Positions 1 to 64,000 of a DNA stretch of 64,000 nucleotides are shown here, one piece after another. Below the pieces are notes generated by a model that made no database searches, had not been told where the DNA came from, and worked only from the letters and a program-made list of their open reading frames with translations. Source of the stretch: a virus. A program made the position numbers and the translations under genes. The DNA is taken from IMG/VR virus record IMGVR_UViG_3300045988_132703. One strand, given 5' to 3'. How positions within the stretch are numbered: position 1 is the stretch's first letter; each line of letters begins with the position of its first letter.

Positions 1-312
1 TGTACAATATATTATTTGCATAATAGTTTTGTTAATTTAGCGCTGAATCGTTTTGGCAAAGAGATTGGTAAAAATCTTGATATGCCATTGAGTGCGACAA
101 TAGATAATGCGACATTTGCACTTGATGATAATAAAAGAATTGTTGTTTAGACAATTAAAGGTTTATCTCGTGGCTCAATGGCGAGTTGCAGGTCAACTTA
201 TGCTATTGTTGAAGGCGCACTTATAACACCAGAAACAGTGGATATTTACAATCAGTTGGCCCAAACAACGGATGAAATATTCCTTTGGGAAGAAAGAGAG
301 TTGCAGGAGTAA
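1..312 (+). CDS. hypothetical protein (3' part; 5' end outside window)
   Basis: Frame 1 open from window edge to TAA 310-312 when TAG 148-150 is read through. Confidence 0.5.
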
Positions 313-320
313 TAATGTAA

Positions 321-1391
321 ATGGTAATTTTGTTCTCTGTGATAGGAGCACTCGTTGGCGCAATTATAGTTTATATTATAATGCGCGGGCGCCAAGAGGA
401 AGTTAAACAAATCAATAGAGCGCAATTAGAAGCGTTTGATAAAGAAGTTCAAGAGAAAAAGGTAGTTACTTAGCGTTTAATAGATTCTTATAATGAATCG
501 CTTGAGCGTGCGAAACAAGAAAATAATAAGGCATTAGAACACGCGAGACGATATAATCAAGAACAATTAAAGCAAGTTCAATCAGATTATTATAATAAAG
601 TTCAAGATTATACAGATAAAGCAGAAGAACAAAAGACTTTTCTAAACAGGGATATTGCTGAGCTTCAAGCTAAGATTGTTGCTCTTGAAAAAGACTATGA
701 CCATAAGATTGCTGATTTTGATAGGCAATGGTAGTCTTTGATGAAAGAACGCCGTGAAGCGATGGATAAATTAGAAGAAGAGAATTTGGACGATTATCTT
801 GATTAGCAAATGTCTCTTGAATCTCAATATCAAAAGGACAAAGTAAAACTTTAGTCTGAGATTAATAATTTGTCTGCTTTGCGCGCGAGTCTTATTGAAG
901 CGCAAATTCGTGAACAAAAGCTCAAAGATGAACAAGACTTTTATCGTATTCATCTCTCTGTTGATGCTCAAGAGGATATTGATAAATTACTTCGTTTCGC
1001 TAAAGAGTGTCACAGTCAACAACCTTTGCGCAAATTGATTTGGAGTGAGTATTTCTTAAAACCTTTTGGTGAAATGGCTGGACGCATCCTTGGCAAAGAT
1101 AAAATTTCTGGTATTTACAAAATTACTAATATTAAAGATGGCAAGATATATATTGGACAGAGTACTGATGTAAAAACTCGTTGGTCCAATCATATCAAAG
1201 CCGCGCTCAAAATAGATTCAATAGCTCATTCAAGAGTCCACGATGCGATGGGTGAAGAAGGTATTTGGAACTTTACTTTTGAGTTATTGGAGCAATGCCC
1301 AAAGGAGAAGCTAAATGAGCGAGAGAAATATTATATAGAATTTTATCAATCAAATATCTATGGATATAATAAGACTATTGGTGGAGCTTAA
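321..1391 (+). CDS. membrane-anchored coiled-coil protein with C-terminal GIY-YIG/T5orf172-like domain
   Basis: ATG 321; hydrophobic N-terminus VILFSVIGALVGAIIVYII; Q/E/K-rich middle; GIYKITN..GKIYIGQS..R.SNH near C-terminus; 4 in-frame TAG (471, 732, 804, 852); track ORF 870-1391 is its 3' part. Confidence 0.7.
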
Positions 1392-1717
1392 TGGATATTC
1401 TTAATAAAATGTATTTTCAAAGTGGGACTGCGAGATTAAGAAATGACGGACTTATTGATTTGTCTCTTAATTATATATACAATAATGGAAAAGAAGATAA
1501 GTCTTTTAGTTTAAAAGGAGTTGTCGATAATCCAGTTGTTACAATCGAGAATGCCTATCGCGGCCCGAAAGAAAGAACCACAGAAATGTTGACTGATAAC
1601 CGTAATTATAAACTAAACGGAATTGTTTCCTTTGAATTTATAGCAGATGAAGGTACAGGTAATCTTTATATGCTTGAAATAGCAGATATTCAAAAAATAG
1701 AGGGAATTGATAAATGA
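1391..1717 (+). CDS. hypothetical protein
   Basis: Track ORF; ATG overlaps upstream TAA (TAATG). Confidence 0.6.
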   Translation: MDILNKMYFQSGTARLRNDGLIDLSLNYIYNNGKEDKSFSLKGVVDNPVVTIENAYRGPKERTTEMLTDNRNYKLNGIVSFEFIADEGTGNLYMLEIADIQKIEGIDK

Positions 1718-2043
1718 CTTATTCTGATATATTGGAAGAAATGGGACGTCATGGCATGGACGAGTTTTATATCGAGCGTTACGAAGTTGAAACTATTGCA
1801 CCCAATAAATATCTTATTCATATTATTTTCGATGGCAAAAAGAAAAAGATGTATTTGACCGCGCGGGCAACTGACGTAATTGAATCTCATACTTTTGAAA
1901 CAACTTCTGCTTTTGGTGGAATTAATGCTCAAAAAGTAATTGAGTATAAAGGGCCGATTGTTAAACTTGGGCTAAATACTTTTATTGATTTTAATAAAGA
2001 TACCCCCGTCACGTTTTATTTCGTTGACAAGGAGAAAAACTAA
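1714..2043 (+). CDS. hypothetical protein
   Basis: Track ORF; ATGA overlap with upstream gene. Confidence 0.6.
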   Translation: MTYSDILEEMGRHGMDEFYIERYEVETIAPNKYLIHIIFDGKKKKMYLTARATDVIESHTFETTSAFGGINAQKVIEYKGPIVKLGLNTFIDFNKDTPVTFYFVDKEKN

Positions 2044-2876
2044 TGCAATTTGATAATACGAGAACTTTTAATTGGGAAGGTGCTTTTCACGGTATGAGAG
2101 CGCCACTTGAGTCTTGGACAAAATCAGACAGTACTTTTGGTTATTGTTATGAAGATAATGAAGAAGATTTTGAGATTCTAAATACTTGGCGCGAATATGA
2201 TAAGTATGATGAAATGACTGAAGCCGAAAGGATGAAATATGATGAAGAAAAGTTGGCTTGGCTGGATAATAATGGTTGTATCTACTATGACGTTGGCTCT
2301 CGCGTTATGGAATATGCTTTTCTTGGACCGGCGGACTTGGATCTCGCTCAGCGATTGATTAAAGCTGGGCCAGAGCATAGGAAATTTTTGCGCCAAATTT
2401 TCGTTTCAGCTTATATTAGTTTGCCTTTGTCTATATGGAAATAGCTTGATACTTATAAAATTGGTACTGTAACCAATTCTACTTCTACTATGCATAAAAT
2501 TCAGTCTAAACCGCTCACAAGAGAAAGTTTCGAGATTGAGCAAATTCCTTATGAGGAACAGGAAGAAATGGAACAGCGCGATGGTATTTATTGTGCGGGT
2601 GAATTGGATGATTTGTTCAATGAAACAATCCAGACTTGTGAAGATTTGCGTAGAGCATTTAATCAGACAAAAGACAAGCGTTATTGGCGTAAGTTAATTG
2701 AATTGCTTCCTGAGTCTTATCTTCAAGCGCGTGAATATACCTTAAACTATGAGGTTCTTCGTTCTATTGTCCATCAACGCAAAGGGCATAAATTAGGCGA
2801 ATGGCAGAAATTTATTCATTGGGTTCATACTTTACCTTATGCAGAGGAGTTAATTTTCTATGATGGAGACAAGTAA
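2043..2876 (+). CDS. hypothetical protein with weak ThyX-like pattern (tentative)
   Basis: Track ORFs 2043-2444 and 2490-2876 share a frame and join through TAG 2442-2444; EHRKFLRQIFVS..LPLSIWKQLDTYK..NSTSTMH loosely resembles the ThyX core but has no RHR motif. Confidence 0.55.
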
Positions 2877-2877
2877 T

Positions 2878-3219
2878 ATGAATTATGAGGAACGTTCTTT
2901 GAACACTTCTAAAGCTATTGGGCAATGTGTTAATTAGATTTCATTGCTTGATCCTATTCAAGAGGATTCTGACAATGAACTTCACGAAGTTCCTAATGAT
3001 ATGATAGATCATCCTAACCATTATCAAGCTGGCGGTCTTGAGTGTATTGATGTTATGGAGCAACTTTATGGACGCGAAGCCGTTGAATCTTGGATTAAAT
3101 TAACTATTTTCAAGTATATCTGGCGCGCAGATAAAAAGGATGGCGCACAAGATGTTGATAAGATTCGTTGGTATTCCGAAAAATTGGTTAAAATGTTGAA
3201 AGAGGATGGTAAATATTGA
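2878..3219 (+). CDS. DUF3310-like phage protein
   Basis: ATG 2878; in-frame TAG 2935-2937; HPNHYQAGGLECIDVME...FKYIWRADKK pattern typical of DUF3310. Confidence 0.7.
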
Positions 3220-3422
3220 GCCGAAAAAGATTTATTAAGTTAATGATGTCAATTGGTTGGCAGCGTAATGAAGCTAATGATTATGTCCGATTGAAACCAG
3301 ATTATCTTTCTTATAAACGCTATTGGGATATTTATTGTCAATGGATTAAAAAGATGAAATATGCACTTGAAAATGATTCAACTGAGAAATTTATAAGAGA
3401 GTATTATCTTGTCACAGATTAA
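3216..3422 (+). CDS. hypothetical protein
   Basis: Track ORF; TTG start overlapping upstream TGA. Confidence 0.5.
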   Translation: MSRKRFIKLMMSIGWQRNEANDYVRLKPDYLSYKRYWDIYCQWIKKMKYALENDSTEKFIREYYLVTD

Positions 3423-3623
3423 ACCAATTTAGCAAAATGATTCAATTAAAGTTGAACTTGACGAAAAGACGCACAAACCTATAGAAGGCCTTTTTGGAGT
3501 AAAAATAGAATAAATTATTTAATTGCGTCGGATTTTATATCTGGCGCATTTTTATTTAATACTTATAATTAATGCCCAAAATTCTTACTTTACCATTAGA
3601 TAACTTCAATAGGAGGGAGAGGT

Positions 3624-3971
3624 ATGCTTTCTACACAAGGAACAAACATCACAATCACTCGTGGAGATAGTGCTTACATCACAGTTTCCATCACTGATTC
3701 CAAGGGCAACCCTTATACTCCAGGTCCCGACGATAAGATTCGCGCGCAAGTAAGACAGGATGCTTCTGCCACAAAAATATTGTTTGAGAGTCAAATTCCT
3801 TATGATACTCTTGTTTGGCATATAAAACCAGAAGATACCGCTCAAGCACAAATGGGCAAATCTTATGTTTACGACATGGAGATTGAGACTGCCGAAGGCG
3901 ATGTTTTTACTTTTATTCCTTTGTCTAGTTTCACTGTAAGTAAGGAAGTGACTAGAATTGGAACAGAATGA
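3624..3971 (+). CDS. putative virion structural protein
   Basis: Track ORF; GGAGGGAG SD upstream; first gene after a 200-nt non-coding gap. Confidence 0.6.
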   Translation: MLSTQGTNITITRGDSAYITVSITDSKGNPYTPGPDDKIRAQVRQDASATKILFESQIPYDTLVWHIKPEDTAQAQMGKSYVYDMEIETAEGDVFTFIPLSSFTVSKEVTRIGTE

Positions 3972-4032
3972 AATTTTATATGGAGCAATAAAGAATTAGT
4001 CTTCTCTTGAAGGCGTACTTGATGCCGGGGCG

Positions 4033-4545
4033 TTGAGCGGCGATATTGCTTGTTATTCAACGCTTTCTGGCGCGCTTGCCGAGGATGGTAGTATATCGGG
4101 CGCACTATCCAATCCTATTTTGCGCGGCTACTCTGCCTATGCTATTGCAGTTATGCATGGCTTTAAAGGCACAGAGAAAGAATGGCTAGATAGCTTAAAG
4201 CCCGTAAATGGAGTCGATTACTTCATTGATGAAGACAAAATCGTCGAAACAGTTAAAGCCGATTTAAAAGATACTTTTGTTGTAAGACGAGATGGCTATT
4301 CTTTAATCTCTTTAATTGATATTGCTAAATTAACTAATATTGCTGATAGAGCGACTCGCGTAGAACCATCTACTATTAATGGTAATATTATTATCAATGG
4401 TAAAGAAACAAAGGTTTATCGCGGGCTTCCTCTTGATGATTCTGAATATATAAAGAAACAAGATGAGGTTCGATTGTGCTCTGGTGGCGCCGCAGATGAT
4501 TATGGCTTCGGTAAAGAGGACGATACATTCATCTTTGAGGGGTGA
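4033..4545 (+). CDS. tail-fibre-associated protein (start uncertain)
   Basis: SAYAIAVMHGFKGTEKEWLDSLK motif shared with 21262-21540; frame is open upstream to 3970 (TAG 3997) but has no ATG there. Confidence 0.55.
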   Translation: MSGDIACYSTLSGALAEDGSISGALSNPILRGYSAYAIAVMHGFKGTEKEWLDSLKPVNGVDYFIDEDKIVETVKADLKDTFVVRRDGYSLISLIDIAKLTNIADRATRVEPSTINGNIIINGKETKVYRGLPLDDSEYIKKQDEVRLCSGGAADDYGFGKEDDTFIFEG

Positions 4546-4550
4546 GATAA

Positions 4551-6392
4551 ATGCCGGGTAAAACACTAAAAACTAGAATACAAAACAAAGTTGATTCATT
4601 AGCTAACTTACAAGCTAACAATCCCTATATCCTTGCGGGCGAGCTTGTAACTGCTTACACTACCGTTGGAGTTAAGCAAGAGGATGGTAACGTAGTTCAA
4701 AAGAGAGTCGCTTATATCTATGTAGGTCCGGGCAACTTTAACGATTTGTATCCTATTGTAGGACCTTCTGCCGATGTTAAGGCTTGGGCTAAGGTTGATA
4801 ATTTCGTTGATGTCGTCATTGAAAAATTAACTAAGACTGACGAGAAAGGCGACATTGCCGAGAATGATACAGTTAATACAATGATTAACCGTATCAATAA
4901 TAATTTCGCGCAAATTAAAACTGATATGCCATCTAAGACTTCCGATTTAACCAATGATGGCGAAGGTGCTGAAATCCCTATTAAGGATTTTATTACTGGA
5001 TATGAATCTTATTAGTTTGTAAGTCGGGATTCAGTTAAAAATTATATTGACACTTTTGGTTTGCAAGATCTAACGGAAATCAAAAAGAAACTTGCTGAAC
5101 TCGAAAAGAAAGTCGATGATAATTTAAAGGCGATTGATGAACGCTTTAAGTTATATTATACTAAGACTGAAATTAACGATTTACTTGCCGGTTATCTTAA
5201 AGGCGTTCAGATTGGCGATAAAGACGGTGGAGTTGTACTTAGTCCTGCTTCTACTGTGGTTACTTCTGAACAGATTTGGACTTAGATTAAAGATACTTCT
5301 CAAACAGATATTGAGAAGATTGCAGATGCAGCTGCTTCTACTGCTCTTAGCCAAGCCAAGACTTATACTGATACTAAGTTAAGTGAGTTTATCACTATTT
5401 CTTATAAAGGCCCTTATGATTCTTATGCAGCTTTACTTGCGGATAATGTTGATGGTGGCAAAGCTGGCATTATTTATCTTGTAAATCATAATCATAATGA
5501 TAATGACAGTTATGATTCAACAGATAGCGATATATTTGATGAGTACATTTGGGTTACACGTCAAGATGGCGGACAGCCTGGCTTTGAAAAAGTTGGTAAC
5601 ACAGATGTCAAGTTAAGCAACTATCTTCAGGCTGCGCTTAAAGAAGATAAAACTGGCGTTCTTGAAGGCGACGAAGGCTCTGTCTCTAAGATTGAGGTTG
5701 TTGAAGACCCAGTTGGTAGCGGCAACAAGTTCTTTAAAGTAACTTATAAGACTTTAATCAAGAGCGAGACATTTGATGCAGGTAAAGTTGCTGTTGGCTT
5801 TGGCAATGGAGCATTAAAGTCATCTGCTTTAGTTAATATTCCTTTAGCCGGTATCGCAGCAGGTAGTACAGAATCTGATATTAACGAAACTACTACACTT
5901 GGTGGAGCAATCAGAAACTTAGAAACTAAGATTGATGATGCAAAAGCCGACGGTGTTAAAGAAGTTGATATTGCTACTGATGGTGGTGTTGATGTTAGTG
6001 GTGGCCCGATTACCAATAAGGGCACATTAAAGGTTAGTCACTCTTTAAGAGCAACTGCAACTTCTGCTGTTAGTGATACTGTTGGTTCTGCGGATGAGCG
6101 CACTTATGTTAAAGAAATTGCGCTCGATAAATATGGTCATATTGTTAGTGTTACTACTGGTAAAGAAACTAATGTTGATAGTTATGCTACTGGTGGTTCA
6201 TTTGCCGCGGACAATACAAAAATTGAATTAACCGTTACTGGTACTGGTCCTAATTTTAAGACATTCAAAGCAGGACTTAATAAATTGCCTGCTATGTTAT
6301 TATCTCAAACTGATGCCGAAGATGATTTCTTAGTACTTTATTGCGGCACTAGTAACATTTTAGCTTCAACAGAGCAAGTCAATTATACCTAA
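4551..6392 (+). CDS. tail fibre protein
   Basis: Track ORFs 4551-5015 and 5061-5285 plus 1.1 kb of Met-free open frame are one frame; TAG at 5013 and 5283; TAA 6390-6392; coiled-coil segment then G/T/S-rich repeats. Confidence 0.7.
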
Positions 6393-6407
6393 TAAGGTGG
6401 TGAGTTG

Positions 6408-6809
6408 ATGCTCAAGGCTAGAATACAACTTAAAAAAGACACCAGCAAGGCTTGGCGCATCAATAATCCTGTTCTATTGGATGGCGAAGCTGGTTATGAA
6501 TCAGATACAAATCTAATGAAAGTTGGCGATGGAATCCATCGTTGGCTTGAATTAGACTATACAAACTCTGGCGCGACTGCAATAGCAAGCACAGCTAACT
6601 ATGCTATTAACGCAGGTGCACTAGGCGGAACTTCTGCGGCTGATTGGGCTAAGAAGTTCGATAATTATGTTTTAAATACTCGAATTGAAGCCGTTATGTC
6701 AACTGCTTCAGCCGCGGACAAAATACCAACTTCAATAGCAGTTACTAATTGGGTTAAGTCGCAAAATTTCGCGGGTGCTGGTGATATTACTACTTGGGAG
6801 GACTTTTAA
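6408..6809 (+). CDS. tail-fibre N-terminal-domain-like protein
   Basis: KKDTSKAW..NPVLLDGEAGYESDTNLMKVGDG pattern common at N-termini of phage fibre proteins; SD AAGGTGGTGA. Confidence 0.6.
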   Translation: MLKARIQLKKDTSKAWRINNPVLLDGEAGYESDTNLMKVGDGIHRWLELDYTNSGATAIASTANYAINAGALGGTSAADWAKKFDNYVLNTRIEAVMSTASAADKIPTSIAVTNWVKSQNFAGAGDITTWEDF

Positions 6810-9800
6810 TGGCTAATAAATTATTAAAACCAAAGAGAGGTAGAGTAGAGAACCTGCCAAAATTGGCTGTTGAGGATGGTTCTCTTATTTTTGCTTATGA
6901 TACTAAGTCTCCAACTAGTACTGTTTTAGTTGATGTTGGAGAAACTAGATATGAGTTATCTGCTGCAACGGCGAAGAAAGCAGATGATTCTAACGCTCTT
7001 GGCGGCAGTAGTCTTCAAAATATTGTTGATAAGATTGACAATGCGACAGGTGATGGAACTGCTTTTACTGGTTTAGACACTACTACTAATAATAAAGTAA
7101 AGCTAACAAGAGCTAATGGAACCACAGTCGAAAAAACGGTTAATAATGTCTCCAATGCTTCGACTGCTGATTACGCAAAAGTGAGTAATAAAATTGGAAC
7201 AGGAACTGTTGGTTCATCAACTAAGCCAGTTTATATTAATGCTGGTACTCCTACTGCGATTAGTTCTATTCCATCTACTTTTGTTACAGCGCAGCAAATA
7301 AATGGTATTAATCTTGATACTTTGCGCACGCCAGGCAGATATTTTGCAAACGGGAGTAATACCAATACTGGTAAGCCAACTGGTGTTGATGCTTTTGCGC
7401 TGGAGATTCTTTAGAGTGCGGCCGGATGGTATACTCAAATTTGCTATGCTTCTGATGATTAGGAGAAGCAATTTGTTCGTTATTATAATTCCGGTACTTC
7501 TTCTTGGAGCGATTGGGTTGAACAAAATCGTTTAAACACTAAGACTCAAAGTGGTTATGCTCCCGCGCCAAATGCAGCAAATAAAGTTTATCGAACTGAC
7601 GCAAGTGGTAATCCTGGTTGGGGCACATTGAACGATGGTTCTATTGGTAAACTTGCGTCTACTGTTACTCTTGGTTACGGTAATGGTGCAATGATTGACT
7701 AGAATAGCGATACTTATCGTCAGCGTATCAATATTTTTGATAATGCAACAGCTAATGATGCAGTATTTAGTTTCTAGCAATCAACAGACGCCGGAAAAAC
7801 CTATAAAGATTTATTTGTTATTAATGATAATGGTACTGTAGTCGCATCAACATTCCAAGGTGCGCTTAAAGGAACAGCAGATTATTCGAAGAACTCTGGT
7901 GCTCTTGGTGGCAGTAGTCTTTAGAACATTGTTGATAAAATTAATAACTCTACTGGTGATGGAACTGCTTTTACTGGTTTAGATACAACTACAAACAATA
8001 AGGTTAAATTAACTAGAGCCAATGGCGGCACAGTTGAAAAGACAATTAATAATGTATCTAATGCTTCAACTGCGGATTATGCAAAAGATTCAGATAAATT
8101 AGATGGATACCATGAAACAGATTTTCTTCGTTATCGTGGCGCGACGGGTACATCTGCGGACTCTTTATGGAATCAAATTGGAATTAAAGAATTTGATAAT
8201 TGTTATCCAGATGGATTAAACGGTATCTATCCTTACGGAGCAGTAGTTTCTTTACCAACTCCAAATGTTCGTTTTGATATTTGGGTAAATCGTCAGTCGT
8301 CTAATGGCGTAACAAATGGCTTACAATATCGTTCTGGTTGGACTACTGATAAAAGGCCTTGGAGAATGTTATTAGATAGTGTTAATTTTACACAATATGC
8401 AGCAAATAAAAACGCTTACAATAGTGCATCAGTTTCCAATGCAACTATTACTCTTGGTCGTTCTGATGGTTCAACTGGTACAACTTTAACTGTCAACAAT
8501 GTAGCTCATGCAACCAACGCTGATCTAGCTAAAAATTCTAACGCTCTTGGCGGTTCTTCACTCAAGAATATTACTGATAGAATTGATTCCTCTATTGCTG
8601 CTAATGACGCCATGCACTACATGGGCACTCTTGGTGCAACAGCTCAAAAACCAACCATTACAGCTTTACCTACAACTGCACGAATTGGCGATGCTTATAA
8701 GGTTATAACTGCCGGAACTTATTCTTCAATAGCAGCTGAAGTAGGAGATTTATTTATTTACTCTGGCTCTTGGACATTAATTCCATCCGGTGATGATGGC
8801 AATGTTTATGTTGGAGATTCAAAGAGTTCAAAATTTGCTGCAAAGAGCAATAATATTGTTGTTGCAGTTGGTGATTAGAAAGTAGCGAGTGCAGCAAATG
8901 TAAGTGCCAATGCAGGTACAATTAGCGCATTATAGAGTACTATGACGTAGTTGAAAGCTAATCAAGGTACTGTTACAACTTTAAATGGTAGTAAAGCTAC
9001 TTTTAGTACAGTTAATGGTTATTTAAATGGTAATGCAGATAGTGCAACTAGATTAAAATCACAAGGAAAATTAACCACTGCTTTATCTGGCACAATGATG
9101 GATACCCAGAAAGGACTTTGGATGACCGAAGCATATGCAACTACTAATGCAAATCCTTGTACTTATGGAAATGTGCTTCATCTATCAGGCGTAAATGCTG
9201 GTGGGCAAAATGAAATTTTCTTCGGTTGGCAGGGCGGAGGTTCTGTAATGCCGGGAGTTTTTGTACGTAGCCATAGAAATTTTGTAGGCTCAGCAGATGA
9301 CACTTGGTCAGCTTGGACCAAATTAATTAGTGGTGCAGACGCTCTTCAAACTTCAGCTTCTGCTATTGCTTCTACTAATAATTACTTTACTGCTGGGGCG
9401 ACTACTGCTTATGTTGCAGCAAAAACCGCAAGTGCAGTTGGTAATTATTTGCCCTTATCTGGTGGAACAATGAATGGAACTGCAATAATTAGTTGGGCAG
9501 ATTCTGGTACTTGGGGAAATACCACAACTTTTCCAGTTAAACGAGGAGGTTTATCTTGGACTGGTTAGTCAGATGGCGTTGAATTATTTGCGGAAGAAAC
9601 TGGCGGTGACAATCTCGAGCTAATTGCAAAATTTACTGATGATAATTCAAACGGTTTTACAATTCGTAATGCTAGTAATAATCAAGTAATTCGTTTGGCT
9701 GCTTCTGGCGCGATTACAGGTGGAAGTTTAGATGTCTCTGGAGGAATTTCGGGCAGTAACTTATCCCTTTCCGGCAGAGGCGTTCAATTAAATAGAAAAA

Positions 9801-10279
9801 GCGGGGCGGCCAATGGGCGAATTTCATGGTGGGATTCAGGTTATCATACTTGGGTTAGTTATATGTCAGTTCCAATTGATGGCGCAGCGCCAACGGGTGG
9901 AAAACCATCTGTTTTTGGAGATGTAATATCTTGGGCATAGAGAAGTTTAATTTAGAATAGTCCTGGTTTCGGATGGATTTGGGAGTCTGCGACAGAAGGA
10001 ACAATGACTTCTACTTTAGCCGTTACTCCTTTAATGTCTCTTGGCTCTGCTACCGGTAATTTAAAGGTTAAGGGTACTGTTACTGCTACTACCGTAAATG
10101 CTTATTTAAATGGAACTGCTAAAAATGCCGATACAGTAGATGGTTTCCACGCAGTCGATTCCAATAGTTTGACAGCATCGGCAACTAGTGCTAAAATAGT
10201 ATTAGCAAAGAATGTAGTATCCTATATTAGTTCATTAGGCTTGGCTACAACATCTCAACTCGAATGGATTGAATTTTAA
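6809..10279 (+). CDS. giant tail fibre protein (1156 codons)
   Basis: GGAGG then ATG 6809; five track ORFs (6794-7414, 8366-8878, 8951-9568, 9695-9940, 10004-10279) all in frame 2, joined by 11 in-frame TAG (7412, 7460, 7700, 7775, 7922, 8876, 8933, 8948, 9566, 9938, 9953); no TAA/TGA in frame. Confidence 0.75.
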
Positions 10280-10293
10280 AAGGAGGGAGTCAC

Positions 10294-12432
10294 ATGAGTC
10301 GTTTCAAGATGAAAAGAGGTCAGGAGAGCAAAGTAAATTCACTGGCTAAGGAGGACGGCTCCCTCATTTTTTCATTAAATGGAGCTAATAATAGCACAGT
10401 TAGATTAGATCAAACAGTTAATGGAACTGTGCAGAGATTGGGAATTGCGGTTGATAAAGCAAAAGATGCCGATGGCGTTATTGATTATAATGAACCAACT
10501 AGGCATATTAAAATTGGTTATGCTGGTGCAGGGCTAAGTACTTCTAATTTAAATTATATTGCTGGATATACTAATAACGGTACGCAAATTAAAGATGTAT
10601 CGAAAGATGTTCTTAAAAACTGGTTAGGCACAATGGGTAGTGCAGATAGCGCGAAAGTTATTGAGCCTTTTGAAAATGCAACTGCCAATGCTTCGCGCAA
10701 TGTATGGTTTAGTGATTCAGAGGTTAGAAATAAGCCTGTTTATAACGATAATTTTAAATATAATCCTATAACTCAAATTTTAACTACTAACATTAGTGGT
10801 TCAGCTGAATTTGCTAATCTAATAAAATATTATCAATCGGATAGCCAGTTTTATGCTTCTGGAGATACTCATATTATGGAATTGGGTTATCTGAAATGTG
10901 ATGGCAGTTATTAGAATTTAACTCTTTATATTACGAGTGCTTTTTGGGGTAATTAGCGCGGTTCTGCAGATTTTATTAATATTTAGTAGGATACTAATAC
11001 AAATAGTTCTGCAACTGTTCAATCTTATGTTCATGCAATTAGGATTGGCGGAAATTATGATAGAACTTTTTACGCTTATAAAGATTAGACTAATAAAAGA
11101 CTTTATCTTTATGTCCAAGTCATTGGTGGAAATTCTTACGGCAAATGGAACGTATCTGTTATTCAATGTTCAAGTGGATATAATGCTTGGGTATCCGAAT
11201 TTGGTTTTAATAAAACTTTACCAATGGGCTATGAAACCGTTTCAAAAACATTTTTAGGTACGGCTGATAATTCTAACGCTCTTGGAGGTTCCTCTCTAAG
11301 CCAAGTCCTCGCTTCTGCTGGTGGCGGCAATGCCTTTACGGGTTTAGACACAATCACTAATAACAAAATCAAACTCACTCGCGCGAACGGTCAAACAGCA
11401 GAAAAAACCATCAACAATGTTTCTAATGCATCTTCTGCTGGTTTCGCATCAACAGCAACCCTAACTGCTTATCCTCAAGGTTTCGATTCTCACACAACTT
11501 CTGCTACTTGGGGCAACACAACGGGTACTTTTTTGACTGGTTGGCATACTTCGTCTGGCGGCGATGTTGCCTTCATGGATAATAATCCGTCAAGTGGAAA
11601 AGTTTCAATGAAGCTTGATGGTTATTTCTATCAAAACGAAGGCGCGAATAGGGTTCTTGATACCAGTGACGCGGCCAATTATGTTAAAAAATCTGGCGAC
11701 ACCATGACTGGCGCACTCAATTTTGCAAATAATACATGGAATAAAGTTGGCGACGATGTTAAAATTGGAGATCATAATATCGCGGGTAGCTTAGGCGTTA
11801 TTGGTGCTAATGGACAAACTCGTATTGATTGGTGTCAATATGATAATGCTAGCAAATATCAAGGCATTGTTTATGATGGCACAAAACTAGCAACTAGCGG
11901 CACATTCAAAGCTGATTATTTTGAGGGTACTATCGCTAATGCAACCAGCGCGGAAAATGCTTCTCATCTAGGTGGCAAACCATCTTCTGATTATGCTTTA
12001 AAGGCTGAATTATCAGGAGATATTAACGTTTTATCTGCTAAGCGCTTGCCGTCTTATCAATCAGTCTCCGTAGCTAACTCTTTCTTTTATCGCTATGGTA
12101 CAGCTGGCAATACTTCTGATGGCGGAGCTTGGACTGGATTTCCTTCAGCAACTCTCTATTCTGAAGCCTCGACAGCAAATGGTTTTGGTAGCGCACTCTT
12201 CCAAAAGAAAGTTGGTGTTCTTCATCTTGCTTCTGGTTCTTCTGCGCATGACCTTGTATTCCAAGCCGGTGGCACCAATGGCGGTATTGCTTATGTTGCA
12301 ACTGGACGCAATCCCGCTTACATTCTCGATACTCTTAACTACAAAGATAAAGCATACACATTCAACAAATTAACTGCATCAAGTACATTTACTGCAACTA
12401 GTGGTGTAGTTATCGACGGAGGAAGTTATTAA
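10294..12432 (+). CDS. tail fibre protein
   Basis: Track ORFs 10294-10914 and 11224-12432 share a frame; joined via TAG 10912, 10954, 10984, 10987, 11086; carries a third copy of the GGSSL..FTGLDT.TNNK.KLTRANG module. Confidence 0.7.
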
Positions 12433-13235
12433 TGGCTTTACAATTAATGGGTGCAGCGCCTTCAGTAAAAGAAATCGGAAGCTATTTGGACTTCCACGTA
12501 GATGCGAATAAAGGTGCAAAAGATTATGATGTAAGACTTCAAGCCAAAGATAGTGAACTTGATATTCTTGGTTCAAAAGGTGATTCAAGCACTGTTCTCA
12601 AAGTGGGCAATAATTTCATGGCTTGGACAGATTCCGAAGGTGGCAATATCCGTATTTATTCTCCATCTCAAGCCTATTTTTATGAGATGGATGCATATAA
12701 TCATAGTTTAAGAGTTGGTGGTAAACAAGTAAGCAATGGTACTTTTAAAAGTATTACGCTCCTTGACACTAATGGTTATTCGACCTTTAATCGTGCCTAT
12801 AATGCCGTCTATAACGATTATGCTGAATTTTTCCCACGTGGAGAGGATACAGAGCCTGGCGACATCATCGCTCTTGATGATTCTGTTGACCAAGAACAAT
12901 ACATCAAGGCTACTATTAATTCTTGTCGAGTTGTTGGAATTCATTCTAATGAATACGCTTTTTTGATTGGCGGTGAAAATCCACCAGAAGGGCAAGACTT
13001 TTATTCCTACAACATTTCTAAGTACATTCCGATTGGTTTAGCAGGACGTTGTAGAGTTAAAGTTCTTGGCCCTATTTATAAAGGTTAGGATATAATTCCT
13101 ACTTCTATCCCTGGTATTGGGCGTGCGTTCAATAGAGAAAAAGACAATCCGTCACTTCTTTATTTATCGGTTGGTTTTGCTGTTGAAAACTCAACAGACG
13201 AATCAATTAAACTAGTCCGCGCGAAATTAAAGTGA
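12432..13235 (+). CDS. fibre-associated protein, peptidase-G2/intramolecular-chaperone-like C-terminus (tentative)
   Basis: TAATG overlap; TAG 13086 read through to TGA 13233; GDIIALDD...VVGIHS..YAFLIGG...IPIGLAGRCRVKVLGPI..G pattern. Confidence 0.55.
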
Positions 13236-13246
13236 GGTAAAAATCA

Positions 13247-14185
13247 ATGGCTATTCAAATGAAACGCCAAGGCGGAGGGGCGTCAAATAATGCAGCTGCG
13301 ACTATTCCTACTGCTCTTGCCTATGGTGAGATTGGTATTGATAGTGCAGGGAATATTTATTGCGGCAATGGTAAAGCTCAAGTCACCTCACAAGTTAAAA
13401 ATGCTGCTAACGTTCTTTTCTTGTACAAAGGGACTTATAAGAAAGACGGATGGGTTGAGAATAGTGCAAATAGTACTTGGTCTTAGACGGTCGCAATTAC
13501 CGCTCAAGATGGTGGTCCTGCAATTAAAGCAGATTTTACATTATCTGCGCCTATGGCCGCGCAAACGGATAATCGCACGACAAATGAATAGCGCCAAAAT
13601 GCTCTTGGTATAATTTCAGTAGGAAAATGTACTCCGAATGATAGTGGTCAAATTACTTGCTTAGTATTTGAAAAACCATCAATAGACCTTGATGTTTATT
13701 GGTATGCGCGATTGTCTGGCGGTTATGATTCAATGGTAGATGCGCAAGGCGTTGGTACTATCGTTGATTCGGCTGTAAACAAAGCAATAGATGATTTAAA
13801 ATCAAACATTACTTCTATTGTCAATGATGCAATTAACGATAACAATATTTATACTAAAATTAATAGTGTCTGTGCAGTTTATCGCGCGAAGTATTTAGCT
13901 TCAGGTTGGACAGCGGTATCTTCTAATGGTTATAGTTATTACCAAGAAGTAACTACTTCTAAAGTGTCTGACGGCAATGCCAATTTAAATGCGTCAAGTA
14001 TATTCTTGACTCCTGGTTTCTTTTTGCCAAGTGGCGCAGCATCAACTGATGCAGCTTACGCGCGAGCAATGGGCATTATTAATGACGGTTATTCAACAAG
14101 CGGTACAAATAAAATTATGACCTATACTACAACTAAACCAACTAGTGACATATGGGTCTATTGGGTGGTTAGAGAAGCAGTATGA
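13247..14185 (+). CDS. hypothetical virion protein
   Basis: Track ORFs 13247-13486 and 13712-14185 share a frame; TAG 13484 and 13589. Confidence 0.6.
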
Positions 14186-14754
14186 TTTATGACGAATTAA
14201 CTGGCGAAGTAATTGAGAATCCAGACCTTACAAAAGGCAAAGTTTATACTGAAGAAAAAGTTATTGGGCATAAAGAAGCTCAACGAGTTCTTCTTGAAGG
14301 TAGTATAACTAATTTTGACCCAGAGGGCTGTTGGATGGAGATACCTGCCGAGGATATAACTGAAACTATTGAGAAATATCACAAGTATACTATCGACGAA
14401 TTGATTGAATAGTAGTAGACTGCGATTAAACCAAATGATACTTCAATTTCTCAAGAAAAAAAACTTGAGCTATTGCTTAATGCTATACCTACTGCCACAT
14501 ATCCAACTGAATCACCCAAGGCAGGCTATAAATGGTCTCCAACGTATAATAGCGAAGCGGGATTTGGTTGGGAAATGGTAATTGATCCTGACGCTTTTGG
14601 CACCCAAGAAAGACCTTTATATTGGAAAGAGGGTATGGAAGTTAAAGCTGGATATTATTATAAAGATGAAAGTGGGCGACTGATGTTTGCTGTTGAGAAT
14701 GGAGTACCTGATTATTTTGGTTAGTACACTTTTATGGAAGAAATATTTAGTTAA
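14182..14754 (+). CDS. hypothetical virion protein
   Basis: Track ORFs 14182-14412 and 14473-14724 share a frame; three consecutive TAG 14410-14418 and TAG 14722; TAA 14752. Confidence 0.55.
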
Positions 14755-14767
14755 GAGATATAAGTTT

Positions 14768-15216
14768 ATGGGTACTTTATCTAGGTGGGGCTATAATGCC
14801 CTTACCTCGTTGGAGATATTTATATAAAGATTCGAAGTGAAAATTCTTCGAATCTTTGGTAGGGGACAACTTGGGAGAAACTTGGGAGCGGACGGGCGTT
14901 AATGAGTGCAGATAGTAGCCATGGAGTTGGAACTACGGTTGATAGTGGATTGCCGGATATTCAAGGTACTCATAAGATTGGCTGGGGAGATAAAAGTGGC
15001 GGCGGTGTCATTATATCTTCTAATTCAACTACTGGTGCTTTTTATTCCGCGCGTGATGGCAGTGCTATTTTTAGTGCGGGAACTTATGAATCGACTAGTG
15101 ACAACCATAGAAATTAGGTTGGTTTTAAAGCTAGTAATTATAATTCTATCTATAACAAAAGCTCTATAGTTCAACCTCCTGCTTTCTTCTGTTATTTTTG
15201 GAAACGATTAAGTTAA
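14768..15216 (+). CDS. tail-collar-domain paralog 1 (frame-disrupted)
   Basis: ATG 14768 frame stops at 14825; the paralog-like sequence PYLVGDIYI..WQGTTWEKLGSGR continues in the -1 frame from 14797 (CCC run 14799-14801); TAG 14860 and 15115; TAA 15214. Confidence 0.45.
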
Positions 15217-15229
15217 GGAGTATAATATT

Positions 15230-15721
15230 ATGGCATCTTTAGCACGGGGAGGGCTAGATTTAGATAAAATCTGGCCTATTGGTTCAGTCTATATAAGTGT
15301 CAATTCGACTAACCCTAGTAGTTTATTCGGCGGGAAATGGGAGCAGCTAAGTGGAAGATTTTTAATAGGAGTTGGAACTGGAACAGCTAACACTACCAAC
15401 TTTTGGGGTGATGATAGCTGGGATCATCTAATTGGAACAGTAGAAGAAAAAGGCGGATAGGCCTGGCATACATTAACTGAAGCAGAGTTACCAGTTATTG
15501 ATGGTTCTTTTCGTACTCCAGTTGTAGCAAACCACAATACTTATGGCGTTAGAGGTCATGCTTATGGTTCGAATTGGTCTGATAATAGAACTACTAATGA
15601 ATATTCAAGTGGTAGTGGAGCTGTTATGAATTGGGGCTATGGCTATAAGTTTGGCGGAGGTCAAGCCCATAATAATATGCCTCCCTATCTTGCCGTTTAT
15701 ATGTGGAAAAGAGTGTCATAA
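15230..15721 (+). CDS. tail-collar domain protein
   Basis: PIGSVYISV..LFGGKWEQLSGRFLIG...HTLTEAELP...GGGQAHNNMPPYLAVYMWKR; TAG 15458. Confidence 0.75.
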
Positions 15722-15742
15722 TATGTTCTAAGGAGCATTATT

Positions 15743-16187
15743 ATGTCAAATGTAGGAAAGATGAGTCAAGTGCTTAATGCTTATCCAGTTGGCTCGATTT
15801 ATATGAGTGTGAATAGTACGAATCCTGGTGAGTTATTTGGTGGTACTTGGGAACAGATTCAAGGAAGATTTTTACTTGGATAGGGTTCGGGTTATTCTGC
15901 GGGCGCGACTAGCAGAGAAGTGAATCATGTTTTGAGCATAAATGAAATGTCAGAGTGTAATCACTGGGTTCATATCCTTGCTAAAGGTTATAGCAGATGG
16001 GGCAGTGATGGCTATTCAAATGGCGAATATTCAACAAACTAGCTGGAGTAACCCGCCAGCTTATGTCGGTTCTTATACAAATACCACTCATATTTTAATG
16101 GGACAAACTGGGAAAGATGGTGGTAGTCAATCTCATAATAATATGCCGCCTTATCTTGTAGTATATATCTGGAAACGAATAGCTTAA
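15743..16187 (+). CDS. tail-collar-domain paralog 3 (frame-disrupted)
   Basis: N-terminal part (YPVGSIYMSV..FGGTWEQIQGRFLLG) in frame 2 ends at TAA 16049; C-terminal motif GGSQSHNNMPPYLVVYIWKR is in the +1 frame (track ORF 15942-16187). Confidence 0.45.
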
Positions 16188-16195
16188 TCATTAAT

Positions 16196-16224
16196 TTGAC
16201 TTTTCTTTCTACTGATGATATAAT
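16196..16224 (+). promoter_or_regulatory. sigma70-type promoter, early-cassette-like, inside the late module
   Basis: TTGACT-17 nt-TATAAT with TGa extension. Confidence 0.55.
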
Positions 16225-16256
16225 AAAATAGTAATCAAGTATTAAGGATGATTTTT

Positions 16257-16611
16257 ATGGGGTAAATTCCTAATTTTAGTGCCCCCCCCCCCAGATAGTA
16301 GTTTAACGGTATCTGGTAAGGCAGCTGATGCCAAAGTGGTGGGCGATAAAATTAACATAATTAATTAGATACTTTCTTCTTTGCAAACAACAAAAATTAC
16401 GTCTGGAGATTGGACTTGTATTACTCTTGATTGTGGAATAAAAATGTGTTTTTTCAAAGGACAATATGGAAATACTGATATAACAAGATCTGAGGGTTCT
16501 CTTTATTGGGCGTCTTTTTCAAAGGCTCTTCCAGCTGGATTTTTTCTGAATACTCTTGTGTTTAGTGTCAGTGTGAAGTAGAATCTGGTTGGGCTTTATA
16601 GTTAGTTTTAA
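16257..16611 (+). CDS. small fibre-like protein containing a poly-C tract (start frame uncertain)
   Basis: Frame 1 open 16252-16611 (TAG 16366, 16579, 16603); LTVSGKAADAKVVGDKI motif; ATG 16257 is one nt out of frame (GGGG run); C11 at 16282-16292 encodes PPPP. Confidence 0.4.
16282..16292 (+). repeat. homopolymeric C11 tract
   Basis: Eleven consecutive C read directly in the sequence. Confidence 0.9.
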
Positions 16612-16755
16612 ATCCTAATAGTTCAACTAGCACATTAAATGGTTGGTTTTATACAAGCTAACCTAAAACAGTTAATCCTTATATTCATATTTTTTGTATA
16701 GGAATTTAATTTTATTAAAATTCTTAAATTTATTTCATATAAAATTCTTAATGTT

Positions 16756-16788
16756 AGTGCTCTCCATATTGGAGAGCACTTTTATTTT
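16756..16788 (+). terminator. rho-independent terminator
   Basis: AGTGCTCTCCA-tat-TGGAGAGCACT then TTTATTTT. Confidence 0.65.
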
Positions 16789-16818
16789 AGAACAGAATTT
16801 TTATAGGAGGAAATCGCA

Positions 16819-19176
16819 ATGGACATACTCCTTTTCGGGACTCTTCGAAAATATATTGACGACACTCTTCAAGGTGCTGGTGCGCTTAAAGGTGAAAAAG
16901 GCGACCGCGGAGAAAAAGGTGTTCAAGGTCCAAAAGGTGATAAAGGTGATAAGGGAGACACCGGCCCGCAAGGACTTCGTGGTATTCAGGGCTTAACTGG
17001 CGCTACTGGTGCGAAAGGCGAGCGTGGTGCGCAAGGTGTCCAAGGATTGACTGGACCTCAAGGTATTCCTGGCGTACAAGGTATCCAAGGTCCAAAGGGC
17101 GAGAAAGGTGACAAAGGCGAAACCGGTCCCATTGGCAAACGCGGTGTTCCTGGAGTCAATTATAATATTAAATATTTTTTGTCTACTCTTAACGAATTAA
17201 ATGCCATCACTCCTGCTACTGGTTATGACGAAGCTATTTTTGCTTACGTAGCAGAAAACAAATCAATCTACTATTCTTATGAAAGCTCTCCTTGGACTTT
17301 TTTCTCTGATGCGTCTAATCTTTAGTTTGCGCGCGGAGAGCAAGGTGAGCAGGGTCCAAAAGGTGAGAAAGGCGACAAGGGTGACCGAGGCATTCAAGGT
17401 ATCCAAGGACCTCAAGGTATCCAAGGTCCTCAAGGTCTTCAGGGCATTCAAGGTCCAAAGGGTGATAAAGGTGACAAAGGCGACAAAGGCGACTCGCTTA
17501 CTTGGAATGAAGTTCCAGAAGCTGCGCGTAAAGAACTTAAAGGTGAAAAAGGCGATAAAGGCGATACTGGCGATTCTGGTGTTTATTATGGTCCAACTGA
17601 GCCAGAAATTAATCAAGAAAAACTTGTTTGGATTGATTCATCAGTAGAAGAACCGGCTACTACAATTGACATTGCTAACATTCCTGGACTTCAAAAGGAA
17701 CTTGATTCTAAAGTTCAACTCCCCTCTAAAATTGAAAATGGTACTCAGCTATTTCCCGTTGCAACTTCAAAAGGTACGTCATGGGTCGCTCTTGAAGAAA
17801 CTGTCAACGGAATTGTTAGTGAATGTGTAAATATCATTGTGCGTGGCACAGATAATGCAACTCTTAAAGGCACTGAAATTTATCTTCATGACGTAACAGC
17901 TAACACTATATCTACTTTTGAATGGAATGGGACCAGTTTGACTGTTTATGTTTTAAATGGACATAAATATTTTATCAGTGGCGCCGAAGTTGAAGGATAT
18001 GAGCCTGTTGCGGATAGTTTACAATATATTGCGCGAGCTGCATAGACTCGTACAATCATTTTATCTTATCCTTGCTCAGAAGAAGCAGAGTATGGTATTC
18101 GATTCTTAATTGAATCATCAGATCCGTCATGCGAGCGCGTTGTAATTAAGAATAATATTACAACTTATGGTGAAGATACTGGTTTAGTGGCTGCTATTGG
18201 TAGTAAACTCGTTATGCCCAAGAATAGTTTTGATGATATTTATCCTTGGTCAGATATTCGCATTGTAACCGACTCTGATAATGCTGCCGAGGCCGCGCAA
18301 ATAATGGTTAAAATTCCAAAGTATTATGTCAAGGTTACTGTTGATGATACCTATGAAACTTGGATGATTAGTCGCTACAAAAAAGCAGGTTATCGTGTCG
18401 CAAAAATGTTTGCTCGTCCTGACGGAACCGAAGCAGACTATTATGAATATGCTCGTTACGAGACTAGTGATACCAATCGTTCTCAAACTGGCGTTACTCC
18501 TCAAAATTCAACCACTATTGAAGCATTTAGAACTGCCGCTCTTGAGTTAGGTGATAATTGGCATCTAGCTGGACTTGCAGACCGTACTGATGGACTTCAG
18601 ATGCTAATGACTATTGAATTTGCTACTCGCAATATCCAGTCAATAGCAGAAGGTTTGGTTAATTCTAGGACTGTTTCTGATTGCGGTTTGACTGATGGTT
18701 TAACCATTACCGAAGATTCAAAGGGAATTAAGCCTTATTCTGGTATTGTTAAAAATGCTTTTTCTTATCGTGGAATTGAAAATCCTTACGGTAATTTACT
18801 TGAATACGCTGATGGTATTATTTTGAACAATTCTCGTGTGTACTATTGCGACGATTGGACTCGTTGGAGTAATTCAATTAATTCAAGTTACGTTCAAGCT
18901 GTTGGCACGATCCCAACTTTAAGCGGATTTATTACTAAATTGAATTATAATGAAGCTAATCCTTGGATGCGTTTGCCTAGCGAAGTAATTACTGCTGGCG
19001 ATAGCGATAGTAATTATAGCGACTATTATAATGCTCCAACCGCAGATTATACCTTGCCAGTTTATGGTGGCGGTTATTCTACCAATTTGCGCGCGGGCTT
19101 ATTCCACTGGAATTGTACTCGTACTTTTAGTGAAACAAATAGAGATATTGGTTCTCGTTTGGCTCGTAGTTTTTAA
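16819..19176 (+). CDS. collagen-like tail fibre protein
   Basis: Track ORFs 16819-17325, 17839-18045 and 18187-19176 share a frame; TAG 17323 and 18043; two Gly-X-Y tracts ([19 protein letters not shown]...). Confidence 0.75.
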
Positions 19177-19188
19177 GAGGTGATTGAA

Positions 19189-19512
19189 ATGAGAATATCA
19201 AAAGCAGCAAGCGAAATTCGTCCTCAAAATACTATTGAGCAATTATCAGCTAATCGTTTTTCTTGTCGCATTTGCGCGGACGTTGTTGAAACTGTTGATG
19301 GTTTTAATTTCACTAGTTATCGAGATTCATTCAGCGCATCTTCTTATCCAGAATTACTTGCGAATATCATTCATACTCGTTATACTTATGATGACGAAAA
19401 TAATTTTATTAACGATTATATTGCGGAAGGCATGACTAAAAAATATAAAGACTACCGTGATTTTGTTGCTTGGGCTAAATCCCAAGCAAAATCTTATTTT
19501 AAGGAGGACTAA
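19189..19512 (+). CDS. hypothetical protein
   Basis: Track ORF; ATG 19189 lies 7 nt after AAGAGG. Confidence 0.55.
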   Translation: MRISKAASEIRPQNTIEQLSANRFSCRICADVVETVDGFNFTSYRDSFSASSYPELLANIIHTRYTYDDENNFINDYIAEGMTKKYKDYRDFVAWAKSQAKSYFKED

Positions 19513-19515
19513 CCT

Positions 19516-20175
19516 ATGCCTATAATGCAGTTATATGATAAAAATACAAGCACTTGGCAAGAAGTTCCTGCTTTAAAAGGTAGTGCCGCGAAAGTAGAAA
19601 TTGGCGCAGTAAAAACCGTACCAGCTACAGAACAAGCAAAAGTAACCAATGTTGGCACAAATACTAATGCAATTTTTGATTTCCAACTTCCTCGCGGCAT
19701 GGATGGTATTACTCCCATTCGTGGTACTGATTACTGGACAACCGCGGACCAATAGCAAATCATTAAGGACGTATCTGATAAAATGAATTATCAATTTACA
19801 GATTTGATGAATGCTATTCAAAATAAACCAATCACTTACATTTTTGATGATAAGACTTCTCTTGATGGGGCACTTAATTTAGCTGATAATACTGTCACTT
19901 ATAACGGAAAAGAGTGTAAGTTAAATCCAGGTGATATGTTCCTTTTGGTTTCGATTAATGAACCAGACTATTGGTTTGGAGAGGATTCTAATGGCGAGAA
20001 ACTCCATGAGCTTGACGCGCGTAAAATAGAATTAACTGAATATGTTAAATCAAGTCAATTTCAAGTGATGGATATTGATGCTTATAATGCTATTGCTACA
20101 AAAGATCCAAATACTTTTTATTTCATCATTGAAAAATCAGATTCGACTTCAAATGACGGGGAGGCAACAATCTAA
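19516..20175 (+). CDS. hypothetical virion protein
   Basis: Track ORFs 19516-19755 and 19783-20175 share a frame, joined by TAG 19753; shares ITPIRGTDYWT motif with 21262-21540. Confidence 0.6.
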
Positions 20176-21008
20176 TGCCTATCTTCATTGACAATAAACG
20201 AGTTTAGCTTATCTACAAAGGTGAAACTCCTATTGAGGAAATTCATACTCAAAATGCGACTATTTGGACTCCAAAAGCAGATTTTTCTACTGCTTCGTGG
20301 GCTGAAATTAAAAAGTGGATTGAAAAGGGTACTTGGAAAGAATAGAATTGGAGCGAAGGAGATACTCATACTATTCATATGAAGGATGGCCATATTCTCA
20401 CCGCTCGAATTCTTGCAATATATGATGGCCGCGAGGAAAAAGCAACTTACAAAGGTCAGATTGATAGAGATGAGAATAATGCAAAACCGCACATGGTTCT
20501 TGAACTAGTCACTTGCTTGCCGGATTCTTATCCTATTAATTCAGAGCCAGAAGTAGAAAACACTCATCAATCTTGGGGTACTTCAAACCTTTACAAGTTA
20601 ATGTCTCCTGGCGGCGAAATATATGATAATCTGCCAAATGAACTCCAATCAATGATGATTCCTGTAATGAAAAAATCTGGCATTAGTGGCAAGATCCAAA
20701 ATTCAAGTCCTGAAATCACCAAATCCTATCTTTTCCCGCTCTCAATTCGAGAGTATGTCGCAAAAGACAATATTACAAGCGAAATTAATAATAGCGAGGG
20801 TTCTCAATATCAATACTATATTGATCATCCTAGTCACGTTGTTAAAAAAGAATATGCTGGCGATAAAAATATCGTCTATTACACTCGTTCCGCGATGCAA
20901 GCTGAAAATGAACTTTATGAATACTTTTGGGCTATTGGCGGTGCGAATAATTATGCAACTTATCCATCCTATATTAGTTTGGGAACAAGTTTTGCATTTT
21001 GTATTTAA
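20175..21008 (+). CDS. hypothetical virion protein
   Basis: TAATG overlap; TAG 20205 and 20343 read through into track ORF 20379-21008. Confidence 0.6.
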
Positions 21009-21018
21009 GGAGGTTCTT

Positions 21019-21195
21019 ATGGCTTTTAGCACTTTTAAACAAAAAGCAGATAGTTATTATGAGTTTCTTTGTGATGAAGAAACTGACTTATAGAACTTGC
21101 CAACCGATTGTGCTCCGGGGTCTGTTGCCTTCGTAGTGAATGGTGCGCTTGTTTATATACTTAATAATAAAGAATAGTGGGTCTCATTATTGTGA
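21019..21195 (+). CDS. hypothetical small protein
   Basis: AAGGAGG then ATG 21019; TAG 21091 and 21175; TGA 21193; followed by a hairpin terminator. Confidence 0.4.
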
Positions 21196-21202
21196 TGATT
21201 AG

Positions 21203-21250
21203 GCCGCAATCAAAAAAATAGGTTCTTTCTCTTGATTGCGGCTTTATGTT
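21203..21250 (+). terminator. hairpin terminator (long loop)
   Basis: GCCGCAATCAA...TTGATTGCGGC then TTTATGTTT. Confidence 0.45.
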
Positions 21251-21261
21251 TGGTGATATGA

Positions 21262-21540
21262 ATGAAGTTATCTGGAAATATTACTAGTGAAAGTTCTATA
21301 AGCGGTTCTATTATGTCTGGAGATATTTCTGGGGCGCTTTCTAATCCTTTAGCTATTGGACCATCAGCTTACGAAGTTGCAGTTGCTAATGGATTCGATG
21401 GAACTGAACAAGAATGGCTTAAAAGTCTAAAAGGATATACTCCAATAAGAGGGGTAGATTATTGGACAAAAGCCGACATAGAAAAAATAAAAATGGAACT
21501 TGAAGATTATATTAACGCTTTATTAAAAGACAAGGAGTGA
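21262..21540 (+). CDS. tail-fibre-associated protein
   Basis: Track ORF; SAYEVAVANGFDGTEQEWLKSLKG motif, paralogous to 4033-4545. Confidence 0.6.
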   Translation: MKLSGNITSESSISGSIMSGDISGALSNPLAIGPSAYEVAVANGFDGTEQEWLKSLKGYTPIRGVDYWTKADIEKIKMELEDYINALLKDKE

Positions 21541-21544
21541 AGAT

Positions 21545-23560
21545 ATGGATTTAATAAATTTAGCCCTTGTGTAGAAAGCTGTTCGAGATGCTCACGTTGA
21601 TCACATCGGTCCTCAGGGTCCAAAAGGTGATAAAGGAGATAAGGGAGATTCGCTTACATGGGATGACTTAACCGAAGAACAAAAAGCATCACTAAAGGGC
21701 GAGAAAGGCGATAAAGGAGATAAAGGTGATCAAGGTCCTCAAGGAATCCAAGGAATCCAAGGAATCCAAGGAATCCAAGGAGAGAAAGGCGATACTGGCC
21801 CCCAAGGAGAGAAAGGTATTAATGGCACTAATGGTCTTTCTGCTTTTGAAGTATGGCTTGAAACCAATCCCGGAAAAACCGAAGCTGATTTCTTTTTAGC
21901 AATAAAAGGAGATAAAGGCGATAAAGGCGATAAGGGAGATACTGGTGAACAAGGAATCCAAGGAGAAATTGGACCTCAAGGTATCCAAGGAATCCAAGGA
22001 GAGAAAGGTGAGAAAGGTGAAACTGGCGAACAAGGACCTAAAGGCGAATAGGGACCACAAGGCATTCAAGGCATATAGGGTATCCAAGGCGAGAAAGGTG
22101 AAACTGGTGATACTGGACCACAAGGAGAAATTGGACCTCAAGGACCTCAAGGAGTCCAAGGAGAACGTGGAGAGCCTTTCTCAATAAAGAAAATCTACTA
22201 TTCTATTGGTGAGATGAATTCGGATTTTAGTAATACTGATGTTAATATTGGAGAATTTGTACTTATCAATACAGGAAATGTAGAAGACGAGGATAACGCT
22301 AAGTTATTTGTTAAAACCGAGACAGAATATTCTTTTATAACTGATTTATCTGGCACTGCTGGTATTCAAGGTCCTCAAGGAATCCAAGGTATTCAAGGTC
22401 CTCAAGGAATCCAAGGTATCCAAGGAATCCAAAGAGAGAAAGGAGATACCGGTCCGCGGGGAGAAACTGGGCCCGCCGGTTCTGACGGTAAAACCCCGGA
22501 ATACGGCGTTGACTACGGCACGCCGGAGCAGATTGCCGGGATTGCCCAGCAGGCGTCGGAGATTTTGAAACCGGATGTTAATCAGATAAAGGATGATATT
22601 GCTGGGCTGAAAGACTCCAAACAGGACAAGCTTATTGCCGGTACTGGAATCACGATTGCAGAGGATGGGAAGACCATTTCAGCGTCTGGAGGCGAAATCC
22701 TGATTGCGCACAAAGTGTGGGCAGACTGCTACATTGAATTAACCCCAGTGGAAATCGACTACGAAAACTATACAATTACTGTAGCCGATGCATCTGGTGT
22801 GCCGCTGGAAATATCCGGAAGTTGTGTTGATTATATATCTATTACAGACTGGTCCGGGAAAAATGCAACACTTGATATTGCTCCAGTCGAATTGTTTCCA
22901 GTTCAGCTTTTTGCTATCCATGTCGGTGATAACAGGTTACAGTTTTACAATTCGCAGAAAGCGCTAATCCGATTTACAGCCAATGACAACGTTGATATCA
23001 ATCGGTTCAAGATTTATGTTAAGAAGCAAAATGCAACTAGATTATCAGTAGCAAATCTTTATCAAAATCACGCATATCGCATTGTGATGGTTAAACGCGG
23101 ATTTAATCATTTTGTAAGTGGATTCAGTATCAATAATAGTAATAATCGTGATTGGGGCTATTCGTATGGCAATAAGGGTGGAGTTAAATCGTTTGGACTT
23201 GGTTCCAACAACGCAGGCAATTCGTTTTCCTCTACTCAGGTAAATCTCTACGAAACATTTTCTTTTCGTAGTATACCTTATGGTGACACTGTTACGTGTT
23301 CGTTTTTTCCATCCATCATCGATGTCGAAATAGTACCGTCTAAAAACGGAAGTGTATTCGAGCATTGGCTTCATTGGAGAATGTCGTATGTGCAGAGAGG
23401 CAGTAGCACCGTTAAAGAAATAGAATACAGATATACTACAGGAACGCTATTTATGCCATATGAAATTGGATCGATTGTGTCACAATCTGGCAATGCAGGC
23501 AATTATTTTGGGAATGGTACGGAAATGTTAGTGTTTGATAAGGGGGAATGGGTTGAATGA
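21545..23560 (+). CDS. collagen-like tail fibre, chimeric (AT-rich recoded N-part, GC-richer C-terminal domain)
   Basis: ATG 21545 in the same frame as track ORF 22214-23560; TAG 21572, 22049, 22076; long GIQ/GEK Gly-X-Y tracts; composition shifts at about 22440. Confidence 0.75.
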
Positions 23561-23742
23561 TTGTCGAACAGATTGATGCAAGAACAGGCAACGTGGCACT
23601 TTTTGAACAGCCTGACAAGCCTGTTATTGAATGCGATATGGAAGTAATTCCGAAACCCACCCCGGAGGAACGGCTGGACGCGCTGGAAACTACCACGGAT
23701 GACATGATTCTGCTGATGGCAGAACTGATTGGAGGGAACTGA
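23557..23742 (+). CDS. hypothetical protein
   Basis: Track ORF; ATGA overlap; inside the GC-richer segment. Confidence 0.5.
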   Translation: MIVEQIDARTGNVALFEQPDKPVIECDMEVIPKPTPEERLDALETTTDDMILLMAELIGGN

Positions 23743-23744
23743 TT

Positions 23745-23900
23745 ATGAAAACACTTTCCGCGCTGAAACTGAAAATCATGGTGCGGGCGTTCCGCATCCG
23801 CATCAAAAACGGTGAGGATTTTGCTGACATCGCCGCAGACTATCCGGCTCTGACTGCTGACGATTTGGAATCCATCCGGGAAGCTCTGAACGTGGCTTAA
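23745..23900 (+). CDS. hypothetical small protein
   Basis: 51-codon ORF MKTLSALKLKIMVRAF...; GC-richer segment; below the track length cut-off. Confidence 0.4.
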   Translation: MKTLSALKLKIMVRAFRIRIKNGEDFADIAADYPALTADDLESIREALNVA

Positions 23901-23938
23901 TCCGATAAAGCAGACTTTATGTGATTAAGGAGTAAACC

Positions 23939-24088
23939 ATGGCAGACACCGCCCATTATCAAACGGACTTAAAACTGGAAGAAATGGAAAAGCGGCTGTC
24001 TGCCATTTATTCCAGGGCGGAAAAGGAAATCGGGAAACGATGGAAAGAGTATTTGGCGGAATCGCAGGAAGAAATTAACGAACTTTAA
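23939..24088 (+). CDS. 49-codon ORF resembling the N-terminus of a head-morphogenesis (SPP1 gp7-like) protein; probably a truncated remnant
   Basis: MADTAHYQTDLKLEEMEKRLSAIYSRAEKEIGKRWKEYL...; ends where GC-richer sequence ends, just before terminator 24110. Confidence 0.3.
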   Translation: MADTAHYQTDLKLEEMEKRLSAIYSRAEKEIGKRWKEYLAESQEEINEL

Positions 24089-24109
24089 AAAGCTTATAAA
24101 CTGGCAAAA

Positions 24110-24140
24110 AGAGCCTAGAATAAAATCTAGGCTCTTTTTC
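24110..24140 (+). terminator. rho-independent terminator fused to cassette promoter
   Basis: AGAGCCTAG-aataaaat-CTAGGCTCT then TTTTC. Confidence 0.7.
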
Positions 24141-24142
24141 TA

Positions 24143-24171
24143 TTGACTTTTTAATGACCTTATGATATAAT
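24143..24171 (+). promoter_or_regulatory. early cassette promoter
   Basis: TTGACT-17-TATAAT, TGa extension, then ATTTATAGAAAA leader. Confidence 0.7.
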
Positions 24172-24204
24172 ATTTATAGAAAATAAAGAAAGGAAGAATG
24201 AGTA

Positions 24205-24513
24205 TTGGGTTTTGATTTTATTATCTACGATTATGACAATCAAGAGACTGTTTGTCATGTTGAAGGGTACGATATATCCGATATTAAAGAAATTTTTATT
24301 TGGATTATAACTGGTGATGAAACTGGCAGTCTAACAATGCAAGATGGTACCGTTTATAATTTTGACGCTTCGGATAATCGTTTTGAAGATTTTAATGATG
24401 GCTCCTATACTGTTGAGGGAAAGGAAAACATCGAGAAATGGCTTAATTTTCAGCCGACTGAAAAGGAGTCTCATCTCACTTTTTCTTATGTGCGCCAAGA
24501 GAAATGGGGTTAA
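24205..24513 (+). CDS. hypothetical protein
   Basis: Track ORF; TTG start 8 nt after AGGAAG of the cassette leader. Confidence 0.55.
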   Translation: MGFDFIIYDYDNQETVCHVEGYDISDIKEIFIWIITGDETGSLTMQDGTVYNFDASDNRFEDFNDGSYTVEGKENIEKWLNFQPTEKESHLTFSYVRQEKWG

Positions 24514-24722
24514 TGTTTATGTGGCTTGTTCGTTATAAAGCAAAAGCAGATACTAGCTGGGCGACTTTCATTTCCAATGCTGCTTTGATGAATTTTGCTG
24601 CACAGGATTTTATTGATTACTGGTTTAAACAGCATGATAAAACTCCGCCGCAGATTAAAGATTTCCACGAAGCCCGTAAAGTTATGTGGAATGAAGGTAT
24701 AGATTTTTATATCACCTTGTGA
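24504..24722 (+). CDS. hypothetical protein
   Basis: Track ORF. Confidence 0.5.
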   Translation: MGLMFMWLVRYKAKADTSWATFISNAALMNFAAQDFIDYWFKQHDKTPPQIKDFHEARKVMWNEGIDFYITL

Positions 24723-24737
24723 GAAAGGAAGATTATT

Positions 24738-25187
24738 TTGATTGTTTCTGAGATTGAAATGAATATGAAAGCCGCGCTGAAACAGGATAGAATGGAAGAT
24801 AAAAATGATTATTCTTATCTTTTGTCTCGCTTTCGCGCGAAAGAAGTTGAGCTTCGCCGTGAATTGACTGATGATGAAGCCATTGACGTCATTCGCAAGG
24901 AAGTCAAACAGATGCAGAAAGACTATAATGCAATGTCTGGTGATTTGCTCAACACCCATTATGCTAAGGGCCTGAAGCGTCAGATTGACCTTTATTCAAT
25001 CTATTTGCCTAAAATGATGTCTTATGATGAGGTTTTGGATTATTTGCGCGGAATGGATACTGAGTGCATGCTCCCGACTGCTTTTGGCGCAGCTATGAAA
25101 GCCGTTCGTGCGGAAATTGGTACTAAAGCAGATGGCAAGACTATCTCTCAGGCGTTGAAAAATTATATGGCTCAGGAGAAAAATTAA
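24738..25187 (+). CDS. GatB/YqeY-domain protein
   Basis: Length and pattern match YqeY: N-terminal ..MKAALK.., ELTDDEAIDVIRKEVKQ, YLPK..S.DEV, G.KADGKTISQALK. Confidence 0.65.
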   Translation: MIVSEIEMNMKAALKQDRMEDKNDYSYLLSRFRAKEVELRRELTDDEAIDVIRKEVKQMQKDYNAMSGDLLNTHYAKGLKRQIDLYSIYLPKMMSYDEVLDYLRGMDTECMLPTAFGAAMKAVRAEIGTKADGKTISQALKNYMAQEKN

Positions 25188-25559
25188 ATGAAGATTTTTA
25201 GAATGAAACGTGGAGAAGGCAAAACCTCTCGTTTAATTGAGGAGAGTGCAAATTCTGGCGTTCCTATTTTTGCTATTAACGATCATCGACGACACGTTTT
25301 GATGGAAAAGGCAAATGTGATGGGTTACAAAATTCCTTCGCCCGTTACTTTCGAGGACTTGTCGACTGCAACGAATGTACATTTTGATAGAATTATTGTT
25401 GACGATGCAGAGTATACTTTGCCTGCTATTCTCAATTATTTTCTCGGTATTACAATTGCAGCTGAAGCATTTTCCACCAATACTCTTGAAGATAGATTAA
25501 TTGACTTCAGAACGATTTTATGTGATAATATTTATAGAAAATCAAGAAAGGATATTTGA
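25188..25559 (+). CDS. small P-loop-like protein (tentative)
   Basis: RGEGKTSRLI (Walker-A-like) and RIIVDDAEY (Walker-B-like). Confidence 0.45.
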   Translation: MKIFRMKRGEGKTSRLIEESANSGVPIFAINDHRRHVLMEKANVMGYKIPSPVTFEDLSTATNVHFDRIIVDDAEYTLPAILNYFLGITIAAEAFSTNTLEDRLIDFRTILCDNIYRKSRKDI

Positions 25560-25562
25560 ATT

Positions 25563-26093
25563 ATGATTAAGTTTATTCCTGCTGTTTCTCGTTATACTGC
25601 TAAGTCCAAGGACGATTATGTTTATGAGAAGCCAAGTTTTTCATATTTTATTGATCGAGATAAGACCGGTTGTATCAATGGTCGGCTGTACCATGGCGTT
25701 GTAGTAGCTAAGCTGAGTGGTGGTGCTCGCGACTTGGCAAATATCTGGACTAAGCGTGACGCTTTCAAGATTCGTGAGCTAGAGGATATTGCTTCTCTGC
25801 TTCATGTTAATTCCGATCTTGGTTCTGCTTATCTTGAGTTTGAAGGCAAGGCTTACTGTTCGGTTGATGATAAGTGGGACGAGGATGAGGGTATGAAGAT
25901 TGCTCGTCGCAAGGCTTGGACTCAGTATTATCATGCTCTGGCGAATTACACTTATGACTATCAGAAGCGTGTCGCCGCGCTGTATGAGCAGATTACTAAG
26001 TATGCTGATTTCGCTGCAAAGCGTAGTCACGAGCTGGATATGGAGAATACCGAAGTCCAGAAGATGATTGAGGAAATGTCGGGAACTGTTTAA
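25563..26093 (+). CDS. hypothetical protein
   Basis: Track ORF. Confidence 0.6.
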   Translation: MIKFIPAVSRYTAKSKDDYVYEKPSFSYFIDRDKTGCINGRLYHGVVVAKLSGGARDLANIWTKRDAFKIRELEDIASLLHVNSDLGSAYLEFEGKAYCSVDDKWDEDEGMKIARRKAWTQYYHALANYTYDYQKRVAALYEQITKYADFAAKRSHELDMENTEVQKMIEEMSGTV

Positions 26094-26122
26094 TTGACTT
26101 TTTTTAAAAATCGTGATATAAT
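26094..26122 (+). promoter_or_regulatory. early cassette promoter (tRNA operon)
   Basis: TTGACT-17-TATAAT, TGa extension. Confidence 0.7.
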
Positions 26123-26204
26123 ATTTATAGAGTTTGGGAATTGATTCCTACTCTTTTTATACATACCTCTTTCTTTTAGGGAGAAGCAATTCTCCCTTTA
26201 ATAT

Positions 26205-26288
26205 GCGACTGTGGCCCAGTGGACAAAGGCGGGTGCCTGCAAAGTACTTAATTTTTTATCGTTGGTTCAAATCCAACCAGTCGCTCCA
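26205..26288 (+). tRNA. tRNA-Cys (GCA), unusual 12-nt AT-rich variable region
   Basis: Acceptor GCGACTG/CAGTCGC; anticodon arm GGTGC-CTGCAAA-GTACT (two G.U); T arm GTTGG-TTCAAAT-CCAAC; encoded CCA. Confidence 0.7.
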
Positions 26289-26409
26289 GAACGGAGTTCC
26301 CTACTAGATTCCCAATGGGAATTGAACTTCACGGTTTGGTTGAGTTAGTCCGTCGTCCTCGGTATTGAGTAGACAATCAAGAGGGAAAGATACGAAAACT
26401 CTTTATTAT

Positions 26410-26485
26410 GCGCGAGTAGTCGAATGGCATAGACACTACGCTAAGGACGTAGGATTTGTGGGTTCAAATCCCACCTTGCGCACCA
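26410..26485 (+). tRNA. class I tRNA, anticodon AAG by canonical numbering (identity uncertain)
   Basis: Acceptor GCGCGAG/CTTGCGC, A73, CCA; anticodon arm CTACG-CTAAGGA-CGTAG; T arm GTGGG-TTCAAAT-CCCAC; 5-nt variable loop. Confidence 0.65.
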
Positions 26486-26503
26486 ATAGAAAGGAAAGTT
26501 GCT

Positions 26504-26734
26504 ATGGGCAAATTAAAAATGACCAAGATAGTTTATGGTCGGGCAATGGTTGGAACTGATGCTTATAAAAAGAATTTATCTAGTAAGCGTTCAAAGTGTA
26601 ATGACCAGAAGAGAAAACGAAACTATCGTTCAGCCACAATCAAAACCAATCTGACTTGGGAACAGAAATTGATTCGATGGTTTGAAAAAGTTGAGAAATG
26701 GTTTTTAGATTATTTTGAAAGGTTTTTCGATTGA
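26504..26734 (+). CDS. hypothetical basic protein
   Basis: ATG 26504 after GAAAGGAAAG; upstream part of track ORF 26456-26734 overlaps a tRNA. Confidence 0.5.
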   Translation: MGKLKMTKIVYGRAMVGTDAYKKNLSSKRSKCNDQKRKRNYRSATIKTNLTWEQKLIRWFEKVEKWFLDYFERFFD

Positions 26735-27024
26735 TGAAAATTTTGACTGCACCAGTTATTGATTATGGAGTTCTTGAGGACGAGCTAGTTGACGCTGGTA
26801 TTCTCAAGAGAGAAGATGTTGAAGAAGATTATTCATACATTCTCGGTTTGCTTTTTGCAGATAATTGGAGTTACGATTGTTATTTGAAACTTTATCTCAA
26901 TGACAAGCCTATTCCAAAGAATCTTGACATAAGTGCGACTGTTTATCTGAAAAAGTGCAATGAGATTTATGCTTATTTGCGCGAGAAGGCTCCAGGTTAT
27001 CCGTTCATTTTGATTGAAACTTAA
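26731..27024 (+). CDS. hypothetical protein
   Basis: Track ORF; overlapping start. Confidence 0.55.
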   Translation: MMKILTAPVIDYGVLEDELVDAGILKREDVEEDYSYILGLLFADNWSYDCYLKLYLNDKPIPKNLDISATVYLKKCNEIYAYLREKAPGYPFILIET

Positions 27025-27037
27025 AGAAAGGATTAAA

Positions 27038-27448
27038 ATGAGTAAGAAGAAAAAGAATACTCCTGTAAGTGATTGGGTCTATGACGACTTAATGGAATTT
27101 TACGAGTTTTGCTTTGGCGGCACCCACGTTTTTCGTTCAAACAAAGCTAAAAAGTACCTTTTTGAGATTCTTACTCACGATTCTAATTGGACTGTTGAAA
27201 ATGTTCATAATGAATATTATGTTCTTTATCACAATCCAGTTTATCAACCTCGTGCGAAAATTCATATTCAAGCAAAAGATACTAATTTGATTTGGCTTTT
27301 GTGGATTGCATATACGCATGATTTCTACAAGTATAACAAACTTCCTTTTGAAAAAGGAAAAGGCAAAGACTATTGGCGTTTCGTTGAAGATTTTAAACGT
27401 TATCTTACTTATAAAGGTCTTCATTGGACAGAAGATGACTTTCAATGA
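27038..27448 (+). CDS. hypothetical protein
   Basis: ATG 27038 after AAAGGA; track ORF 27014-27448. Confidence 0.55.
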   Translation: MSKKKKNTPVSDWVYDDLMEFYEFCFGGTHVFRSNKAKKYLFEILTHDSNWTVENVHNEYYVLYHNPVYQPRAKIHIQAKDTNLIWLLWIAYTHDFYKYNKLPFEKGKGKDYWRFVEDFKRYLTYKGLHWTEDDFQ

Positions 27449-27449
27449 T

Positions 27450-27478
27450 TTGACTTTTGATAGATAATATGCTATAAT
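27450..27478 (+). promoter_or_regulatory. early cassette promoter
   Basis: TTGACT-17-TATAAT, TGc extension. Confidence 0.7.
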
Positions 27479-27484
27479 ATTTAT

Positions 27485-27635
27485 AGAAAATGAGATTTAT
27501 TCGTAGATAAGAATTAAAAATCGCTAAAGACAATAATGTTGCTCTAATGTGGGAACGTGAAGGTTACGGTATATCCGATACTGTTAAACGAAATCCCTAT
27601 GAGCTTGCGTGAGATTGAAACTGCTCACCGAATGA
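27485..27635 (+). ncRNA. candidate promoter-driven non-coding transcript
   Basis: Full cassette promoter 27450-27478 is followed by only 6- to 20-codon ORFs until the next cassette. Confidence 0.3.
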
Positions 27636-27636
27636 A

Positions 27637-27665
27637 TTGACTTTTTATGATTTCTATGATATAAT
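27637..27665 (+). promoter_or_regulatory. early cassette promoter
   Basis: TTGACT-17-TATAAT, TGa extension. Confidence 0.7.
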
Positions 27666-27671
27666 ATTTAT

Positions 27672-27853
27672 AGAAAATGAAAGACAGAAGCAGCAAATAC
27701 TTCTAACAACTTGAACTTAAAATTCAAATATTGGTAAGAAGCTGTCTTGATGTGGGTTGAAATGAGATTCTAAGACGATTTCTGCAAACTTTTAATGTTT
27801 TGATTGAATTATTAGATGATAAAAACGAAAAAGTCGTCTTGATTTTTTATTAT
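27672..27853 (+). ncRNA. candidate leader or small RNA upstream of tRNA-Asn
   Basis: Cassette promoter 27637-27665, no ORF over 9 codons; paired segments AGACAG/CTGTCT and AAGACGA/TCGTCTT. Confidence 0.3.
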
Positions 27854-27928
27854 GGATGGTTCGTACAACGGTTAGTACAAGAGACTGTTAATCTCCTAAT
27901 GGGGTTTCGACTACCTCACCGTCCGCCA
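27854..27928 (+). tRNA. tRNA-Asn (GTT)
   Basis: Acceptor GGATGGT/ACCGTCC; D arm GTAC-AACGGTTA-GTAC; loop CTGTTAA; T arm GGGGT-TTCGACT-ACCTC; CCA. Confidence 0.8.
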
Positions 27929-27963
27929 AAAGCGATAACAGAACGCTTCTTAATATCCCATTG

Positions 27964-28027
27964 CCAATAGGGGAGCATTGAGTAGCTATCAATGAGATTA
28001 AGGTGCCTCCACACCGGCCTTATATTT
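27964..28027 (+). repeat. conserved structured leader upstream of GIY-YIG gene, copy 1
   Basis: CCAATAGGGGAGCATTGAgTaGCtATCAATGAGATTAAGGTgCcTCC..ACCGGCCTTATATTT; nested stems GGAG/CTCC and CATTGA/TCAATG. Confidence 0.7.
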
Positions 28028-28043
28028 AATTATTCTGGAGGGA

Positions 28044-28961
28044 ATGGTTATGAAAGTTATTTGCGGGATTTATAAAATTACTAATCAAGTTAATGGTAAA
28101 TGTTACATTGGACAGAGCGTAAATATCGCTCGTCGATGGAGAGACCATAAAAAGACAAGTTCTGATGCAAGCTATAATGCTTATGATAGTGTGTTGCATA
28201 AAGCATTTAGAAAATATGGAATAGAAAATTTTTCTTTTGAAGTATTAGAAGAATGTTCTCAAGAAAGTTTAAATGCTAAAGAAATTTATTGGATAAATTA
28301 TTTTAATTCAGATGATTCTTAGAGAGGATATAATTTAACTCCTGGTGGAGATAATGTTGGTTAGAAATGTCGAAAATTAACTGACGAGCAGCTTTAGGAA
28401 TTAAAGCGTCTTTTAAAAACTACATTAATATCTCAAACTGATTTAGCAAAGTAGTTTAATATTAGCCAAATGGCAGTTAGTGATATTAATAGAGGAATAA
28501 GTTATCCAGATTTAAATGAAGATTATCCTTTAAGAGATTCTAATGCAATTCGAGGTTGGAATTTGCATCCAGAGAAGAACGGATTAAAAACAGAATCAAA
28601 AGTTGATAAATCTAATAAGTCTAGTAAATCTGAAGAGTTTATTAAAAGTAAAGATAAAGATAAACCTTTTCCAAAAGTAAAAATTAAAAATATAAAAATT
28701 TGTCCTGTTTGTGGAAAGGAATACGATAGTAAAGCAAAAACTTGTTCTGTTAAATGCGGAAGAATTCGTGTTAAAAAAGTTAAAATTGTTCCTAAACGGA
28801 GTGCTTTAAAGTACTTAATTCGCAATTACTCGTTCGAATGGATTGGTCGTTAGTTTGGTGTAACTGGAAATGCAATAAAGAAATATTGTGATAAATTTGA
28901 TTTACCAAGAACTAAAAAAGAAATTAATTCTTACTCGAATGAAGAATGGAAAAAGATTTAA
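28044..28961 (+). CDS. GIY-YIG homing endonuclease (Seg/I-TevI-like) with Zn-ribbon and HTH tail
   Basis: CGIYKITNQVNGKCYIGQS..RWRDHK, GYNLTPGG; 5 in-frame TAG (28320, 28362, 28395, 28452, 28851) join track ORFs 28044-28322 and 28470-28853; TAA 28959. Confidence 0.8.
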
Positions 28962-28985
28962 AATTTGCCGGCTTGCCGGCTTTAT

Positions 28986-29060
28986 GCATCTGTAGTTCAA
29001 TGATAGAATAACAAACTTTTAATTTGTATGATGCCAGTTTGACTCTGACCAGATGCACCA
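28986..29060 (+). tRNA. tRNA-Lys (TTT)
   Basis: Acceptor GCATCTG/CAGATGC; anticodon arm ACAAA-CTTTTAA-TTTGT; T loop TTTGACT; CCA. Confidence 0.75.
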
Positions 29061-29121
29061 TTAGCTCGTCTATCATGTGTAGAAAGAGTCTCTGAAACCG
29101 TTTATACGGTTTCTATTTTAT

Positions 29122-29207
29122 CCCTCATTAGACCATAAGGATTGGGGCTGGACTGTAAATCCAGTGTGTTTTACGCCGGGATGGTTCGATACCATCATGA
29201 GGGACCA
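29122..29207 (+). tRNA. tRNA-Tyr (GTA), class II
   Basis: Acceptor CCCTCAT/ATGAGGG; anticodon arm CTGGA-CTGTAAA-TCCAG; long variable arm; T arm GATGG-TTCGATA-CCATC; CCA. Confidence 0.85.
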
Positions 29208-29230
29208 TTTATTTTAAGAAAGGATATATT

Positions 29231-29515
29231 ATGGACTTTTTTGTTGGAAATTTTGCTGACTGGTTCAATAGTTATGCTAGGAATAAGTTATTTCGTCTTT
29301 GGTATAAGGAGGATGAAAAACTTGGTCTGGATGATGGCTATGATGGAGTTTGTCAGTATGTTTATCTGCGACAAGCGATCAATCTTGGTAACGATTGGTT
29401 GATTGGTTATGCTGTATTTGATGAACGAGAAAAAGATAATATGTATCCTAGTTTGAATTGGGCTAGATTGAGTGAAATTGATTTGGCCTGGTACAAAGAT
29501 GATGAGGAAAAGTAA
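29231..29515 (+). CDS. hypothetical protein
   Basis: Track ORF between tRNA-Tyr and tRNA-Asp. Confidence 0.55.
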   Translation: MDFFVGNFADWFNSYARNKLFRLWYKEDEKLGLDDGYDGVCQYVYLRQAINLGNDWLIGYAVFDEREKDNMYPSLNWARLSEIDLAWYKDDEEK

Positions 29516-29530
29516 TTTTCCTCTTTATAA

Positions 29531-29614
29531 TGTCCTGTAGCGCAAATGGATAGAGCGCCACCCTGTCACGGTGGAGGTATATTATTGCCGGTTCGAACCC
29601 GGTCAGGACAGCCA
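29531..29614 (+). tRNA. tRNA-Asp (GTC), unusual 12-nt AT-rich variable region
   Basis: Acceptor TGTCCTG/CAGGACA; anticodon arm CCACC-CTGTCAC-GGTGG; T arm GCCGG-TTCGAAC-CCGGT; CCA. Confidence 0.75.
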
Positions 29615-29904
29615 GATGCAATTCGGAAGGATTGCGAGTCTTGCGCCTAGGAGATAAGGCGTCAAATTGGATGATTTGTGACCTAAGCAGGTCGTTAAAA
29701 GGCTCAGTTTGGTAAAGACTGTAAAAAATTACCAGCCGAGAGAGGATGGATTTGAGGTAAACTACCACCGGCGCTTAGCGATATGTGGCTTAGTCATTTG
29801 TATTCGGCTTAATACAAAGAAAACGAAAGTAACCTTGAACGCATAGGAGTTCTAAAACTCTATGGACTAGACGTGAGGGATAGTCTGAAAACTCCCTCTT
29901 ATAT
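29615..29904 (+). ncRNA. structured non-coding spacer between tRNA-Asp and tRNA-Gly
   Basis: 290 nt with no plausible ORF; many local hairpins (GCGCC/GGCGT, GACC/GGTC, TGGTAA/TTACCA, GAGGG/CCCTC). Confidence 0.3.
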
Positions 29905-29979
29905 GTGCGAGTGGTATAACGACAATTATCCTTGCCTTCCAAGCAAGGGACGAGGGTTTAACTCCCTTCTCGCACACCA
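29905..29979 (+). tRNA. tRNA-Gly (TCC)
   Basis: Acceptor GTGCGAG/CTCGCAC; anticodon arm CTTGC-CTTCCAA-GCAAG; T arm GAGGG-TTTAACT-CCCTT; CCA; D loop lacks GG. Confidence 0.65.
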
Positions 29980-30464
29980 TTAATCAAAGTTTCTAATTAG
30001 GTTCAATCCTCCCAGAGGATTATAGCTGAAGTGGAGCAATGCCTGGGCTAGACACGCATTGTACGGTACACTGAAACACCAAATAGACCGCGGTATAATA
30101 GGTGTTATAATGCCGAATACTTAATTAAAGTAAAAGAACACCAATCTTTGATTAAATTGGGCTGGAGTTTATCTCCTTGGTCCACCAATCCAGTGGAATT
30201 TCTACTGGCGGCTTTATGACAGGCACGTAAGAAATCTGTCCCTCTGAATAGATACTTGCATAACAGCAAACTTTTCTAGTTGGAAGAATAAAAGTATTAC
30301 TTGATAATACTTTGATCGCTCGCGCATTCAAACTAGAGGTATCTAGTAATAAAAGAGGTCTGGAATGAATGTGTGAGTGTAGATTCTCAGTAATTACAGA
30401 ATGAGGATCGGTTCTTCACCGCCTAAGAGTGAACCCTCGCGGGAGTGGGTATCTCCCGTTTCAT
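29980..30464 (+). ncRNA. structured non-coding region downstream of tRNA-Gly
   Basis: 485 nt with no plausible ORF; composition less AT-rich than flanks; hairpins e.g. AATCCTC-CCA-GAGGATT. Confidence 0.3.
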
Positions 30465-30537
30465 GTCTCCTGAGCTGGGAACTCACGGATGTTTCATAAG
30501 CAACCTATGCACAGTTCAATTCTGTGAGGAGACACCA
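30465..30537 (+). tRNA. tRNA-like element, possible CAT anticodon (non-canonical D region)
   Basis: Acceptor GTCTCCT/AGGAGAC, A73, CCA; T arm CACAG-TTCAATT-CTGTG; candidate anticodon arm GATGT-TTCATAA-GCAAC; D arm does not fold canonically. Confidence 0.35.
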
Positions 30538-30587
30538 TTTACAGTTATAGCGGTGGCTGTAACAGAAATTTTTATCGTTTTAACAAA

Positions 30588-30617
30588 GGCCTCGGAGTAA
30601 AATCTGAGGTCTTTTTT
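30588..30617 (+). terminator. terminator fused to cassette promoter
   Basis: GGCCTCGGA-gtaaaa-TCTGAGGTC then TTTTTT. Confidence 0.7.
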
Positions 30618-30618
30618 A

Positions 30619-30647
30619 TTGACTTTAAGACAAATTTATGATATAAT
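30619..30647 (+). promoter_or_regulatory. early cassette promoter
   Basis: TTGACT-17-TATAAT, TGa extension. Confidence 0.7.
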
Positions 30648-30678
30648 ATTTATAGAAATCAAGAAAGGAAGTTGGAGA

Positions 30679-30912
30679 ATGACAGTTAAAGATTTGCTCA
30701 ATGTACTGTGCAAGTATCAGTGGATTGAGATTGCTGGCGATTTTTATAGTGAAAGTCCTCATTTCACGGGAACTGTAAAAGATTTAATGGGCGAAGATGA
30801 ATATGAGTTCCTTTGCGCGCAGAAAGTTAATGGAATATTTTCTGAAGCTGAAGATAAAAGCCATTATATTCTTGTTTATTATAATGATTCTGAGTTAGGA
30901 CAGGTGTGGTAA
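30679..30912 (+). CDS. hypothetical protein
   Basis: ATG 30679 after AAAGGAAGTTGGAG of the cassette leader. Confidence 0.55.
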   Translation: MTVKDLLNVLCKYQWIEIAGDFYSESPHFTGTVKDLMGEDEYEFLCAQKVNGIFSEAEDKSHYILVYYNDSELGQVW

Positions 30913-31130
30913 TGATTTTTAATGGAAAAGAAGTTGGAGAACTTCATCATCTAACCTTTCGCCATAGTAATTTTCCTAATAAGCAAAATTTTGCTCCAAC
31001 TGATTTATTTGGCGTAAAGAAATTCTTACGCGATCATCCAAAAGTTAATGTGCTTGATTTTTCGCAATTCTGCTCGGATAACACAGTCTATACCACTGTC
31101 TGGTATACTGTCCCGCGCAATCAAAATTAA
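30912..31130 (+). CDS. hypothetical protein
   Basis: TAATG overlap; track ORF 30906-31130. Confidence 0.5.
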   Translation: MIFNGKEVGELHHLTFRHSNFPNKQNFAPTDLFGVKKFLRDHPKVNVLDFSQFCSDNTVYTTVWYTVPRNQN

Positions 31131-31149
31131 ACTCAAAAGGAGGAGCATT

Positions 31150-31341
31150 ATGGAAATGTTTGCTTGGACTTTGTATTACACTTATACCAAGGATGGTAAA
31201 TCTACTCGACGAGTTTCTACCATTAATGCCCCTACTCTTGGACGAGCATTTCAGATCTTACGTCATTATATGATTAAAAATTCTGACGAATATATTACTG
31301 ATCTTTGCGCAGAGCGCAAGAAAATTAAGAAAGAGGATTAA
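31150..31341 (+). CDS. hypothetical protein
   Basis: AAAGGAGGAG then ATG 31150. Confidence 0.55.
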   Translation: MEMFAWTLYYTYTKDGKSTRRVSTINAPTLGRAFQILRHYMIKNSDEYITDLCAERKKIKKED

Positions 31342-31342
31342 A

Positions 31343-31852
31343 GTGAAAGAATTTTTAAAAACGGCAATAGCAGTTATTTTGTCAGCTATAATTATTTTTG
31401 GATGCTGTTTTTATACTTATGCTGACAAAGAATTGCCTGGTAAGGAAAAACAAATTACTGTCACGTCAGAATATAATGACAATGTGACTATTAAGAAGTT
31501 GGCTGAGCAATATCGAGGAGCATGGCAAGAGGGAACAGATTTTTCTCCTATCGCGCGGCGAATGGATTTAAAATTCGAAGGCAAAATTCAGGCTGACCAA
31601 ATTTCTGTCTCTGAAGATGGACGATTGATTGCTTCTACCAAAGATTTTTATTGGGACTATGGTAAAATCCCTGGATTTTATGCTATCTGTAATACCGAAA
31701 GTGATCCTTCTCCCTATGGCGCAAAGATTGTAATTTATCTCAATAGCACTAATCAAAAAAAGTTCAGTACAGGGCAGACTATTAAATTTAAAGCTGACTT
31801 TTGGAGGATGGATGGACGTACAATGGTTTTAACGAATGGAGTACTTGAATAA
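31343..31852 (+). CDS. membrane-anchored or secreted protein
   Basis: GTG start; N-terminal hydrophobic segment AIAVILSAIIIFGCCFY. Confidence 0.55.
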   Translation: MKEFLKTAIAVILSAIIIFGCCFYTYADKELPGKEKQITVTSEYNDNVTIKKLAEQYRGAWQEGTDFSPIARRMDLKFEGKIQADQISVSEDGRLIASTKDFYWDYGKIPGFYAICNTESDPSPYGAKIVIYLNSTNQKKFSTGQTIKFKADFWRMDGRTMVLTNGVLE

Positions 31853-32481
31853 TGCTTTTGCTTTTGATTGTCCACATTATAATTTTTATTATAATGGGTT
31901 TTATTTCTTCTTTGTGCGGCGTAACATATGACGAAGATGAACTTATAGGTATGATATGTCCTTTTATTGGAATTGCAACAACTATTTATGCTATTCAAAC
32001 AGCAATAGAAAAGAAATTAGATAAATATGATTTGATTGATGTTGATTTTAAAGATGTAAATGATAATATTATTCGAGAAGATGACAGGTCGATTCATATA
32101 GACCATAAAGTATGCTTGTCTTACAAACAGTTTGTCGATTTTTATTCTATTAATCCAGCGCGTTGGAACATTGTCAAGCAAACATATCCTGAAAGGCGCT
32201 ATTTGAGATTTAAAGACGGCGAAACTTGGTACTGGGTTTATTTTAAAACTGCTAAGGAATATAGAGCCGCAGTAAAATATTATTATATGCGAGAAGAAGT
32301 AAGAAATGGTCCTCGCGCAGTTAATTATAACCCGCAAGAAAAAGAAAAACTCGACAAAGATACGGCTGCTTTACTTCGTTGTGTTCAAGCTGACATCAAT
32401 AAAATTAAATTCCAAGCAGAATCTGAGATCAATGAAGCTACCGATGGTATCAAAAAAATTTCAGAACGTCTAAATAATTAA
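31852..32481 (+). CDS. membrane protein
   Basis: Two N-terminal hydrophobic helices; TAATG overlap. Confidence 0.55.
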   Translation: MLLLLIVHIIIFIIMGFISSLCGVTYDEDELIGMICPFIGIATTIYAIQTAIEKKLDKYDLIDVDFKDVNDNIIREDDRSIHIDHKVCLSYKQFVDFYSINPARWNIVKQTYPERRYLRFKDGETWYWVYFKTAKEYRAAVKYYYMREEVRNGPRAVNYNPQEKEKLDKDTAALLRCVQADINKIKFQAESEINEATDGIKKISERLNN

Positions 32482-32488
32482 TTTTAAG

Positions 32489-32519
32489 TCAATAGGTATC
32501 TAGCCTATTGACTTTTTTA
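32489..32519 (+). terminator. terminator overlapping -35
   Basis: TCAATAGG-tatctag-CCTATTGA then CTTTTTT. Confidence 0.55.
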
Positions 32520-32536
32520 TTTATATATGGTATAAT
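32508..32536 (+). promoter_or_regulatory. early cassette promoter
   Basis: TTGACT-17-TATAAT, TGg extension; -35 overlaps the terminator stem. Confidence 0.7.
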
Positions 32537-32569
32537 ATTTATAGAAAATGAGAAAGGAAGAATGATGAG

Positions 32570-33394
32570 ATGATAATGAAAGAACTTGCTACTTTTGATG
32601 AAAAAGTTTTTAATCAGATGATGCGCCATGTCAAGTTTGCAGAATCAAAAGGTTATGATGTTATTTTGGCGTCAGTTTATGGTTCTCAGAATTATGCTCT
32701 TGAGACTAAGGAATCTGATGTTGATTCTTATTTGATTGTCATGCCTTCTCTTGAAGATTTAGCTTTGAATCGTAAACCTATTTCAAAAGAATTGATGTAC
32801 GTTGACGAAAAGGGTGTTCCTAATGATGAACACGTTGTTATCAAAGATTTTCGCGTTTTCGTTGAAGCATTGATGAATGCAGATTTTCATGCTCTTGAAG
32901 TTGTAAGTTCTAAATATACTACTACCATTCGTTGGACTGATTTAGATGAAAAAGTAAATCCTTTCGAGGATATGGATTGTTTTACTGCCGTCTTACCTAA
33001 ATTTTATTGGCGCGTAGTGAATTGTTTTGAGAGCGCGCTTAAGAGTAGAAAGTTGGAATGTTTAGATTGGAATAAGAAAGGCGACCGCAAAACTTTGGTT
33101 GATATTGTTTTGCATTATTTCGTTTTTCTTCATGCTTTTGAGCGCGATAAATATCCTTATTCGACTTATTCTAAAAATTTGCGTGACACTCTTCTTGAGA
33201 TTAAAAATGGTTCAATGTCTAAAGAAGATGCTCTTGCGATGTTTGATTTGAATACCATGCTCTACAATGTGCGCGACCGCTGGGAACATGACCAGCCCGC
33301 AGATAAAGGAAAAACTGAAAACCAGCTTCATAAAGAGTTAAATCAAATGTTAATTGAACAATTTGAAGTTAAATTTGAGGAGCAATGTTTATGA
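32570..33394 (+). CDS. Pol-beta-superfamily nucleotidyltransferase (RNA-repair-associated Nuc-transf/RlaP-like, tentative)
   Basis: VYGSQNYALETKESDVDSYLIV = G[SG]-x(n)-D.D nucleotidyltransferase signature near the N-terminus; about 270 aa. Confidence 0.6.
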   Translation: MIMKELATFDEKVFNQMMRHVKFAESKGYDVILASVYGSQNYALETKESDVDSYLIVMPSLEDLALNRKPISKELMYVDEKGVPNDEHVVIKDFRVFVEALMNADFHALEVVSSKYTTTIRWTDLDEKVNPFEDMDCFTAVLPKFYWRVVNCFESALKSRKLECLDWNKKGDRKTLVDIVLHYFVFLHAFERDKYPYSTYSKNLRDTLLEIKNGSMSKEDALAMFDLNTMLYNVRDRWEHDQPADKGKTENQLHKELNQMLIEQFEVKFEEQCL

Positions 33395-33771
33395 ATCATC
33401 CTCGTACTCGTGCAGAACGTCGAATCGCGAAGAAAAAAGAGTTCAATAGAAAGTATTTTTTGAGCCAGAATGCTGACTATCCAGCACCTTATTTTTTAAC
33501 TTATGCTCGGAACAAAGGGCGGCGTCGGACTTTACATACTAAACTTCCTGTTGATTATGATTTTAAAGTACCTGGAGAATATAGAAATTATCATTCTTGG
33601 CGCGGAAAGTACAGAGTTGAAAAAATTTATTTTCGTCAGCTTGGTCATGCTAGTCGTTATCATTATTTCAAGAGGAAAGCAAATCAAGCCGTACGTAGGA
33701 ACAAGAATTTTTCGACTCGGAAAAGTAATGATTATCGTAGAGTTTATGAATATGCTTGGATGGTGGATTAA
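33385..33771 (+). CDS. highly basic protein
   Basis: Track ORF; R/K/Y-rich throughout. Confidence 0.5.
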   Translation: MFMNHPRTRAERRIAKKKEFNRKYFLSQNADYPAPYFLTYARNKGRRRTLHTKLPVDYDFKVPGEYRNYHSWRGKYRVEKIYFRQLGHASRYHYFKRKANQAVRRNKNFSTRKSNDYRRVYEYAWMVD

Positions 33772-34067
33772 TGGATAATTATATTGTAAGTGTTTCACTT
33801 CCCGCTGCGCCGGCAATGACTCCTCAAGGACCGATTTTGCCAACTGACAGCTTGGTAACTTTCTTTTGTTCTTGCGGCGGGCGCATTGATTTTAATGATA
33901 TGAATATTGCTAGTGAAGCAATTAATGAGGATAGGGTCATTTGTCCGCAATGTCACCAAAAGCATAAAAGAAAAGATTATATGTGGCTATTTGGCGGAAA
34001 AGGGCAAATCATCGCTTTGCCGCAATCAATGTATAAAGAGGTAGAAAATGAAAATGAAGAAGGATAA
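33771..34067 (+). CDS. zinc-ribbon protein
   Basis: CSCGG...CPQC; TAATG overlap. Confidence 0.5.
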   Translation: MDNYIVSVSLPAAPAMTPQGPILPTDSLVTFFCSCGGRIDFNDMNIASEAINEDRVICPQCHQKHKRKDYMWLFGGKGQIIALPQSMYKEVENENEEG

Positions 34068-34245
34068 TAATCTTCAGTTGACTCCTGATGGAGAAAGATT
34101 TAAAAATTATTTGCAAGATATGTTGAACGGTGAACAGTATAGAGTAGCCCTTTTTGAAGAAAATATTAAAGAGTTGGGCGACAAAATGGGACTTGAGCGT
34201 ATGGATATGATTAAGGCTTTTCTGGTAGTAATGGAGGAACTTTAA
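34048..34245 (+). CDS. hypothetical protein
   Basis: Track ORF. Confidence 0.5.
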   Translation: MKMKKDNNLQLTPDGERFKNYLQDMLNGEQYRVALFEENIKELGDKMGLERMDMIKAFLVVMEEL

Positions 34246-34634
34246 TGGCTTATTTGATTTTGTTTTCGATGCTGTTTCTTCATTTGATTGCTGATTATAA
34301 CCTTCAAGGCATTCTCGCGCAATTCAAGCAAAAGGAATGGTGGAAGAAAAATTATCCTCAGCCAAAATATAAACACGACTGGATAATTGCCCTTATTGAA
34401 CACTCTTTTATGTGGAGTTTTTTAGTTTACCTACCTGTGTTTGCGTATATGGGTATGACTAGCGATTGGGAAACAGCTAGTTATTTATTCATTTATTGCA
34501 TTATATTAAATACTGGAATTCATGCGGTGGTAGACAATGAGAAAGCCAATGATGGAAGTCTTAGTTTGTTTGGTGACCAGTTTTTACATTTTGTGCAGAT
34601 TTTTGCAACTTGGCTATGCCTTTTGATTAAATGA
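34245..34634 (+). CDS. DUF3307-like membrane protein
   Basis: FLHLIADYNLQG motif and several hydrophobic helices. Confidence 0.55.
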   Translation: MAYLILFSMLFLHLIADYNLQGILAQFKQKEWWKKNYPQPKYKHDWIIALIEHSFMWSFLVYLPVFAYMGMTSDWETASYLFIYCIILNTGIHAVVDNEKANDGSLSLFGDQFLHFVQIFATWLCLLIK

Positions 34635-34663
34635 TTTACTTTTCTCCAATCTTATGCTATAAT
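34635..34663 (+). promoter_or_regulatory. early cassette promoter (variant -35 TTTACT)
   Basis: TTTACT-17-TATAAT, TGc extension. Confidence 0.6.
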
Positions 34664-34674
34664 TATTATAGAAA

Positions 34675-34995
34675 ATGAGGAAAGGAAATGAGATTATGAG
34701 TGAAAAGAATTATGAGACTAAATGGCATACTGTTCGTGAATCTTATCTTCGAATGCTTATTGGTAAAGCTATGAAATACGACATTCTTATGGATGAAGAT
34801 TCTAAAATTGAAATCAATAGCGAAGATTTCTATGGTGAAATTTATCGAGGTCTAACTGGTGAGGAACTCACTATTCCCAATGATCAAGCTCACTTTATCA
34901 AGCGCGTAAATTCCGTCAACAGCGAAATCATCAAGCAGACTGATGAGACTCTTGAAAAACTTGATCTTGCCGTTAAGAAACATGGATTTGAATAA
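34675..34995 (+). CDS. hypothetical protein
   Basis: Track ORF directly after cassette promoter 34635. Confidence 0.55.
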   Translation: MRKGNEIMSEKNYETKWHTVRESYLRMLIGKAMKYDILMDEDSKIEINSEDFYGEIYRGLTGEELTIPNDQAHFIKRVNSVNSEIIKQTDETLEKLDLAVKKHGFE

Positions 34996-35024
34996 TTGAC
35001 TTTTCTTCAAATCTATGCTATAAT
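34996..35024 (+). promoter_or_regulatory. early cassette promoter (tRNA/HNH unit)
   Basis: TTGACT-17-TATAAT, TGc extension. Confidence 0.7.
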
Positions 35025-35031
35025 ATTTATA

Positions 35032-35506
35032 GAAAGTTAAGGAAAGATTACTTAATTTTTACGACAGTTTTGTTGGCAGACACTTCACTGAGTAAAAATG
35101 TGAGCTGCTAGGTTTACGAGAGGGGTCACAGGCTACCAGAAATGGAGCTGAACCGAGCCAAACCTCCTAACGCAGAAGTTGCGTTCATAAATTACTTGCA
35201 ATCTTAGCTTAAAGTGACAGGGCGCTAAAAGATTGTTTTGCCACTCTTAATTGAGTGGTAAGGTTCACTATAATTGATACCTCCACGCGGTGTGAACTGG
35301 ACAATCTGATGAACTTGGAAGTCAGATTGACGAAAATCAATAGACATGAAAGACGAAATGAATACAAGCTCTCTTTCGTCGGTTAAATTGCACCAGCTTC
35401 GATGGTAGAATGAATTAACGTTCTGATAATTGTCGGCGCAATGCGCATCTACGGCACGGGTAAAGACGTCCCCTGCAAAAGCAATTAGACCATGTCGTTT
35501 TATTAT
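35032..35506 (+). ncRNA. promoter-driven non-coding region upstream of tRNA-Glu-like gene
   Basis: Starts at cassette promoter 34996-35024; no + strand ORF; only a - strand ORF (35225-35632) that overlaps the tRNA-like gene. Confidence 0.3.
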
Positions 35507-35583
35507 GACCCCTTCGTCTAAAGGTGAGGATAGGAGATTTTCAATCTCCCGATGCATTGGGTTCAAGTCCCGCAGGGGGGCCA
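35507..35583 (+). tRNA. tRNA-Glu (TTC)-like, irregular acceptor end
   Basis: GACCCCTTCGTCTAAAGG.. resembles bacterial tRNA-Glu 5' half; anticodon arm GGAGA-TTTTCAA-TCTCC; T loop TTCAAGT; only 5 of 7 acceptor pairs. Confidence 0.5.
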
Positions 35584-35606
35584 CCACTTTTAATTGAGGA
35601 TAACTT

Positions 35607-36344
35607 ATGGATTCTTTGGTAGATAAATACACTTAGCAAGAGTTAGAATAGATAGTTTAGCTATCTACATCTTATAAAGATTTAGCTCAAAAGTTAGGTT
35701 ATACTGCATTTTCCAGTGATTTAAAATATTTTTTAGAAAATAAATTTTCTGATTTTGATACTTCGCATTTTCAAACAAGAGTTTCAAAAGAAAAGCGGGT
35801 AGAAAGAACAGAGGAAAATGTTTTTATAGAAGATTCTACAGCTTCTCAGCAAACTTTAAGAAGATGGTATCGAAAAGGTAATTATACTCCTTATTAGTGT
35901 TCTATTTGCCATCTTGAACCAATCTGGCAAGGTAAGCCATTGACTTTAATCCTTGACCATATTAATGGCATCAATAATGACGACAGATTAGAAAATCTTC
36001 GATGGGTTTGCCCAAATTGTAACCAATAGCTTGAAACAACTAATGGTAAGAATCGAAAAAATTATTCTAAAAAATATTATTGCATTGATTGTGGAAAAGA
36101 ACTTTCTGGGGATTTCCAAAGATGTAAAAGTTGCGCTGGGAAAATTAGAATTGTTCCTGTTACAGAAATGAGTGTTTCAAGAGATGAATTGAAATCTTTA
36201 ATCCGAAATAAAACTTTTGTTGAGATAGGAAAAGATTTTGGAGTTTCCGATAATGCTGTTCGAAAATGGTGTGATAAGTTAAATTTGCCAAGAACCAAAT
36301 CTTTAATTAAAACCTATTCTGATGAAGAATGGGATAAGCTATGA
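35607..36344 (+). CDS. HNH homing endonuclease with Zn-ribbon and HTH tail
   Basis: LDHINGINNDDRLENLRWVCPNCN; GAGGA then ATG 35607; 5 in-frame TAG (35634, 35649, 35658, 35895, 36027); no standard-code ORF in the track. Confidence 0.75.
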
Positions 36345-36358
36345 AAGTAGCTTTATTT

Positions 36359-36435
36359 ACTCCGATAGTTTAATTGGTGAAAATTTTCGACTGATAATCG
36401 AAAGAGTGCCTGTTCGATTCAGGCTCGGAGTACCA
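36359..36435 (+). tRNA. tRNA-Ile (GAT)
   Basis: Acceptor ACTCCGA/TCGGAGT; anticodon arm TTCGA-CTGATAA-TCGAA; T arm GCCTG-TTCGATT-CAGGC; CCA. Confidence 0.8.
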
Positions 36436-36568
36436 GTTGCGTGACAGTCGTAGAACTCCTATCGGCTGTCTAAAGAACTAGGGTAAGGCTTATGAGTGGA
36501 GTTCGCTCATAAGACGCGCGAGAAAACGTTGCCCAGAGTTTTGCTTCAAAGTCACTCGCGCATTATAG
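36436..36568 (+). ncRNA. structured spacer between tRNA-Ile and the class II tRNA
   Basis: Stems GACAG/CTGTC, CTTATGAG/CTCATAAG, GCGCGAG/CTCGCGC. Confidence 0.3.
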
Positions 36569-36660
36569 CGGCCACTGGAAGAAGCGGTTAAATTCGCCTG
36601 GCCCTCAACCAGGAGTTCTCGTAAGAGATATTGCCAGTTCAAATCTGGCGTGGTCGACCA
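36569..36660 (+). tRNA. class II tRNA with non-canonical anticodon loop CCCTCAA (CTC by numbering; Leu-CAA if the U-turn is shifted)
   Basis: Acceptor CGGCCAC/GTGGTCG, A73, CCA; 3-bp D stem; anticodon stem CCTGG/CCAGG; variable arm TCTC-GTAA-GAGA; T arm GCCAG-TTCAAAT-CTGGC. Confidence 0.6.
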
Positions 36661-36842
36661 AAGTATTGATACCTTCAAGCCTCAAGAAACAGTTTAATAG
36701 AATACTAGTTGCCTATTGAATTAAAGTATTGAGAAACTATAAATCAAAAGATATGTTGTGGAACGGGAATGATACTAACCGGAAAGCGTAAATCGTATTA
36801 GAGAAAAATGGTCTGGAACTCTTTAAATTATCGGACTACCGT

Positions 36843-36928
36843 GCCGGAGTCGTATAGTGGTCGATTACAACGGTTTTGTAAGCCGTCAGCATATGCTCGC
36901 GGGAGTCCGAATCTCCCCTCCGGCTCCA
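36843..36928 (+). tRNA. tRNA-Thr (TGT) with 14-nt variable arm
   Basis: Acceptor GCCGGAG/CTCCGGC; anticodon arm ACGGT-TTTGTAA-GCCGT; variable CAGCATATGCTCGC; T arm GGGAG-TCCGAAT-CTCCC; CCA. Confidence 0.6.
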
Positions 36929-36932
36929 TTAT

Positions 36933-37007
36933 GCGTTTGTAGTTCAATGGAAGAATCGCAGACTCTTAATCTGTCAGATGCAGGTTCAAGTCCTGTCAAA
37001 CGCACCA
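36933..37007 (+). tRNA. tRNA-Lys (CTT)
   Basis: Acceptor GCGTTTG/CAAACGC; anticodon arm GCAGA-CTCTTAA-TCTGT; T arm GCAGG-TTCAAGT-CCTGT; CCA. Confidence 0.8.
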
Positions 37008-37135
37008 TTTAAAGACCATCACAGCATCTGAAATTGGCTTATAACCCGTTGATTCCAGTTCGAATCTGGTGGTTCTATCTTAAAAAGAGGAACTTAGCTC
37101 AATGGTAGAGCAGCGTATTGTTGGTCTTGTTTTAT

Positions 37136-37212
37136 GCGCTCATGGCTCAATTGGAAAGAGTACTCGGCTACGAACCGAGAGATTAAGAGTTCAAGTCTCT
37201 TTGAGCGTACCA
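37136..37212 (+). tRNA. tRNA-Arg (ACG)
   Basis: Acceptor GCGCTCA/TGAGCGT; anticodon arm CTCGG-CTACGAA-CCGAG; T arm AAGAG-TTCAAGT-CTCTT; CCA. Confidence 0.85.
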
Positions 37213-37286
37213 CTTGTAATTTCTACGAATCTTATACAAATCTCCTTGTCGTTCGCGGCTCGACGCTAATAAAGCCGCACTCCTAT

Positions 37287-37363
37287 GCGGCTGTAATTCA
37301 GTTGGATAGAATATCGGACTTCTAATCCGAAAGTCAAGAGTTTGAGTCTCTTCAGCCGCCCCA
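37287..37363 (+). tRNA. tRNA-Arg (TCT)
   Basis: Acceptor GCGGCTG/CAGCCGC; anticodon arm TCGGA-CTTCTAA-TCCGA; T arm AAGAG-TTTGAGT-CTCTT; CCA. Confidence 0.85.
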
Positions 37364-37427
37364 ATAGGGGAGCATTGATTCGCGATCAATGAGATTAAGG
37401 TACTCCTAATACCGGCCTTATATTTTA
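37361..37427 (+). repeat. conserved structured leader upstream of GIY-YIG gene, copy 2
   Basis: Same about 64-nt sequence as 27964-28027 with loop differences; begins at the CCA of tRNA-Arg(TCT). Confidence 0.7.
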
Positions 37428-37450
37428 TTTATCATTTAGGAGTGATAGAT

Positions 37451-38296
37451 ATGCCTATTTGTGGTATTTATAAAATTACTAATTAGATCAATGGGAAATG
37501 TTATATTGGACAAAGTATAAACATTAAACAAAGATGGAGAGCGCATAAAACAAAAGCCTTTAGTCCCTCTAATTCATAGTATGAATGTCCTTTATATAGA
37601 GCCATTCGAAAATATGGCTTAGAGAATTTTTCTTTTGAGGTTTTAGAAGAATGCCCAGCAGAAGAATTGAATCAAAAAGAATAGCAGAATGTTTCTTTCT
37701 TTTAGTCTAATAATCCATCTTTTGGTTATAACTTAACTCCAGGCGGCGATGCCTAGGGAGATAAATGTAGAAAATTAACTGAATTACAAGTTAAAGAAGT
37801 TCAAGATTTGCTACTTTTTAGTTTATTATCTCAAGAAGAAATAAGTAAAAAATTTGGAGTTACTCAAAGAACTATCAGTTCAATAAATACTGGAGAATGT
37901 TATTTTGATCCAAAAATAAATTACCCAATCCGTTCTCACCAAGAAGGAGCGAGAGTCTCCTTTTTGAAAAAGGGACAAGAAATTTCTCCAGACAATTATA
38001 TAACAAAATTATCTGATTCTTTATTTAAAAAATGTGAATATTGTGGTAAAAATATTTAGCATTCTGACAATAAACGCTTTTGTAGTTAGAAGTGCGCACA
38101 AATGGCAAGTCGAATTGTAGAAAGACCAAGTAGAGAAATTTTAAAAAGTGAAATTCGAGAGTAGCCTTTTACGTCTTTAGGTAAAAAATATAGTGTCTCA
38201 GATAATGCAGTTAGGCGCTGGTGTAAAACTTATAATTTACCATTTAAAAAATCAGAAATTAAATCCTATTCAGATGAGCAATGGGATAAAATATAA
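37451..38296 (+). CDS. GIY-YIG homing endonuclease with Zn-ribbon and HTH tail
   Basis: CGIYKITN[TAG]INGKCYIGQS..RWRAHK, GYNLTPGG; 8 in-frame TAG; track ORF 37808-38059 is an internal piece; TAA 38294. Confidence 0.75.
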
Positions 38297-38332
38297 ATTC
38301 TAAGTTTCTGGCTTTGATAAAGCCAGATTTTA

Positions 38333-38408
38333 TGCGCGGATAGTTCAATTGGATAGAACACGTTCCTCCTAAGAATGAAATGTGGTTTCAAGTACCGCTC
38401 GGCGTACC
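38333..38408 (+). tRNA. tRNA-Arg (CCT)
   Basis: Acceptor GCGCGGA/TCGGCGT (one G/G mismatch); anticodon arm CGTTC-CTCCTAA-GAATG; T arm GTGGT-TTCAAGT-ACCGC; CCA. Confidence 0.7.
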
Positions 38409-38447
38409 ACGATTAACTAATAAGTGTCTCCTTTCTTTTCTCATCTT

Positions 38448-38479
38448 GGAGCCTAGTCTGTAATGGACTAGGCTCTTTT
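38448..38479 (+). terminator. terminator fused to cassette promoter
   Basis: GAGCCTAGTC-tgtaatg-GACTAGGCTC then TTTTC. Confidence 0.7.
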
Positions 38480-38482
38480 CTA

Positions 38483-38511
38483 TTGACTTATGCGAAAAGA
38501 TATGATATAAT
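38483..38511 (+). promoter_or_regulatory. early cassette promoter
   Basis: TTGACT-17-TATAAT, TGa extension. Confidence 0.7.
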
Positions 38512-38540
38512 ATTTATAGTAAATGAAAAGGAGAAATAAA

Positions 38541-38795
38541 ATGACCATTCGAGAATTTGTTGAAAAATGCTCAGTTGTCACTGAGATTGGCATTACCAAC
38601 TGCGGCGATAAAGATGCCATTTATCCCTACGAAATTGAAGACTTTGATGCTATTGGTTTCAATAGACAAATTCTTGAGGGTAAGCGCGGAAAGTATGTTT
38701 GTGATAATGGTATCTTGGATAAAGAAGTTTGTGCTTTTCGAGATACAATGGATTTGAACGATCCATTTCGCGGTATTATTGTTTTTTATAAATAA
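38541..38795 (+). CDS. hypothetical protein
   Basis: ATG 38541 after AAAGGAGAAATAAA. Confidence 0.55.
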   Translation: MTIREFVEKCSVVTEIGITNCGDKDAIYPYEIEDFDAIGFNRQILEGKRGKYVCDNGILDKEVCAFRDTMDLNDPFRGIIVFYK

Positions 38796-38801
38796 GAAAG
38801 G

Positions 38802-39137
38802 ATGAAGATAATGAAACCTATTAAATGGAGTGGTGATAATTTTCTTGAAGCTTTTGATAGCGGCTATAAATTTTCAGAATTTGAGCTATCTGAGCTTGCT
38901 TATGAAAATAGTATTGAAACTACCTATGGAGAGAATGAACGTTGGGTTCGACCCGTAACAACGATTATAGAATTTAATGGTCGTTATTTTCAAATTGATT
39001 GGTGTGAAGGATTGACAGAAATACAGCCTAATGAATTTTTTGACTAGCCGTTTGAAGTAAAAAAGGAATCGCATGAAGAGACTATTACTGTTACTGTAAC
39101 TAATTGGATTCCTCTGGAGAAGGATAAAAATAATTAA
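38802..39137 (+). CDS. hypothetical protein (TAG read-through extension)
   Basis: Track ORF ends at TAG 39045; frame stays open for 29 more codons (PFEVKKESHEETITVTVTNWIPLEKDKNN) to TAA 39135. Confidence 0.5.
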
Positions 39138-39161
39138 GCCCGTTTATAACTTTAAAGCTAA

Positions 39162-39190
39162 TTGACTTTTGAACGAAATTATGCTATAAT
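39162..39190 (+). promoter_or_regulatory. early cassette promoter
   Basis: TTGACT-17-TATAAT, TGc extension. Confidence 0.7.
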
Positions 39191-39220
39191 TATTATAGAA
39201 AATGAGAAAGGGGATTAGAT

Positions 39221-39619
39221 ATGAGTTTCAAGTTGAGAAAAGCCACTCAGCGAAAGTTCAATGCTGATATGCGTTTTGTCAATCGAGTCATTGAAAATGA
39301 TGATTTGTGGCAAGGGCGTTTTGTAGTCCATCAAAAGAAAGCTGATTGGCATTCTTTCGATGATGGGAGTGGTGGCATACTTTTCACTATTGTTGATTTC
39401 TATGACAAGAAAACTAAGAAGCATACCACTCGTATGTATGAGAAACTTGCGGGCGAGCCTTTTAATTTCTGTGTGAGCAAGTTGCTCCGAGATATGAATA
39501 CTTTTATCGTTGAGGATTTGGATGTTTGGAAAAACGAAAAACCTTACGATGAAAAGCAAGATTGGCGAAATGTCCCTTATGAGAGAGAAGGAGAAGTGAT
39601 TTATCCTTGGCGCGCCTAA
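39221..39619 (+). CDS. hypothetical protein
   Basis: Track ORF after cassette promoter 39162. Confidence 0.6.
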   Translation: MSFKLRKATQRKFNADMRFVNRVIENDDLWQGRFVVHQKKADWHSFDDGSGGILFTIVDFYDKKTKKHTTRMYEKLAGEPFNFCVSKLLRDMNTFIVEDLDVWKNEKPYDEKQDWRNVPYEREGEVIYPWRA

Positions 39620-39933
39620 GTGAAGAAAAAATTAAGCAGATTCAAGAGGAATATGCTAAAGATCCTGTATATAGTCACGTCGCAAAGAAGTGTGGAACAA
39701 CCGCGGCAACCGTAAAGAAATATGTATCTGGTGAAGTACCAGCTCCCGCAAAGAAAAAGAAAGATGCCGATCTCATTTATTTTGAAGACATTTCTAAACG
39801 GCTTCTTGAAGATGGCCCTATTGAGCCGCTTCCAGTCGACCAGATTAAACTCCCCGATAATTTCAAGTCGTGGACTATCCTCACCGATGCTGAACGCGCA
39901 GCGATGAATCTTAACTATATTTCAAAATATTAA
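39607..39933 (+). CDS. putative HTH DNA-binding protein
   Basis: SHVAKKCGTTAATVKKYVSG helix-turn-helix-like segment. Confidence 0.45.
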   Translation: MARLSEEKIKQIQEEYAKDPVYSHVAKKCGTTAATVKKYVSGEVPAPAKKKKDADLIYFEDISKRLLEDGPIEPLPVDQIKLPDNFKSWTILTDAERAAMNLNYISKY

Positions 39934-39948
39934 GAAAGCGAGTAAGCA

Positions 39949-40248
39949 ATGAAATATTTTCAGTGTATTGAGCATCCTTGCGACCTCTCTAAATACACTT
40001 ATGCTGTAACTGATGACTTATGTAAAGAGTTTGGTCCTCTTTGCGGTACTTATCGGATTCTTCCCGCGCGATTGCTTGGTTTGAGTTATGAGAACTATGT
40101 CGCTTATTTGTTTAAGCGATTTGGTAAAGAAATTTGCCTTCCTCATTATCTCGGTGGTCCAATGTTTAATAAGCGCGAGGATGCGATGAAAATGGCAGAA
40201 ATGCTTGAAAATAGATTTGTTTATCTCTTGGAGAATAAAAATGATTGA
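39949..40248 (+). CDS. hypothetical protein
   Basis: Track ORF. Confidence 0.55.
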   Translation: MKYFQCIEHPCDLSKYTYAVTDDLCKEFGPLCGTYRILPARLLGLSYENYVAYLFKRFGKEICLPHYLGGPMFNKREDAMKMAEMLENRFVYLLENKND

Positions 40249-40567
40249 CCCAAAGTATTATGGTGATGAACCTTTCTATGTGTGTAAAGACGAATTTGCG
40301 CCTGGCAAGTTCCGTATTAAAGAAAGTGTTATCGCTGAGAAAAAACTAGATCCAAATGGAGACCTCGGTTTTATGGACGTCGCTCAAGCACGAGTTCTCG
40401 GTTTGGACTATCCGGTATATATGAAGTTTTGTGAGAAAAATTATAGTGGGCGCGCGAATGAATCAAAGCATGGATGGACTTCACCTGTTATCCGTTTTGA
40501 AAATGAAACGCTTGCTAATTCACTATGTTTGCTCTTGAATAAGAGGTGGGGTGAATTATTTGGTTAA
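40241..40567 (+). CDS. hypothetical protein
   Basis: ATG 40241 after GGAGAATAAAA. Confidence 0.55.
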   Translation: MIDPKYYGDEPFYVCKDEFAPGKFRIKESVIAEKKLDPNGDLGFMDVAQARVLGLDYPVYMKFCEKNYSGRANESKHGWTSPVIRFENETLANSLCLLLNKRWGELFG

Positions 40568-42068
40568 TGAATTTTTTATTACAGTTCAGTTCAAGAGAAA
40601 TAAAGGTGATTTTGGCGGAAAGAACTATGTTTATAAACTAATTTCGCCAATGTATATTGGTAAACATGATGAACTGTTAATTCTTAAAGACCCAGTAAAT
40701 GAAAAAGGTTACAGTTACAATAACGAGATACTTGTTACTGGCGTCTTCGACAATTATGAAGCATATCAGAAGTATTGTAAGTTAAAGAATGTTTTTGCTT
40801 GCGCTTATGAAGATATTCTTTTCTTGCAGTATTTTAAAATTAAATATTCTGATGATATTGATTTAGTATATGAGGATCAAAATAAAACTGGGACAGTATT
40901 TTATCCTAAGATTAGTGCAATTTGGAACAATGATAAAAAATTAGCTATCATGGCTTGGCGTCCAGAGGATCAAGATATTTTAATCGATCATCAGACAATG
41001 AGTAAATTGATTGCTGATAGAACTATAAGCTGCGGACATTGCCTCCATAATTCTTATTGTGAAGAAGATTGCAAGTCTTGTTTTAATTTTGATTCTAAAA
41101 TGCCTTTTGCTTATCAGCCAAAATGTGGTCATGGCGATCTTGGTCCTATTGATACAACTAAGCAGCTTTTGAAAGTTACCGCTAAAACAGATGGAACTAT
41201 TACGAATTCTATCTCTATTGGTTCTGATTGGGTGCATAAAATGATTGCTGACCTAAAAGACCAAGTAAATAAAGAAGTTGCTGATGCATTTAACGAAAAA
41301 GAAAAAGAAAAAGAAAAGGAGTCCAAAATGGATTTTTCTAAGATGCTAAATATTGATTTTGGTAAGGTTCCTCATACTGCTGAACTTAAACCGTCTATTT
41401 ATGGCGTTGCAGTTCTTGGTTTTGATAACCGCTACCGTGCATATGATAAGATTAATGATAAGGTCATGGATGTTACTGGTATGACCTTTGATACCGATAT
41501 GTTGTTCAAGATTCCCGTGGCGGTATCTCAGGTGCGTGTTGGTGATGTCATTATTAATGCCAGTAACTATGTAACTGTTACCAATGTTCATCCCGATGGT
41601 ACTTTTACTGTTGTTGATCCCAAAGCAAGTGAACAGAAGATTGCCATTCCTGCAAAGAATATGTTTGGTTTTGATTTCGTAACTAAAATCATGTATCCTT
41701 TTGAGAATATGGTTCAGCCGAGTGACGATAATCCGTTTGGTCTGAATCCGATGACTATGATGATGCTTTCTGATGGCGCAGATATGGATATGTCTACTAT
41801 TCTGGCTCTGTCTATGATGAATGGTAATAGCGGCATGATGGATCAGAATATGCTCGTTCCGCTTATGTTGATGGGCAATAGTAAAGGCGGTAGCAAGGAT
41901 TCTCTGATTCTTGCTCTAGCAATGATGAATCAGTCTCGCCCAACTAAGAAAATCAAGCAAGAAATTCAGTCTAATGCTTTTGCAGCCCTTGAATCTTGTC
42001 CTGTCCCTCCTGAAGCTGATGAAAAGGAACCGCCCGTAGGAGTAACCGCTTGCGAAGATGACGACTAA
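40551..42068 (+). CDS. large hypothetical protein with Cys cluster and Met-rich C-terminal region
   Basis: 505-aa track ORF; CGHCLHNSYCEEDCKSC; NPMTMMMLSDGADMDMS..MMNGNSGMMDQNMLVPLMLMG. Confidence 0.65.
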   Translation: MNYLVNEFFITVQFKRNKGDFGGKNYVYKLISPMYIGKHDELLILKDPVNEKGYSYNNEILVTGVFDNYEAYQKYCKLKNVFACAYEDILFLQYFKIKYSDDIDLVYEDQNKTGTVFYPKISAIWNNDKKLAIMAWRPEDQDILIDHQTMSKLIADRTISCGHCLHNSYCEEDCKSCFNFDSKMPFAYQPKCGHGDLGPIDTTKQLLKVTAKTDGTITNSISIGSDWVHKMIADLKDQVNKEVADAFNEKEKEKEKESKMDFSKMLNIDFGKVPHTAELKPSIYGVAVLGFDNRYRAYDKINDKVMDVTGMTFDTDMLFKIPVAVSQVRVGDVIINASNYVTVTNVHPDGTFTVVDPKASEQKIAIPAKNMFGFDFVTKIMYPFENMVQPSDDNPFGLNPMTMMMLSDGADMDMSTILALSMMNGNSGMMDQNMLVPLMLMGNSKGGSKDSLILALAMMNQSRPTKKIKQEIQSNAFAALESCPVPPEADEKEPPVGVTACEDDD

Positions 42069-42078
42069 TTAAAATCTA

Positions 42079-42108
42079 GCCAGTAGATAGAAAATCTACT
42101 GGCTTTTC
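42079..42108 (+). terminator. terminator fused to cassette promoter
   Basis: GCCAGTAGAT-agaaa-ATCTACTGGC then TTTTC. Confidence 0.7.
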
Positions 42109-42110
42109 TA

Positions 42111-42139
42111 TTGACTTTTTAGCATAAGTATGCTATAAT
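42111..42139 (+). promoter_or_regulatory. early cassette promoter
   Basis: TTGACT-17-TATAAT, TGc extension. Confidence 0.7.
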
Positions 42140-42169
42140 TATTATAGAAAATGAGAGAGGAGATAAGGA

Positions 42170-42460
42170 ATGGAGAACTTTGATAGTGTAATTGAGGTTA
42201 TTCACGAAGCAATTAGTGGTTATCTTGAAGTTTTTACTACAAAAGAAGATGTCGAGCGCGCAATCAAGGAAGATATGAGTGTTATGGAAATTCCTTACAC
42301 TCTCTTTTGGAAACAGGATTATATTTCTAATTATGATGATTTAGCTGATCATGAAGCTGATGTTGTCCATATTCCGAAGTTGATCGTGCGCGGGAAGTAT
42401 CTTGGTACTTGTTTCTTTATGGAATTTTATTTTAAAAATGCAAAGGAGTTTAACTTTTAA
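42170..42460 (+). CDS. hypothetical protein
   Basis: Track ORF after cassette promoter 42111. Confidence 0.55.
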   Translation: MENFDSVIEVIHEAISGYLEVFTTKEDVERAIKEDMSVMEIPYTLFWKQDYISNYDDLADHEADVVHIPKLIVRGKYLGTCFFMEFYFKNAKEFNF

Positions 42461-42721
42461 ATGATTCTTGGTACTGCTGTTTCTCTCCAGGGTGCTCACT
42501 GGGTTCTTATCACTTTGACGACAAAGAAAGCAAAAGGCGTAGTTACGTCTAAGGTTTTTCGTCGTTTGAATCCACGCCCGAACATGAATATTAAGGAGAA
42601 GCCTTATACTCATGCCCGCGAGGCGCTATGCGAAGTGATTAATCTGAGTGAACTAAACAAACAGGAAACCGCTGATTATCAGCAATTGAAGAATTGGTGT
42701 TTTAATGTAAGGGAAAACTAA
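42461..42721 (+). CDS. hypothetical protein
   Basis: Track ORF. Confidence 0.5.
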   Translation: MILGTAVSLQGAHWVLITLTTKKAKGVVTSKVFRRLNPRPNMNIKEKPYTHAREALCEVINLSELNKQETADYQQLKNWCFNVREN

Positions 42722-42889
42722 ATGAGTAAAGCAAAATTGTTATCGCCTGAATGGTCTTCTATTGCCAAATGGTGCGAAGAAGTTGGGGTAAATCAATCAT
42801 CCGAACTGTTAAAATCAATGAGGACATGACAGATATTTATATGGATTTGCTTTCTGATGAATGGTTTGATGAAGAGAAAGGAAAAGAAT

Positions 42890-43555
42890 ATGGATTTTAA
42901 TAAGTATCCGAAAATCGAGACTTGTTTTCAGCGTTCTCTTGAGACTAAAAAACTGCTTAATGATGTCTGGCGCTCGGATGAGCTTCAGTACCTCAAGGAT
43001 TGTGAGTGGATTTGGACTGAGAAGGTCGATGGCACCAATATCCAGATTCATTGGGATGGGCATCGAGTTGAGTTCGGTGGTCGTACTGAGCGTGCGAACA
43101 TTCCTCAGCCGCTGATGGATTATCTTGAGACTACTTTTGGCGGAGAGGTTAATGAGGAGATTTTCGAGCAGCTCTTTGGCGAGACTGAGGTTGTCCTCTT
43201 TGGTGAGGGTTACGGTCCGAAGATTCAGAGTGGTGGCGGCTATCGTAAAGATGTTAGCTTTATTCTGTTCGATGTGAAGATTGGCAACTTCTGGCTTCTG
43301 CGTGACAAGGTTGAGGAGATTGCTAAGCAGCTTAACATTGATGTGGTTCCGCTGATTGGCTATGGGCCTATCCAGTTTGCTATTGATTTTGTCGAGGAGC
43401 ATCCAATGTCGCGGGTTGCACAGAATAATGGCGGCAGTGGTTGTTATATGGAGGGTTTGGTTGGCACTCCGACTGTGGGACTACTTCGCCGTAATGGTGA
43501 GCGCATCCAGGTGAAAATTAAGTGGAATGATTTTAAAGAGTTTGTAGAGGAGTAA
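42890..43555 (+). CDS. ATP-dependent RNA ligase-like nucleotidyltransferase
   Basis: Motif I EKVDGTN (KxDGxN), FGEGYG, EGLVG, QVKIKW; ATG 42890 inside track ORF 42857-43555. Confidence 0.7.
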   Translation: MDFNKYPKIETCFQRSLETKKLLNDVWRSDELQYLKDCEWIWTEKVDGTNIQIHWDGHRVEFGGRTERANIPQPLMDYLETTFGGEVNEEIFEQLFGETEVVLFGEGYGPKIQSGGGYRKDVSFILFDVKIGNFWLLRDKVEEIAKQLNIDVVPLIGYGPIQFAIDFVEEHPMSRVAQNNGGSGCYMEGLVGTPTVGLLRRNGERIQVKIKWNDFKEFVEE

Positions 43556-43558
43556 AAA

Positions 43559-44503
43559 TTGATTAATTTTATTTTTATTATTGGGCTGGCAGTGCTGGTT
43601 ATCGGCGCAATTGTTGCGTTCAATAAGGAATCGGTGATTGGAGCTATTACCTCGGTCATCCTTGGTGCAGCAATTGCCTTGTTTGGTATGTCGTTTGTTA
43701 TCATTCCTTCTGGCTATACTGGTGTAAAAACCACTTTTGGTCAGATTGCAGAAGAGACTTTGCCAAATGGTTTCAATTGGAAAGCTCCTTTCATTGAATC
43801 TATTGAGATTGTAAATAACAAGCAACAGGATGTTGGCTTCGCGCAGAAAGATTCCAAAATTTGGGGCGAGACCTCTGAAAAGGTTCCTGTTTATATGGCA
43901 GACGTAACTGTTACTTATCAGATTGATAATGAAAAGTCTGCATGGATTTATGCTAACGTCAGTGACTACAAGAGTCAGCTGATTAGTGACGCAATGGTTG
44001 CGAGCGCTCTAAAGAATGCTGCTGTTCAGTTTACTGCTGAACAGGTAACTATTCGCTCTAATATTGAGCCTACCGCGCAGAAAGAGCTTCAGGAATCCCT
44101 TAATAATAAATATGGCGAAAATGTTGTTCATATCCTCAAAGTTGTGATTAATAATATGGATTTTGAGGATAGTTACAACGAAGCTATCAATCAGAAGAAC
44201 CTTGCCGCGAAGCAGGCAGAAGCTCAGGCTATTCAGAACCAGATTGAGATTGATAAAGCAACTAAGGATGCTGAGACTCAGCGTATTGCCGCTGAAGCTC
44301 AGGCAACCGCAGAAACCGCAAAAGCACAGGGCGAAGCTGACGCAATTCGTATTAAGGTAGAAGCCGAAGCTGAAGCAAACCGTAAGCTGTCTGAAAGTTT
44401 AACTGATAATGTTTTGCGAAACAAACTGTACGATAAGTGGAACGGTGAACTTCCCAAAGTTAGCAATGATTCTGCGCCGCTTGTAAGCATTCCTCTTGAA
44501 TAA
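43559..44503 (+). CDS. SPFH/band-7 (prohibitin/HflC-like) membrane protein
   Basis: N-terminal TM helices, GYTGVKTTFGQI start of the SPFH fold, C-terminal AEAQA/EAEA coiled-coil. Confidence 0.7.
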   Translation: MINFIFIIGLAVLVIGAIVAFNKESVIGAITSVILGAAIALFGMSFVIIPSGYTGVKTTFGQIAEETLPNGFNWKAPFIESIEIVNNKQQDVGFAQKDSKIWGETSEKVPVYMADVTVTYQIDNEKSAWIYANVSDYKSQLISDAMVASALKNAAVQFTAEQVTIRSNIEPTAQKELQESLNNKYGENVVHILKVVINNMDFEDSYNEAINQKNLAAKQAEAQAIQNQIEIDKATKDAETQRIAAEAQATAETAKAQGEADAIRIKVEAEAEANRKLSESLTDNVLRNKLYDKWNGELPKVSNDSAPLVSIPLE

Positions 44504-44510
44504 AAATGAA

Positions 44511-44539
44511 AGGGTTGGAGTAAAATCCAACCCTTTTTC
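44511..44539 (+). terminator. terminator fused to cassette promoter
   Basis: AGGGTTGGA-gtaaaa-TCCAACCCT then TTTTTC. Confidence 0.7.
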
Positions 44540-44541
44540 TA

Positions 44542-44570
44542 TTGACTTTTTAAGATATATATGATATAAT
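44542..44570 (+). promoter_or_regulatory. early cassette promoter
   Basis: TTGACT-17-TATAAT, TGa extension. Confidence 0.7.
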
Positions 44571-44600
44571 TATTATAGAAAATGAAGGAGGAAGTTGAAG

Positions 44601-44834
44601 ATGATTAATTGGATTATTTGGATTATTGCACTATTAACTACTTTCATGGCGTTGGATTTTTTCTTTATTACAGTTAGATTAACGTTGTCGGAAATTCATC
44701 GCGCGCGAGCAGCAAAGAATCCATTGTGGTTAAATTTTATTATTGCGGCATTGATGCTTATGCTTTGGGGTACAGCTATTTTTATTCTTGGCGCGACAGC
44801 AAGTCTTCTTTTTCATTTGATGATTGGAGTTTAA
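44601..44834 (+). CDS. small membrane protein
   Basis: Two to three hydrophobic helices. Confidence 0.55.
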   Translation: MINWIIWIIALLTTFMALDFFFITVRLTLSEIHRARAAKNPLWLNFIIAALMLMLWGTAIFILGATASLLFHLMIGV

Positions 44835-44835
44835 A

Positions 44836-45474
44836 ATGGATTGGTTTTTCTTGGAATTAGTTATTTTTGGTAGTGTTTTGGGTTGGGCAAAGGAATCCGA
44901 ACGTGTTCTTGGGCAACATGCAGTTCAAGAGGTAACAAAAGAAAAGGTTGGCCGTTTGATGATTACTGGCGGCTGGAGTGGATTACTTTTGTATGCTGCC
45001 AATGTATATGAAAAACCAGGAGTTGGCATTCCTTCAGTTGTATTTTTGATTATTCTTTATTCTTTTTTCTATTTCGGAGCCATGGGTGTAGAATTCAACG
45101 ATAAAAATACAGTAATTCGCAATTATAAAAATCAACGTTTGTTTTCTCAAAATTATGATTGTATTTCCTACAAAGTTGTACACAATATGTATCTAATGCA
45201 TCCTGAATTATTCAAATGGGATTACAATAGTATCTATCCTGCATTTAAAGGATTAGAATTTAGAATGACTTATTTTGACTTACTCCTTTTCTCGCTTTTG
45301 TATGATAGTCCAAAAATAAAGAAGAATGGTGTTGTCTCTCAAATGATGCTTGAGCAACTTGATAAAGACATGGCGCGCATTCAAAAGGAAAAAGAGAAAT
45401 CCATTCAAGAAATAAATCATGCTTCTACCGAATTAGCTGATATTATGGCTTCAATGAAAGGAGAAATGAAGTAA
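44836..45474 (+). CDS. membrane protein, paralog A
   Basis: N-terminal TM helices; C-terminal part alignable with 45474-46118 (..MHPELFKW.. / ..LHPDKFHF.., QKEKE coiled coil). Confidence 0.6.
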   Translation: MDWFFLELVIFGSVLGWAKESERVLGQHAVQEVTKEKVGRLMITGGWSGLLLYAANVYEKPGVGIPSVVFLIILYSFFYFGAMGVEFNDKNTVIRNYKNQRLFSQNYDCISYKVVHNMYLMHPELFKWDYNSIYPAFKGLEFRMTYFDLLLFSLLYDSPKIKKNGVVSQMMLEQLDKDMARIQKEKEKSIQEINHASTELADIMASMKGEMK

Positions 45475-46118
45475 TGATTGGCTGGACGATTTTTAACTGT
45501 CTTTGTTTGGGAGCTTGCTTAATTTTTATGTTTGGCTGTGATAAGAGTTATTTGTCTAAGTTATTAAAATATGACACTGCGATGGCTGCTTATATTTTTT
45601 CTTTTATTAATGCTTGGCGAGATATACCGTGGGAAAGTAATTTAACTAATTCTTCATTCCTCTGTATGGTTGTAATTTGCGGCTCTATTGTTGCTTATGC
45701 TTGCTCGATGCTTGTAATGATACTAAATGATGGTTTGCCCAATATTAATTTTGTTAAGAAATATTTCGGAATTGATAGAGATAACCCACGAATTAATTAC
45801 AAGTTGTTTAAGCAGATGTATACCCTTCATCCTGATAAATTTCATTTTTATTCCTCTAGTTGGTCTTACAATTTCATTAACTTTAGTTTAAACTTTTTTG
45901 ATTATTTGCGCGCCTCACTTCTGGTTGAATCCAAAGAACATAGTTCTAAAAGTAAAGACCGCCAAAAAGATTATCAGCGATTGGTTTCTGAAATGCAAGC
46001 TGATCTTGAAAAAGATTTGTTGGCCGTGCAGAAAGAAAAAGAACAAGCTTTTCAAGAAATAGAAGATGCAGCAAAAGACGCACATGAGCTTTTTAAAGCT
46101 CTTTCAAAATATAATTAA
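45474..46118 (+). CDS. membrane protein, paralog B
   Basis: TAATG overlap; paralog of 44836-45474. Confidence 0.6.
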   Translation: MIGWTIFNCLCLGACLIFMFGCDKSYLSKLLKYDTAMAAYIFSFINAWRDIPWESNLTNSSFLCMVVICGSIVAYACSMLVMILNDGLPNINFVKKYFGIDRDNPRINYKLFKQMYTLHPDKFHFYSSSWSYNFINFSLNFFDYLRASLLVESKEHSSKSKDRQKDYQRLVSEMQADLEKDLLAVQKEKEQAFQEIEDAAKDAHELFKALSKYN

Positions 46119-46126
46119 TTGATTTT

Positions 46127-46159
46127 CCGCTCAGATTAAAAATCTGGGCGGTTTCTTTT
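46127..46159 (+). terminator. terminator fused to cassette promoter
   Basis: CCGCTCAGATT-aaa-AATCTGGGCGG then TTTCTTTT. Confidence 0.7.
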
Positions 46160-46188
46160 ATTGACTTTTGAACAAAATTATGCTATAA
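46160..46188 (+). promoter_or_regulatory. early cassette promoter
   Basis: TTGACT-17-TATAAT, TGc extension. Confidence 0.7.
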
Positions 46189-46221
46189 TATTTATAGAAA
46201 ATGAAGAAAGGAGATTAGAAA

Positions 46222-46713
46222 ATGAAGATTAAAGTTCTTCCGCGTGCTGAGTGTTTTGCCGCGGCACATGGTTGGGGAATCGAGTACGGTATTGCAGATT
46301 TTGATATTCCTACTTTGATTATTTCAATTTCTAGTTATGATACTCCTATTCCCAATGCTCTTGCTATTGATGCTAAGAAAAAGCCCGACATTATTAAGCA
46401 CGTTGAGTATTGTCAGTTTGACGATATTGATTGCAAAGAGCCTGTAAAAGGTCTGATTCCTATGCGCGATGTGGACGCGCAAAGAATTATTCGTGCAGTT
46501 GAGCAATGGAAAGACAAAGTTGAGCAGATTGTGGTTCATTGTGATGCTGGTTATTCTCGTAGTCCTGCTGTTGCAGCGGCTTTGGCTCTTGCTTTAAATG
46601 GCAAGGGCGCAGATGATGAGTTCTTTGTTAAAGGCAACTATTGCCCGAATATGCACGTTTACAATACAATGTTGAAAGAACTGGATGCGCGAGGTTATTT
46701 CAATGACCTATGA
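46222..46713 (+). CDS. Cys-X5-Arg phosphatase-like protein
   Basis: VHCDAGYSRS = HCxxGxxR(S/T) P-loop of Cys-based phosphatases. Confidence 0.6.
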   Translation: MKIKVLPRAECFAAAHGWGIEYGIADFDIPTLIISISSYDTPIPNALAIDAKKKPDIIKHVEYCQFDDIDCKEPVKGLIPMRDVDAQRIIRAVEQWKDKVEQIVVHCDAGYSRSPAVAAALALALNGKGADDEFFVKGNYCPNMHVYNTMLKELDARGYFNDL

Positions 46714-46753
46714 AGACCTTTAGTTATATGTAAATAATCAATATACAAACGCA

Positions 46754-47074
46754 ATGCAAGTTGGAATGTTAGGTACTGACGTTGTGATTTCAAAAGAAGA
46801 TTACTTTTCTCTTTTGGAAATTTGTAATGAATGGGATATACGATGTACGCCAGTTATTCTTGGTTTTAATTCTGTTACATATATTGAGAAAGATGGAAAA
46901 TTAGACCCAAAACCTCATTGCACATTTCTTGAAGGTATTCAAAATGCTTGTGATAAATATCTAAGAGTAATTCTTGAATGGGACGAAGATAATGCTAGTG
47001 AAGATGAAGTTTTTGAAATCATCTGGTATCCCGAAGATGAAAGCGAGGACGAAAATGACGAGGAAGAGATTTGA
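46754..47074 (+). CDS. hypothetical acidic protein
   Basis: Track ORF; DESEDENDEEEI tail. Confidence 0.5.
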   Translation: MQVGMLGTDVVISKEDYFSLLEICNEWDIRCTPVILGFNSVTYIEKDGKLDPKPHCTFLEGIQNACDKYLRVILEWDEDNASEDEVFEIIWYPEDESEDENDEEEI

Positions 47075-47240
47075 AAAATTGCTCCGTGCTGAATATACTT
47101 GGCTTTGGATGCGCGCTCCGCTTAGTTTTAGTGACTCGATGCCCATTTCGCGGATGTATCGTGACATCCCTAAGATGAGCGCGTTTGCTCGAAAAATGGG
47201 TAGATATGATACTCTTTATGACTATATGACTAATAGCTAA
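47055..47240 (+). CDS. hypothetical protein
   Basis: ATG 47055 within track ORF 46974-47240. Confidence 0.45.
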   Translation: MTRKRFEKLLRAEYTWLWMRAPLSFSDSMPISRMYRDIPKMSAFARKMGRYDTLYDYMTNS

Positions 47241-47258
47241 GAAAGGTTGGTAATTTAA

Positions 47259-47546
47259 ATGTATATGAAGTCTATGCGCGTTAAAGACGTGAATGGTAAT
47301 GAAGTTGTGGTTGGTGGCGAAGAGATTTTCCGTGCTTATAAAGATTTGGTTCAGTGGTTTATGGAGACTCGTTTTGTTTGGATTTTCAATAATTTTGGCG
47401 AACGATTTAACAGAACTGCAATCAAGCATTGCGCGCGGAAATGTACCGAAGTCGTAACTATCAATCCTGAAACGACTTCTACTTCTGAGCCAGATGATTT
47501 TGAAATGGCTGTATTTAATAAATACAGAAATGGTGATTTTGATTGA
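47259..47546 (+). CDS. hypothetical protein
   Basis: Track ORF. Confidence 0.5.
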   Translation: MYMKSMRVKDVNGNEVVVGGEEIFRAYKDLVQWFMETRFVWIFNNFGERFNRTAIKHCARKCTEVVTINPETTSTSEPDDFEMAVFNKYRNGDFD

Positions 47547-47621
47547 CTTAAAGATTGGGAACTGGAAACTAAAGTGATTGTTATTAAAGAAGATAATAAG
47601 TCTCAGGAGGACTAAAAACAT

Positions 47622-47852
47622 ATGACTCAGATTAAGACTAAAATTCGTGAAGCTCTTGACCCCAATGGCAAGAAAATTTATATTGAGCAGACTTATGTGT
47701 TGCCGCGCAAGATTCAGCGTGAGAAGGCTCGCCAGAAGCTAAAGGCAATGGGCGTACAGCATCCTAATAAGAAGCGCTGGAATGCTTATACTAGAGAGTT
47801 TGACCCGTCTCCGCTTGCAGAGCATTGGCGTGAGTATGGCGTGGAAGTTTAA
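47622..47852 (+). CDS. hypothetical basic protein
   Basis: AGGAGG then ATG 47622. Confidence 0.55.
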   Translation: MTQIKTKIREALDPNGKKIYIEQTYVLPRKIQREKARQKLKAMGVQHPNKKRWNAYTREFDPSPLAEHWREYGVEV

Positions 47853-47860
47853 TTGATTTT

Positions 47861-47886
47861 GCTGGGTAGTAATACCCAGCTTTTTC
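47861..47886 (+). terminator. terminator fused to cassette promoter
   Basis: GCTGGGTA-gtaa-TACCCAGC then TTTTTC. Confidence 0.7.
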
Positions 47887-47893
47887 TATTATA

Positions 47894-47922
47894 TTGACAA
47901 ATGAATAAAAGTATGATATAAT
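47894..47922 (+). promoter_or_regulatory. early cassette promoter
   Basis: TTGACA-17-TATAAT, TGa extension. Confidence 0.7.
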
Positions 47923-47970
47923 ATATATAGAAAATCAAAAGAAAAGAAATAAAAGGTGGTATGATATTGA

Positions 47971-48126
47971 ATGGTTTTTGCAAGTGTTCTTTTGATTGCG
48001 GCATTGATTATGAATGTACTTGCATTTGCAGTTTATGGTTTTTTATGGTTTAATTTTATTGTTTGTATTGTAGATGCAATTTTGTTAATTGTAAATTTTG
48101 TATTCTTTTTCTTTAGGGAAAAATAA
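47971..48126 (+). CDS. small membrane protein (51 aa)
   Basis: MVFASVLLIAALIMNVLAFAVYGFLWFNFIVCIVDAILLIVNFVFFFF; below the track cut-off. Confidence 0.45.
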   Translation: MVFASVLLIAALIMNVLAFAVYGFLWFNFIVCIVDAILLIVNFVFFFFREK

Positions 48127-48563
48127 TGGCGCAAAAGAATTTCTACCCGAAAAAAATTTTATATAGCTAGAAGCCACGAAAACATATTGTTTTCAACGAA
48201 AAAGATGGCTCTCTTGGAGAACAACGGATTCGAAAAATCCTTACGCAAAATCTATGTAATTTTGTCGAATAGAAGACTTTCGACGGATTGAAAGATTAGA
48301 AGCCGCTTAGATTTGATTTTTCGTTAGAGTTTAATGGTAAGGTTGTATGCTTAATTGAGTATCAAGGAGAACAGCATTTTAAAGCTGTTGAACATTTCGG
48401 TGGAATGGAAGGATTTTAGTTGCGCCAAAAGCATGATGCGATGAAATTTCAATATTGCCAATAGCATAAGATTCCGTTGTTTTATATAAGATATGATGAA
48501 GATTTAGATTAGCGGCTCGCGCAAATAATTCAATGGTATACAGTTTTTAAATGGATGGTGTAA
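48126..48563 (+). CDS. PD-(D/E)xK-like endonuclease (probable free-standing homing endonuclease)
   Basis: RFDFSLEFNGKVVCLIEYQGEQHF core; 6 in-frame TAG; no standard-code ORF in the track; TAA 48561. Confidence 0.55.
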
Positions 48564-48828
48564 ATGATGATTAAGTATATTGAAGATTTGTTTTATCCAA
48601 TTGAATATCGTTTTTTTGAGTGCCTTTTGGCCTTGTAAAAAGTTTGAAGTAAATAAAGTAATTGATAAAGCGACGAAATATTGCCAGCAACATCATGTAA
48701 AATATAATGTAGGGAAAATTCAGAATATAGACATGAAAACTTATTATATAGTTTTCAATTATATCAAGCCTGAAAATGGAGAGATTCAGGGTCATGTAGT
48801 ATGGTGCGAAAATGAAAACAATCGTTAA
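48564..48828 (+). CDS. hypothetical protein (frame break in T7 run)
   Basis: ATG 48564 frame stops at 48636; track ORF 48580-48828 continues in the +1 frame; switch point is T7 at 48611-48617. Confidence 0.4.
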
Positions 48829-49105
48829 TCCTTTTTTGAGAAAGATTTGTAGATTAGACAGTTTTGATAAGATTCAGCAGAACATTAAGGATTATTACAA
48901 GAAATGGTTAGCTTTGGTTAAAGTTTACGATCCTGATGCTGATAACTATTACGATGATATTTGTGACTATCTTGAAAAACAACGGGTGCCTTATATGGAT
49001 TTCTCTTGTGATGAAGGAGATTACATTGAACGCACTTTGTTTACTTGGACCGATGGGAAGAGAATTTATGATGCTTACTTTGCGAGGGAGAAATTGCAGA
49101 CGTGA
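48812..49105 (+). CDS. hypothetical protein
   Basis: Track ORF; its 3' end is the left copy of the 42-bp direct repeat. Confidence 0.55.
   Translation: MKTIVNPFLRKICRLDSFDKIQQNIKDYYKKWLALVKVYDPDADNYYDDICDYLEKQRVPYMDFSCDEGDYIERTLFTWTDGKRIYDAYFAREKLQT
49055..49097 (+). repeat. direct repeat, left copy, flanking the GC-richer cassette
   Basis: GGGAAGAGAATTTATGATGCTTACTTTGCGAGGGAGAAATTGC. Confidence 0.8.
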
Positions 49106-49224
49106 TGCTTTGCGTGAGCGAATATCTTGATTGTAAAGGGCCTGATTATCTTGATCGCGTCATGCTGATGAAGCTCAAAAATCATGAGCGCTGGAAACAG
49201 CGATTGAAGGAGGATGGCAAATGA
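49105..49224 (+). CDS. hypothetical small protein
   Basis: 39-codon ORF; TGATG and ATGA overlaps; first gene of the GC-richer cassette. Confidence 0.4.
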   Translation: MLCVSEYLDCKGPDYLDRVMLMKLKNHERWKQRLKEDGK

Positions 49225-49436
49225 ACAACATACGATTTGATACCGAAAACAGCAAATGCGTTTCCGCCGAACAGATGATGCCGGACGAATTGCGCCAGCT
49301 GCACCGTCTGGCAATTGAGCGCCGCCTCGAAGCCTGTTTGGGCTGCGGGCTGGAACATAATTGCTCCGTGCATGGATGTGCCGTCATCCGCAAAGCATTG
49401 CGACTGTTAGGAGGTGAGGCGGATGCCTGTCTTTGA
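49221..49436 (+). CDS. hypothetical Cys-rich protein
   Basis: Track ORF; GC-richer. Confidence 0.5.
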   Translation: MNNIRFDTENSKCVSAEQMMPDELRQLHRLAIERRLEACLGCGLEHNCSVHGCAVIRKALRLLGGEADACL

Positions 49437-49689
49437 TTCTAACTGTATTTACGTCATTAAGTGCCTGGCCCTTGTGTTTGTTGTGGCCCCATGCGTGCTC
49501 TTTGCGGGCGGTATGCTGATCTGTGGGCTGATGTGGTGCGGATTGCGCATCACCCGTGCGATGCATCTGCGGCTGCTGGGACTGCCGCGGTGTGAGCGCT
49601 GCCGTTACTGGGGCACCGTCCAGTGCCCGCTGCATGGCCGCAACACGCCGGATGATTTTTGTAGTCGCGGTGAAAGGTGGGGTGACTGA
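49423..49689 (+). CDS. membrane protein with Cys-rich tail
   Basis: Track ORF 49414-49689; hydrophobic CLALVFVVAPCVLFAGGMLICGLMW. Confidence 0.5.
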   Translation: MPVFDSNCIYVIKCLALVFVVAPCVLFAGGMLICGLMWCGLRITRAMHLRLLGLPRCERCRYWGTVQCPLHGRNTPDDFCSRGERWGD

Positions 49690-49847
49690 TGGATATTCTG
49701 CTTTTGATCATCGGCAGTGCCGTTCTGGCCGCGCTGCTAGCCGCCGCCTACACCGCCGGGCTATGCGCCGGAAAAGCCGCTGCCCACATGGACGAGGACG
49801 ACGAACCGAAGATCTACATGGATCGCACGTATGGAGGTAAGGATTGA
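49689..49847 (+). CDS. small membrane protein
   Basis: 52-codon ORF MDILLLIIGSAVLAALLAAAY... Confidence 0.4.
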   Translation: MDILLLIIGSAVLAALLAAAYTAGLCAGKAAAHMDEDDEPKIYMDRTYGGKD

Positions 49848-50233
49848 TGGATGTTAGGGAAAAGCTGGTGGAGTTGCTTGATGATATGCAGAGAAGCGGA
49901 ACAGGTTATTTTGGCAGTGCTATCGAAAATAAAAAAATTGCCGACTATCTTATTCGACACGGCGTAACGGTGCAGGATTGGGTTTCGGTCAAGGATAGAT
50001 TGCCTGACGAGCACGAATCGTTATTTGCACGTTATAAGGACACAGACAAATGGCGCAATGCAATGTTCACAACGATTTCTGACCGTGTTATTGTATGCGC
50101 AGAGTATGAAAACGGAAAGCGTATAGTAAAAACGGCTAATACGGTTGATGGTGTTTGGAAGGTAAAAGATATTTTTCACCCGTGTAAAGTAACCCACTGG
50201 ATGCCAATGCCATATCCGCCGAAAGGAGAATGA
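49847..50233 (+). CDS. DUF551-like phage protein
   Basis: WVSVKDRLPDE ... VTHWMPMPYPP. Confidence 0.65.
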   Translation: MDVREKLVELLDDMQRSGTGYFGSAIENKKIADYLIRHGVTVQDWVSVKDRLPDEHESLFARYKDTDKWRNAMFTTISDRVIVCAEYENGKRIVKTANTVDGVWKVKDIFHPCKVTHWMPMPYPPKGE

Positions 50234-50239
50234 TTAAAT

Positions 50240-50482
50240 ATGGTTGAAAATGTTTGTGCTACTGTGAGCAATTACGCAACAGAAGCATTGCAAGACACCT
50301 TGAATTTCTATGGGAAAGAAGGTTTTTCTTTGGTTTCAACTCAAATGGCATCGGATAAATATGGGAGCCAAGTGATGTATTTGTTCTTTGTTCGGAACAC
50401 TGGAACAAATTGTATCCGCCGGAAGAAGAATGATTATGGACTTCAACAGCAAAGAGTGCCTATATCGGATTTTGTTTGCTAA
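50240..50482 (+). CDS. hypothetical protein
   Basis: Track ORF. Confidence 0.45.
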   Translation: MVENVCATVSNYATEALQDTLNFYGKEGFSLVSTQMASDKYGSQVMYLFFVRNTGTNCIRRKKNDYGLQQQRVPISDFVC

Positions 50483-50572
50483 AAAGTTTGATGTTCACGT
50501 TTGGAAAGAGGACTGCGACAGATATGAAACTGATTATTGCAAGAAACAGAAATCTCAGAAAGGAAAATAACA

Positions 50573-50848
50573 ATGGATGAGTATATCAATCGGGAATCGG
50601 TTTATGAAGATTTTGAGAAGTGCAATAGTGAAAATCCAAAATGGACACCGAGTAGGGTTAAGACGCTTATATCTCGTCAAAAAGCCGCAGACGTTGCCCC
50701 GGTGCGTCATGGGCGATGGGAATGTGGAAAGCCATGCCCCGTTTGCGGAGAGAACAGATTTAAGGGGCTTGATGCCGATATATGGGCTGATTGGGAGCCA
50801 CCTTATTGTCCAAATTGCGGCGCAAAAATGGATAGAGATGCTGACTGA
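50573..50848 (+). CDS. zinc-ribbon protein
   Basis: CPVCG...CPNCG; ATG 50573 within track ORF 50537-50848. Confidence 0.55.
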   Translation: MDEYINRESVYEDFEKCNSENPKWTPSRVKTLISRQKAADVAPVRHGRWECGKPCPVCGENRFKGLDADIWADWEPPYCPNCGAKMDRDAD

Positions 50849-51165
50849 TGGGTGTTAGAGGAAAGCTGATTGATTTGATTCTGGATGCAAAGAGAACAGA
50901 CCACGAAACAGGAAGCTTTACTGAATATCTTGCAGACTATCTTATCAGCAATGGCGTAACGGTGAAGGAGTGGATTTCGATTAAAGATAGGATGCCGGAA
51001 TATCCAGGGCATTATCTCATATGCACCAGTATCAATTACTGGTATGGCGGGTGCATGGAAATAAATGAAAACCATAAATATTATCCAAACGGTACGCCAG
51101 CTGGTTATGATGGCTCTACAATGAGTGTGATTAATTGTTACTACGATTGGGAAGAGAATTTATGA
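50848..51165 (+). CDS. DUF551-like paralog, C-terminus replaced at the cassette junction
   Basis: N-terminal 60 aa alignable with 49847-50233 (GVTVKEWISIKDRMPE); 3' end runs into the right direct repeat. Confidence 0.55.
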   Translation: MGVRGKLIDLILDAKRTDHETGSFTEYLADYLISNGVTVKEWISIKDRMPEYPGHYLICTSINYWYGGCMEINENHKYYPNGTPAGYDGSTMSVINCYYDWEENL

Positions 51166-51190
51166 TACTTACTTTGCATGGGAGATTTGC
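51149..51190 (+). repeat. direct repeat, right copy
   Basis: GGGAAGAGAATTTATGATACTTACTTTGCATGGGAGATTTGC; about 37 of 43 positions identical to the left copy. Confidence 0.8.
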
Positions 51191-51192
51191 TA

Positions 51193-51375
51193 ATGAATTG
51201 GCTAATTTTGATTGTAGGATATGTAATTATTCTTGGAGTATTTCTTAGCGCGAATGCGAATGCGAAAGCCTATAAAGACGAAGATGATGATGCTCCTTGG
51301 GTAGGAAATATGCTGTTAATGATGATTTTTGAATTGTTGTGGATTATTATTTGGGCCAATGCTTTTGGGATATAA
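51193..51375 (+). CDS. small membrane protein
   Basis: ATG 51193; two hydrophobic helices. Confidence 0.5.
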   Translation: MNWLILIVGYVIILGVFLSANANAKAYKDEDDDAPWVGNMLLMMIFELLWIIIWANAFGI

Positions 51376-51376
51376 A

Positions 51377-51679
51377 ATGAAAAATGGATTAATTCATATT
51401 GACGATTTGCGCGAAATGGATAAAATCGCGGCAAGCATGGATAAAGATTATACTCTTGAAGATTTGATTCAAGCGGTTGAATGCAAAGGAGAGTTTACTC
51501 GTCCGCATTCATTTGTTGTTAGAGCAAAAGCAGAAAAAATATGCTCTGCGCGAGAAAATGAACAGTATCTTGAGTGCGACCATTGTAAGCATAAAGTTGA
51601 TTGGAATAAATGGAACTCTGAATGGAATTATTGTCCATTCTGTGGGTTCCCAATTATTCGATGGACGGAGGAAGATTGA
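51377..51679 (+). CDS. zinc-ribbon protein
   Basis: CDHCKH...CPFCG; ATG 51377. Confidence 0.5.
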   Translation: MKNGLIHIDDLREMDKIAASMDKDYTLEDLIQAVECKGEFTRPHSFVVRAKAEKICSARENEQYLECDHCKHKVDWNKWNSEWNYCPFCGFPIIRWTEED

Positions 51680-51870
51680 TGACTGCTTTAGAAGCTAAAA
51701 GAGCCGCGGACAATTTTAATCAAACTTATTCAAAAGAATGACGGAAAAACAGCAGAGTACTTGAATAAGAAAATTGAGGAAGCTGCTTATCAAGGTAATT
51801 AATTGGGACATTCTCAAAAAGAGCAACCAAAAGAAGAGAAAAAGAAATGGTTTTGGTAGAAAGGTTGATT
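51679..51870 (+). pseudogene. decayed copy of the 51874-53377 paralog family
   Basis: MTALEAKRAADNF.. start resembles 51874 gene (MISAKEAKSFADEV); frame break at A4 run near 51735, in-frame TAA 51800, ends ..KKWFW like the family. Confidence 0.35.
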
Positions 51871-51873
51871 TGA

Positions 51874-52248
51874 ATGATTAGTGCAAAAGAAGCTAAAAGT
51901 TTTGCTGACGAAGTGACCATTGCCGCACGCCAGCGCAAAGAATATCCGATTTTGATTGGTGACATCGAACGAGAGATTACTCGTGCGGCAAAGATGGGTA
52001 GATACTCTATTCATTATTGGTTGACTGATGTTTCTTTTGGTATGATGGAGAGTTCTTTGAATTTGAATGATCCAGTAGTGAGCGCGCAGTTTAATAATAG
52101 ATCGGATTCTTCTTTGTATGCAAAGATTAAAAATGATTTAATTGAAGCTGGTTACGAAGTTGATGAAGATTTTGGTCCTGCTTCGATGTATTACTGGACT
52201 ATTAAGTGGGATAAAGAGGATGATGGTTATGATTTTATTCGGATCTGA
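51874..52248 (+). CDS. paralog family member 1 (..EAGYEV..W)
   Basis: Track ORF; LIEAGYEVDEDFGP..YYWTIKW. Confidence 0.6.
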   Translation: MISAKEAKSFADEVTIAARQRKEYPILIGDIEREITRAAKMGRYSIHYWLTDVSFGMMESSLNLNDPVVSAQFNNRSDSSLYAKIKNDLIEAGYEVDEDFGPASMYYWTIKWDKEDDGYDFIRI

Positions 52249-52525
52249 AGATGCTATTGGAGTTTCTCAACTCAATAGAGAGATTATGGATTTTCTCGCT
52301 ATTGCAGAACCAGCAGTAATGATGAAGATTAAAGAAGCAGCTAATCGTGGAGAGTTTGGCTTTTGGTGGTCGAGTAAGAAGAATAAAAAGGTTGCTGATA
52401 TTCTTTTTTCTGATAAGATAGGTGTTGAACCTGATAGTAAGTTTATGGCAGCTTTGTTCCATTCGTTGAAAGAAGCAGGTTATAAAGTTAAAACTGATTG
52501 TATAGGTGATTTAAATGAATATTGA
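52223..52525 (+). CDS. paralog family member 2
   Basis: LKEAGYKVKTD; start chosen after AAAGAGGA (track ORF 52142-52525). Confidence 0.55.
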   Translation: MVMILFGSEDAIGVSQLNREIMDFLAIAEPAVMMKIKEAANRGEFGFWWSSKKNKKVADILFSDKIGVEPDSKFMAALFHSLKEAGYKVKTDCIGDLNEY

Positions 52526-52811
52526 TGCCACCACTGCGGACAGAATTGCTTATGTAATAAATAATAATTATATTGAAGAATTTTCAGGTGAAGATACCGG
52601 AGAAGCAGTATCAACAATTGATTTTATAATGAAACAAATTATTAAAGCCGCGCTCCATGGGGAATATAGTTTGGAAATTATTTGGACTCGTAATGATAAT
52701 AATGAACAACTAACTCAAGAAGTTGAGGATTACTTAATTTACAAAATGGGTTATAACATTGAAGAACGATTTCCCGATGGTCCTAACGGTAGTATTGTGA
52801 TTAAATGGTAA
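52515..52811 (+). CDS. paralog family member 3
   Basis: YKMGYNIEERF..IVIKW. Confidence 0.55.
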   Translation: MNIDATTADRIAYVINNNYIEEFSGEDTGEAVSTIDFIMKQIIKAALHGEYSLEIIWTRNDNNEQLTQEVEDYLIYKMGYNIEERFPDGPNGSIVIKW

Positions 52812-52829
52812 ATCAAAAGGAGAATTAAT

Positions 52830-53084
52830 ATGTATTTTAGTGCTAAACGAGCAGATTGGTTGAGAGAGAATGGTTACTGTCCTGAAGTAGGTTCTTTCAA
52901 AGAAGCTCAGCGAGTTCTTGATTGGCTGATGGCTGATATTTATGTAGCTGCGATAGCCGGAGATACGAAAATTGAAATGTATTGCCCAGATAAACATTCG
53001 ATTGAAATTGAGGATAAGTTGAAGGATTTGGGGTATGAAGTTGAATATGATGGCGGTGCCGAAGTGCTGAAGGTTCAATGGTGA
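52830..53084 (+). CDS. paralog family member 4
   Basis: LKDLGYEVEYDGGAEVLKVQW. Confidence 0.6.
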   Translation: MYFSAKRADWLRENGYCPEVGSFKEAQRVLDWLMADIYVAAIAGDTKIEMYCPDKHSIEIEDKLKDLGYEVEYDGGAEVLKVQW

Positions 53085-53089
53085 GTTAA

Positions 53090-53377
53090 ATGAAATTTGA
53101 TTGCAGAATTCCTCGTGCTCTTATGATGCCTAGGGTGTCTAATTTCCCCTTTAAAGAAGCTCAAGAAATTTATTGTCAGCAAAGAATCTTGGATGATATA
53201 ATGGAAAGAATTTATGACAATTCTTGCCGTAAAATCGGTTGTGCAAAATTTAAGATGCGTGACGGTAAGACTTTTTCAGTCATTTATAATGAATTGAAAA
53301 GTCTCGGGTATGACGTAGAGTATGAGAAAGAACCGCTTGAAGACGGAGTTTTAGTAAAAATGAAGATAATGTGGTAA
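53090..53377 (+). CDS. paralog family member 5
   Basis: LKSLGYDVEYEKEPLEDGVLVKMKIMW. Confidence 0.6.
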   Translation: MKFDCRIPRALMMPRVSNFPFKEAQEIYCQQRILDDIMERIYDNSCRKIGCAKFKMRDGKTFSVIYNELKSLGYDVEYEKEPLEDGVLVKMKIMW

Positions 53378-53382
53378 CTTCA

Positions 53383-53407
53383 AGAGAGGAAAATCCTCTC
53401 TTTTTTA
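53383..53407 (+). terminator. terminator closing the + strand early region
   Basis: AGAGAGGA-aaa-TCCTCTCT then TTTTT. Confidence 0.65.
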
Positions 53408-53498
53408 TTGCGCGGGAAGATGAAAATTTTTAGAATTTCCTTTTATGCTTACTACTCTTTAAATGATTCTGAGGGAAATTCCTATCTAAATTATAATT

Positions 53499-54130
53499 AA
53501 AAGAGAAAATTAAGAGAAAGAAAGAAAGAAAGAAAGGACGAAGCCTTAACCATCGGGGATAATGCAGCGCTAGTGAGCGAGATTGGGCTTGCCGCAAGCG
53601 CAGCGGGAGGCAAGGCGAATAACGAAGCGAACGGTGCGAGCGACAGCGAGCGCTCAAATGAAATAATAAATTAGAAAAGAAAAAGAGAACCCTATCGCTG
53701 CACTAAAAAGCGATAGGGTTCAATTTATATAATTAAGAAATTAAATAAAGAGAAAGAGAGAGAAAAAGAGGGAGGTGGGAGAGGGAGAAGAAAGAGGGAG
53801 AGGGAAGGGAAGAGAAGAAGAGAAAAGAAGAAAGAGGGAGAGGAAAATGGGATAAGAAGGAGAGAAAAAGAAGGAGAGAAAATGAAAAATGAAAATAAAA
53901 TGAGAGGGAGAGGGGTACAATTCGGGCTAAAGAGAGAAAATCAAAGCAATCCAAAATCCAAAAATTAGAAAAAAATGACACTTAGAGGGAGAGGGAGAGG
54001 GATTGAAGTTAAGAAATTAAATAGAAAGAGAAGGAAAAAGAAAGAAAGAAAAGAAAAATGAAAAAGAGGGAGAGGGAAAAAGAAGGATAAAGAGAGAGAG
54101 AAAAAGAGGAAGAACGAGAAAACTCCCCGC
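53499..54130 (+). repeat. polypurine (A/G) tract on the + strand with AGAGGGAGAGG iterons
   Basis: 53733-54130 is over 90 percent purine by eye; AGAGGGAGAGG at 53793, 53833, 53903, 53983 (tandem) and 54065; TTAAGAAATTAAATA at 53732 and 54008. Confidence 0.85.
53687..53721. other. 13-bp perfect hairpin inside the purine-rich region
   Basis: GAACCCTATCGCT-gcactaaaa-AGCGATAGGGTTC. Confidence 0.6.
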
Positions 54131-54332
54131 CCGACCACCGACGGAGAAACCCAACGTCACCATCCATCCCGTGGCTCCGGCTAATTATATAATGATTTTT
54201 AATGGGCCGAAAAGTAAAACCCGCCCACCTAAAATTTTTGGTAGCGGGATTGATTGGGATGGATGGGAATCCTCTGAAATGAGCTAGTCCACAACTCTTT
54301 ACAAAAGTCAAGTATTAAACTCAATAAAAAAT

Positions 54333-54365
54333 ATAAAAAAAAGAGCCACGAATCCCGTGGCTCCG
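54333..54365 (-). terminator. terminator of the leftward unit ending at 54374
   Basis: Minus strand GAGCCACG-ggatt-CGTGGCTC then T8. Confidence 0.7.
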
Positions 54366-54373
54366 GATCATAA

Positions 54374-54613
54374 TTATTGCGCGGAACGCATTTTCAGCTT
54401 ATCATTCCAATCCTCAACCGCATCATCAATGTCGAAGTTCTTCTTGGCAGTGAGCGAAAAGACAACCCAAATTTCCTCTCCGTTGACTTCCTCAAGAGAA
54501 GCCCATTTATAATCGTCAATCTGGATGCAATCGCTGACAAAATCTTTGCATCGTTCCTTTGTTAAATCCTTGGCGGCTTTGAGTTTTTGCTGCTGATTCA
54601 TCTTATTTTTCAT
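54374..54613 (-). CDS. small protein related to the basic-tail family
   Basis: ATG at 54613 after AAAGGAAAAA; N-terminal KLKAAK stretch; track ORF 54374-54658. Confidence 0.5.
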   Translation of the reverse strand: MKNKMNQQQKLKAAKDLTKERCKDFVSDCIQIDDYKWASLEEVNGEEIWVVFSLTAKKNFDIDDAVEDWNDKLKMRSAQ

Positions 54614-54797
54614 TGGTTTTTCCTTTCTTTGCGCGCGGAGTATAGTCATTTCTGCCACAAATCGCGCATGGAAAAACAGAAATGTAGCCTTCGCTATTGG
54701 TAAAAGTGTTCAAAACTGTATTGAATTTGAGACATTTTTTTGCCCCGAACTGAAGACTAGTACAGCCGTTGCAAATTTCGTCGCGTGAAATCTTCAT
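54603..54797 (-). CDS. zinc-ribbon protein
   Basis: AGGAGA then ATG at 54797; CNGC...CAIC. Confidence 0.5.
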   Translation of the reverse strand: MKISRDEICNGCTSLQFGAKKCLKFNTVLNTFTNSEGYISVFPCAICGRNDYTPRAKKGKTNEK

Positions 54798-54830
54798 TTT
54801 CGATTCTCCTTTTATCTTCTTTATAATTAT

Positions 54831-54859
54831 ATTATACCACAAAGTTGCGCTTTTGTCAA
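54831..54859 (-). promoter_or_regulatory. sigma70-type promoter
   Basis: Minus strand TTGACA-17-TATAAT, TGg extension. Confidence 0.6.
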
Positions 54860-54894
54860 TATTTGGCGCTGATTTAAAAAAGTTTTTTTTGCTT

Positions 54895-54923
54895 ATTATA
54901 TCATACTTTTGAGTAAAAGTCAA
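54895..54923 (-). promoter_or_regulatory. sigma70-type promoter (tandem, cassette-like)
   Basis: Minus strand TTGACT-17-TATAAT, TGa extension. Confidence 0.6.
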
Positions 54924-54943
54924 GTTTTTGAGTTCGGCGCGAA

Positions 54944-54980
54944 TAAAAAAAGATGCGCAGAATCATCCGCGCATCCTTTT
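54944..54980. terminator. bidirectional hairpin terminator
   Basis: A7-GATGCGC-(10 nt)-GCGCATC-CTTTT. Confidence 0.45.
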
Positions 54981-55293
54981 GATGTACTACTCGATCTTTT
55001 TAAACTCAATCAGCTGAGATTCTAATTGAGTTATGCCATTTTGAATTTGATTTGTACTTTTGAGTTGATCATTTTGATTGAAAACTCTTGACTTTGGCTG
55101 GCTTTTGGAGCTTAAAACTCCAGAATTTTGAGCACCTTCGCTCTCAAAACCCTACCAGTCAAGTAGAAAATGAGCGCCAAACTGATTTGACGATACTACG
55201 CACTTTTTATTTGGCGTAGCTACGTCGATTTTTTCAACGCTGGAACGCGATTTATTTTCATCGTTCCTATGTCTTTTCTCATTTTCTATAAAT

Positions 55294-55322
55294 ATTATAT
55301 CATATATTTGCTCTTGAGTCAA
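55294..55322 (-). promoter_or_regulatory. early cassette promoter copy on the minus strand
   Basis: Minus strand TTGACT-17-TATAAT followed by ATTTATAGAAAATGAGAAAAG leader; no convincing ORF downstream. Confidence 0.6.
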
Positions 55323-55408
55323 TAATTTGACGTAGCAGCGTTATTTTTGGCTTGAAAAGTTACGATTTAGGTACAATTTTGCGCATTTTTATTCATTTGT
55401 GCGCCCGA

Positions 55409-55430
55409 TTGTTAAATTTTTAACAAAGTT
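55409..55430. repeat. module A (AT-rich palindrome)
   Basis: TTGTTAAATTTTTAACAAAGTT. Confidence 0.6.
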
Positions 55431-55538
55431 CGCGCTAAAAAATAACGATAAGACGCGAAAAATTGCTGGAAATAACTGGAAAATTGAATTTTTGAATAAA
55501 TATTCAAGAAAAAAGTTTTATTTTACTCGAAAAAATAC

Positions 55539-55567
55539 TTGACATATTGCAAAAAGTATGGTAAAAT
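55539..55567 (+). promoter_or_regulatory. sigma70-type promoter facing the repeat array
   Basis: TTGACA-17-TAAAAT, TGg extension. Confidence 0.55.
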
Positions 55568-55596
55568 GGTATTGTGGAAGAGTGTTGACTATTTTT

Positions 55597-55702
55597 GGCC
55601 CGGTTAGTTAGCTATGACTAACTTTGCCCGGGTGAAACTAGTTAATCATGCCTAACCTCTTGCCCGGGTAAAATTGCCGGGACGAGTTAGTTATAACTAA
55701 CC
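55597..55702. repeat. array of three C-type palindromes interleaved with four (G)CCCGG(G) boxes
   Basis: GGCCCGG-GTTAGTTAGCTATGACTAAC..GCCCGGG..AGTTAATCATGCCTAAC..GCCCGGG..GCCGGG..AGTTAGTTATAACTAAC. Confidence 0.75.
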
Positions 55703-55723
55703 ATAGAGTTCTCCTCCCCTTTT

Positions 55724-55752
55724 ATTATAACATAAAAGATAGGACTTGTCAA
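55724..55752 (-). promoter_or_regulatory. sigma70-type promoter facing the repeat array
   Basis: Minus strand TTGACA-17-TATAAT, then GGAGGAG and a 5-codon ORF. Confidence 0.55.
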
Positions 55753-55755
55753 GCC

Positions 55756-55805
55756 TGTTATTTATTTAACAATGTTTTGCCCGGGCAAGTTAGGCATGAC
55801 TAACT
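55756..55805. repeat. A-B-C intergenic module
   Basis: TGTTATTTATTTAACAATG / GCCCGGGC / AGTTAGGCATGACTAACT. Confidence 0.75.
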
Positions 55806-55811
55806 TCGAGT

Positions 55812-55843
55812 CAAAAGAAAAGAGGGTGAATCACTTCACCCTC
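55812..55843 (-). terminator. terminator of 55851-56171
   Basis: Minus strand GAGGGTGAA-gtga-TTCACCCTC then TTTTCTTTT. Confidence 0.65.
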
Positions 55844-55850
55844 GATTCTG

Positions 55851-56171
55851 TCAAGCCTTCTTCTTGGCGGCACGCTCCTGAGCCTTGCGTTCCTTTTCAG
55901 CGGCCTTTTCCACGGCTACGCGCTCCTTTTCCTCGCGCTCAAATTCCCAATCACCGCAAGCCTGCTCAATGTCGAACGCAGGCACCTTGTCAGTGGCAAT
56001 AGGGTTGGCGCAAGTAAACGCAATCTTTACCCAGCAGGTCACACCGTCAACCTCAGTAGGCAGTGCAAAAGTCGATGCGCCAATCTGACGCGCACTCTCA
56101 GGCAGAATCATGCCGATGATGTTAGACTTAGCAGTGGACAGAATCTCGGACTTCTTCATAGTGGTAGCCAT
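55851..56171 (-). CDS. small protein with Lys/Ala/Glu-rich basic tail, paralog 1
   Basis: MATTMKKSEILS.. N-domain; tail EKERVAVEKAAEKERKAQERAAKKKA; GC-richer. Confidence 0.65.
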   Translation of the reverse strand: MATTMKKSEILSTAKSNIIGMILPESARQIGASTFALPTEVDGVTCWVKIAFTCANPIATDKVPAFDIEQACGDWEFEREEKERVAVEKAAEKERKAQERAAKKKA

Positions 56172-56245
56172 AGTAAACCTCTTTCTCCTACACTTTCGGC
56201 AGTAGGCGCTCTGTTTTAAGTTCTGCTCTCTTTGAGAACATATTC

Positions 56246-56274
56246 ATTATACCATAGGTTGCGAAGTTTGTCAA
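56246..56274 (-). promoter_or_regulatory. promoter of 55851-56171
   Basis: Minus strand TTGACA-17-TATAAT, TGg extension. Confidence 0.65.
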
Positions 56275-56380
56275 GAGTTTTTTGAATTTTTCCTGTTGCT
56301 CTGTCGTTGAGTTATTCGCTCTCTTGAAGTTTCCGTTCCCTTTGGAGTGATTATAGTATATCATACTCTCAGGAAAATAG

Positions 56381-56430
56381 ACATAGACAAATCAATCAAG
56401 AATATGGACAAACGTTGCACCGCGCCCGGG
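56381..56430. repeat. about 50-bp intergenic repeat, copy 1
   Basis: ACATAGACAAATCAATCAAGAATATGGACAAACGTTGCACCGCGCCCGGG. Confidence 0.7.
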
Positions 56431-56456
56431 CGCGCTTCGTTAAATTTTTAACAAAG
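56424..56456. repeat. B-A module
   Basis: GCCCGGGC then CGTTAAATTTTTAACAAAG. Confidence 0.7.
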
Positions 56457-56464
56457 TAGAATAT

Positions 56465-56492
56465 AAGAAAAGGGGCAAGATTTTCTTGCCCC
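56465..56492 (-). terminator. terminator of 56499-56903
   Basis: Minus strand GGGGCAAG-aaaat-CTTGCCCC then TTTTCTT. Confidence 0.7.
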
Positions 56493-56498
56493 AATTCA

Positions 56499-56903
56499 TT
56501 ACTGCTCGACAGAATCGCCCTCGGCGTCAGTGTTTGCGGCTTCACGCTTGGCCTTCTTGGCGGCTTTTACCGCGTCACGCTGGGCTTTCGCGCGTGCCTT
56601 TTCAGCGTCTTTACGCGCCTTTTCAGCAAGGCGTGCCTGCTTTGCGTCCTCACGCGCCTTAACAGTGAAGTCATACTCCTCCGAGGCAGCGGCAAGATCA
56701 TAAGCCTTTGCCTTTTCAGTATCCGCATAGCGGTGTGCGGCAACCTTAACGGTCATCGGCACATCAATCTCGGTCTCACCGTCTTTGACGGTGACATACA
56801 TACCGAACTCTGCACCATCAACCTGATACGGCAGGTCTGCCAGCTTCAGCTGGGCGATAATCTGCTGACGGGCGGCTTCCATAATTTCAAACTGCTTCAT
56901 CAT
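56499..56903 (-). CDS. small protein with basic tail, paralog 2
   Basis: ATG at 56903 after AAAGAGG; tail AKQARLAEKARKDAEKARAKAQRDAVKAAKKAKREA. Confidence 0.65.
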   Translation of the reverse strand: MMKQFEIMEAARQQIIAQLKLADLPYQVDGAEFGMYVTVKDGETEIDVPMTVKVAAHRYADTEKAKAYDLAAASEEYDFTVKAREDAKQARLAEKARKDAEKARAKAQRDAVKAAKKAKREAANTDAEGDSVEQ

Positions 56904-56969
56904 AAGTGTACCTCTTTCTCTCACTCTTGGCTGTGAGCGCCTTGTTCTGTACCCCTTTGGAGTATCTTT

Positions 56970-56998
56970 ATTATATCACAGTCAGTGGAATTTGTCAA
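56970..56998 (-). promoter_or_regulatory. promoter of 56499-56903
   Basis: Minus strand TTGACA-17-TATAAT, TGa extension. Confidence 0.65.
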
Positions 56999-57085
56999 GC
57001 GTTTTTTTAGAATTTCTTTTGAAGTTCTTCGCTTGCTTTCCTCTCTTGACTGTATATATAGTATACCATAGCAATGCATAAATGA

Positions 57086-57134
57086 ACATAGACAAATCAT
57101 GCAAGAACATGGATAAATGTTGCAGGCGCCCGGG
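57086..57134. repeat. about 50-bp intergenic repeat, copy 2
   Basis: ACATAGACAAATCATGCAAGAACATGGATAAATGTTGCAGGCGCCCGGG. Confidence 0.7.
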
Positions 57135-57156
57135 CGCGAGTTAGGTATGACTAACT
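57128..57156. repeat. B-C module
   Basis: GCCCGGGC then AGTTAGGTATGACTAACT. Confidence 0.7.
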
Positions 57157-57160
57157 CAAA

Positions 57161-57197
57161 AGAAAAAGAAAAGAGCCGTTCTGATTTTGAACGGCTC
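57161..57197 (-). terminator. terminator of 57204-58004
   Basis: Minus strand GAGCCGTTC-aaaatca-GAACGGCTC then TTTTCTTTTT. Confidence 0.7.
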
Positions 57198-57203
57198 AAT
57201 TTT

Positions 57204-58004
57204 TTATAGTGCGGCCAACTTTTTACGCAGTTCCTTCAACTCTTTTTCGAGTTCTTCAATTTCGGACTGAATCTCAATTTTCTTCGCGGCAACTTTCTTT
57301 TGATTGCGGCGATTGATTTTTTGCGCCTTCTGCCATACGCCACCACGCGGAGTTTTGTCCAGCTTTTTGTGCATAGCTAAGCACTTTTTCAAAATTAACG
57401 CTTCTATGTTGGAATCGTCAATGCCTTTGTGCTGTTCGACAAACTCAAAATTTCCAGTCAAAAAACGGTAGGCACATTCCGCATTTGTAAGAATGTTTCC
57501 CTTTTCAGATACCCAGCCCTGCGCAATAGCGGTCTTATAGTAGTCATTACCAGCAAGGAACGCACAAGCGGCCATATTCCAAATACAGTACAGCCGAACG
57601 CCCTTTTTCCAAAACCATTTATAACGACCGTCCGTTGAAAAATTCATGAGATTGTTAAGAGCGCGGCGGTCAAAAGCCATGTTGTAAGCGTAGCACTCTT
57701 TGCAATTAAACTGCGCTAAATCGTCGAAAAAAGTCTTTCGCGCGAAATATGCGCTGACAAGTTGTTTTTTGCCTGCCCAAATATCCTCCCAATAAGAAGG
57801 AACCTTTTGAACGTAATAGGCCGAATCCATCAGCGTATTATCGAGAAAAATTTCTTTAATAACAAAAGAACGGCGGCAAATCTCGCGCATCTCTGCGCCC
57901 TCGTACAAAATGTAAGAGAAGTCATAAGGGAGGGGCTTATTCAAACCCCCTGCAGTTTCAGTATCGAGAACGCAACGAATCTTTTTTTTACTCAATGGGT
58001 GCAA
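57204..58004 (-). CDS. DEDDh (DnaQ-like) 3'-5' exonuclease with C-terminal coiled coil
   Basis: VLDTETAG (ExoI), YNMAFDRRAL (ExoII), HKGIDDSNIEAL (ExoIII, H-x4-D). Confidence 0.7.
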   Translation of the reverse strand: MHPLSKKKIRCVLDTETAGGLNKPLPYDFSYILYEGAEMREICRRSFVIKEIFLDNTLMDSAYYVQKVPSYWEDIWAGKKQLVSAYFARKTFFDDLAQFNCKECYAYNMAFDRRALNNLMNFSTDGRYKWFWKKGVRLYCIWNMAACAFLAGNDYYKTAIAQGWVSEKGNILTNAECAYRFLTGNFEFVEQHKGIDDSNIEALILKKCLAMHKKLDKTPRGGVWQKAQKINRRNQKKVAAKKIEIQSEIEELEKELKELRKKLAAL

Positions 58005-58035
58005 CCTCTTTCTGTTAATTTTTTAGAACATTATT

Positions 58036-58064
58036 ATTATAACAGACTGTATACAATTTGTCAA
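58036..58064 (-). promoter_or_regulatory. promoter of 57204-58004
   Basis: Minus strand TTGACA-17-TATAAT. Confidence 0.6.
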
Positions 58065-58118
58065 GTCAAAAGACAAAAGAATTTTCAAATGAATTTTATG
58101 CAATATGCCGAAAATGAG

Positions 58119-58172
58119 AGTTAGGCTTGACTAACCGCGTCCGGGCAGCCGCTTGTTAAATTTTTCACAAAG
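58119..58172. repeat. C-B-A module
   Basis: AGTTAGGCTTGACTAACC / TCCGGGC / TTGTTAAATTTTTCACAAAG. Confidence 0.7.
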
Positions 58173-58217
58173 TTGGGTCAAAAGAAAAGAGAGCGCATTT
58201 CTGCGCCCTCAATTCTA

Positions 58218-58586
58218 TCAAGCCTTTTCGGCGTCACGAGCCGCCTTTTCTGCGGCACGCTTGGCACGGCGGTCAGCGTCAGCCTTGACCTTATCGTCAT
58301 GCTTGCGCTTGCGCTCTGCGGCCTTTGCGGCGGATTCCGCCAGCTCTGCCTGATACTTCTCGACCGCATCGTCAAGGTCGAACGCGGCGACCTTTTCGGT
58401 GGCAATGGGGTTCGCGGCAGTCACCGCAATCTTGGTGTAGGTCTGGTTGCCCTCATAGTCGATAGAGGGGATAGCCCACAGGCCAGAGCCAATCTGGACA
58501 GCACCGAGGGCTTCCAGATTCAGCTTTGCAAGGGTGTCAGCCTTGATAGCGGAAAGCAGGTCGGACTTCTTCATAGTGTTAGCCAT
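58218..58586 (-). CDS. small protein with basic tail, paralog 3
   Basis: MANTMKKSDLLS.. N-domain closely matches 55851-56171; tail AAERKRKHDDKVKADADRRAKRAAEKAARDAEKA. Confidence 0.65.
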   Translation of the reverse strand: MANTMKKSDLLSAIKADTLAKLNLEALGAVQIGSGLWAIPSIDYEGNQTYTKIAVTAANPIATEKVAAFDLDDAVEKYQAELAESAAKAAERKRKHDDKVKADADRRAKRAAEKAARDAEKA

Positions 58587-58654
58587 AAGATACCTCTTTC
58601 TCTTGCAGTCAGTCGCAAGTCACTTTGTTTTTCTGTTCCTCTTGGAACATCTTT

Positions 58655-58683
58655 ATTATAGCACAGTCGAGAGCGTTTGTCAA
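58655..58683 (-). promoter_or_regulatory. promoter of 58218-58586
   Basis: Minus strand TTGACA-17-TATAAT, TGc extension. Confidence 0.65.
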
Positions 58684-58778
58684 GAATTTTTTTTATTTTT
58701 TTTTGAACTCTTTGTGAGTGATTTCTTATTCCGTTCCCTTGACTGTATATATAGTATAGCACAACTAAACGCTAATGG

Positions 58779-58826
58779 ACATAGACAAATCGTGCAAGAA
58801 CATGGATAAATGTTGCGCCGTGCCCG
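58779..58826. repeat. about 50-bp intergenic repeat, copy 3
   Basis: ACATAGACAAATCGTGCAAGAACATGGATAAATGTTGCGCCGTGCCCGG. Confidence 0.7.
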
Positions 58827-58830
58827 GACG

Positions 58831-58856
58831 AAAAAGAAGTCCCATAAAAGGGACTC
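58831..58856 (-). terminator. terminator of 58864-59268
   Basis: Minus strand AGTCCC-ttttat-GGGACT then TCTTTTT. Confidence 0.55.
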
Positions 58857-58863
58857 CAATTTG

Positions 58864-59268
58864 TTACACCAAAGAGTAGTAAGCATTTGTATTTTTAACA
58901 ACCAGCTTTGTGTGGTCGCTATTAAATTTACATCTATTACCACAAGCCTGGCAATTTCTGGTATCCGCTGAATAGCTACACCAATCTTCAAGGGGAATTT
59001 CCAGCGTGCCTTCGTCAACTTCTTCACGCTTAACAAGTCCCATCTTGACGAGCCGCCGACAACAAGCAGCAATCATCTCAACAGTAACACCGCGAGGGAA
59101 ACCAACATTATCATTGACCCACTGGCGAATTTCTTTGCATCGTACAGGGCGATTCATATCTTGAAGCGCGTGATAAACGCAATCAGTGCACATGAGCTGC
59201 CACGCAGGAGCGGACAGCATAGGGAAAGCGCGAAGAATGTTTTCGTTGCAATCAATAACAATAGACAT
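58864..59268 (-). CDS. putative winged-helix protein with C-terminal Cys cluster
   Basis: ATG at 59268 after GAAAGAGG; ..RRLVKMGLVKRE.. then C..CQACGNRC. Confidence 0.5.
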   Translation of the reverse strand: MSIVIDCNENILRAFPMLSAPAWQLMCTDCVYHALQDMNRPVRCKEIRQWVNDNVGFPRGVTVEMIAACCRRLVKMGLVKREEVDEGTLEIPLEDWCSYSADTRNCQACGNRCKFNSDHTKLVVKNTNAYYSLV

Positions 59269-59310
59269 ATTAGTTACCTCTTTCTTTCTTTTCTCTCTTG
59301 GTGTACCTAT

Positions 59311-59339
59311 ATTATATATCATTTGCTCTTGAATGTCAA
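59311..59339 (-). promoter_or_regulatory. promoter of 58864-59268
   Basis: Minus strand TTGACA-17-TATAAT. Confidence 0.6.
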
Positions 59340-59353
59340 TAGGTAAAGTGAAA

Positions 59354-59403
59354 GTTATTTATTTAACAATGTCTTGCCCGGGCGCAGTTAGGCTTAACTA
59401 ACT
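59354..59403. repeat. A-B-C module between divergent promoters
   Basis: GTTATTTATTTAACAATG / GCCCGGGC / AGTTAGGCTTAACTAACT. Confidence 0.75.
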
Positions 59404-59421
59404 ATTTTGCAAAAATAATGC

Positions 59422-59450
59422 TTGACTTTTGAACGCGGCTGTGCTATACT
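59422..59450 (+). promoter_or_regulatory. promoter of kinase-like gene
   Basis: TTGACT-17-TATACT, TGc extension. Confidence 0.6.
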
Positions 59451-59475
59451 AATAATAAAGAAAGCGAGGTACGCA

Positions 59476-60111
59476 ATGAAAATCACAAAACTCAAATTTG
59501 AAACCGATTTTCCTATCGACTTTTTCTTGGTCCTCAATACTTGCCCTCGGAATAAAGAGAAACGTTATTGGTGGGCAATCAATTTTGCTAAAGAATGGGG
59601 GCTTGAAGTTCACAGCGGCATGACGCGCGTTGCTTTTGTGTTTGATGATTTTGCAATCAAACTTGATATTAACTCTACCACTAACGGTTGTGAGGAAGAA
59701 TACAAGCGTTTCCAGGTTGCACGCGAATATGGAATTGAACGAATCCTTTTGACCATTGAAAAATGGTACACCTCGCCGCGTGGTGTTACTTTTTACATTC
59801 AGCCCAAATGCGGCGAATTGGTGTACGATTATGATGCCGATGAATATACAGACACCTTTAATGCAGTAGCAAGCACTTTGGAACATCAAGGTTATTGCAG
59901 GCGTAAAATTAGACGCTATATCGATAAAATGCCTTACGAAATCGAGGAGATGGAATGGGTAGGTCGTTGTGTGCAATATTACGGTTGGAAATTTATGCAC
60001 CGTCTGATGGACTGGATGCAAGATTATAACATCACGGATTTGCACGGCGGGAATATTGGCTTTGTAGCGCACAATCGCCCTGTAATTTTTGATTACGCAG
60101 GCGTGAGATAG
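59476..60111 (+). CDS. protein-kinase-fold protein
   Basis: FAIKLD (beta3 Lys), EEEYKRF (helix C Glu), TDLHGGNIG (catalytic loop), IFDYAG (DFG-like); ends at TAG 60109, next in-frame TAA 60127. Confidence 0.6.
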   Translation: MKITKLKFETDFPIDFFLVLNTCPRNKEKRYWWAINFAKEWGLEVHSGMTRVAFVFDDFAIKLDINSTTNGCEEEYKRFQVAREYGIERILLTIEKWYTSPRGVTFYIQPKCGELVYDYDADEYTDTFNAVASTLEHQGYCRRKIRRYIDKMPYEIEEMEWVGRCVQYYGWKFMHRLMDWMQDYNITDLHGGNIGFVAHNRPVIFDYAGVR

Positions 60112-60117
60112 TCAGCT

Positions 60118-60149
60118 GGGTCACATTAAATGTGACCCTTTTATTTTTT
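60118..60149 (+). terminator. terminator of kinase-like gene
   Basis: GGGTCACAT-taa-ATGTGACCC then TTTTATTTTTT. Confidence 0.7.
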
Positions 60150-60155
60150 ATGCAG

Positions 60156-60202
60156 AGTTAGGTGCAACTAACTGTGCCCGGGTGGATTAGGTACGACTAA
60201 CT
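60156..60202. repeat. C-B-C module
   Basis: AGTTAGGTGCAACTAACT / GCCCGGG / ATTAGGTACGACTAACT. Confidence 0.7.
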
Positions 60203-60212
60203 ACACACAAAA

Positions 60213-60233
60213 TAAAAACCCGCCGAAGCGGGC
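60213..60233 (-). terminator. terminator of 60238-60456
   Basis: Minus strand CCCGC-ttcg-GCGGG then TTTTT. Confidence 0.6.
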
Positions 60234-60237
60234 AAAT

Positions 60238-60456
60238 TCATTCCTTAAACTTTACATTCATAAAGACTTCTACTTTTTCATCAGCCGTGAAGAATACGGG
60301 CAAACCATTCGAGAGCATCACGGCATTATACAGTCGATTCTGCGCGATAAAACGCGGAACAACCAAACACAGTCTACCGTGAGGATAACGAACATAATCA
60401 CCCACCTCTGTATTACCAAACAGAGATAAAGTTTTTTCGGTAAGGTTAATCTGCAT
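60238..60456 (-). CDS. small beta-rich protein, family member
   Basis: Track ORF; FGNTEVGDYV...NAVMLSNG..VFF pattern shared with 62491, 63388 and 63633 genes. Confidence 0.55.
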   Translation of the reverse strand: MQINLTEKTLSLFGNTEVGDYVRYPHGRLCLVVPRFIAQNRLYNAVMLSNGLPVFFTADEKVEVFMNVKFKE

Positions 60457-60556
60457 AGATACCAGCTCCTATTGATAAATTAAAATGCTTGACGGGAGTT
60501 TTCTGGCTTGACTATTGCCTTGCCTACCCGTTAGTTCATTTCCTTTTGATGTATTT

Positions 60557-60585
60557 ATCATATCATACTTAATCCCGATTGTCAA
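60557..60585 (-). promoter_or_regulatory. promoter of 60238-60456
   Basis: Minus strand TTGACA-17-TATGAT, TGa extension. Confidence 0.55.
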
Positions 60586-60742
60586 GAGCTTTGCGGCAAA
60601 TTTCTTTGTTGATTTTGCGCATCTTACGCGTACAGTCATGCTTATCTTGACGGATAGAGTTTAACCGCGCGTGCTGACAGTAAAAGTGACGCGCAAACTT
60701 ATCCTCAAAGGTCAGTTTCTTTTTCTCGTTTTTTGCAGCCAT
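60569..60742 (-). CDS. hypothetical small basic protein
   Basis: 57-codon ORF MAAKNEKKKLTFEDKF..; AAAGGAGA SD; own promoter 60764-60792. Confidence 0.4.
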   Translation of the reverse strand: MAAKNEKKKLTFEDKFARHFYCQHARLNSIRQDKHDCTRKMRKINKEICRKALDNRD

Positions 60743-60763
60743 ACTATCGTCTCCTTTTTCTAT

Positions 60764-60792
60764 ATTATACTATATATAAAGTAAAATGTTAA
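60764..60792 (-). promoter_or_regulatory. promoter of 60569-60742
   Basis: Minus strand TTAACA-17-TATAAT. Confidence 0.5.
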
Positions 60793-60794
60793 GC

Positions 60795-60844
60795 GTTATT
60801 TATTTAACAAAGTTCGCCCGGCGGATGGTTAGGCATAACTAACT
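60795..60844. repeat. A-B-C module between divergent promoters
   Basis: GTTATTTATTTAACAAAG / GCCCGGC / GGTTAGGCATAACTAACT. Confidence 0.75.
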
Positions 60845-60857
60845 TTAAAAATAATGC

Positions 60858-60886
60858 TTGACATTTCGGGATAATTATGCTATAAT
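60858..60886 (+). promoter_or_regulatory. promoter of 60907-61251
   Basis: TTGACA-17-TATAAT, TGc extension. Confidence 0.65.
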
Positions 60887-60906
60887 AAATACATCAAAAG
60901 GAGGTA

Positions 60907-61251
60907 ATGAATATGAAGAAAATGATCGAAATGGATTGCTGCGATGTTTGCGGCAAACCGATATATATGTCGCCTAAGTATATTAACAGCTATGCTTTCA
61001 AGAACGGCAATGGACAGCAATTTGATGCAGTTCTTTGTGAGGATTGTTTAGAAAATAACAAAGTCTTTGAGTGCGCAGGTTGCGGTTGCTATCTGCGTAA
61101 TGAAGATGCTTTCCATGTAGATTGCTACGACTACTGTGAGCAGTGTGCTGAAGAAGTGCTCGAAGATAAGCGTCAGGAAATCAAAGATCTGGAGGGTAAT
61201 TTGAAAAACGCAAGAGAAGCGTTCGAACGCCGTAAGGTAGAGAGGGAGTAA
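60907..61251 (+). CDS. Cys-rich zinc-binding protein
   Basis: CCDVCG...CEDC...CAGCGC...CEQC; GGAGG SD. Confidence 0.6.
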   Translation: MNMKKMIEMDCCDVCGKPIYMSPKYINSYAFKNGNGQQFDAVLCEDCLENNKVFECAGCGCYLRNEDAFHVDCYDYCEQCAEEVLEDKRQEIKDLEGNLKNAREAFERRKVERE

Positions 61252-61268
61252 TCCCTCTTTTTTATTTT
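61241..61268 (+). terminator. terminator of 60907-61251
   Basis: AGAGGGA-gtaa-TCCCTCT then TTTTTATTTT. Confidence 0.65.
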
Positions 61269-61269
61269 G

Positions 61270-61320
61270 ATTAGTTAGTCATAACTAATTTGCCCGGGTA
61301 GCAGTTAGCTTTAACTAACT
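61270..61320. repeat. C-B-C module
   Basis: ATTAGTTAGTCATAACTAAT / GCCCGGG / AGTTAGCTTTAACTAACT. Confidence 0.7.
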
Positions 61321-61329
61321 CTTGATATT

Positions 61330-61353
61330 AAAAAAGAGGGCTTTTCAGCCCTC
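61330..61353 (-). terminator. terminator of 61358-61648
   Basis: Minus strand GAGGGCT-gaaa-AGCCCTC then TTTTTT. Confidence 0.65.
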
Positions 61354-61357
61354 AAAA

Positions 61358-61648
61358 TTATTTTGACTTAATCGAGATACCTCCGCGAAGCAAAGCGAAA
61401 GCAATATAAATGCCCCAGAAATTAAGCTCTGGAATTGCTGGCAGAAATGTAAACCACGGTAAGAGCATTAGCACATAAAAGGCATACCATAAATGCGCAC
61501 TAAGCAACAAAAGTGCGATGCAAAGTCCAAGGGCGCTCAGCATCAAGCCCATGCTGTCTTTATTTTCATTTAAGGCTTGTAACAGCTCAACAAAAACCAA
61601 CAGCCCGACAAAGTACGCAATCAGCAAAAACCAAAACATTAGATACAC
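61358..61648 (-). CDS. membrane protein (3 TM)
   Basis: Track ORF; almost entirely hydrophobic. Confidence 0.55.
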   Translation of the reverse strand: MYLMFWFLLIAYFVGLLVFVELLQALNENKDSMGLMLSALGLCIALLLLSAHLWYAFYVLMLLPWFTFLPAIPELNFWGIYIAFALLRGGISIKSK

Positions 61649-61827
61649 CCCTTTACCTTGTATGTCATAATGTAATTACGGCGATTCTTGCACTTTTCGT
61701 AGCGCTGGCGTTCCTTTGCTTGGCGATAGGCAATTTCGGGATTGCCCTTAAACTCGATAGGGTCGAGCTTACCACAATTTAGGACAAAGCCATAGTTTTC
61801 ATCAACTTCATAACCGAAAACCTGCAT
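61639..61827 (-). CDS. hypothetical protein
   Basis: Track ORF behind promoter 61860-61888. Confidence 0.5.
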   Translation of the reverse strand: MQVFGYEVDENYGFVLNCGKLDPIEFKGNPEIAYRQAKERQRYEKCKNRRNYIMTYKVKGCI

Positions 61828-61859
61828 TTTATTTTACCTCTCTTTCAGTTTCTATAATT

Positions 61860-61888
61860 ATTATACCATACATTCGCACCATTGTCAA
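61860..61888 (-). promoter_or_regulatory. promoter of 61827-61358 unit
   Basis: Minus strand TTGACA-17-TATAAT, TGg extension. Confidence 0.65.
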
Positions 61889-61891
61889 GAG

Positions 61892-62314
61892 TTATTTCCA
61901 TTCAATATCTTGCGATTCAATCTCTTGCACATCGTAATTTTCATCGAGGGTAAACATTTTGTCTGCGGTCATGAACATCAAACTATAAGGTCCGATGTCA
62001 TTGTCTGCGGCAACAAGCCAAACCTCTTTACCTTTTGCCTTTGCATAACCAATCTCCCACGCCGCACCGTCATCGGATTTATAACCATAGGAGATACACA
62101 CGACAAGGTCAGCCGCATCAAGCTGTTTATGGTCTTCCTCAAAGATTTTCTTTGCCCAAACATGGTTGGGCAGTTCCCATGCATTGGGCACTTGAAAATC
62201 CTGCGGGCAGTAGATAGTTGCGCCGCGGAAAATGGTTTTCAGCCACTTTTCAATGTGCTTAACATTTCTCTGTTCCCATTTGTGAAAAAGCGGACTTGCG
62301 ATGTAGATATTCAT
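61892..62314 (-). CDS. nucleoside 2-deoxyribosyltransferase-like protein
   Basis: MNIYIASPLF N-terminus and DDGAAWEIGYAKAKGK typical of the NDT/Rcl fold. Confidence 0.6.
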   Translation of the reverse strand: MNIYIASPLFHKWEQRNVKHIEKWLKTIFRGATIYCPQDFQVPNAWELPNHVWAKKIFEEDHKQLDAADLVVCISYGYKSDDGAAWEIGYAKAKGKEVWLVAADNDIGPYSLMFMTADKMFTLDENYDVQEIESQDIEWK

Positions 62315-62347
62315 TTTCTTTGTTCCTTTCTCTCTTGGTGTAATTAT

Positions 62348-62376
62348 ATTATACAGTATTGAACGCGAAATATCAA
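62348..62376 (-). promoter_or_regulatory. promoter of 61892-62314
   Basis: Minus strand TTGATA-17-TATAAT. Confidence 0.55.
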
Positions 62377-62428
62377 GGATTATTTTATGAAGATTTGTAT
62401 TATTGATTTGTACTTTTGATGCGCGGCA

Positions 62429-62454
62429 CCCGGGCGAGTTAGATATAACTAACT
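62429..62454. repeat. B-C module
   Basis: CCCGGG then AGTTAGATATAACTAACT. Confidence 0.7.
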
Positions 62455-62461
62455 CTCAATC

Positions 62462-62484
62462 AAAAGAAAACCGCCCGAAGGCGG
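62462..62484 (-). terminator. terminator of 62491-62700
   Basis: Minus strand CCGCC-ttcg-GGCGG then TTTTCTTTT. Confidence 0.6.
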
Positions 62485-62490
62485 ATAGAA

Positions 62491-62700
62491 TCAAAGAACT
62501 TTTAATTCTATTTCAGTATCTTCAACCTCTTGATCAGAATCAAAATATGTTGTTTTTTCTCCTTTCAAAAGGTCAATGACGTCATTGGCACTAATTTTAA
62601 TATAAACTCTTCCTTCATACTGAAAAAATTCACCGAGTTTAAAAGTACCAAACGGAAGAAATACTTTAGAGGATATCAATTTTGCAAAAGACATAATCAA
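62491..62700 (-). CDS. small beta-rich protein, family member
   Basis: FGTFKLGEFFQYEGRVYIKI. Confidence 0.55.
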   Translation of the reverse strand: MIMSFAKLISSKVFLPFGTFKLGEFFQYEGRVYIKISANDVIDLLKGEKTTYFDSDQEVEDTEIELKVL

Positions 62701-63155
62701 AAACCACCTTTCTTAATCAGCTCAAAAAGTTTTTCAGCCGTTACGGCCTTGCCACCGTGTTTTTCCCACGCAGACAAATTCTGTTCTTCGTCATCAAAAA
62801 GAATCGTATTAGTGCGATTTTCTGGGCGGACAATCGACCATTTGGGAACGCCGTAAGCAACCACATGAATTTCTTCCGCATAGGGGAAAAACTTTGCAAG
62901 CCACGCCTTTTTTACCTTGCGGATTTCAGCGTTGAAACCCTTGTTATTTTCTTTAGAACACCAGCTGATAATGCCGATACCAAAACCCTGAGCCTGCAAA
63001 ATCTGCACGATTTCTGCAAACTGTTCAGTCGTGAACAGCGGCTCTGCCACAGCGTAGGGGCGAGGGTCATGAGCCATCAGACAGTCAAGCCAACCGTCCA
63101 CGCCGTAGAAGTTAGCAATCGTGCCATCCATGTCGAAGTAAGCCATTTTTTTCAT
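62697..63155 (-). CDS. HAD-family 5'(3')-deoxyribonucleotidase-like protein
   Basis: YFDMDGTIANF (DxDGT motif I), ILFDDEEQN (motif IV); ATG at 63155 after AAAGGAACAAACAG. Confidence 0.6.
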   Translation of the reverse strand: MKKMAYFDMDGTIANFYGVDGWLDCLMAHDPRPYAVAEPLFTTEQFAEIVQILQAQGFGIGIISWCSKENNKGFNAEIRKVKKAWLAKFFPYAEEIHVVAYGVPKWSIVRPENRTNTILFDDEEQNLSAWEKHGGKAVTAEKLFELIKKGGF

Positions 63156-63189
63156 ATCTGTTTGTTCCTTTCTCTCTTGGTGTATATAT

Positions 63190-63218
63190 AGTATAGCATA
63201 CCCTGCGGCTTTTGTCAA
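63190..63218 (-). promoter_or_regulatory. promoter of 63155-62491 unit
   Basis: Minus strand TTGACA-17-TATACT, TGc extension. Confidence 0.6.
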
Positions 63219-63269
63219 CAGATTTTTTTATGGACATTTATATTATTGATTTGTACTTTTGACGCAGCG

Positions 63270-63299
63270 GCCCGGGCAGCACTTTGTTAAATAATTAAC
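63270..63299. repeat. B-A module
   Basis: GCCCGGGC then TTTGTTAAATAATTAAC. Confidence 0.65.
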
Positions 63300-63313
63300 T
63301 TTCGTTTTGAGTA

Positions 63314-63342
63314 TTGACAAATGAGGAAAAGTATAGTATAAT
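63314..63342 (+). promoter_or_regulatory. promoter of 63388-63893 unit
   Basis: TTGACA-17-TATAAT. Confidence 0.65.
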
Positions 63343-63387
63343 ATAAGTACACCAAGAGAAAAGGACAAATGAAAGGAAATTTTAGTT

Positions 63388-63624
63388 ATGAAGGTTTCTG
63401 TTATTCCTGAGGATTATATCTCTTACGCCTTTGGAAATGTGAAAATTGGCGATATGTTTCAGGACAATGAAGGAACATGGTTTATGAAAGTTGAGTATGA
63501 GGATGAAAACTGCGATAGACAAGACGTATTTGGATTGAGCCTTGAAGATGGAACACTATACGTTTTTAATGATAAAGAACCTATCATGCGGTTTTTCACG
63601 CCGTCCGCAATCACTGTCCAATAA
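63388..63624 (+). CDS. small beta-rich protein, family member
   Basis: FGNVKIGDMFQDNEGTWFMKV...LEDGTLYVF. Confidence 0.55.
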   Translation: MKVSVIPEDYISYAFGNVKIGDMFQDNEGTWFMKVEYEDENCDRQDVFGLSLEDGTLYVFNDKEPIMRFFTPSAITVQ

Positions 63625-63632
63625 AAGGAGAA

Positions 63633-63893
63633 ATGAATATGAATAAAATTAAATGCGAAATCCCGAGCAACATTTTTGAAAATTTCCCCGTTGGCACTAT
63701 TTTCTCAAATGATGGCGATTTTTACATCAAAATCAATCAAGATGAAATTTTAAATAACCTTGAGTATTCAGAGGAAGTTGACAAGGGCAATATACCGAAT
63801 GCTGTTCGTTTAAGTGACGGTAAGGCTGCGTATTTCAATGATCGAGACAGAATTGACATGATTTATTTTAATACTACGCTATCAATCAGCTGA
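63633..63893 (+). CDS. small beta-rich protein, family member
   Basis: FENFPVGTIFSNDGDFYIKI...LSDGKAAYF. Confidence 0.55.
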   Translation: MNMNKIKCEIPSNIFENFPVGTIFSNDGDFYIKINQDEILNNLEYSEEVDKGNIPNAVRLSDGKAAYFNDRDRIDMIYFNTTLSIS

Positions 63894-63898
63894 ACTTC

Positions 63899-63925
63899 GC
63901 GCCCTTCATGGGCGCATTTTTTTTT
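63899..63925 (+). terminator. terminator of 63388-63893 unit
   Basis: GCGCCC-ttcat-GGGCGC then A-T9. Confidence 0.65.
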
Positions 63926-63933
63926 GTATCAAA

Positions 63934-63979
63934 AGTTAGTTGAGACTAATCCGCCCGGGCAAGTTAATCATGCCTAACT
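63934..63979. repeat. C-B-C module
   Basis: AGTTAGTTGAGACTAAT / GCCCGGGC / AGTTAATCATGCCTAACT. Confidence 0.7.
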
Positions 63980-64000
63980 CAAGGTAAAATTAAAACCGCC

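Follow-up and report, generated by a model that had tools for sequence, protein, structure and literature searches.

The closest described systems to the locus analysed here are gut phages in which TAG is read as glutamine (genetic code 15) and which keep an early block compatible with the standard code (Ivanova 2014; Yutin 2021; Borges et al. 2021/2022), termed a 'dual-coded block' in the work on Mgcod (bioRxiv 10.1101/2022.06.29.495998). Their structural genes use TAG as a sense codon, their early genes mean the same under either code, and a suppressor tRNA(CUA) lies just ahead of the recoded genes; phages of the Jade, Sapphire, Agate and Lak clades have large genomes with recoded modules at several separate places. 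Borges et al. 2021 (bioRxiv 10.1101/2021.08.26.457843) described both this partition and a preferentially recoded endonuclease – encoded by a group I intron in an early gene of Agate, with TGA read as tryptophan – and proposed that the in-frame stops block endonuclease production until late.

A related problem is known from the standard-code phage T4. There, early transcripts carry genes for endonucleases (segB, I-TevI and mobE, free-standing or in introns) that are not translated until late (PMC2988022; PMC2330249), and one such gene with delayed translation, segB, lies in the tRNA cluster (PMC2988022); the delay is imposed by a hairpin enclosing the ribosome-binding site and by a late promoter inside that hairpin.

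The window – the whole stretch analysed, 64,000 nucleotides long and best explained as part of a roughly 175-kb phage decoding TAG as glutamine – resembles the code-15 gut phages in its structural genes, its early genes and, judging from relatives, the position of its suppressor, and it shares the scattered recoded modules of the Jade, Sapphire, Agate and Lak clades. Unlike in those gut phages, the coding strand stays the same across the code boundary (about 24 kb), near-identical copies of a sigma-70 promoter cassette recur through the early block and set it apart, and the suppressor (in relatives) has its own early-class promoter and terminator. As in Agate, homing-type nuclease genes in the early region carry recoded stops far above their surroundings, with the proposed result that no nuclease would be made before the code switch. 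Here, however, the recoded stop is TAG (glutamine), free-standing genes located in tRNA spacers and operons take the place of intron-encoded ones (Rfam found no group I intron), and several families are represented – GIY-YIG, HNH and PD-(D/E)XK-like, with LAGLIDADG in relatives – for which TAG density, in-place turnover and insertion polymorphism are quantified below. The likeness to T4 extends to GIY-YIG and HNH genes between tRNA genes or in early operons, to predicted co-transcription with early genes, to a proposed post-transcriptional hold on translation and to a hairpin-enclosed ribosome-binding site, but the block would be in-frame TAG, possibly on top of the hairpin, and no late promoter was identified here. 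The layout is largely described before, and the present case contributes one more clear instance of it and a few further details; an earlier note on this DNA had regarded the placement of endonucleases under the same gate as new, a point already made by Borges et al. 2021 (bioRxiv 10.1101/2021.08.26.457843).

TAG is a sense codon for glutamine, as that note had supposed, because it alternates with CAA and CAG in orthologues: TAGs of the window are aligned with TAG in 139 cases, CAA in 28, CAG in 21 and other codons in 11. Turnover between TAG and CAG/CAA occurs in place between orthologues that are 91% identical, and the conserved glutamine of the YIGQS motif is matched by TAG among nuclease paralogues.

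With genes called under code 15 (TAA and TGA the only stops), three classes of gene can be distinguished by their TAG content. The TAG-bearing block (16..23560, plus strand) comprises tail-fibre, collagen-like and a few non-structural genes, and is supported by gene calls, PHROG tail matches and TAG/CAA/CAG exchange in orthologues; 20 of its 27 genes carry TAG, with 53 in 7,574 codons (7.0 per 1,000). The TAG-free, dual-coded block (24205..53377, plus strand) encodes YqeY-like, RNA ligase, nucleotidyltransferase, phosphatase and SPFH proteins along with many small unknowns. Its 51 called non-nuclease genes (24.1–53.4 kb) hold a single in-frame TAG in 6,400 codons (0.16 per 1,000), and none ends in TAG; the earlier note had put these nearly TAG-free early and middle genes at about 60. 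Four nuclease genes in the same region together hold 24 TAGs in 976 codons (24.6 per 1,000), 3.5 times the density of the tail genes. The recount reproduced all the per-gene values given before (5, 5, 8 and 6), and the claimed partition proved real and statistically strong (Fisher tests: late versus early, 2e-13; nuclease versus early, 1e-20; nuclease versus late, 2.6e-6). It recurs in the examined IMG/VR contigs of the same clade, 85–99% identical at the protein level: 5 TAGs were found across roughly 30,000 aligned early codons of relatives (an estimated total), and about 90 in the about 4,300 codons of the clade's 16 nuclease genes.

The one internal TAG of a non-nuclease early gene is, as had been reported, that at 39045, in the open reading frame 38802..39137 (plus strand). 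A match to PHROG 14665 spans it, and the frame occupies a variable slot that holds an RtcB or a LAGLIDADG gene in relatives. Other apparent cases (TAGs at 26417, 26450, 46216, 46721 and 48797) fall before the probable start codons of the genes concerned. The lack of in-frame TAG is by itself trivial under the standard code; what is not trivial is that TAG is missing as a terminator too, and that other parts of this genome use it as a sense codon. The avoidance of TAG as a terminator noted before holds, in that no code-15 gene call in the window requires a TAG stop; of the two candidates, the one at 39045 has a TAA 30 codons further on and the one at 60109 has a TAA 6 codons further on. Beyond 53.4 kb both strands stay TAG-free as far as the window end, in a stretch that includes a second region of small genes (54603..63893, both strands) with nine strict sigma-70 promoters (12 loose) on its minus strand and two on its plus strand.

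The TAG-free block coincides with a series of near-identical promoters of the host sigma-70 type, which supports its earlier designation as an early module, a label based here on promoter consensus and gene content. Regular-expression and consensus scans found 13 strict (16 with a looser pattern) between 24143 and 47922 on the plus strand, with the cassette TTGACTTTT-N-TATGaTATAAT followed by aTTTATAGAAAATGA; the strict ones start at 24143, 26094, 27450, 27637, 30619, 32508, 34996, 38483, 39162, 42111, 44542, 46161 and 47894. Against these 13 in 24.1–47.9 kb there is just one strict plus-strand promoter in 1–24 kb, and relatives show the same contrast. That sole early-class promoter within the TAG-bearing block (16196..16224, plus strand; in the same place in contigs L008–L011) stands upstream of the TAG-containing tail genes 16279–16611 and 16639–19176, so promoter class and TAG use are not perfectly linked.

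Of the four nuclease genes, all on the plus strand, three are insertions that separate neighbouring tRNA genes, and all six relatives covering the sites lack two of the three. In cluster 1 (26205..30533, plus strand; Cys, Leu, Asn, Lys, Tyr, Asp, Gly and a weak Met, without a CUA anticodon according to ARAGORN and Rfam), a free-standing GIY-YIG homing endonuclease gene (28044..28961, five TAGs; Pfam GIY-YIG 41 bits against a cut-off of 22.6, PHROG 7168 at 2e-36) lies between tRNA-Asn and tRNA-Lys, at a site that is empty in contigs L041 and L035 and occupied in L036 and L040. Cluster 2 (35508..38409, plus strand; Glu, Ile, Glu, Thr, Lys and three Arg) holds a free-standing HNH endonuclease gene (35607..36344, five TAGs; full-length match to PHROG 10822 at 1e-41, HNH motif visible) between tRNA-Glu(UUC) and tRNA-Ile, which are 3 nt apart in six relatives lacking the insertion. 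It also holds a second free-standing GIY-YIG gene (37451..38296, eight TAGs; Pfam 36.6 bits, PHROG 7168 at 1e-38) between tRNA-Arg(UCU) and tRNA-Arg(CCU), a gap of about 50 nt in relatives. Insertion polymorphism is shown for these genes but not for the fourth, a small PD-(D/E)XK/DUF2726-like nuclease gene (48126..48563, six TAGs; PHROG 559 at 3e-28, PHROG 9084 at 1e-22, Pfam DUF2726 below cut-off): the earlier description of it as a selfish, homing endonuclease is not borne out as to mobility, as all six covering relatives keep it at one site, 97–99% identical and with five of the six TAGs retained.

All four frames are intact, as the reading in the earlier note requires. The idea that they are decaying pseudogenes and their TAGs ordinary nonsense mutations could appeal to the multiple stops that each shows under the standard code, but it is contradicted, and left very improbable, by the lack of any TAA or TGA in the 976 codons (together 5% of all triplets; chance per gene 2e-7 to 6e-4), by full-length family matches across the TAGs, by intact catalytic motifs and by the alignment of TAG with glutamine codons. 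Being intact and TAG-bearing, they can be fully translated only when TAG is decoded.

Their position places the nuclease genes within predicted early transcription units, and we infer early transcription from it. No terminator is predicted between promoter 27637 and the gene at 28044, or between promoter 34996 and those at 35607 and 37451; one is predicted 3' of the latter, at 38307–38327. About 200 nt upstream of the gene at 48126, a terminator is predicted and after it comes a sigma-70 promoter with a perfect 12/12 match (47861..47922, plus strand). Both GIY-YIG genes have conserved, structured 5' leaders on the plus strand (27964..28043 and 37361..37450, the second beginning at the CCA end of tRNA-Arg(UCU)) that enclose the ribosome-binding site, which suggests that GIY-YIG expression is actively controlled.

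The tRNA expected to decode TAG is absent from the 64,000-nt window. A tRNA(CUA) with a cloverleaf fold occurs in contigs L055 and L067, and its exact anticodon arm in nine contigs, including all seven relatives used; in these relatives it has its own early-class promoter (TTGACT-17-TATACT) and a terminator, and TAG-rich genes follow directly. Given this promoter in seven of seven relatives, any gate looks like a delay while tRNA(CUA) accumulates rather than a switch in late transcription, and, with the suppressor predicted to be early, the delay could be short. The earlier proposal that recoding gates late expression is thus upheld for the dependence of the nucleases on TAG decoding and not for a late-transcription switch.

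Most likely, the nucleases rely on the suppressor for their translation, which is delayed or restricted. The reading that we favour, with a probability of about 60%, combines a TAG-free early block, nucleases awaiting a code switch and TAG accrual without selection for immediate translation. The suppressor would be a phage tRNA(CUA) encoded outside the window. Sigma-70-driven genes would have to function in a cell still terminating at TAG and, having no TAG inside or as a stop, read identically in both codes, whereas full translation of tail-fibre and nuclease genes would have to wait for a charged, abundant suppressor. Free-standing homing-type nuclease genes would have landed in tRNA spacers and early operons and be transcribed with early RNA; their translation would halt at the first TAG until the code switch, so that nuclease output would be delayed and probably kept low, and TAG would build up because nothing selects for immediate translation. 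In favour of this reading, the three tRNA-cluster nuclease genes show late-like, A3-rich synonymous codon use. The delay may be useful, as in T4; both the timing of suppressor action and any such benefit are what we infer from this arrangement.

The high TAG load can be explained by unopposed AT-biased drift. TAG, CAA and CAG stand at 24:31:5 in the nuclease genes, and selection for TAG is not needed because their TAG/CAG ratio, 4.8, does not exceed its neutral T/C analogue (12 TTG to no CTG, at least 12-fold; TTA:CTA 10.5). Whether such permissive drift is the whole story – TAG approaching mutational equilibrium in weakly selected, poorly expressed genes, with no regulatory role beyond suppressor-dependent translation – is a tentative alternative, clearly less probable than the favoured reading. 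It gains from a nuclease GC3 of 0.21, lower than in any other gene class, from TAG positions that differ among paralogues and turn over between close orthologues, and from some nuclease genes with just one or two TAGs, besides at least one GIY-YIG gene with none in another recoded contig (L065). That gene also speaks against the favoured reading, as do the codon ratio, the fixation of 48126 in the clade and the early-class promoter at 16196. Yet early untranslatability would be tolerated only if early expression were useless or harmful, itself a weaker form of the gating idea; the conserved leaders point to active control; and five of the six TAGs at 48126 persist in all six relatives, a weak argument in a gene 97–99% identical.

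Unlikely, in our view, is that TAG limits dose rather than timing, suppression competing with release factor 1 at each codon so that the losses at 5–13 TAGs per gene would multiply, keeping nuclease yield down for the whole of infection and shielding the phage genome from a toxic enzyme. The excess over tail genes, with up to 13 TAGs in 223 codons in L055, would fit, as would the predicted early suppressor, since timing alone may then separate little, and the several means by which T4 keeps its endonucleases low; genes with one or two TAGs do not fit, nor does the lack of clustering near 5' ends, the HNH gene excepted. More doubtful still is recent import from TAG-rich modules or other code-15 phages with source codon usage retained, which would make TAG content uninformative about present location. 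These are mobile genes, polymorphic in presence at several tRNA spacers, and their codon usage is unlike that of neighbouring genes. TAG and glutamine codons nonetheless interchange in place between orthologues at the same site, the gene at 48126 is stably resident in all six covering relatives and still has five to six TAGs, and, had early translation mattered, a purge of TAG as in neighbouring genes would be expected.

Import could also draw on the related TAG-rich GIY-YIG genes of distant recoded contigs. The TAG-bearing block of the window has a gene of this kind (321..1391, plus strand; four TAGs, with PHROG and Pfam GIY-YIG matches), whose product has a hydrophobic helix at the N terminus, then a long, charged helical stretch, and GIY-YIG as its C-terminal domain; its homologues in other lineages carry 7–13 TAGs (L122 7374–8285, 13; L109 13926–14894, 7).

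Read in genetic code 15, the window is partitioned by in-frame TAG, with one block that reads identically in both codes. Its G+C content is 38%; up to 53.4 kb, a stretch of positive GC skew, genes lie on the plus strand, and beyond 54 kb on both strands. Treating TAG as a sense codon raises the plus-strand ORF total from 16,625 to 23,005 amino acids and the longest ORF from 505 to 1,161. Genes were called by tiling ORFs bounded by TAA or TGA and scoring them by codon usage; greedy longest-ORF calling in code 15 was rejected, as it gave spurious minus-strand ORFs. The genes of the late, TAG-bearing block (16–23560) – including collagen-like tail-fibre proteins that match PHROG tail families – carry 53 in-frame TAGs in 7,574 codons, and the 51 non-nuclease genes between 24.2 and 53.4 kb carry one (39045) in 6,400. 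The four nuclease genes embedded in the same early block, all on the plus strand, hold 24 in 976 codons: five in 28044–28961, five in 35607–36344, eight in 37451–38296 and six in 48126–48563. These are exactly the counts of the earlier note, which had described TAG as dense in late and endonuclease genes and almost absent from early ones. The enrichment by module that it proposed to check after code-15 calling is strongly significant by Fisher tests (late versus early, 2e-13; nuclease versus early, 1e-20; nuclease versus late, 2.6e-6), and early genes comparable to the others in TAG density, the result that would have spoken against it, are not what the recount gives. The few other apparent TAGs either precede a likely true start or overlap a tRNA-Leu; the TAG-free state extends to the end of the window, with 54 to 64 kb behaving like the early block.

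The proposed avoidance of TAG as a terminator also holds: none of the 51 early genes requires it as a stop, no gene called needs it to end, and the two ORFs that would end in TAG under the standard code (at 39045 and 60109) run on to a TAA 30 and 6 codons later. Glutamine codons flip by gene class – CAG at 58% in early genes, CAA at 81% in late and 86% in nuclease genes – and early genes generally favour G-ending codons. Where the plus-strand block meets the minus-strand genes lies a purine-rich, strongly GC-skewed non-coding stretch (53400–54350) with convergent terminators on its flanks; an apparent ORF at 53573–54061 (three TAGs; rich in Lys, Glu, Arg and Gly) is probably no gene.

The meaning of TAG was read from relatives, near-complete IMG/VR contigs (128–179 kb) of the same clade with 85–99% identity in most proteins. 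In late orthologues, TAG of the window aligns with TAG 139 times, CAA 28 times, CAG 21 times and other codons 11 times; the reverse comparison, from the relatives’ TAGs to the window, gives the same picture. Among the nuclease paralogues, the conserved Gln of the YIGQS motif aligns with TAG, and at four sites 91%-identical orthologues of 28044–28961 alternate between TAG and CAG/CAA. These alignments show that TAG is glutamine in this phage. The early orthologues of six relatives contain just five TAGs in all aligned codons. A megablast search of 24 kb against GenBank phages returned no match, and tblastn returned distant matches only.

Two of the four nuclease genes, 28044–28961 and 37451–38296, encode GIY-YIG proteins: against a Pfam PF01541 cut-off of 22.6 bits they score 41 and 36.6, and both match PHROG 7168 (‘homing endonuclease’), with 2e-36 and 1e-38. 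The gene at 35607–36344 matches PHROG 10822 (‘HNH endonuclease’) over its full length at 1e-41 and has a visible DHINGINNDDRLENLRWVCPNCN motif, with Pfam HNH_3 (20.2 bits) and HNH (16.7 bits) both under cut-off, and 48126–48563, a putative PD-(D/E)XK/DUF2726-like gene, matches the PHROG nuclease families 559, 9084 and 7140 at 3e-28 to 7e-22, with Pfam DUF2726 at 18.4 bits, under the cut-off of 24.7. That these frames might be pseudogenes with additional TAA or TGA disruptions had been named as a possible refutation. None of the four contains an in-frame TAA or TGA, although these make up 5% of the triplets of this strand; the chance of so clean a frame is between 2e-7 and 6e-4 per gene, and the pseudogene reading is rejected. 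As Rfam finds no group I intron, the genes are free-standing.

Comparison with the relatives also reveals the insertions themselves. The gap between tRNA-Glu(UUC) and tRNA-Ile is 3 nt in six relatives versus 775 nt in the window, which carries the HNH insertion, and the spacer between Arg(UCU) and Arg(CCU) is about 50 nt versus 970 nt, occupied by the second GIY-YIG gene; both genes are missing from all six relatives covering those sites. The Asn/Lys spacer, 1,057 nt in the window, is empty (38 nt) in the relative L041 and occupied in L036 and L040. Both GIY-YIG genes and the HNH gene are polymorphic for presence and absence and, judged from these empty sites, are mobile. No such polymorphism was seen for 48126–48563, which 6/6 covering relatives have at the same site, at 97–99% identity and with five of the six TAGs retained; a longer paralogue, which has zinc-finger repeats, does vary in presence (L001/L005). 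Elsewhere in the relatives, further GIY-YIG genes occupy the Cys/Leu, Glu/Thr, Tyr/Asp and Ser/Trp spacers or follow tRNA-Gly, and other insertions are a LAGLIDADG gene and a PD-(D/E)XK gene of 370 residues that has zinc-finger repeats. These inserted genes carry 1 to 13 TAGs each – in the clade as a whole, about 90 in about 4,300 codons of 16 nuclease genes – and TAG-free early genes are broken up by TAG-rich ORFs, as in the window. A conserved protein at 321–1391, which runs from an N-terminal hydrophobic helix through a long charged helical stretch to a GIY-YIG domain at its C-terminus, belongs to a family (L122 7374–8285; L109 13926–14894) with 4 to 13 TAGs in every lineage seen; the family is TAG-rich even amid TAG-free replication genes.

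A near-identical promoter cassette – TTGACTTTT, 17 nt with TG, TATAAT, then aTTTATAGAAAATGA – occurs 13 times on the plus strand between 24143 and 47894 (strict pattern) and the minus strand has 9–12 copies from 54.8 to 62.4 kb (54859–62376). A single copy, at 16196, falls in the first 24 kb, and the relatives show a like contrast. The cassettes are host sigma-70 promoters with consensus sequence and an extended -10, and the conserved aTTTATAGAAAATGA after the -10 hexamer suggests that they share a 5′ untranslated element or a site for a regulator. From these host-type promoters, together with established phage biology, we infer that the TAG-free block is early. The promoter at 16196–16224, in the TAG-bearing block, lies upstream of TAG-containing tail genes and is conserved in the relatives L008–L011.

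All four nuclease genes fall within units headed by such promoters on the plus strand. From the promoter at 27637, the first unit runs through tRNA-Asn into 28044; the second runs from 34996 through tRNA-Glu, the HNH gene, six tRNAs and the second GIY-YIG gene to a terminator at 38307; and in the third a terminator at 47861 is followed by a perfect promoter at 47894 and then 48126. Between promoter and nuclease gene, none of the three units has a predicted terminator, and since the nuclease genes lie inside early-promoter units, they are most likely transcribed with early RNA, translation alone setting them apart.

No tRNA with anticodon CUA that could decode TAG was found in the window, even with permissive ARAGORN thresholds. 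A ‘cta’ call at 30395–30467 was rejected for its poor cloverleaf, an Rfam-only tRNA at 35509–35578 is Glu(UUC), the relatives’ odd calls (‘tcct’, ‘cc’, ‘ccta’) come from Arg(CCU) orthologues whose anticodon stem is bulged, and weak ‘cta’ calls in L016–L021 disappear at the default threshold. The suppressor region of two relatives, L055 and L067, came up in the search for GIY-YIG relatives: both contain a second tRNA cluster with a tRNA that folds into a cloverleaf and has the anticodon loop CUCUAAC. Its 25-nt anticodon arm occurs in nine IMG/VR contigs – all seven relatives used and two more – and synteny places it about 15 kb upstream of the window start. The unit (L055 9530–9778, on contig IMGVR_UViG_3300045988_129985; also in L067) has its own promoter and terminator. 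The promoter belongs to the early cassette family (TTGACT-17-TATACT, then ATTATAGAA), and the terminator, a strong one, is directly followed by six TAG-rich genes that lack promoters of this kind; ~0.9 kb upstream, in an adjoining promoter-driven tRNA operon, lies a GIY-YIG gene with 13 TAGs. The tRNA has U1:A72 and G73, which are glutamine-like features. Because the suppressor has its own early-class promoter, its production is predicted to start with infection. Should recoding gate expression, the time the tRNA needs to build up against release factor 1 would be the gate, not late transcription; predicted early transcription of the suppressor would therefore make the switch a timer set by tRNA accumulation.

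A second possible layer of control lies in the 5′ leaders of the GIY-YIG genes (27964–28043 and 37361–37450 in the window; also in the relatives L004, L028, L035, L036, L038 and L039), which start at the CCA end of the upstream tRNA and are conserved far above the proteins (42–51% identity). All eight variants have an outer helix (AUAGGG/CCUUAU) around two hairpins, one enclosed hairpin showing a CCUCC loop, and 6 of the 16 consensus pairs, all in the two hairpins, stay paired via changes on both sides. In 8/8 variants the 3′ hairpin, of 8–11 base pairs, presents the Shine–Dalgarno GGAG in its loop and ends its 3′ arm at the AUG. Hairpin energies range from -6.5 to -9.7 kcal/mol with stems that vary between variants, and whole-leader z-scores against shuffles are not significant; an exact 16-mer search gave mostly chance matches and one new copy. 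The leaders are a lead towards possible expression control of the GIY-YIG genes.

We put at roughly 60% the probability that translation of the nuclease genes depends on the suppressor and is hence delayed or limited. How their TAG load arose can be weighed from codon ratios, for which TTG/CTG is the closest neutral analogue of a synonymous first-position T/C choice with third-position G. In the nuclease genes TAG:CAA:CAG is 24:31:5; TAG/CAG is 4.8 there, 1.1 in late and 0.01 in early genes, and TTG/CTG is 12:0, 6.1 and 3.1 in the same order. Counter-selection on TAG is least in nuclease genes, mild in late genes and very strong in early genes, and nothing in these ratios requires positive selection for TAG. 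The three nuclease genes of the tRNA clusters are the most A3-rich, with the lowest GC3 (0.21), and their synonymous usage scores late-like, which fits either translation in a tRNA-supplemented state or AT drift.

A further reading, that the alternative code acts as a containment lock on selfish nucleases in recoded phages, we regard as unlikely. Among its parts, homing-type genes may be driven to TAG saturation (up to 13 TAGs in 223 codons), and the GIY-YIG lineage may add, from the processed tRNA 3′ end, a structured leader that encloses the ribosome-binding site. Were such a lock real, the nuclease would be made only after the phage’s own tRNA(CUA) had switched the code of the cell, the arrangement would be a two-layer, code-based counterpart of the T4 hairpin and late-promoter device, and such elements would be restricted to code-15 genomes.

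In other lineages, about 20 of 80 IMG/VR loci with GIY-YIG relatives have at least two in-frame TAGs and no TAA or TGA. In three loci with only 25–50% identity to window proteins, such genes sit among TAG-free ones: a 6-TAG gene amid GyrB, GyrA and NAD-ligase genes (L079), a 3-TAG gene between GyrB and GyrA (L109), and a 13-TAG homologue of 321–1391 amid GyrB, GyrA and DnaB genes (L122). One counter-example was seen, a GIY-YIG gene free of TAG (L065 7992–8702) whose contig is clearly recoded, the neighbouring genes carrying 10 TAGs in 344 codons and 19 in 1,002; the huge phage LR756500 also has a GIY-YIG homologue but, with the standard code there, is uninformative.

Dependence on the suppressor, the reading preferred here, builds on an arrangement that is already established, in which the early block is standard-compatible, the late block is recoded and the suppressor precedes the recoded genes. 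That endonucleases are placed under the same gate, put forward in the earlier note as an added observation, has a precedent: in Agate phages, which recode TGA, the endonuclease of a group I intron within an early gene is preferentially recoded, and the in-frame stops were proposed to block it until late (Borges et al. 2021, bioRxiv 10.1101/2021.08.26.457843). The window differs in using TAG rather than TGA and in having free-standing genes of several nuclease families. In T4, endonuclease genes, including segB in the tRNA cluster, are carried on early transcripts and translated late, with a hairpin that covers the ribosome-binding site and a late promoter inside (PMC2988022). The GIY-YIG leaders have no late-promoter motif in common with intergenic sequence of the TAG-bearing block, and thus no T4-type late promoter was found within the leader hairpin; compared with T4, the same end would be reached by other means. 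What is added here is quantified density and turnover, insertion polymorphism, promoter context and an early-class suppressor unit. The window offers a clean, countable case for the idea that recoding divides what a phage makes on arrival from its later translation. It also contains a within-operon contrast: the nuclease genes are predicted to sit on early transcripts together with tRNAs and early genes, from which their TAG content sets them apart. A switch timed by the build-up of the tRNA would refine the published model. For annotation of such phages, code-aware calling is needed per gene, as block-wise calling would miss recoded islands in a standard-compatible block.

Several smaller features accompany this organisation. 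The early block’s only internal TAG lies in a variable slot (38802–39137), where the window has a 111-residue ORF; the same slot in relatives (L001 3396–4658; L002 7829–8608) holds a TAG-free RtcB-like RNA ligase in four, assigned by motif inspection only, and a LAGLIDADG gene with two TAGs in two. At the block boundary, five relatives (L035, at 6335–7495, L036, L037, L039 and L041) have a reverse transcriptase (Pfam RVT_1) beside an 807-residue tail gene, probably part of a diversity-generating retroelement; the window is without it, its last tail gene differs, and a 0.6-kb G+C-richer segment lies at 23.56–24.2 kb. The third gene of the early block (24738–25187) encodes a YqeY-like protein (GatB C-terminal-like; Pfam, 54 bits), which may be relevant to Gln-tRNA formation for the suppressor. 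Among the tRNAs, four are unusually long (26205–26288, 29531–29614, 36569–36660 and 36843–36928): Cys and Asp at 84 nt, Glu(CUC) at 92 nt and Thr at 86 nt. The bulged anticodon stem of tRNA-Arg(CCU) that confuses ARAGORN is found in the relatives L001–L006. ORF-free stretches (30000–30600, 35025–35507 and 37008–37135) lie downstream of early promoters within the tRNA clusters, and sub-threshold Rfam matches point to an HDV-like ribozyme (35262–35334, 25 bits) and a YrlA Y-RNA (37027–37139, 24.8 bits). In bacteria, RtcB goes with Y RNA, and the relatives encode RtcB.

Follow-up and report, generated by a model that had tools for sequence, protein, structure and literature searches.

A tRNA gene cluster with atypical members in a TAG-recoded phage and an amber suppressor gene located upstream in its relatives

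The 12-kb region at 26205-38409 of the window, by which we mean the whole 64,000-nt stretch of IMG/VR record IMGVR_UViG_3300045988_132703 that was analysed, is one of the three clusters of tRNA genes in a ~178-kb gut phage that probably infects a Firmicute. The atypical tRNA genes of this island are unnecessary for explaining how TAG is decoded. A regular tRNA(CUA) occurs in all nine relatives, so no exotic decoder is required; the missing TAG-reading tRNA appears to be a regular gene 14-15 kb before window position 1, which makes the answer to the puzzle an ordinary one. We assign a probability of about 0.85 to the whole account, in which the island is one of three clusters, TAG means glutamine, the suppressor lies upstream, the atypical tRNAs are working variants and tRNA bodies are exchanged as cassettes.

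The genomes of the IMG/VR relatives measure 175.6-179.3 kb, and the window represents roughly one third of a genome of ~176-179 kb. A sequence-only reading of the window had held that this genome needs TAG decoding, and this was borne out: the ORFs at 321-23560 contain 1-11 in-frame TAGs apiece, and ORFs of at least 400 aa increase from three to seven once TAG is read through. In-frame TAG is present in the late genes and in three homing-endonuclease genes, the latter with 21.7 TAG per 1000 codons. Between the window and its relatives, 21 of 25 TAG codon swaps involved CAA or CAG. Because in-frame TAG exchanges with these two codons, the comparison shows TAG to act as a glutamine codon in the late genes of the phage.

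ARAGORN at default settings found 14 tRNA genes in the island and no further ones in the rest of the window; at -ps90 the number in the island rose to 16. Every RNA gene, endonuclease gene and transcription signal placed by coordinates in this text lies on the plus strand. All 14 genes exceed the gathering score of the Rfam tRNA model (29 bits), twelve of them at 49-69 bits, and the lowest two, each searched alone, were the genes with the anticodon CTC (42.2 bits) and GTA (32.8 bits). ARAGORN and Rfam both report tRNA-Asn(GTT) (27854-27928), whose alleles are exchanged among relatives, tRNA-Ile(GAT) (36359-36435), whose allele is unique to the window's strain, tRNA-Lys(CTT) (36933-37007), tRNA-Arg(ACG) (37136-37212), tRNA-Arg(TCT) (37287-37363) and tRNA-Arg(CCT) (38334-38409), which has the canonical loop CTCCTAA and a different Arg-CCT body at its site in relatives. 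Added at -ps90 were a tRNA-Glu(TTC)-like gene (35508-35583; Rfam 30.3 bits) and a Met-CAT-like element (30464-30533). The 12 tRNAs that had been folded by hand, together with the Glu-TTC-like gene, were thus all recovered. The Met-CAT-like element had been overlooked; when folded it extends over 30464-30537, has an anticodon loop with CAT, an acceptor stem of 7 bp, an ACCA end and a reduced D-arm, and is 97-99% conserved. The class II tRNA-Tyr(GTA) (29122-29207; ARAGORN), listed earlier as a cloverleaf, is itself atypical in its weak D-stem. Six relatives have the same island anticodon set. Two further tRNA clusters lie upstream in all nine relatives that reach there, and the three clusters combined would provide one amber suppressor in addition to ~31 tRNA genes, which serve all 20 amino acids. 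The island tRNAs would supplement decoding by the host.

Hand folding had given no tRNA with a CUA anticodon in the island, and the searches agreed: ARAGORN reported none there, even when introns were allowed at -ps80, Rfam none across 24-40 kb at E<=10, and BLAST with the suppressors of the relatives as queries none in the island. Nine relatives fetched for the region upstream of the window show 91-100% identity in shared DNA or protein and are ~92% identical to the window over its first 3 kb. ARAGORN detects a tRNA(cta) of identical sequence in all eight IMG/VR relatives and a second allele of this CTA-anticodon tRNA in the ninth, which was Logan-assembled. In these relatives the suppressor lies 14-15 kb before window position 1 and thus outside the window, one of the two places suggested for it before, in a cluster ordered His, Leu-CAA, Gln-UUG, Gly-GCC, Ser-UGA, Trp, Sup. 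It is 74-76 nt long, has its own promoter (TTGACT-17-TATACT), and agrees with the phage tRNA-Gln(TTG) in its anticodon loop (CTCTAAC), its variable region (ATGT) and its T-loop (TTCGATT). The structure is not fully canonical, with a 1-nt bulge in the T-stem; scored alone by the Rfam tRNA model it reached 31.5 bits (E 2e-4), and Rfam at gathering settings missed it over a 13.5-kb stretch. Because the gene is 100% identical in eight relatives despite varying flanks, it appears to be under strong constraint. From the nine relatives, we infer that the genome of the window's strain carries the suppressor as well. This strain might instead have lost it and rely on read-through by the host or on co-infection with a relative, since no Sup-CTA has been detected in some of the TAG-recoded relatives of phAss-1 (PMC10607447). 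We regard such a loss as very improbable in view of the occurrence of the gene in every relative, its constancy there and the 62 in-frame TAGs that the window retains in the 18 read-through ORFs counted.

This organization resembles that of phAss-1 (OQ749652; PMC10607447), a gut phage with TAG-to-Gln recoding (code 15), in which in-frame TAG is likewise concentrated in structural genes. Both phages encode many tRNAs (36 genes in phAss-1), among them a Sup-CTA whose loop is Gln-like, short-arm Leu tRNAs and a CTCTCAA tRNA, and both have a tRNA group beside nrdD (here the second cluster). However, the major capsid proteins share only 37.5% identity, the gene order differs, phAss-1 has three suppressors and our phage one, the genome of our phage is ~40 kb larger, and late genes here separate the suppressor from the main island.

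The first atypical tRNA gene (26410-26485; ARAGORN; Rfam 60.1 bits) does have the reported loop CTAAGGA in a class I body of 76 nt, with G37, A73 and a Leu-like D-arm. Its D-loop and variable region are consistent with A15:U48, G18G19 and A20a; the anticodon arm is identical in five relatives, and one acceptor pair (5:68) shows a compensated change. Relatives also have sister short-arm Leu-CAA and Leu-TAG genes. The AAG tRNA is most likely a short-arm tRNA-Leu, one of three in the lineage, and would read CUU and CUC. CTT makes up 26-31% of the Leu codons and, by codon-swap counts, exchanges mostly with CTC, which is the behaviour of a Leu codon. Genes for tRNA-Leu(AAG), deaminated to IAG, are typical of Streptococcaceae and Lactobacillaceae (PMC13249217); these bacterial tRNAs likewise combine AAG with G37, and CUU is a major Leu codon in the phage. 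The phage gene differs in having no long variable arm, a feature of tRNA-Leu in all organisms except animal mitochondria that is not needed by E. coli LeuRS (PMC9976931).

The second atypical gene, a class II tRNA of 92 nt with anticodon CUC (36569-36660; ARAGORN), was also correctly described as having the loop CCCTCAA with C33; it has a 4-bp variable stem, G3.U70 and A73. The C33 is private to the window's strain. Relatives have U33, in the loop CTCTCAA, on two full body types that are both well paired. It had been suggested that an atypical island gene is the suppressor, and either of these two tRNAs could be imagined to read TAG through odd loop geometry or an edited anticodon: both loops hold, or nearly hold, CTA-like strings, the relatives' CTCTCAA is one base from CTCTAAA, and phAss-1 possesses an 88-nt long-arm Sup-CTA. 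We find this scarcely credible, however. Every relative keeps the AAG and CUC loops as such, the latter in two different bodies, in addition to its regular tRNA(CUA); phAss-1 has its CTCTCAA tRNA besides three Sup-CTA genes; C36 is unable to pair with U1 of UAG; the C33 is private to one strain; and CTT and GAG act as Leu and Glu codons.

The CUC tRNA is most likely a second tRNA-Glu, for GAG. This codon exchanges with GAA in 79 of ~115 events and behaves as a Glu codon. The body is not Glu-like under E. coli rules, and G3.U70 with G2-C71 and A73, present in both body types, amounts to nearly the full set of alanine identity elements in bacteria (PMC9976931). AlaRS, for which the anticodon plays no part and G3.U70 is the main determinant (PMC9976931), might charge this tRNA so that alanine is placed at GAG as deliberate mistranslation. 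This appears highly unlikely to us, as GAG exchanges overwhelmingly with GAA and not with GCN. Because both bodies share one acceptor stem, their G3.U70 is a single piece of evidence; acceptor stems of the phage often contain G.U pairs, and the CUC tRNA of phAss-1 has G2.U71 and U3-A70 instead. The D-loop, AAGCGGTTAA, is also similar to that of Bacillus tRNA-Glu. Both Glu tRNAs of the window's strain look impaired, the CUC gene by its C33 and the Glu-TTC gene, degenerate here, by two 2-nt insertions in the alignment with the relatives' gene. Class II tRNAs with anticodons of neither Leu nor Ser are known as allo-tRNAs. As in nematode nev-tRNAs (PMC3333845), a long variable arm in the island tRNA is joined to an anticodon of a class I family, in this case CUC. 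In contrast to both, some relatives of the phage combine the same acceptor stem and loop with a class I body, and the codon swaps give no sign that GAG is anything other than Glu.

The remaining oddities noticed earlier are real. In tRNA-Gly(TCC) (29905-29979; ARAGORN) and tRNA-Lys(TTT) (28986-29060; ARAGORN), the D-loops lack GG and the T-loops have TTT, not TTC; both genes have A19 and U56. All four tRNAs with A19 among 117 distinct tRNA sequences have U56, and the L017 allele of the Gly gene has G19 and C56. In both genes G19 and C56 have changed jointly, and the elbow pair 19:56 is retained as A:U. The variable region is A/U-rich and 11-12 nt long in tRNA-Cys(GCA) (26205-26288; ARAGORN; Rfam 51.3 bits), 12 nt in tRNA-Asp(GTC) (29531-29614; ARAGORN), whose allele occurs in the window's strain alone, and ~14 nt including a 3-bp stem in tRNA-Thr(TGT) (36843-36928; ARAGORN). 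The Cys insertion is retained in four relatives, and such extended regions are probably tolerated. The sequence-only reading had named, as evidence that would count against it, a standard island suppressor and odd genes scoring as ordinary tRNAs; the odd genes do score as tRNAs, but the island yielded no suppressor. We infer the amino-acid identities of the atypical tRNAs from their sequences, and consider that these tRNAs would be working variants and not suppressors. They could also be decaying pseudogenes, with the island partly junk from recombination and endonuclease activity, as might be read from the degenerate Glu-TTC gene, the private change at a nearly universal U33 and the weak Tyr D-stem. 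This is unlikely, because the Cys insertion, AAG arm, Tyr D-arm and Thr arm are conserved across relatives, compensatory changes are seen in A19:U56, in the AAG acceptor pair and in the two CUC bodies, and orthologous tRNA genes are 97-100% identical, compared to 84-93% for neighbouring ORFs.

Comparison of the relatives shows that many tRNA bodies have been exchanged with the anticodon unchanged, often beside a homing endonuclease. The bodies would be exchanged as cassettes, with fixed positions and fixed anticodons, often alongside free-standing homing endonucleases of the GIY-YIG or HNH type, whose genes would insert at the 3' ends of tRNAs; this role of the endonucleases is our interpretation. 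Three homing-endonuclease genes occur in the island: two GIY-YIG genes at 28044-28961 (five in-frame TAGs; PHROG 7168, E 2e-36) and 37451-38296 (eight; PHROG 7168, E 1e-38), and an HNH gene at 35607-36344 (five; PHROG 10822, E 1e-41). The conserved leader of the second GIY-YIG gene begins exactly at the CCA of a tRNA. The HNH gene is not present at this site in relatives, and the tRNA-Ile(GAT) allele probably arrived together with it. The tRNA region of phage T4 reportedly contains the GIY-YIG homing endonuclease SegB. There, too, free-standing GIY-YIG genes lie within a phage tRNA cluster, their presence varies among related phages, and adjacent tRNA alleles are replaced along with the endonuclease gene; our island differs in having three such genes, one of them HNH, which are themselves TAG-recoded.

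A phage promoter, TTGACT-17-TGnTATAAT, at 26094-26122 is the predicted driver of the Cys and Leu-AAG unit, and sister copies begin at 27450, 27637, 30619, 32508, 34996 and 38483. All seven match at 11/12 positions with TG, and the window contains 13 copies of the -10 motif TATAATATTTATAGA, where 0.04 would be expected. Predicted intrinsic terminators end the Asn-to-Gly unit (30585-30614) and the Glu-to-Arg unit (38448-38476), and strong phage promoters would transcribe the island tRNAs as two long units. The island also contains long conserved non-coding spacers. A putative non-coding leader RNA at 35034-35261 is conserved and 94-96% identical in relatives, above most neighbouring genes. It lies between a promoter and a candidate HDV-like self-cleaving ribozyme (35262-35345), which is 97-100% conserved and was matched by three HDV-like Rfam families at the same coordinates with 19-28 bits, all below the gathering scores. 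By hand, P1 (7 bp with G1.U37), P1.1, P2, P3, P4 and a C in J4/2 can be read. The candidate shares with HDV-like and theta ribozymes of gut phages (PMC10879173; RF00094, RF02682) the nested double pseudoknot, G1.U37, L3 UCCACGC, the J4/2 C and a location in a tRNA operon, in a TAG-recoded phage with an RNA ligase gene. It differs from them in that no tRNA 3' end lies within 5 nt of its predicted cleavage site (the next tRNA begins 163 nt beyond its own 3' end), the island tRNAs encode CCA, and P4 is long (8 bp).

Two tRNA-like pieces at 37012-37077 and 37088-37130 (16.6 and 14.5 bits) had been taken for remnants. We reject two separate remnants; the pieces form one conserved permuted tRNA-like RNA (37012-37130), with a 5' closing strand, T-arm, closed acceptor hairpin, D-arm and 3' closing strand in this order. 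It resembles YrlA, a tRNA-like bacterial Y RNA and partner of Ro60/Rsr (RF02553; PMC4201824), in the order of T-arm, closed acceptor-like hairpin and D-arm, in paired 5' and 3' ends that form a closing stem, and in a D-arm, UAGCUCAAUGGUAGAGC, near the consensus; relatives also encode a Ro60-like protein as a putative partner. However, its Rfam YrlA score is 23.4 bits (E 0.0032) against a gathering score of 69, and the gene for the Ro60-like protein, a member of the DUF2828/DUF7788 families and not of Pfam TROVE, is ~43 kb away, not adjacent. Relatives have two variants of this RNA, in which the hairpins are retained and the sequences differ.

The genome requires TAG decoding, as the sequence-only reading had held. 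When TAG was read through, the number of ORFs of at least 400 aa in the window rose from 3 to 7, and in-frame TAGs were found in the late genes and the endonuclease genes. The ORFs at 321-23560 (+ strand), which encode tail-fibre-like proteins with collagen repeats, contained 1-11 in-frame TAGs each, and the genes at 24-46 kb contained none except for three homing-endonuclease genes (5, 5 and 8). Two of the tail-fibre-like ORFs (16639-19176 and 21545-23560) had long collagen-like G-X-Y repeats (GIQ, GPQ) and 3-4 TAGs each. A 145-aa ORF at 48126-48563, outside the late block, had 6 in-frame TAGs. Between the window and close relatives, 13 TAG swaps involved CAA, 8 involved CAG and 4 involved other codons. 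In late genes TAG accounted for 15% of the Gln codons, and in endonuclease genes for 41%. These codon swaps indicate that TAG is glutamine in this phage.

ARAGORN with default settings found 14 tRNA genes at 26205-38409, all on the + strand, and none elsewhere in the 64-kb window. They were Cys-GCA, a gene with anticodon AAG, Asn-GTT, Lys-TTT, Tyr-GTA, Asp-GTC, Gly-TCC, Ile-GAT, a 92-nt gene with anticodon CTC, Thr-TGT, Lys-CTT, Arg-ACG, Arg-TCT and Arg-CCT, and CCA was encoded by almost all of the tRNAs of this island. With the -ps90 option, two extra elements appeared, a Glu-TTC-like gene (35508-35583) and a tRNA-like sequence with a CAT loop (30464-30533), the latter absent from the earlier hand-made list. 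In the whole-window search with the Rfam tRNA model, scores were 49-69 bits for 12 genes and 30.3 bits for the Glu-like gene; the class II genes CTC and Tyr were dropped by the speed filters and gave 42.2 and 32.8 bits when rescored singly. The cloverleaves folded by hand were thus real, all being recovered by ARAGORN (the Glu-TTC-like one at -ps90) and scored by Rfam. A megablast search of the island against GenBank phages gave no match. The CAT-loop element, extending over 30464-30537, had a perfect 7-bp acceptor stem, an ACCA end and a reduced D-arm; it was 97-99% conserved in all relatives and was detected by the relaxed ARAGORN run only.

No loop with a CTA anticodon had been seen by eye in the island, and we found none either. 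In the window, ARAGORN gave no CUA anticodon with default settings, with -ps90 or with -ps80 plus introns, the last of which produced 129 calls, nearly all spurious. Rfam at E<=10 over 24-40 kb gave no tRNA with a CUA anticodon, and BLAST of the suppressor sequences of relatives against the window gave no CUA tRNA. A hand-written stem-loop scan for CTA in loops of 6-9 nt had many matches, none of them with a T-arm downstream. A tRNA of the relatives called as '???(cc)' or '(ccta)' was considered as a suppressor with an 8-nt loop and was rejected, because its fold is that of an Arg-CCU tRNA whose loop has 7 nt, supported by a compensated pair. This gene (13819-13895 in L014, a locus fetched from a relative at the island, and at the same site in L015-L019) occupies the position of Arg-CCT in the window and has one bulged base in the anticodon stem; CTCCTAA is the normal Arg-CCU loop, and the body of the relatives' gene differs from that of Arg-CCT in the window.

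The suppressor was found upstream in the relatives. The phage is widespread according to exact and near-exact protein look-ups, and since the IMG/VR genomes of the relatives measure 175.6-179.3 kb, the window represents about one third of the genome. A Logan contig from ERR414483 was an exact match to window 27647-43394. In GenBank, the closest genome was that of the gut phage phAss-1 (major capsid protein identity of 37.5%), which reads TAG as Gln; it carries 36 tRNA genes and has three Sup-CTA genes, two of them beside nrdD (PMC10607447). Because of this synteny, and because the left end of the window is a tail-fibre/nucleotide-metabolism region, the search was directed upstream. The first step to the left (loci L023 and L024) revealed a second tRNA cluster preceding nrdD, with Leu-TAA, Ala-TGC, a 496-aa gene, Phe, Ile-TAT, Pro, Met, Val and Leu-TAG in this order. 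A third cluster (L025-L032) comprised His, Leu-CAA, Gln-TTG, Gly-GCC, Ser-TGA and Trp-CCA in order, and in all eight of these contigs ARAGORN also identified in it a 76-nt tRNA with anticodon CTA. To the right of the window (L001-L013), there were no tRNAs, only the start of the structural module.

The suppressor sequence was identical in the eight contigs, while its flanks varied. It starts with U1-A72, has G73 and carries the loop CTCTAAC, compared with CTTTGAC in the phage tRNA-Gln; as in that tRNA-Gln, its variable region is ATGT and its T-loop is TTCGATT. Its score in the Rfam model was 31.5 bits, with a 1-base bulge in the T-stem, and it has its own promoter (TTGACT-17-TATACT), followed by a hairpin. 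In a ninth relative, from another data set, the same loop was placed on a different and fully canonical body. The tRNA(cta) was therefore present in all nine relatives examined, and overlapping loci on the same contigs placed it 14.1-15.0 kb upstream of window position 1. Consequently, of the two explanations offered earlier, a suppressor beyond the window or one hidden among the atypical genes, the former was right. For this exact strain, we infer from the relatives that the suppressor belongs to another cluster of the same genome. The island and its listed oddities are real, and the puzzle of the missing suppressor has an ordinary answer. A recoded phage free of a suppressor would have been remarkable; here the suppressor merely lies outside the 64-kb window, which is a caution for window-based scanning of large phage genomes. 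The system is a TAG-to-Gln phage of a known kind with a near-complete tRNA set, in which the short-arm tRNA-Leu, the added variable arms, the compensated tertiary pairs and the endonuclease-linked allele swaps deserve attention.

Both odd anticodon loops, CTAAGGA (body of 76 nt) and CCCTCAA (body of 92 nt), were seen in the ARAGORN folds. The former belongs to the AAG tRNA (26410-26485), which folded with A73, G37, a 3-bp D-stem, the D-loop GAATGGCATA and the variable region GATTT. A long variable arm is found in tRNA-Leu of all organisms but animal mitochondria; bacterial LeuRS uses A73, A15:U48 and G18G19, and the E. coli enzyme can dispense with the long arm (PMC9976931). The AAG tRNA has the bacterial LeuRS identity elements A73, A15:U48, G18G19 and A20a, and its 76-nt gene lacks the long class II arm, the variable region being of 5 nt. 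Five relatives had an identical anticodon arm, and one pair of the acceptor stem showed a compensated change. Leu-CAA (78 nt) and Leu-TAG (77 nt) of the relatives are short-arm genes too, Leu-TAA being the only one of class II, and phAss-1 likewise has Leu genes of 74-80 nt. The codon CTT made up 26-31% of Leu codons and was swapped chiefly with CTC. As judged from its identity elements, the AAG tRNA is most likely a short-arm tRNA-Leu. Among bacteria, Leu genes with an AAG anticodon are characteristic of the Streptococcaceae and Lactobacillaceae, in which I34 is produced by TadA (PMC13249217), and the presence of such a gene hints at a host in this group.

The CCCTCAA loop belongs to the CUC tRNA (36569-36660; 92 nt), which has a 4-bp variable stem and the pairs C1-G72, G2-C71 and G3.U70. 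In all relatives the loop is CTCTCAA with U33, and the C33 of the window is a private change. Two relatives carried a 78-nt class I CUC body with the acceptor stem and the loop unchanged, and in phAss-1 a CTCTCAA tRNA is present too, adjoining a Sup-CTA. GAG constituted 32-39% of Glu codons, and because it was swapped mainly with GAA (79 of about 115 events), GAG is Glu. Most simply, the CUC tRNA would be a second tRNA-Glu. The gene lacks a body of class I with elements of the Glu type in the acceptor and the D-helix. There is a small chance that it is instead charged by AlaRS, for which G3.U70 with A73 and G2-C71 are alanine-accepting identity elements (PMC9976931); the CUC tRNA has all three, with C4-G69 in place of G4-C69. 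Apart from this predicted second tRNA-Glu, the window contains the Glu-UUC gene (35508-35583), which is probably impaired, as it has two 2-nt insertions relative to the good gene of the relatives.

Both Gly and Lys-TTT were found, as had been noticed by eye, to have a D-loop without GG and the T-loop TTT instead of TTC. We surveyed positions 19 and 56 in 117 distinct tRNA sequences of the phage group. GG with C56 was present in 110, and the exceptions were G-A with U56 (4), GG with U56 (1), and two sequences without GG that had atypical T-loops. Each change of G19 to A was accompanied by a change of C56 to U. The elbow pair has thus been retained, and this speaks for function in Gly and Lys-UUU. 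Long variable regions in Cys, Asp and Thr, also claimed earlier, measured 11-14 nt. The insertion in Cys is conserved, the Asp allele of the window is unique, and Thr exists in both long-arm and normal versions; in other relatives, Asn (88 nt) and Ile-UAU (93 nt) have long arms.

What had been described as two tRNA-like remnants (37012-37077 and 37088-37130) is actually one permuted element, 37012-37130. It consists, in order, of the 5' strand AAGACCA, a T-arm, a closed acceptor-like hairpin, 'TA', a canonical D-arm and the 3' strand TGGTCTT, which pairs with AAGACCA and closes the element in a YrlA-type architecture. In a second variant among the relatives, the sequences of the T-arm and the hairpin differed and the pairing was retained. 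The Rfam YrlA model (RF02553) aligned with the T-arm, hairpin and D-arm at 23.4 bits in a local search (E 0.0032) and at 23.4-24.8 bits across searches, well below its gathering score of 69 bits. In one relative (L018 16499-16607), an extra stretch of about 110 nt past the YrlA-like RNA contained a T-arm-like hairpin, AACCGTTCGATTCGGTT, and may be a second Y-like RNA. The 496-aa gene of the second cluster (L023 1333-2823, outside the window) encodes a DUF2828/DUF7788 protein. Its AlphaFold2 model had a pLDDT of 89.8, and the best Foldseek matches were Ro60/TROVE proteins of full length, among them the Ro60 of a Thermus phage, with E-values of 5e-10 to 1e-7; a sequence search against the PDB gave no match, and the Ro60 likeness comes from the fold comparison only. 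The YrlA-like RNA does not lie beside a Ro60/Rsr gene, as the Ro60-like gene of the relatives is about 43 kb away, outside the window. Ro60 protein and YrlA RNA are a known pairing (PMC4201824), and the two phage components may form a Ro60/Y RNA pair that is split across two tRNA clusters.

Among the relatives, unrelated tRNA bodies with the same anticodon occupied syntenic sites with conserved flanks; this was true of Asp, Gly, Asn, Thr, Lys, Ile, Arg-ACG, Arg-CCT and the suppressor. The HNH gene of the window (35607-36344) is missing from the relatives. Homology with them stops in the 3' third of tRNA-Glu and restarts exactly at the CCA of tRNA-Ile, and therefore the HNH gene brought a new Ile allele along. 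The endonuclease genes of the island are identified as free-standing homing endonucleases by their GIY-YIG or HNH domain and by the finding that close relatives differ in carrying them, with the flanks replaced. The GIY-YIG genes have a common conserved leader that starts directly after the CCA of a tRNA. This repeated structured leader, CCAATAGGGGAGCATTGA...TCAATGAGATTAAGG...CCGGCCTTATAT, precedes both genes (27964-28025 and 37361-37423), and in the relatives its motif was observed 3' of the CCA of other tRNAs. The three endonuclease genes (28044-28961, 35607-36344 and 37451-38296) had the highest TAG density of the window, 21.7 per 1000 codons; they lie in early-type operons, yet their translation is suppressor-dependent. 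The T4 tRNA region with SegB is a parallel for endonuclease-linked tRNA alleles, and the swaps in the island resemble it. Homing endonucleases would offer a cause for the diversity of tRNA bodies.

A broader view, which we hold tentatively and at a probability of roughly three in ten, is that this lineage remodelled the architecture of its tRNAs with the anticodons fixed, the bodies diversifying to evade cleavage of tRNAs or their genes while still being charged by the host. The long variable arm would be gone from three of the four tRNA-Leu isoacceptors; Cys, Asp, Thr, Asn, Ile-UAU and Glu-CUC would have acquired long variable regions or arms; and strains would trade whole tRNA bodies as cassettes. 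The cleavers would be homing endonucleases targeting tRNA genes, or host nucleases targeting tRNAs, and the host synthetases would still charge the diversified bodies. The Ro60-like protein and its Y RNA-like partner may belong to the island module. For tRNA biology, the interest lies in short-arm tRNA-Leu genes that occur naturally in a bacterial system, in extra variable arms on class I tRNAs, in a clean A19:U56 covariation, and in alleles traded with TAG-recoded homing endonucleases. Such odd tRNAs could help to define the true requirements of synthetases and processing enzymes in the host.

The leader of the Glu-to-Arg tRNA operon contains a candidate HDV-like ribozyme at 35262-35345. Three HDV-like Rfam families matched at the same coordinates, all below their gathering scores (27.6 against 50, 25.0 against 44 and 19.4 against 37 bits). 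All the HDV helices could be drawn, namely P1 with G1.U37, P1.1, P2, P3 and an 8-bp P4; L3 was UCCACGC and a C was present in J4/2, both by hand and in the covariance-model alignments, and the nested helices occurred in the minimum-free-energy fold. The element was 97-100% conserved, with one one-sided change in P4, and this is too little variation for covariation support. Theta ribozymes are defined by cleavage at no more than 5 nt from the 3' end of a tRNA (PMC10879173); this identity was rejected, as neither ARAGORN nor Rfam found a tRNA ending at 35261. Theta ribozymes directly 3' of tRNAs were looked for and not found. The non-coding flanks of the candidate (35034-35261 and 35346-35507) showed 94-98% identity in relatives. 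If the ribozyme cleaves, the upstream piece 35034-35261 would terminate in a hairpin bearing a cyclic phosphate. The YrlA-like RNA, the Ro60-like protein and this candidate link the island with recent research on how recoded gut phages process RNA.

Seven near-consensus phage promoters and three terminators divide the island into units. The promoter motif was concentrated in the known island and was therefore dropped as a probe for further tRNA clusters. Several non-coding spacers were conserved as well as or better than neighbouring genes and, by analogy with the T4 tRNA region, inter-tRNA spacers may be stable RNAs. Long ones lie at 29615-29904, 29980-30463, 36436-36568 and 36661-36842, and the two around the CUC tRNA were 90-96% conserved. 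Before almost every tRNA, there was a short hairpin and, after it, TTTAT or TTATAT right at the mature 5' end (for example 26160-26204, 29094-29121, 29864-29904 and 38307-38333), and this arrangement may be a processing signal. The phage also encodes an RNA ligase (PF09414; 42857-43555), and a nucleotidyltransferase-like protein (PHROG 388; 32570-33394) is encoded near the island; both may act in tRNA repair or maturation.

Follow-up and report, generated by a model that had tools for sequence, protein, structure and literature searches.

Three homing endonuclease genes lie among the tRNA genes of a gut phage, and two of them are preceded by the same short sequence. How did these genes arrive there, and what does the shared leader do? 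We analyzed a 64,000-nt stretch (hereafter, the window) of the genome of a ~176-kb human-gut phage.

Different catalytic heads on one DNA-binding tail

The three genes, each with a common C-terminal tail, are as follows.

28050..28961, + strand: GIY-YIG homing endonuclease gene (GIY1), with TAG codons at 28320, 28362, 28395, 28452 and 28851; tail-coding part, 28701-28958
35607..36344, + strand: HNH homing endonuclease gene, with five in-frame TAGs; tail-coding part, 36081-36341
37451..38296, + strand: GIY-YIG homing endonuclease gene (GIY2), with eight in-frame TAGs; tail-coding part, 38033-38293

Searches with Pfam, NCBIfam and PHROG profiles bore out the GIY-YIG heads that the initial annotation had assigned from the sequence alone: GIY1 (41 bits) and GIY2 (36.6 bits) both exceeded the PF01541 cut-off of 22.6, and GIY2 also scored above threshold for TIGR01453 ‘group I intron endonuclease’. 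The HNH gene fell under the Pfam cut-offs (HNH_3, 20.2 vs 24.8; HNH, 16.7 vs 21.4) and matched PHROG 10822 ‘HNH endonuclease’ (1e-41). The tail itself, a zinc ribbon followed by a helix-turn-helix, had been proposed as a common module on which heads are swapped. Its similarity was significant in pairwise BLASTP, with 47% identity over 87 aa between GIY1 and the HNH protein (E 8e-23) and 45% over 93 aa between GIY2 and the HNH protein (E 2e-20); GIY1 and GIY2 were 41% identical over their full length (E 7e-80). Its predicted structure (mean pLDDT 85) consists of two short strand pairs, then helices. No Pfam or NCBIfam model covered the tail in the three proteins, and PHROG included it in whole-protein families only.

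A profile search with the tail retrieved 7,652 protein clusters at E ≤ 1e-3. Among the 113 top representatives scanned, the heads were GIY-YIG (36), HNH_3 (24), HNH (12), PDDEXK_5 (11) and LAGLIDADG_3 (1), which widens the head swapping to PD-(D/E)XK and LAGLIDADG enzymes; in related loci, the tail was also fused to two more HNH types and several GIY-YIG subfamilies. Inside a tRNA cluster of the cultured Enterococcus phage PEf771, a 190-aa GIY-YIG gene has the same tail. Sitbon and Pietrokovski reportedly described, in 2003, NUMOD/IENR-type DNA-binding modules shared by homing endonucleases. The tail resembles these in being one small DNA-binding module behind unrelated heads (GIY-YIG, HNH, PD-(D/E)XK, LAGLIDADG) but differs in lacking a Pfam or NCBIfam model, and the three proteins had no NUMOD match in Pfam at E ≤ 1. 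The architecture is also that of I-TevI, namely a GIY-YIG domain, a linker and a C-terminal DNA-binding region in which a zinc element precedes a helix-turn-helix. The genes here are free-standing, whereas I-TevI is intron-encoded; no late promoter was identified; a PDB sequence search with the tail gave no match to the I-TevI DNA-binding domain below E 0.05, and Foldseek placed 1i3j at rank 47 (TM 0.24), which is no fold match.

Under genetic code table 11, none of the three regions (28044-28961, 35607-36344 and 37451-38296) is an open reading frame. Each is interrupted by in-frame stops (5, 5 and 8, respectively), every one of which is TAG, and all three are intact if TAG is read as sense. 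TAG appears to be a sense codon in the late genes of this phage, reassigned probably to glutamine, the residue most often aligned to it (11% vs 2.4% background). Its frequency in the endonuclease genes (18/829 codons) exceeded both that of neighbouring ORFs (0/4323, p 4e-15) and that of the ORFs at 321-23560, classed as late/structural by size and TAG content (44/6631, p 9e-5). ARAGORN found no suppressor tRNA with anticodon CTA in the 64,000-nt window.

Insertion behind the CCA ends of tRNA genes

The surroundings of the three genes comprise the following features.

27854..27928, + strand: tRNA-Asn(GTT) (ARAGORN; Rfam, 52.4 bits)
27929..27966, + strand: 38-nt stretch ending ...CCCATTGCCA, directly after whose CCA leader 1 starts
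27967..28049, + strand: leader copy 1 (covariance-model R1 match 27964-28055, 105.5 bits)
35508..35587, + strand: damaged tRNA-Glu(TTC)-like gene, directly 5′ of the HNH gene
36359..36435, + strand: tRNA-Ile(GAT), immediately 3′ of the HNH gene (ARAGORN)
36658..36672, + strand: empty site B, the CCA of tRNA-Glu(CTC) followed by AAGTATTGATACC
37287..37363, + strand: tRNA-Arg(TCT), whose CCA abuts leader 2 (ARAGORN)
37364..37450, + strand: leader copy 2 (covariance-model R1 match 37361-37456, 100.5 bits)

The boundary of copy 2 was originally drawn at the CCA of tRNA-Arg(TCT), and this CCA indeed occupies 37361-37363. The 38-nt stretch in front of copy 1 also precedes the leader in the related contigs L005, L008, L010 and L014 and may be a tRNA 3′-end remnant. 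Each GIY-YIG cassette extends from the base after a tRNA CCA to within ~10 nt of the stop codon, and cassettes with leaders lie behind at least nine different tRNA 3′ ends in related contigs.

Comparison with these sister genomes revealed filled and empty alleles at three sites and so confirmed the insertion points. Site A is occupied in the window and empty in L004. At site B the window has CCA followed by AAGTATTGATACC, whereas the same CCA in L002 and L004 is followed by a leader and GIY-YIG cassette (in L004, ATAGGGG...TGATATAAATAG and then GTGTTGATACC). At site E, L001 carries a solo leader and L003 no insertion. The suggestion that the family spreads among tRNA spacers is therefore supported, and the leader is part of the inserted cassette, not of a duplicated tRNA spacer.

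The flanking tRNA genes bear further signs of homing: mosaicism or damage marks those beside endonuclease genes that are polymorphic, whereas the other six compared are 95-100% identical. tRNA-Arg(TCT) differs from the empty allele in L004 at five positions, all at position 48 or beyond, towards the 3′ end. In L004, tRNA-Glu(TTC) and tRNA-Ile(GAT) stand 3 nt apart; in the window the HNH gene lies between them. There, the tRNA-Glu(TTC)-like gene is missed by ARAGORN, just exceeds the Rfam cut-off (30.3 vs 29 bits) and carries, relative to the intact L004 copy, two additional nucleotides in the variable/T region and two additional Gs in the acceptor 3′ strand; tRNA-Ile(GAT) is only 63% identical to that of L004, which lacks the HNH gene. 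The HNH gene and a leaderless GIY-plus-tail gene in L005 each follow a CCA. In other phages, tail-bearing genes lie within tRNA arrays, not exactly at CCA.

The recognition site of T4 SegB contains GGTTCRANTCC, the T-psi-C motif, and its preferred cut is immediately after CCAR (PMC2330249). By analogy, the recognition target of the present endonucleases would be the conserved 3′ portion of tRNA genes, with cleavage immediately behind CCA(R), which would explain why all junctions fall at CCA. The likeness to segB drawn initially is apt, and closer than first supposed, since SegB (PMC2330249) cuts where the cassettes begin, right after CCA(A). The system is a variation on the SegB theme rather than a separate kind: in both, a free-standing gene with a GIY-YIG head is flanked by tRNA genes and shares their transcript (PMC2330249; PMC2988022), alleles that have the gene and alleles that lack it are unlike in their flanking tRNA markers, and the ribosome-binding site is predicted to be hidden by RNA structure on the 5′ side. 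However, homology to SegB is confined to the head (28% identity, E 3e-10), and the C-terminal half of SegB has no similarity to the zinc-ribbon and helix-turn-helix tail. SegB-like specificity thus stands as an analogy, because the tail is not homologous to the SegB DNA-binding region.

A conserved leader with three covarying hairpins

The initial annotation described a conserved leader of ~64 nt with nested stems before both GIY-YIG genes. The leader is present in both but measures 83-87 nt, reaching the start codon; the HNH gene has no structured leader. A motif with 28 specified bases, GGGGAGCATTGA-N7-TCAATGAGATTAAGGT, occurs exactly at 27970-28004 and 37367-37401 and matched in 0/100 shuffles. 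Related gut-phage contigs yielded 15 distinct leader copies, all of which begin, directly behind CCA, with (A/C)TAGGGGAGC. Mean identity was 84% among leaders, 73% in the adjoining most-conserved coding stretch and 59% at its third codon positions, and the leader was better conserved than that stretch in 108/113 pairs. The hairpins are located as follows.

27976-27994, 28002-28015 and 28028-28049, + strand: hairpins H1, H2 and H3 of leader 1
28006-28011, + strand: H2 loop of leader 1, anti-SD CCTCCA
28036-28041, + strand: H3 loop of leader 1, SD TGGAGG
37373-37391, 37399-37413 (loop CTCCTAA) and 37427-37450, + strand: hairpins H1, H2 and H3 of leader 2
37435-37442, + strand: H3 SD loop of leader 2, TTTAGGAG

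Across the alignment, 99.4% of cells were paired, compared with 32-56% when partners were slid. Seven two-sided pair changes were counted, a number reached by 0/500 shuffles; the phages that carry the distinct leaders are closely related, which keeps the number of independent compensatory events small. Manual parsing added a change from G-C to A-U in H1 and revealed G-U intermediates. Single hairpins are weak (-2.3 to -5.1 kcal/mol). The support for structure comes from covariation, because folding energy alone did not differ significantly from shuffles (z -0.24 to -1.4). On this comparative evidence, a selected RNA structure of three hairpins is supported. Of the nested stems first described, the inner CATTGA/TCAATG is real; the outer GGAG/CTCC is unsupported and incompatible with the covariation-backed hairpin GGTG/CACC. 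Covariation backed a structured leader with a different fold, in which two further hairpins carry the evidence.

The fold also bears on the start of GIY1. The gene was first placed at 28044-28961; its start codon is likely at 28050, because this gives an 8-nt SD spacing and an ATG directly behind H3, as in all other copies.

Proposed control of endonuclease synthesis

In H3 the ribosome-binding site occupies the loop and the hairpin end abuts the AUG. The H2 loop is complementary to this SD loop in both variants (CCUCCA:UGGAGG, -8.6 kcal/mol; CUCCUAA:UUAGGAG, -7.6 kcal/mol), and the two loops change together between them. We infer loop-loop pairing of H2 with H3 from this single coordinated change between two variants, since SD and anti-SD-like loops are complementary by nature. 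A third apparent case, in L001, was a deletion artefact. Simple SD masking does not call for H1, for the invariant AUAGGGGAGC and GAGAUUAAG, or for GGCCUUAUA, which counts against it as a full account.

The tRNA transcription units that contain the cassettes appear to depend on strong host-type promoters. The motif TTGACT-17-TATAAT has seven identical 11/12 matches on the + strand of the window, including these two.

27637..27665, + strand: near-consensus sigma-70-type promoter, TTGACT-17-TATAAT with TG, 5′ of tRNA-Asn, leader 1 and GIY1
34996..35024, + strand: identical near-consensus promoter, 5′ of a non-coding stretch, the tRNA array, the HNH gene and GIY2

Host polymerase would presumably transcribe from the promoter at 27637 early. 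On the reading that we prefer, with a probability of roughly 0.6, these are SegB-like mobile cassettes whose translation is restrained jointly by leader and amber codons. The anti-SD:SD interaction would hold the ribosome-binding site and leave the gene untranslated, such that no endonuclease would be made from early read-through transcripts of the tRNA units. The dense amber codons would form a second lock, opening only once TAG is read through, presumably by a suppressor tRNA.

Sequestration of the ribosome-binding site is known for T4 endonuclease genes, including segB (PMC2988022; PMC2330249), and delays expression of the T4 intron endonucleases, as is proposed here. In segB, the SD and AUG lie in a predicted stable stem (~20 kcal/mol), whereas in the present leaders a weak hairpin has the SD in its loop, opposite a complementary loop; here, too, the leader is a conserved motif of many diverged paralogous cassettes, and the genes are full of amber codons. 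In Agate phages, a homing endonuclease gene among early genes is likewise preferentially loaded with the reassigned stop codon, and its production is expected to be delayed to late infection (bioRxiv 10.1101/2021.08.26.457843). The codon there is TGA and the gene intron-encoded, whereas TAG-bearing, free-standing genes occupy tRNA arrays here, with an RNA leader adding to the proposed control.

Could the leader instead serve mainly RNA processing or stability, being cut by a host RNase or by its own small-ribozyme activity? [quoted passage not shown] We give this limited credence. The 5′ boundary falls exactly at CCA in every copy, the junction nucleotides are nearly invariant, and the stems covary. 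There is also precedent: RNase E processes segB transcripts (PMC2988022), and theta (HDV-like) ribozymes, which are conserved structured RNAs whose 5′ ends abut tRNA 3′ ends, free those ends in TAG-recoding gut phages (PMC10879173); the same tRNA region also contains, at another position, a candidate HDV-like ribozyme. However, no Rfam ribozyme model, HDV-family models included, matched the leaders even at E ≤ 5, and by inspection the helix order (5′ GGAG, H1, H2 with a CUCC loop) is unlike the HDV-like nested double pseudoknot. Unlike theta ribozymes, the leader is always followed by an endonuclease ORF, whose ribosome-binding site it includes. Moreover, the leaderless genes (the HNH gene and the L005 GIY gene) likewise lie directly behind CCA, so that the exact junction is better explained by the position of the enzyme cut, and a SegB cut after CCAR already accounts for it.

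That the leader acts as DNA, whether as a promoter, as an operator to which the tail of its own endonuclease binds with resulting autorepression, or as both, is distinctly improbable. I-TevI autorepression at its late promoter sets the precedent (PMC2988022), CATTGA-N7-TCAATG is palindromic, the stretch from H2 to H3 includes TTATATTT or TATAAATTT, and leader and tail travel together in GIY-YIG cassettes. Yet the HNH gene has the same tail without a leader, no sigma-70-type promoter was predicted within the leader, and the CCTTATATTT... motif did not recur upstream of other window genes. Two short inverted repeats each have compensatory changes at three positions, and the intermediates read on the sense strand are G-U, not A-C, a pattern that favours RNA pairing over a protein-binding site. 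Less credible still is a functionless leader kept by recent cassette spread or gene conversion: every copy belongs to a single group of related phages, and hairpin variants are shuffled relative to the protein phylogeny by recombination among leaders (the win1 and L008 proteins are 90% identical yet have different H1 types), but the proteins have diverged to 40-58% identity, adjoining third positions are at 59% against 84% for leaders, and the stem changes are compensatory, with none unpaired in H1-H3.

Downstream of GIY2, one further element resembles a terminator by its sequence.

38307..38327, + strand: small hairpin followed by TTTTAT, between GIY2 and tRNA-Arg(CCT)

Recoded endonuclease genes with exchangeable heads and a common tail

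Three endonuclease genes, lying among the tRNA genes of the phage, and the structured leaders preceding two of them are located in the window as follows.

27967-28049: leader of GIY1 (83 nt)
28050-28961: GIY1, GIY-YIG gene
35607-36344: HNH gene, leaderless
37364-37450: leader of GIY2 (87 nt)
37451-38296: GIY2, GIY-YIG gene

None of the three ranges given as genes in the initial annotation is an ORF in the bacterial code, each containing in-frame stops when translated straight through. These stops are all TAG (5, 5 and 8), and the ranges are intact once TAG is read as glutamine (Q). TAG is also present in the large plus-strand ORFs at 1-23,560 and absent from ORFs at ~24,200-46,100.

Table. TAG codons relative to all codons; Fisher p values are against the three endonuclease genes.
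Gene set; TAG / codons; p
Three endonuclease genes; 18 / 829
Neighbouring ORFs (24,205-46,118); 0 / 4,323; 4e-15
Presumed late or structural ORFs (321-23,560); 44 / 6,631; 9e-5

The CAA:CAG ratio of the endonuclease genes (22:4) was like that of the presumed late ORFs (180:42) and unlike that of the neighbours (54:77). Gln was the residue most frequently found opposite TAG when 17 related GIY-YIG genes were aligned (11%, against a background of 2.4%). Together, the TAG counts, the codon ratio and the Gln preference argue that the window is part of a TAG-recoding phage, with the endonuclease genes as recoding islands within a TAG-free region. ARAGORN found no suppressor tRNA with anticodon CTA among the 14 window tRNAs. 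In the related gut-phage loci L004 (2837-2913) and L016 (4062-4138), an odd ARAGORN tRNA with undetermined anticodon ('ccta' and 'cc', respectively) directly follows tRNA-Arg(TCT) and is a candidate amber suppressor at most; the same slot in the window holds tRNA-Arg(CCT). Elsewhere, a 145-aa ORF at 48126-48563 (+) contains ~7 in-frame TAGs, matches DUF2726 weakly and has an IEYQGEQHF motif; it is possibly a further TAG-rich nuclease gene.

Domain searches were performed on proteins translated with TAG as Q. The GIY-YIG domain PF01541 was recovered in GIY1 (41 bits) and GIY2 (36.6 bits; cut-off 22.6), GIY2 also passed TIGR01453 (86.3 bits; cut-off 56), and the GIY...YIG, Arg, Glu and Asn residues are all visible in both translations. 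The HNH protein fell under the Pfam cut-offs (HNH_3, 20.2 bits against 24.8; HNH, 16.7 bits against 21.4), matched PHROG 10822 'HNH endonuclease' over its full length (1e-41), and displays the motif LDHINGINNDDRLENLRWVCPNCN with CxxC pairs on its flanks. A C-terminal GIY-YIG domain (PF01541, 1.4e-8) was also seen in a 356-aa ORF with 4 TAGs at 321-1391 (+), present in related locus L003 at 9687-10601. This ORF has an unusual architecture, with a long, apparently coiled-coil N-terminal part and no DNA-binding tail, and lies beside apparent structural genes.

All three endonucleases had been proposed to end in one module of about 90 aa that includes a zinc ribbon, and the pairwise similarity of this tail, a zinc ribbon plus a helix-turn-helix (HTH), is indeed significant (GIY1-HNH, E = 8e-23, 47% over 87 aa; GIY2-HNH, E = 2e-20). 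An AlphaFold model built on 22 sequences (mean pLDDT 85) places two short pairs of strands at the cysteines and, after them, a bundle of helices. PDB sequence search and Foldseek returned no significant structural relative: the best Foldseek E value was 0.5, and the weak top matches were LuxR/GerE and sigma region-4 type HTH domains. An I-TevI-like DNA-binding domain was rejected, as the I-TevI domain ranks 47th in Foldseek. We found no Pfam or NCBIfam model covering the tail, the three window proteins giving only weak generic HTH and zinc-ribbon Pfam matches. Unlike NUMOD/IENR modules, the window proteins, tails included, match no NUMOD1, NUMOD3 or NUMOD4 profile at E ≤ 1. The tail is nonetheless included in three PHROG families.

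A word-indexed protein search for the tail returned only 31 matches, all of 58-160 aa, which look like TAG-cut gene calls; standard-code gene calls in public databases split these endonuclease genes into pieces of that length. Mobile elements of recoded phages are under-annotated because standard-code gene calling fragments TAG-containing genes. When related loci were read with TAG as Q, the tail stood behind GIY-YIG heads of several subfamilies, behind the window-type HNH and another HNH type (L020), and behind an HNH_3-like head (L021, L022). A tail profile searched against 1.84 billion representatives of clusters at 50% identity matched 7,652 proteins at E ≤ 1e-3, of which 1,860 reached E ≤ 1e-10; most are of ~250 aa with the tail C-terminal. 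We scanned 113 of the top matches against Pfam and identified heads of the GIY-YIG (36 of 113), HNH_3 (24), HNH (12), PDDEXK_5 (11) and LAGLIDADG_3 (1) families. The cultured Enterococcus phage PEf771/EFDG1 encodes, in the standard code and within a tRNA cluster, a 190-aa GIY-YIG protein ending ...NVSDNAVRKWCKSYGLP. Head swapping on a common module, as initially suggested from the window, is thus well supported by sequence comparison as a general feature of the tail that is not peculiar to this window. The tail is widespread and uncatalogued, and its heads span at least four nuclease superfamilies; it merits a profile of its own and, if it reads tRNA-gene sequence, is possibly useful for nuclease engineering. 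In L022 (2728-3410; same in L021), the tailed HNH_3-like gene lies between apparent tRNA halves split in the anticodon loop (GGGTGTAGCTCAGTTGGCAGAGCACTTGACTTTTA ... AATCAAGTGG...CCA); it may be an intron-borne copy, and the acceptor pairing is poor.

Cassette boundaries at the CCA ends of tRNA genes

The leader core occurs twice in the window and in none of the shuffles. Pattern scans of viral and metagenome collections yielded 15 distinct leaders, all on human-gut contigs, the longest of 179 kb. Every copy starts directly after a CCA, with A or C followed by TAGGGGAGC, and mostly reads CCAA at the junction. This CCA belongs to tRNA-Arg(TCT), Glu(CTC), Phe(GAA), Pro(TGG), Arg(ACG), Gly(TCC) and Thr(TGT), among others; some leaders are preceded instead by a short CCA-ending stretch after tRNA-Asn.

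Cassettes, each a leader plus a GIY-YIG gene, showed presence/absence polymorphism between otherwise collinear relatives at three tRNA-CCA insertion sites (A, B and E). At site A the window holds a cassette and L004 is empty. Site B shows the reverse: in the window it is empty, with CCA followed by AAGTATTGATACC, and in L004 it is filled, with CCA followed by ATAGGGG...stop...TATAAATAG and then, past the cassette, by GTGTTGATACC. At site E, L003 is empty and L001 carries a 94-nt solo leader fused by an internal deletion to the last codons of an ORF. Filled and empty alleles together define a cassette that extends from the base after CCA to ~10 nt beyond the stop codon. In each of the three empty/filled pairs the junction falls at position 0 of its spacer (182, 245 and 51 nt long), a result hardly to be expected of random insertion. 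The tailed endonuclease genes beside tRNAs, two of them with a leader, were correctly recognized in the initial annotation, and its interpretation that the family spreads among tRNAs is supported by leaders behind many of them and by filled and empty alleles at three sites.

Leaderless genes show a similar placement. The HNH gene begins 20 nt past the CCA of a tRNA-Glu(TTC)-like gene; in L004, tRNA-Glu(TTC) and tRNA-Ile(GAT) are separated by 3 nt, against a 738-nt HNH gene between them in the window, constituting a further presence/absence polymorphism. A leaderless GIY-YIG gene with the tail lies directly after the CCA of tRNA-Cys in related locus L005 (5419-6245), at a site that is empty in the window (26205-26300). 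This insert ends in a diverged copy of the tRNA T arm and acceptor 3′ strand (GTGAGTTAGACTCTCACCTGCCGCTCCA), with CGCTCCA at both ends.

T4 SegB recognises GGTTCRANTCC and preferentially cuts right after CCAR (PMC2330249), a direct precedent for a junction after which all 15 leaders begin and at which cleavage would occur here as well. BLASTP between SegB and GIY2 aligns the head only, the tail being without a match; because homology is confined to the head, the resemblance appears to be functional rather than one of family membership.

We also compared tRNAs flanking the endonuclease genes in the window with their counterparts in L004.

Table. tRNAs near endonuclease genes, window versus L004.
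tRNA; coordinates; comparison
tRNA-Arg(TCT); differs at five positions, none of them before position 48 (3′ part)
tRNA-Glu(TTC); two indels in the window copy spoil the fold
tRNA-Ile(GAT); window 36359-36435, L004 759-833; 63% identical
tRNA-Thr(TGT); window 36843-36928, L004 2161-2236; 59% identical

Similarly, tRNA-Pro(TGG) of L001 (solo leader) and L003 (empty) was 84% identical, with 12 differences, most of them in the T arm. Other flanking tRNAs were little altered (tRNA-Glu(CTC) at site B, 95%; tRNA-Cys at the L005 site, 98%), and six control tRNAs in the same genome pairs were 95-100% identical. Overall, we read the altered flanking tRNAs as likely signs of homing, through co-conversion or replacement of the neighbouring sequence. 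The window also has several tRNAs of unusual length (Cys 84, Asp 84, Thr 86 and Glu(CTC) 92 nt). Between tRNA-Lys(CTT) and tRNA-Arg(ACG), at 37027-37139 (+), lies a fragment that resembles a tRNA, having a T arm (CCAGTTCGAATCTGG) and a weak YrlA (Y RNA-like) match (24.8 bits, cut-off 69). A few kb 3′ of the tRNA arrays, the gene at 42857-43552 (+) specifies a protein with an RNA ligase domain (PF09414, 1.7e-16) and adjoins that of an SPFH/Band 7 protein.

Covariation and conservation of the leader

The minimum-energy fold of the leader comprises hairpins H1, H2 and H3 and a closing helix, P1, and is no better than that of shuffled sequence. We therefore relied on a covariation test using a model-based alignment of 14 distinct leader rows. 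In this alignment, 99.4% of cells were paired, versus 32-56% with partners slid; seven pairs had changed on both sides, matched by 0 of 500 shuffles, and unpaired cells in H1, H2 and H3 numbered zero. MAFFT and model-based alignments misplace a gap in H1, hiding one covarying pair from the automated count; the hand count includes it. Parsed by hand, H1 occurs as CATTGA/TCAATG, CATTAA/TTAATG and CGCTGA/TCAGCG; H2 as GGTG/CACC, GGTA/TACC and GACG/CGTC, with G-U intermediates; and H3 as TATTC/GAATA and TATCA/TGATA, with many A-U/G-U switches. The G-U intermediates on the sense strand argue for a leader that acts as RNA rather than as a DNA site.

Of the two nested stems initially proposed, CATTGA/TCAATG corresponds to the covarying H1, whereas the outer GGAG/CTCC stem competes with H2: it excludes this covarying hairpin and gives a fold of -7.9 kcal/mol, against -13.2 kcal/mol for P1+H1+H2. 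P1 itself (AUAGGG:CCUUAU) never covaries and is broken in two sequences, and is a thermodynamic suggestion only. An alternative stem, UAAGG:CCUUA, was found on inspection to be broken in the GACG variant.

Mean identity was 84% among leaders, 73% in the adjoining GIY-motif coding stretch (59% at third positions) and 40-58% between GIY-YIG proteins of different subfamilies. Because leaders stay more alike than the adjoining coding stretch and the proteins, the leader is judged to be under selection. Hairpin variants are shuffled between cassettes, a pattern that indicates recombination among them. Rfam returned nothing at gathering score at 27964-28050 or 37361-37450, and megablast of the region against GenBank phages gave no match. 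Our covariance model found the leader solely in this phage group: 15 pattern matches in 185,579 species genomes were all chance, the model scoring none, and no leader occurred in the Enterococcus phage locus or in the viral-scan matches that were due to chance. A selfish endonuclease family brings along a conserved RNA leader, with no counterpart in Rfam, as it moves from tRNA gene to tRNA gene. Precedents exist for each ingredient, namely tRNA-cluster endonuclease genes, shared DNA-binding modules, ribosome-binding-site masking and recoded endonuclease genes. The novelty lies in a specific leader RNA, supported by covariation, that moves along with the cassettes, in an exact CCA junction that recurs at many tRNAs, and in how large and how varied in its heads the unmodelled tail family is.

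Proposed control of endonuclease expression

The Shine-Dalgarno sequence (SD) lies in the loop of H3, which ends at the AUG. The H2 loop complements this SD loop, as CCUCCA:UGGAGG in most copies and CUCCUAA:UUAGGAG in a second variant, the two loops changing together between variants. L001 was dismissed as a third coordinated change, since a deletion there joins its leader directly to the ORF 3′ end (...GATGAAGAATGGG...). T4 endonuclease hairpins bury the SD and/or AUG in a stable stem, whereas these leaders keep the SD in the loop of a weak H3 (-4.1 and -4.8 kcal/mol). Masking of the SD would need the loop-loop contact with H2, for whose loop the invariant 5′ GGGGAG could be a competitor.

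Seven identical near-consensus promoters, TTGACT-17-TATAAT with an extended -10 TG, are spread across the tRNA/small-ORF region on the plus strand (26094, 27450, 27637, 30619, 32508, 34996 and 38483) and look like a strong early-acting set for the host polymerase. Since two of them lie upstream of tRNA/endonuclease units, the endonuclease genes are probably transcribed early, together with the tRNAs. In T4, endonuclease genes including segB are held back by ribosome-binding-site masking on read-through transcripts (PMC2988022; PMC2330249). Given the loop complementarity, the early transcription and this precedent, we favor a model in which an anti-SD:SD contact between the H2 and H3 loops would repress endonuclease translation. 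The amber codons may serve as a second lock on endonuclease synthesis, an idea proposed earlier for a reassigned stop codon in a recoded intron endonuclease (bioRxiv 10.1101/2021.08.26.457843). With these two putative locks, RNA structure and amber codons, inside apparently strong early tRNA operons, the locus offers a testable case of selfish genes limiting harm to their host phage.

Translational repression would leave H1 and the invariant junction nucleotides unexplained. The main alternative is that the leader processes or stabilises RNA at the tRNA/mRNA junction, a role for which theta ribozymes provide a precedent (PMC10879173). HDV-like and theta ribozymes form a nested double pseudoknot with a catalytic C in J4/2, whereas the leaders are without such a fold; an HDV-like or theta ribozyme at the leader was rejected, with no HDV-family match at E ≤ 5 and a helix order that is unfit on inspection. 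A more novel reading, which we consider improbable, makes the leader a small RNA device of a new kind: moving together with the endonuclease gene, it would combine translation gating with transcript processing at the tRNA/leader junction, as an undescribed self-cleaving ribozyme or a mimic recruiting a host RNase. If it were so, a selfish gene would bring its own tRNA 3′-end maturation signal and set its own mRNA 5′ end. An embedded late promoter found no support, the leader having no sigma-70-type site (the late promoter type of the phage may differ) and its TTATATTT motif not recurring upstream of other genes.

Apart from the leaders, a candidate HDV-like self-cleaving ribozyme was noted at 35260-35348 (+), within the non-coding stretch 35000-35508. 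Its Rfam matches are below cut-off (RF00094, 27.6 bits; RF02682 'HDV-F-prausnitzii', 25 bits, E = 0.018 in a 621-nt search; drz-agam-1, 19 bits), and its helices were all seen by eye: P1 GGUUCAC/GUGAACU, P3 ACC/GGU, L3 UCCACGC, P1.1 GG:CC, P4 CAAUCUGA/UCAGAUUG and J4/2 C. The candidate is identical in sequence in L004 and lies in a conserved non-coding stretch of ~450-550 nt between the strong promoter at 34996 and the tRNA-Glu(TTC)-like gene.
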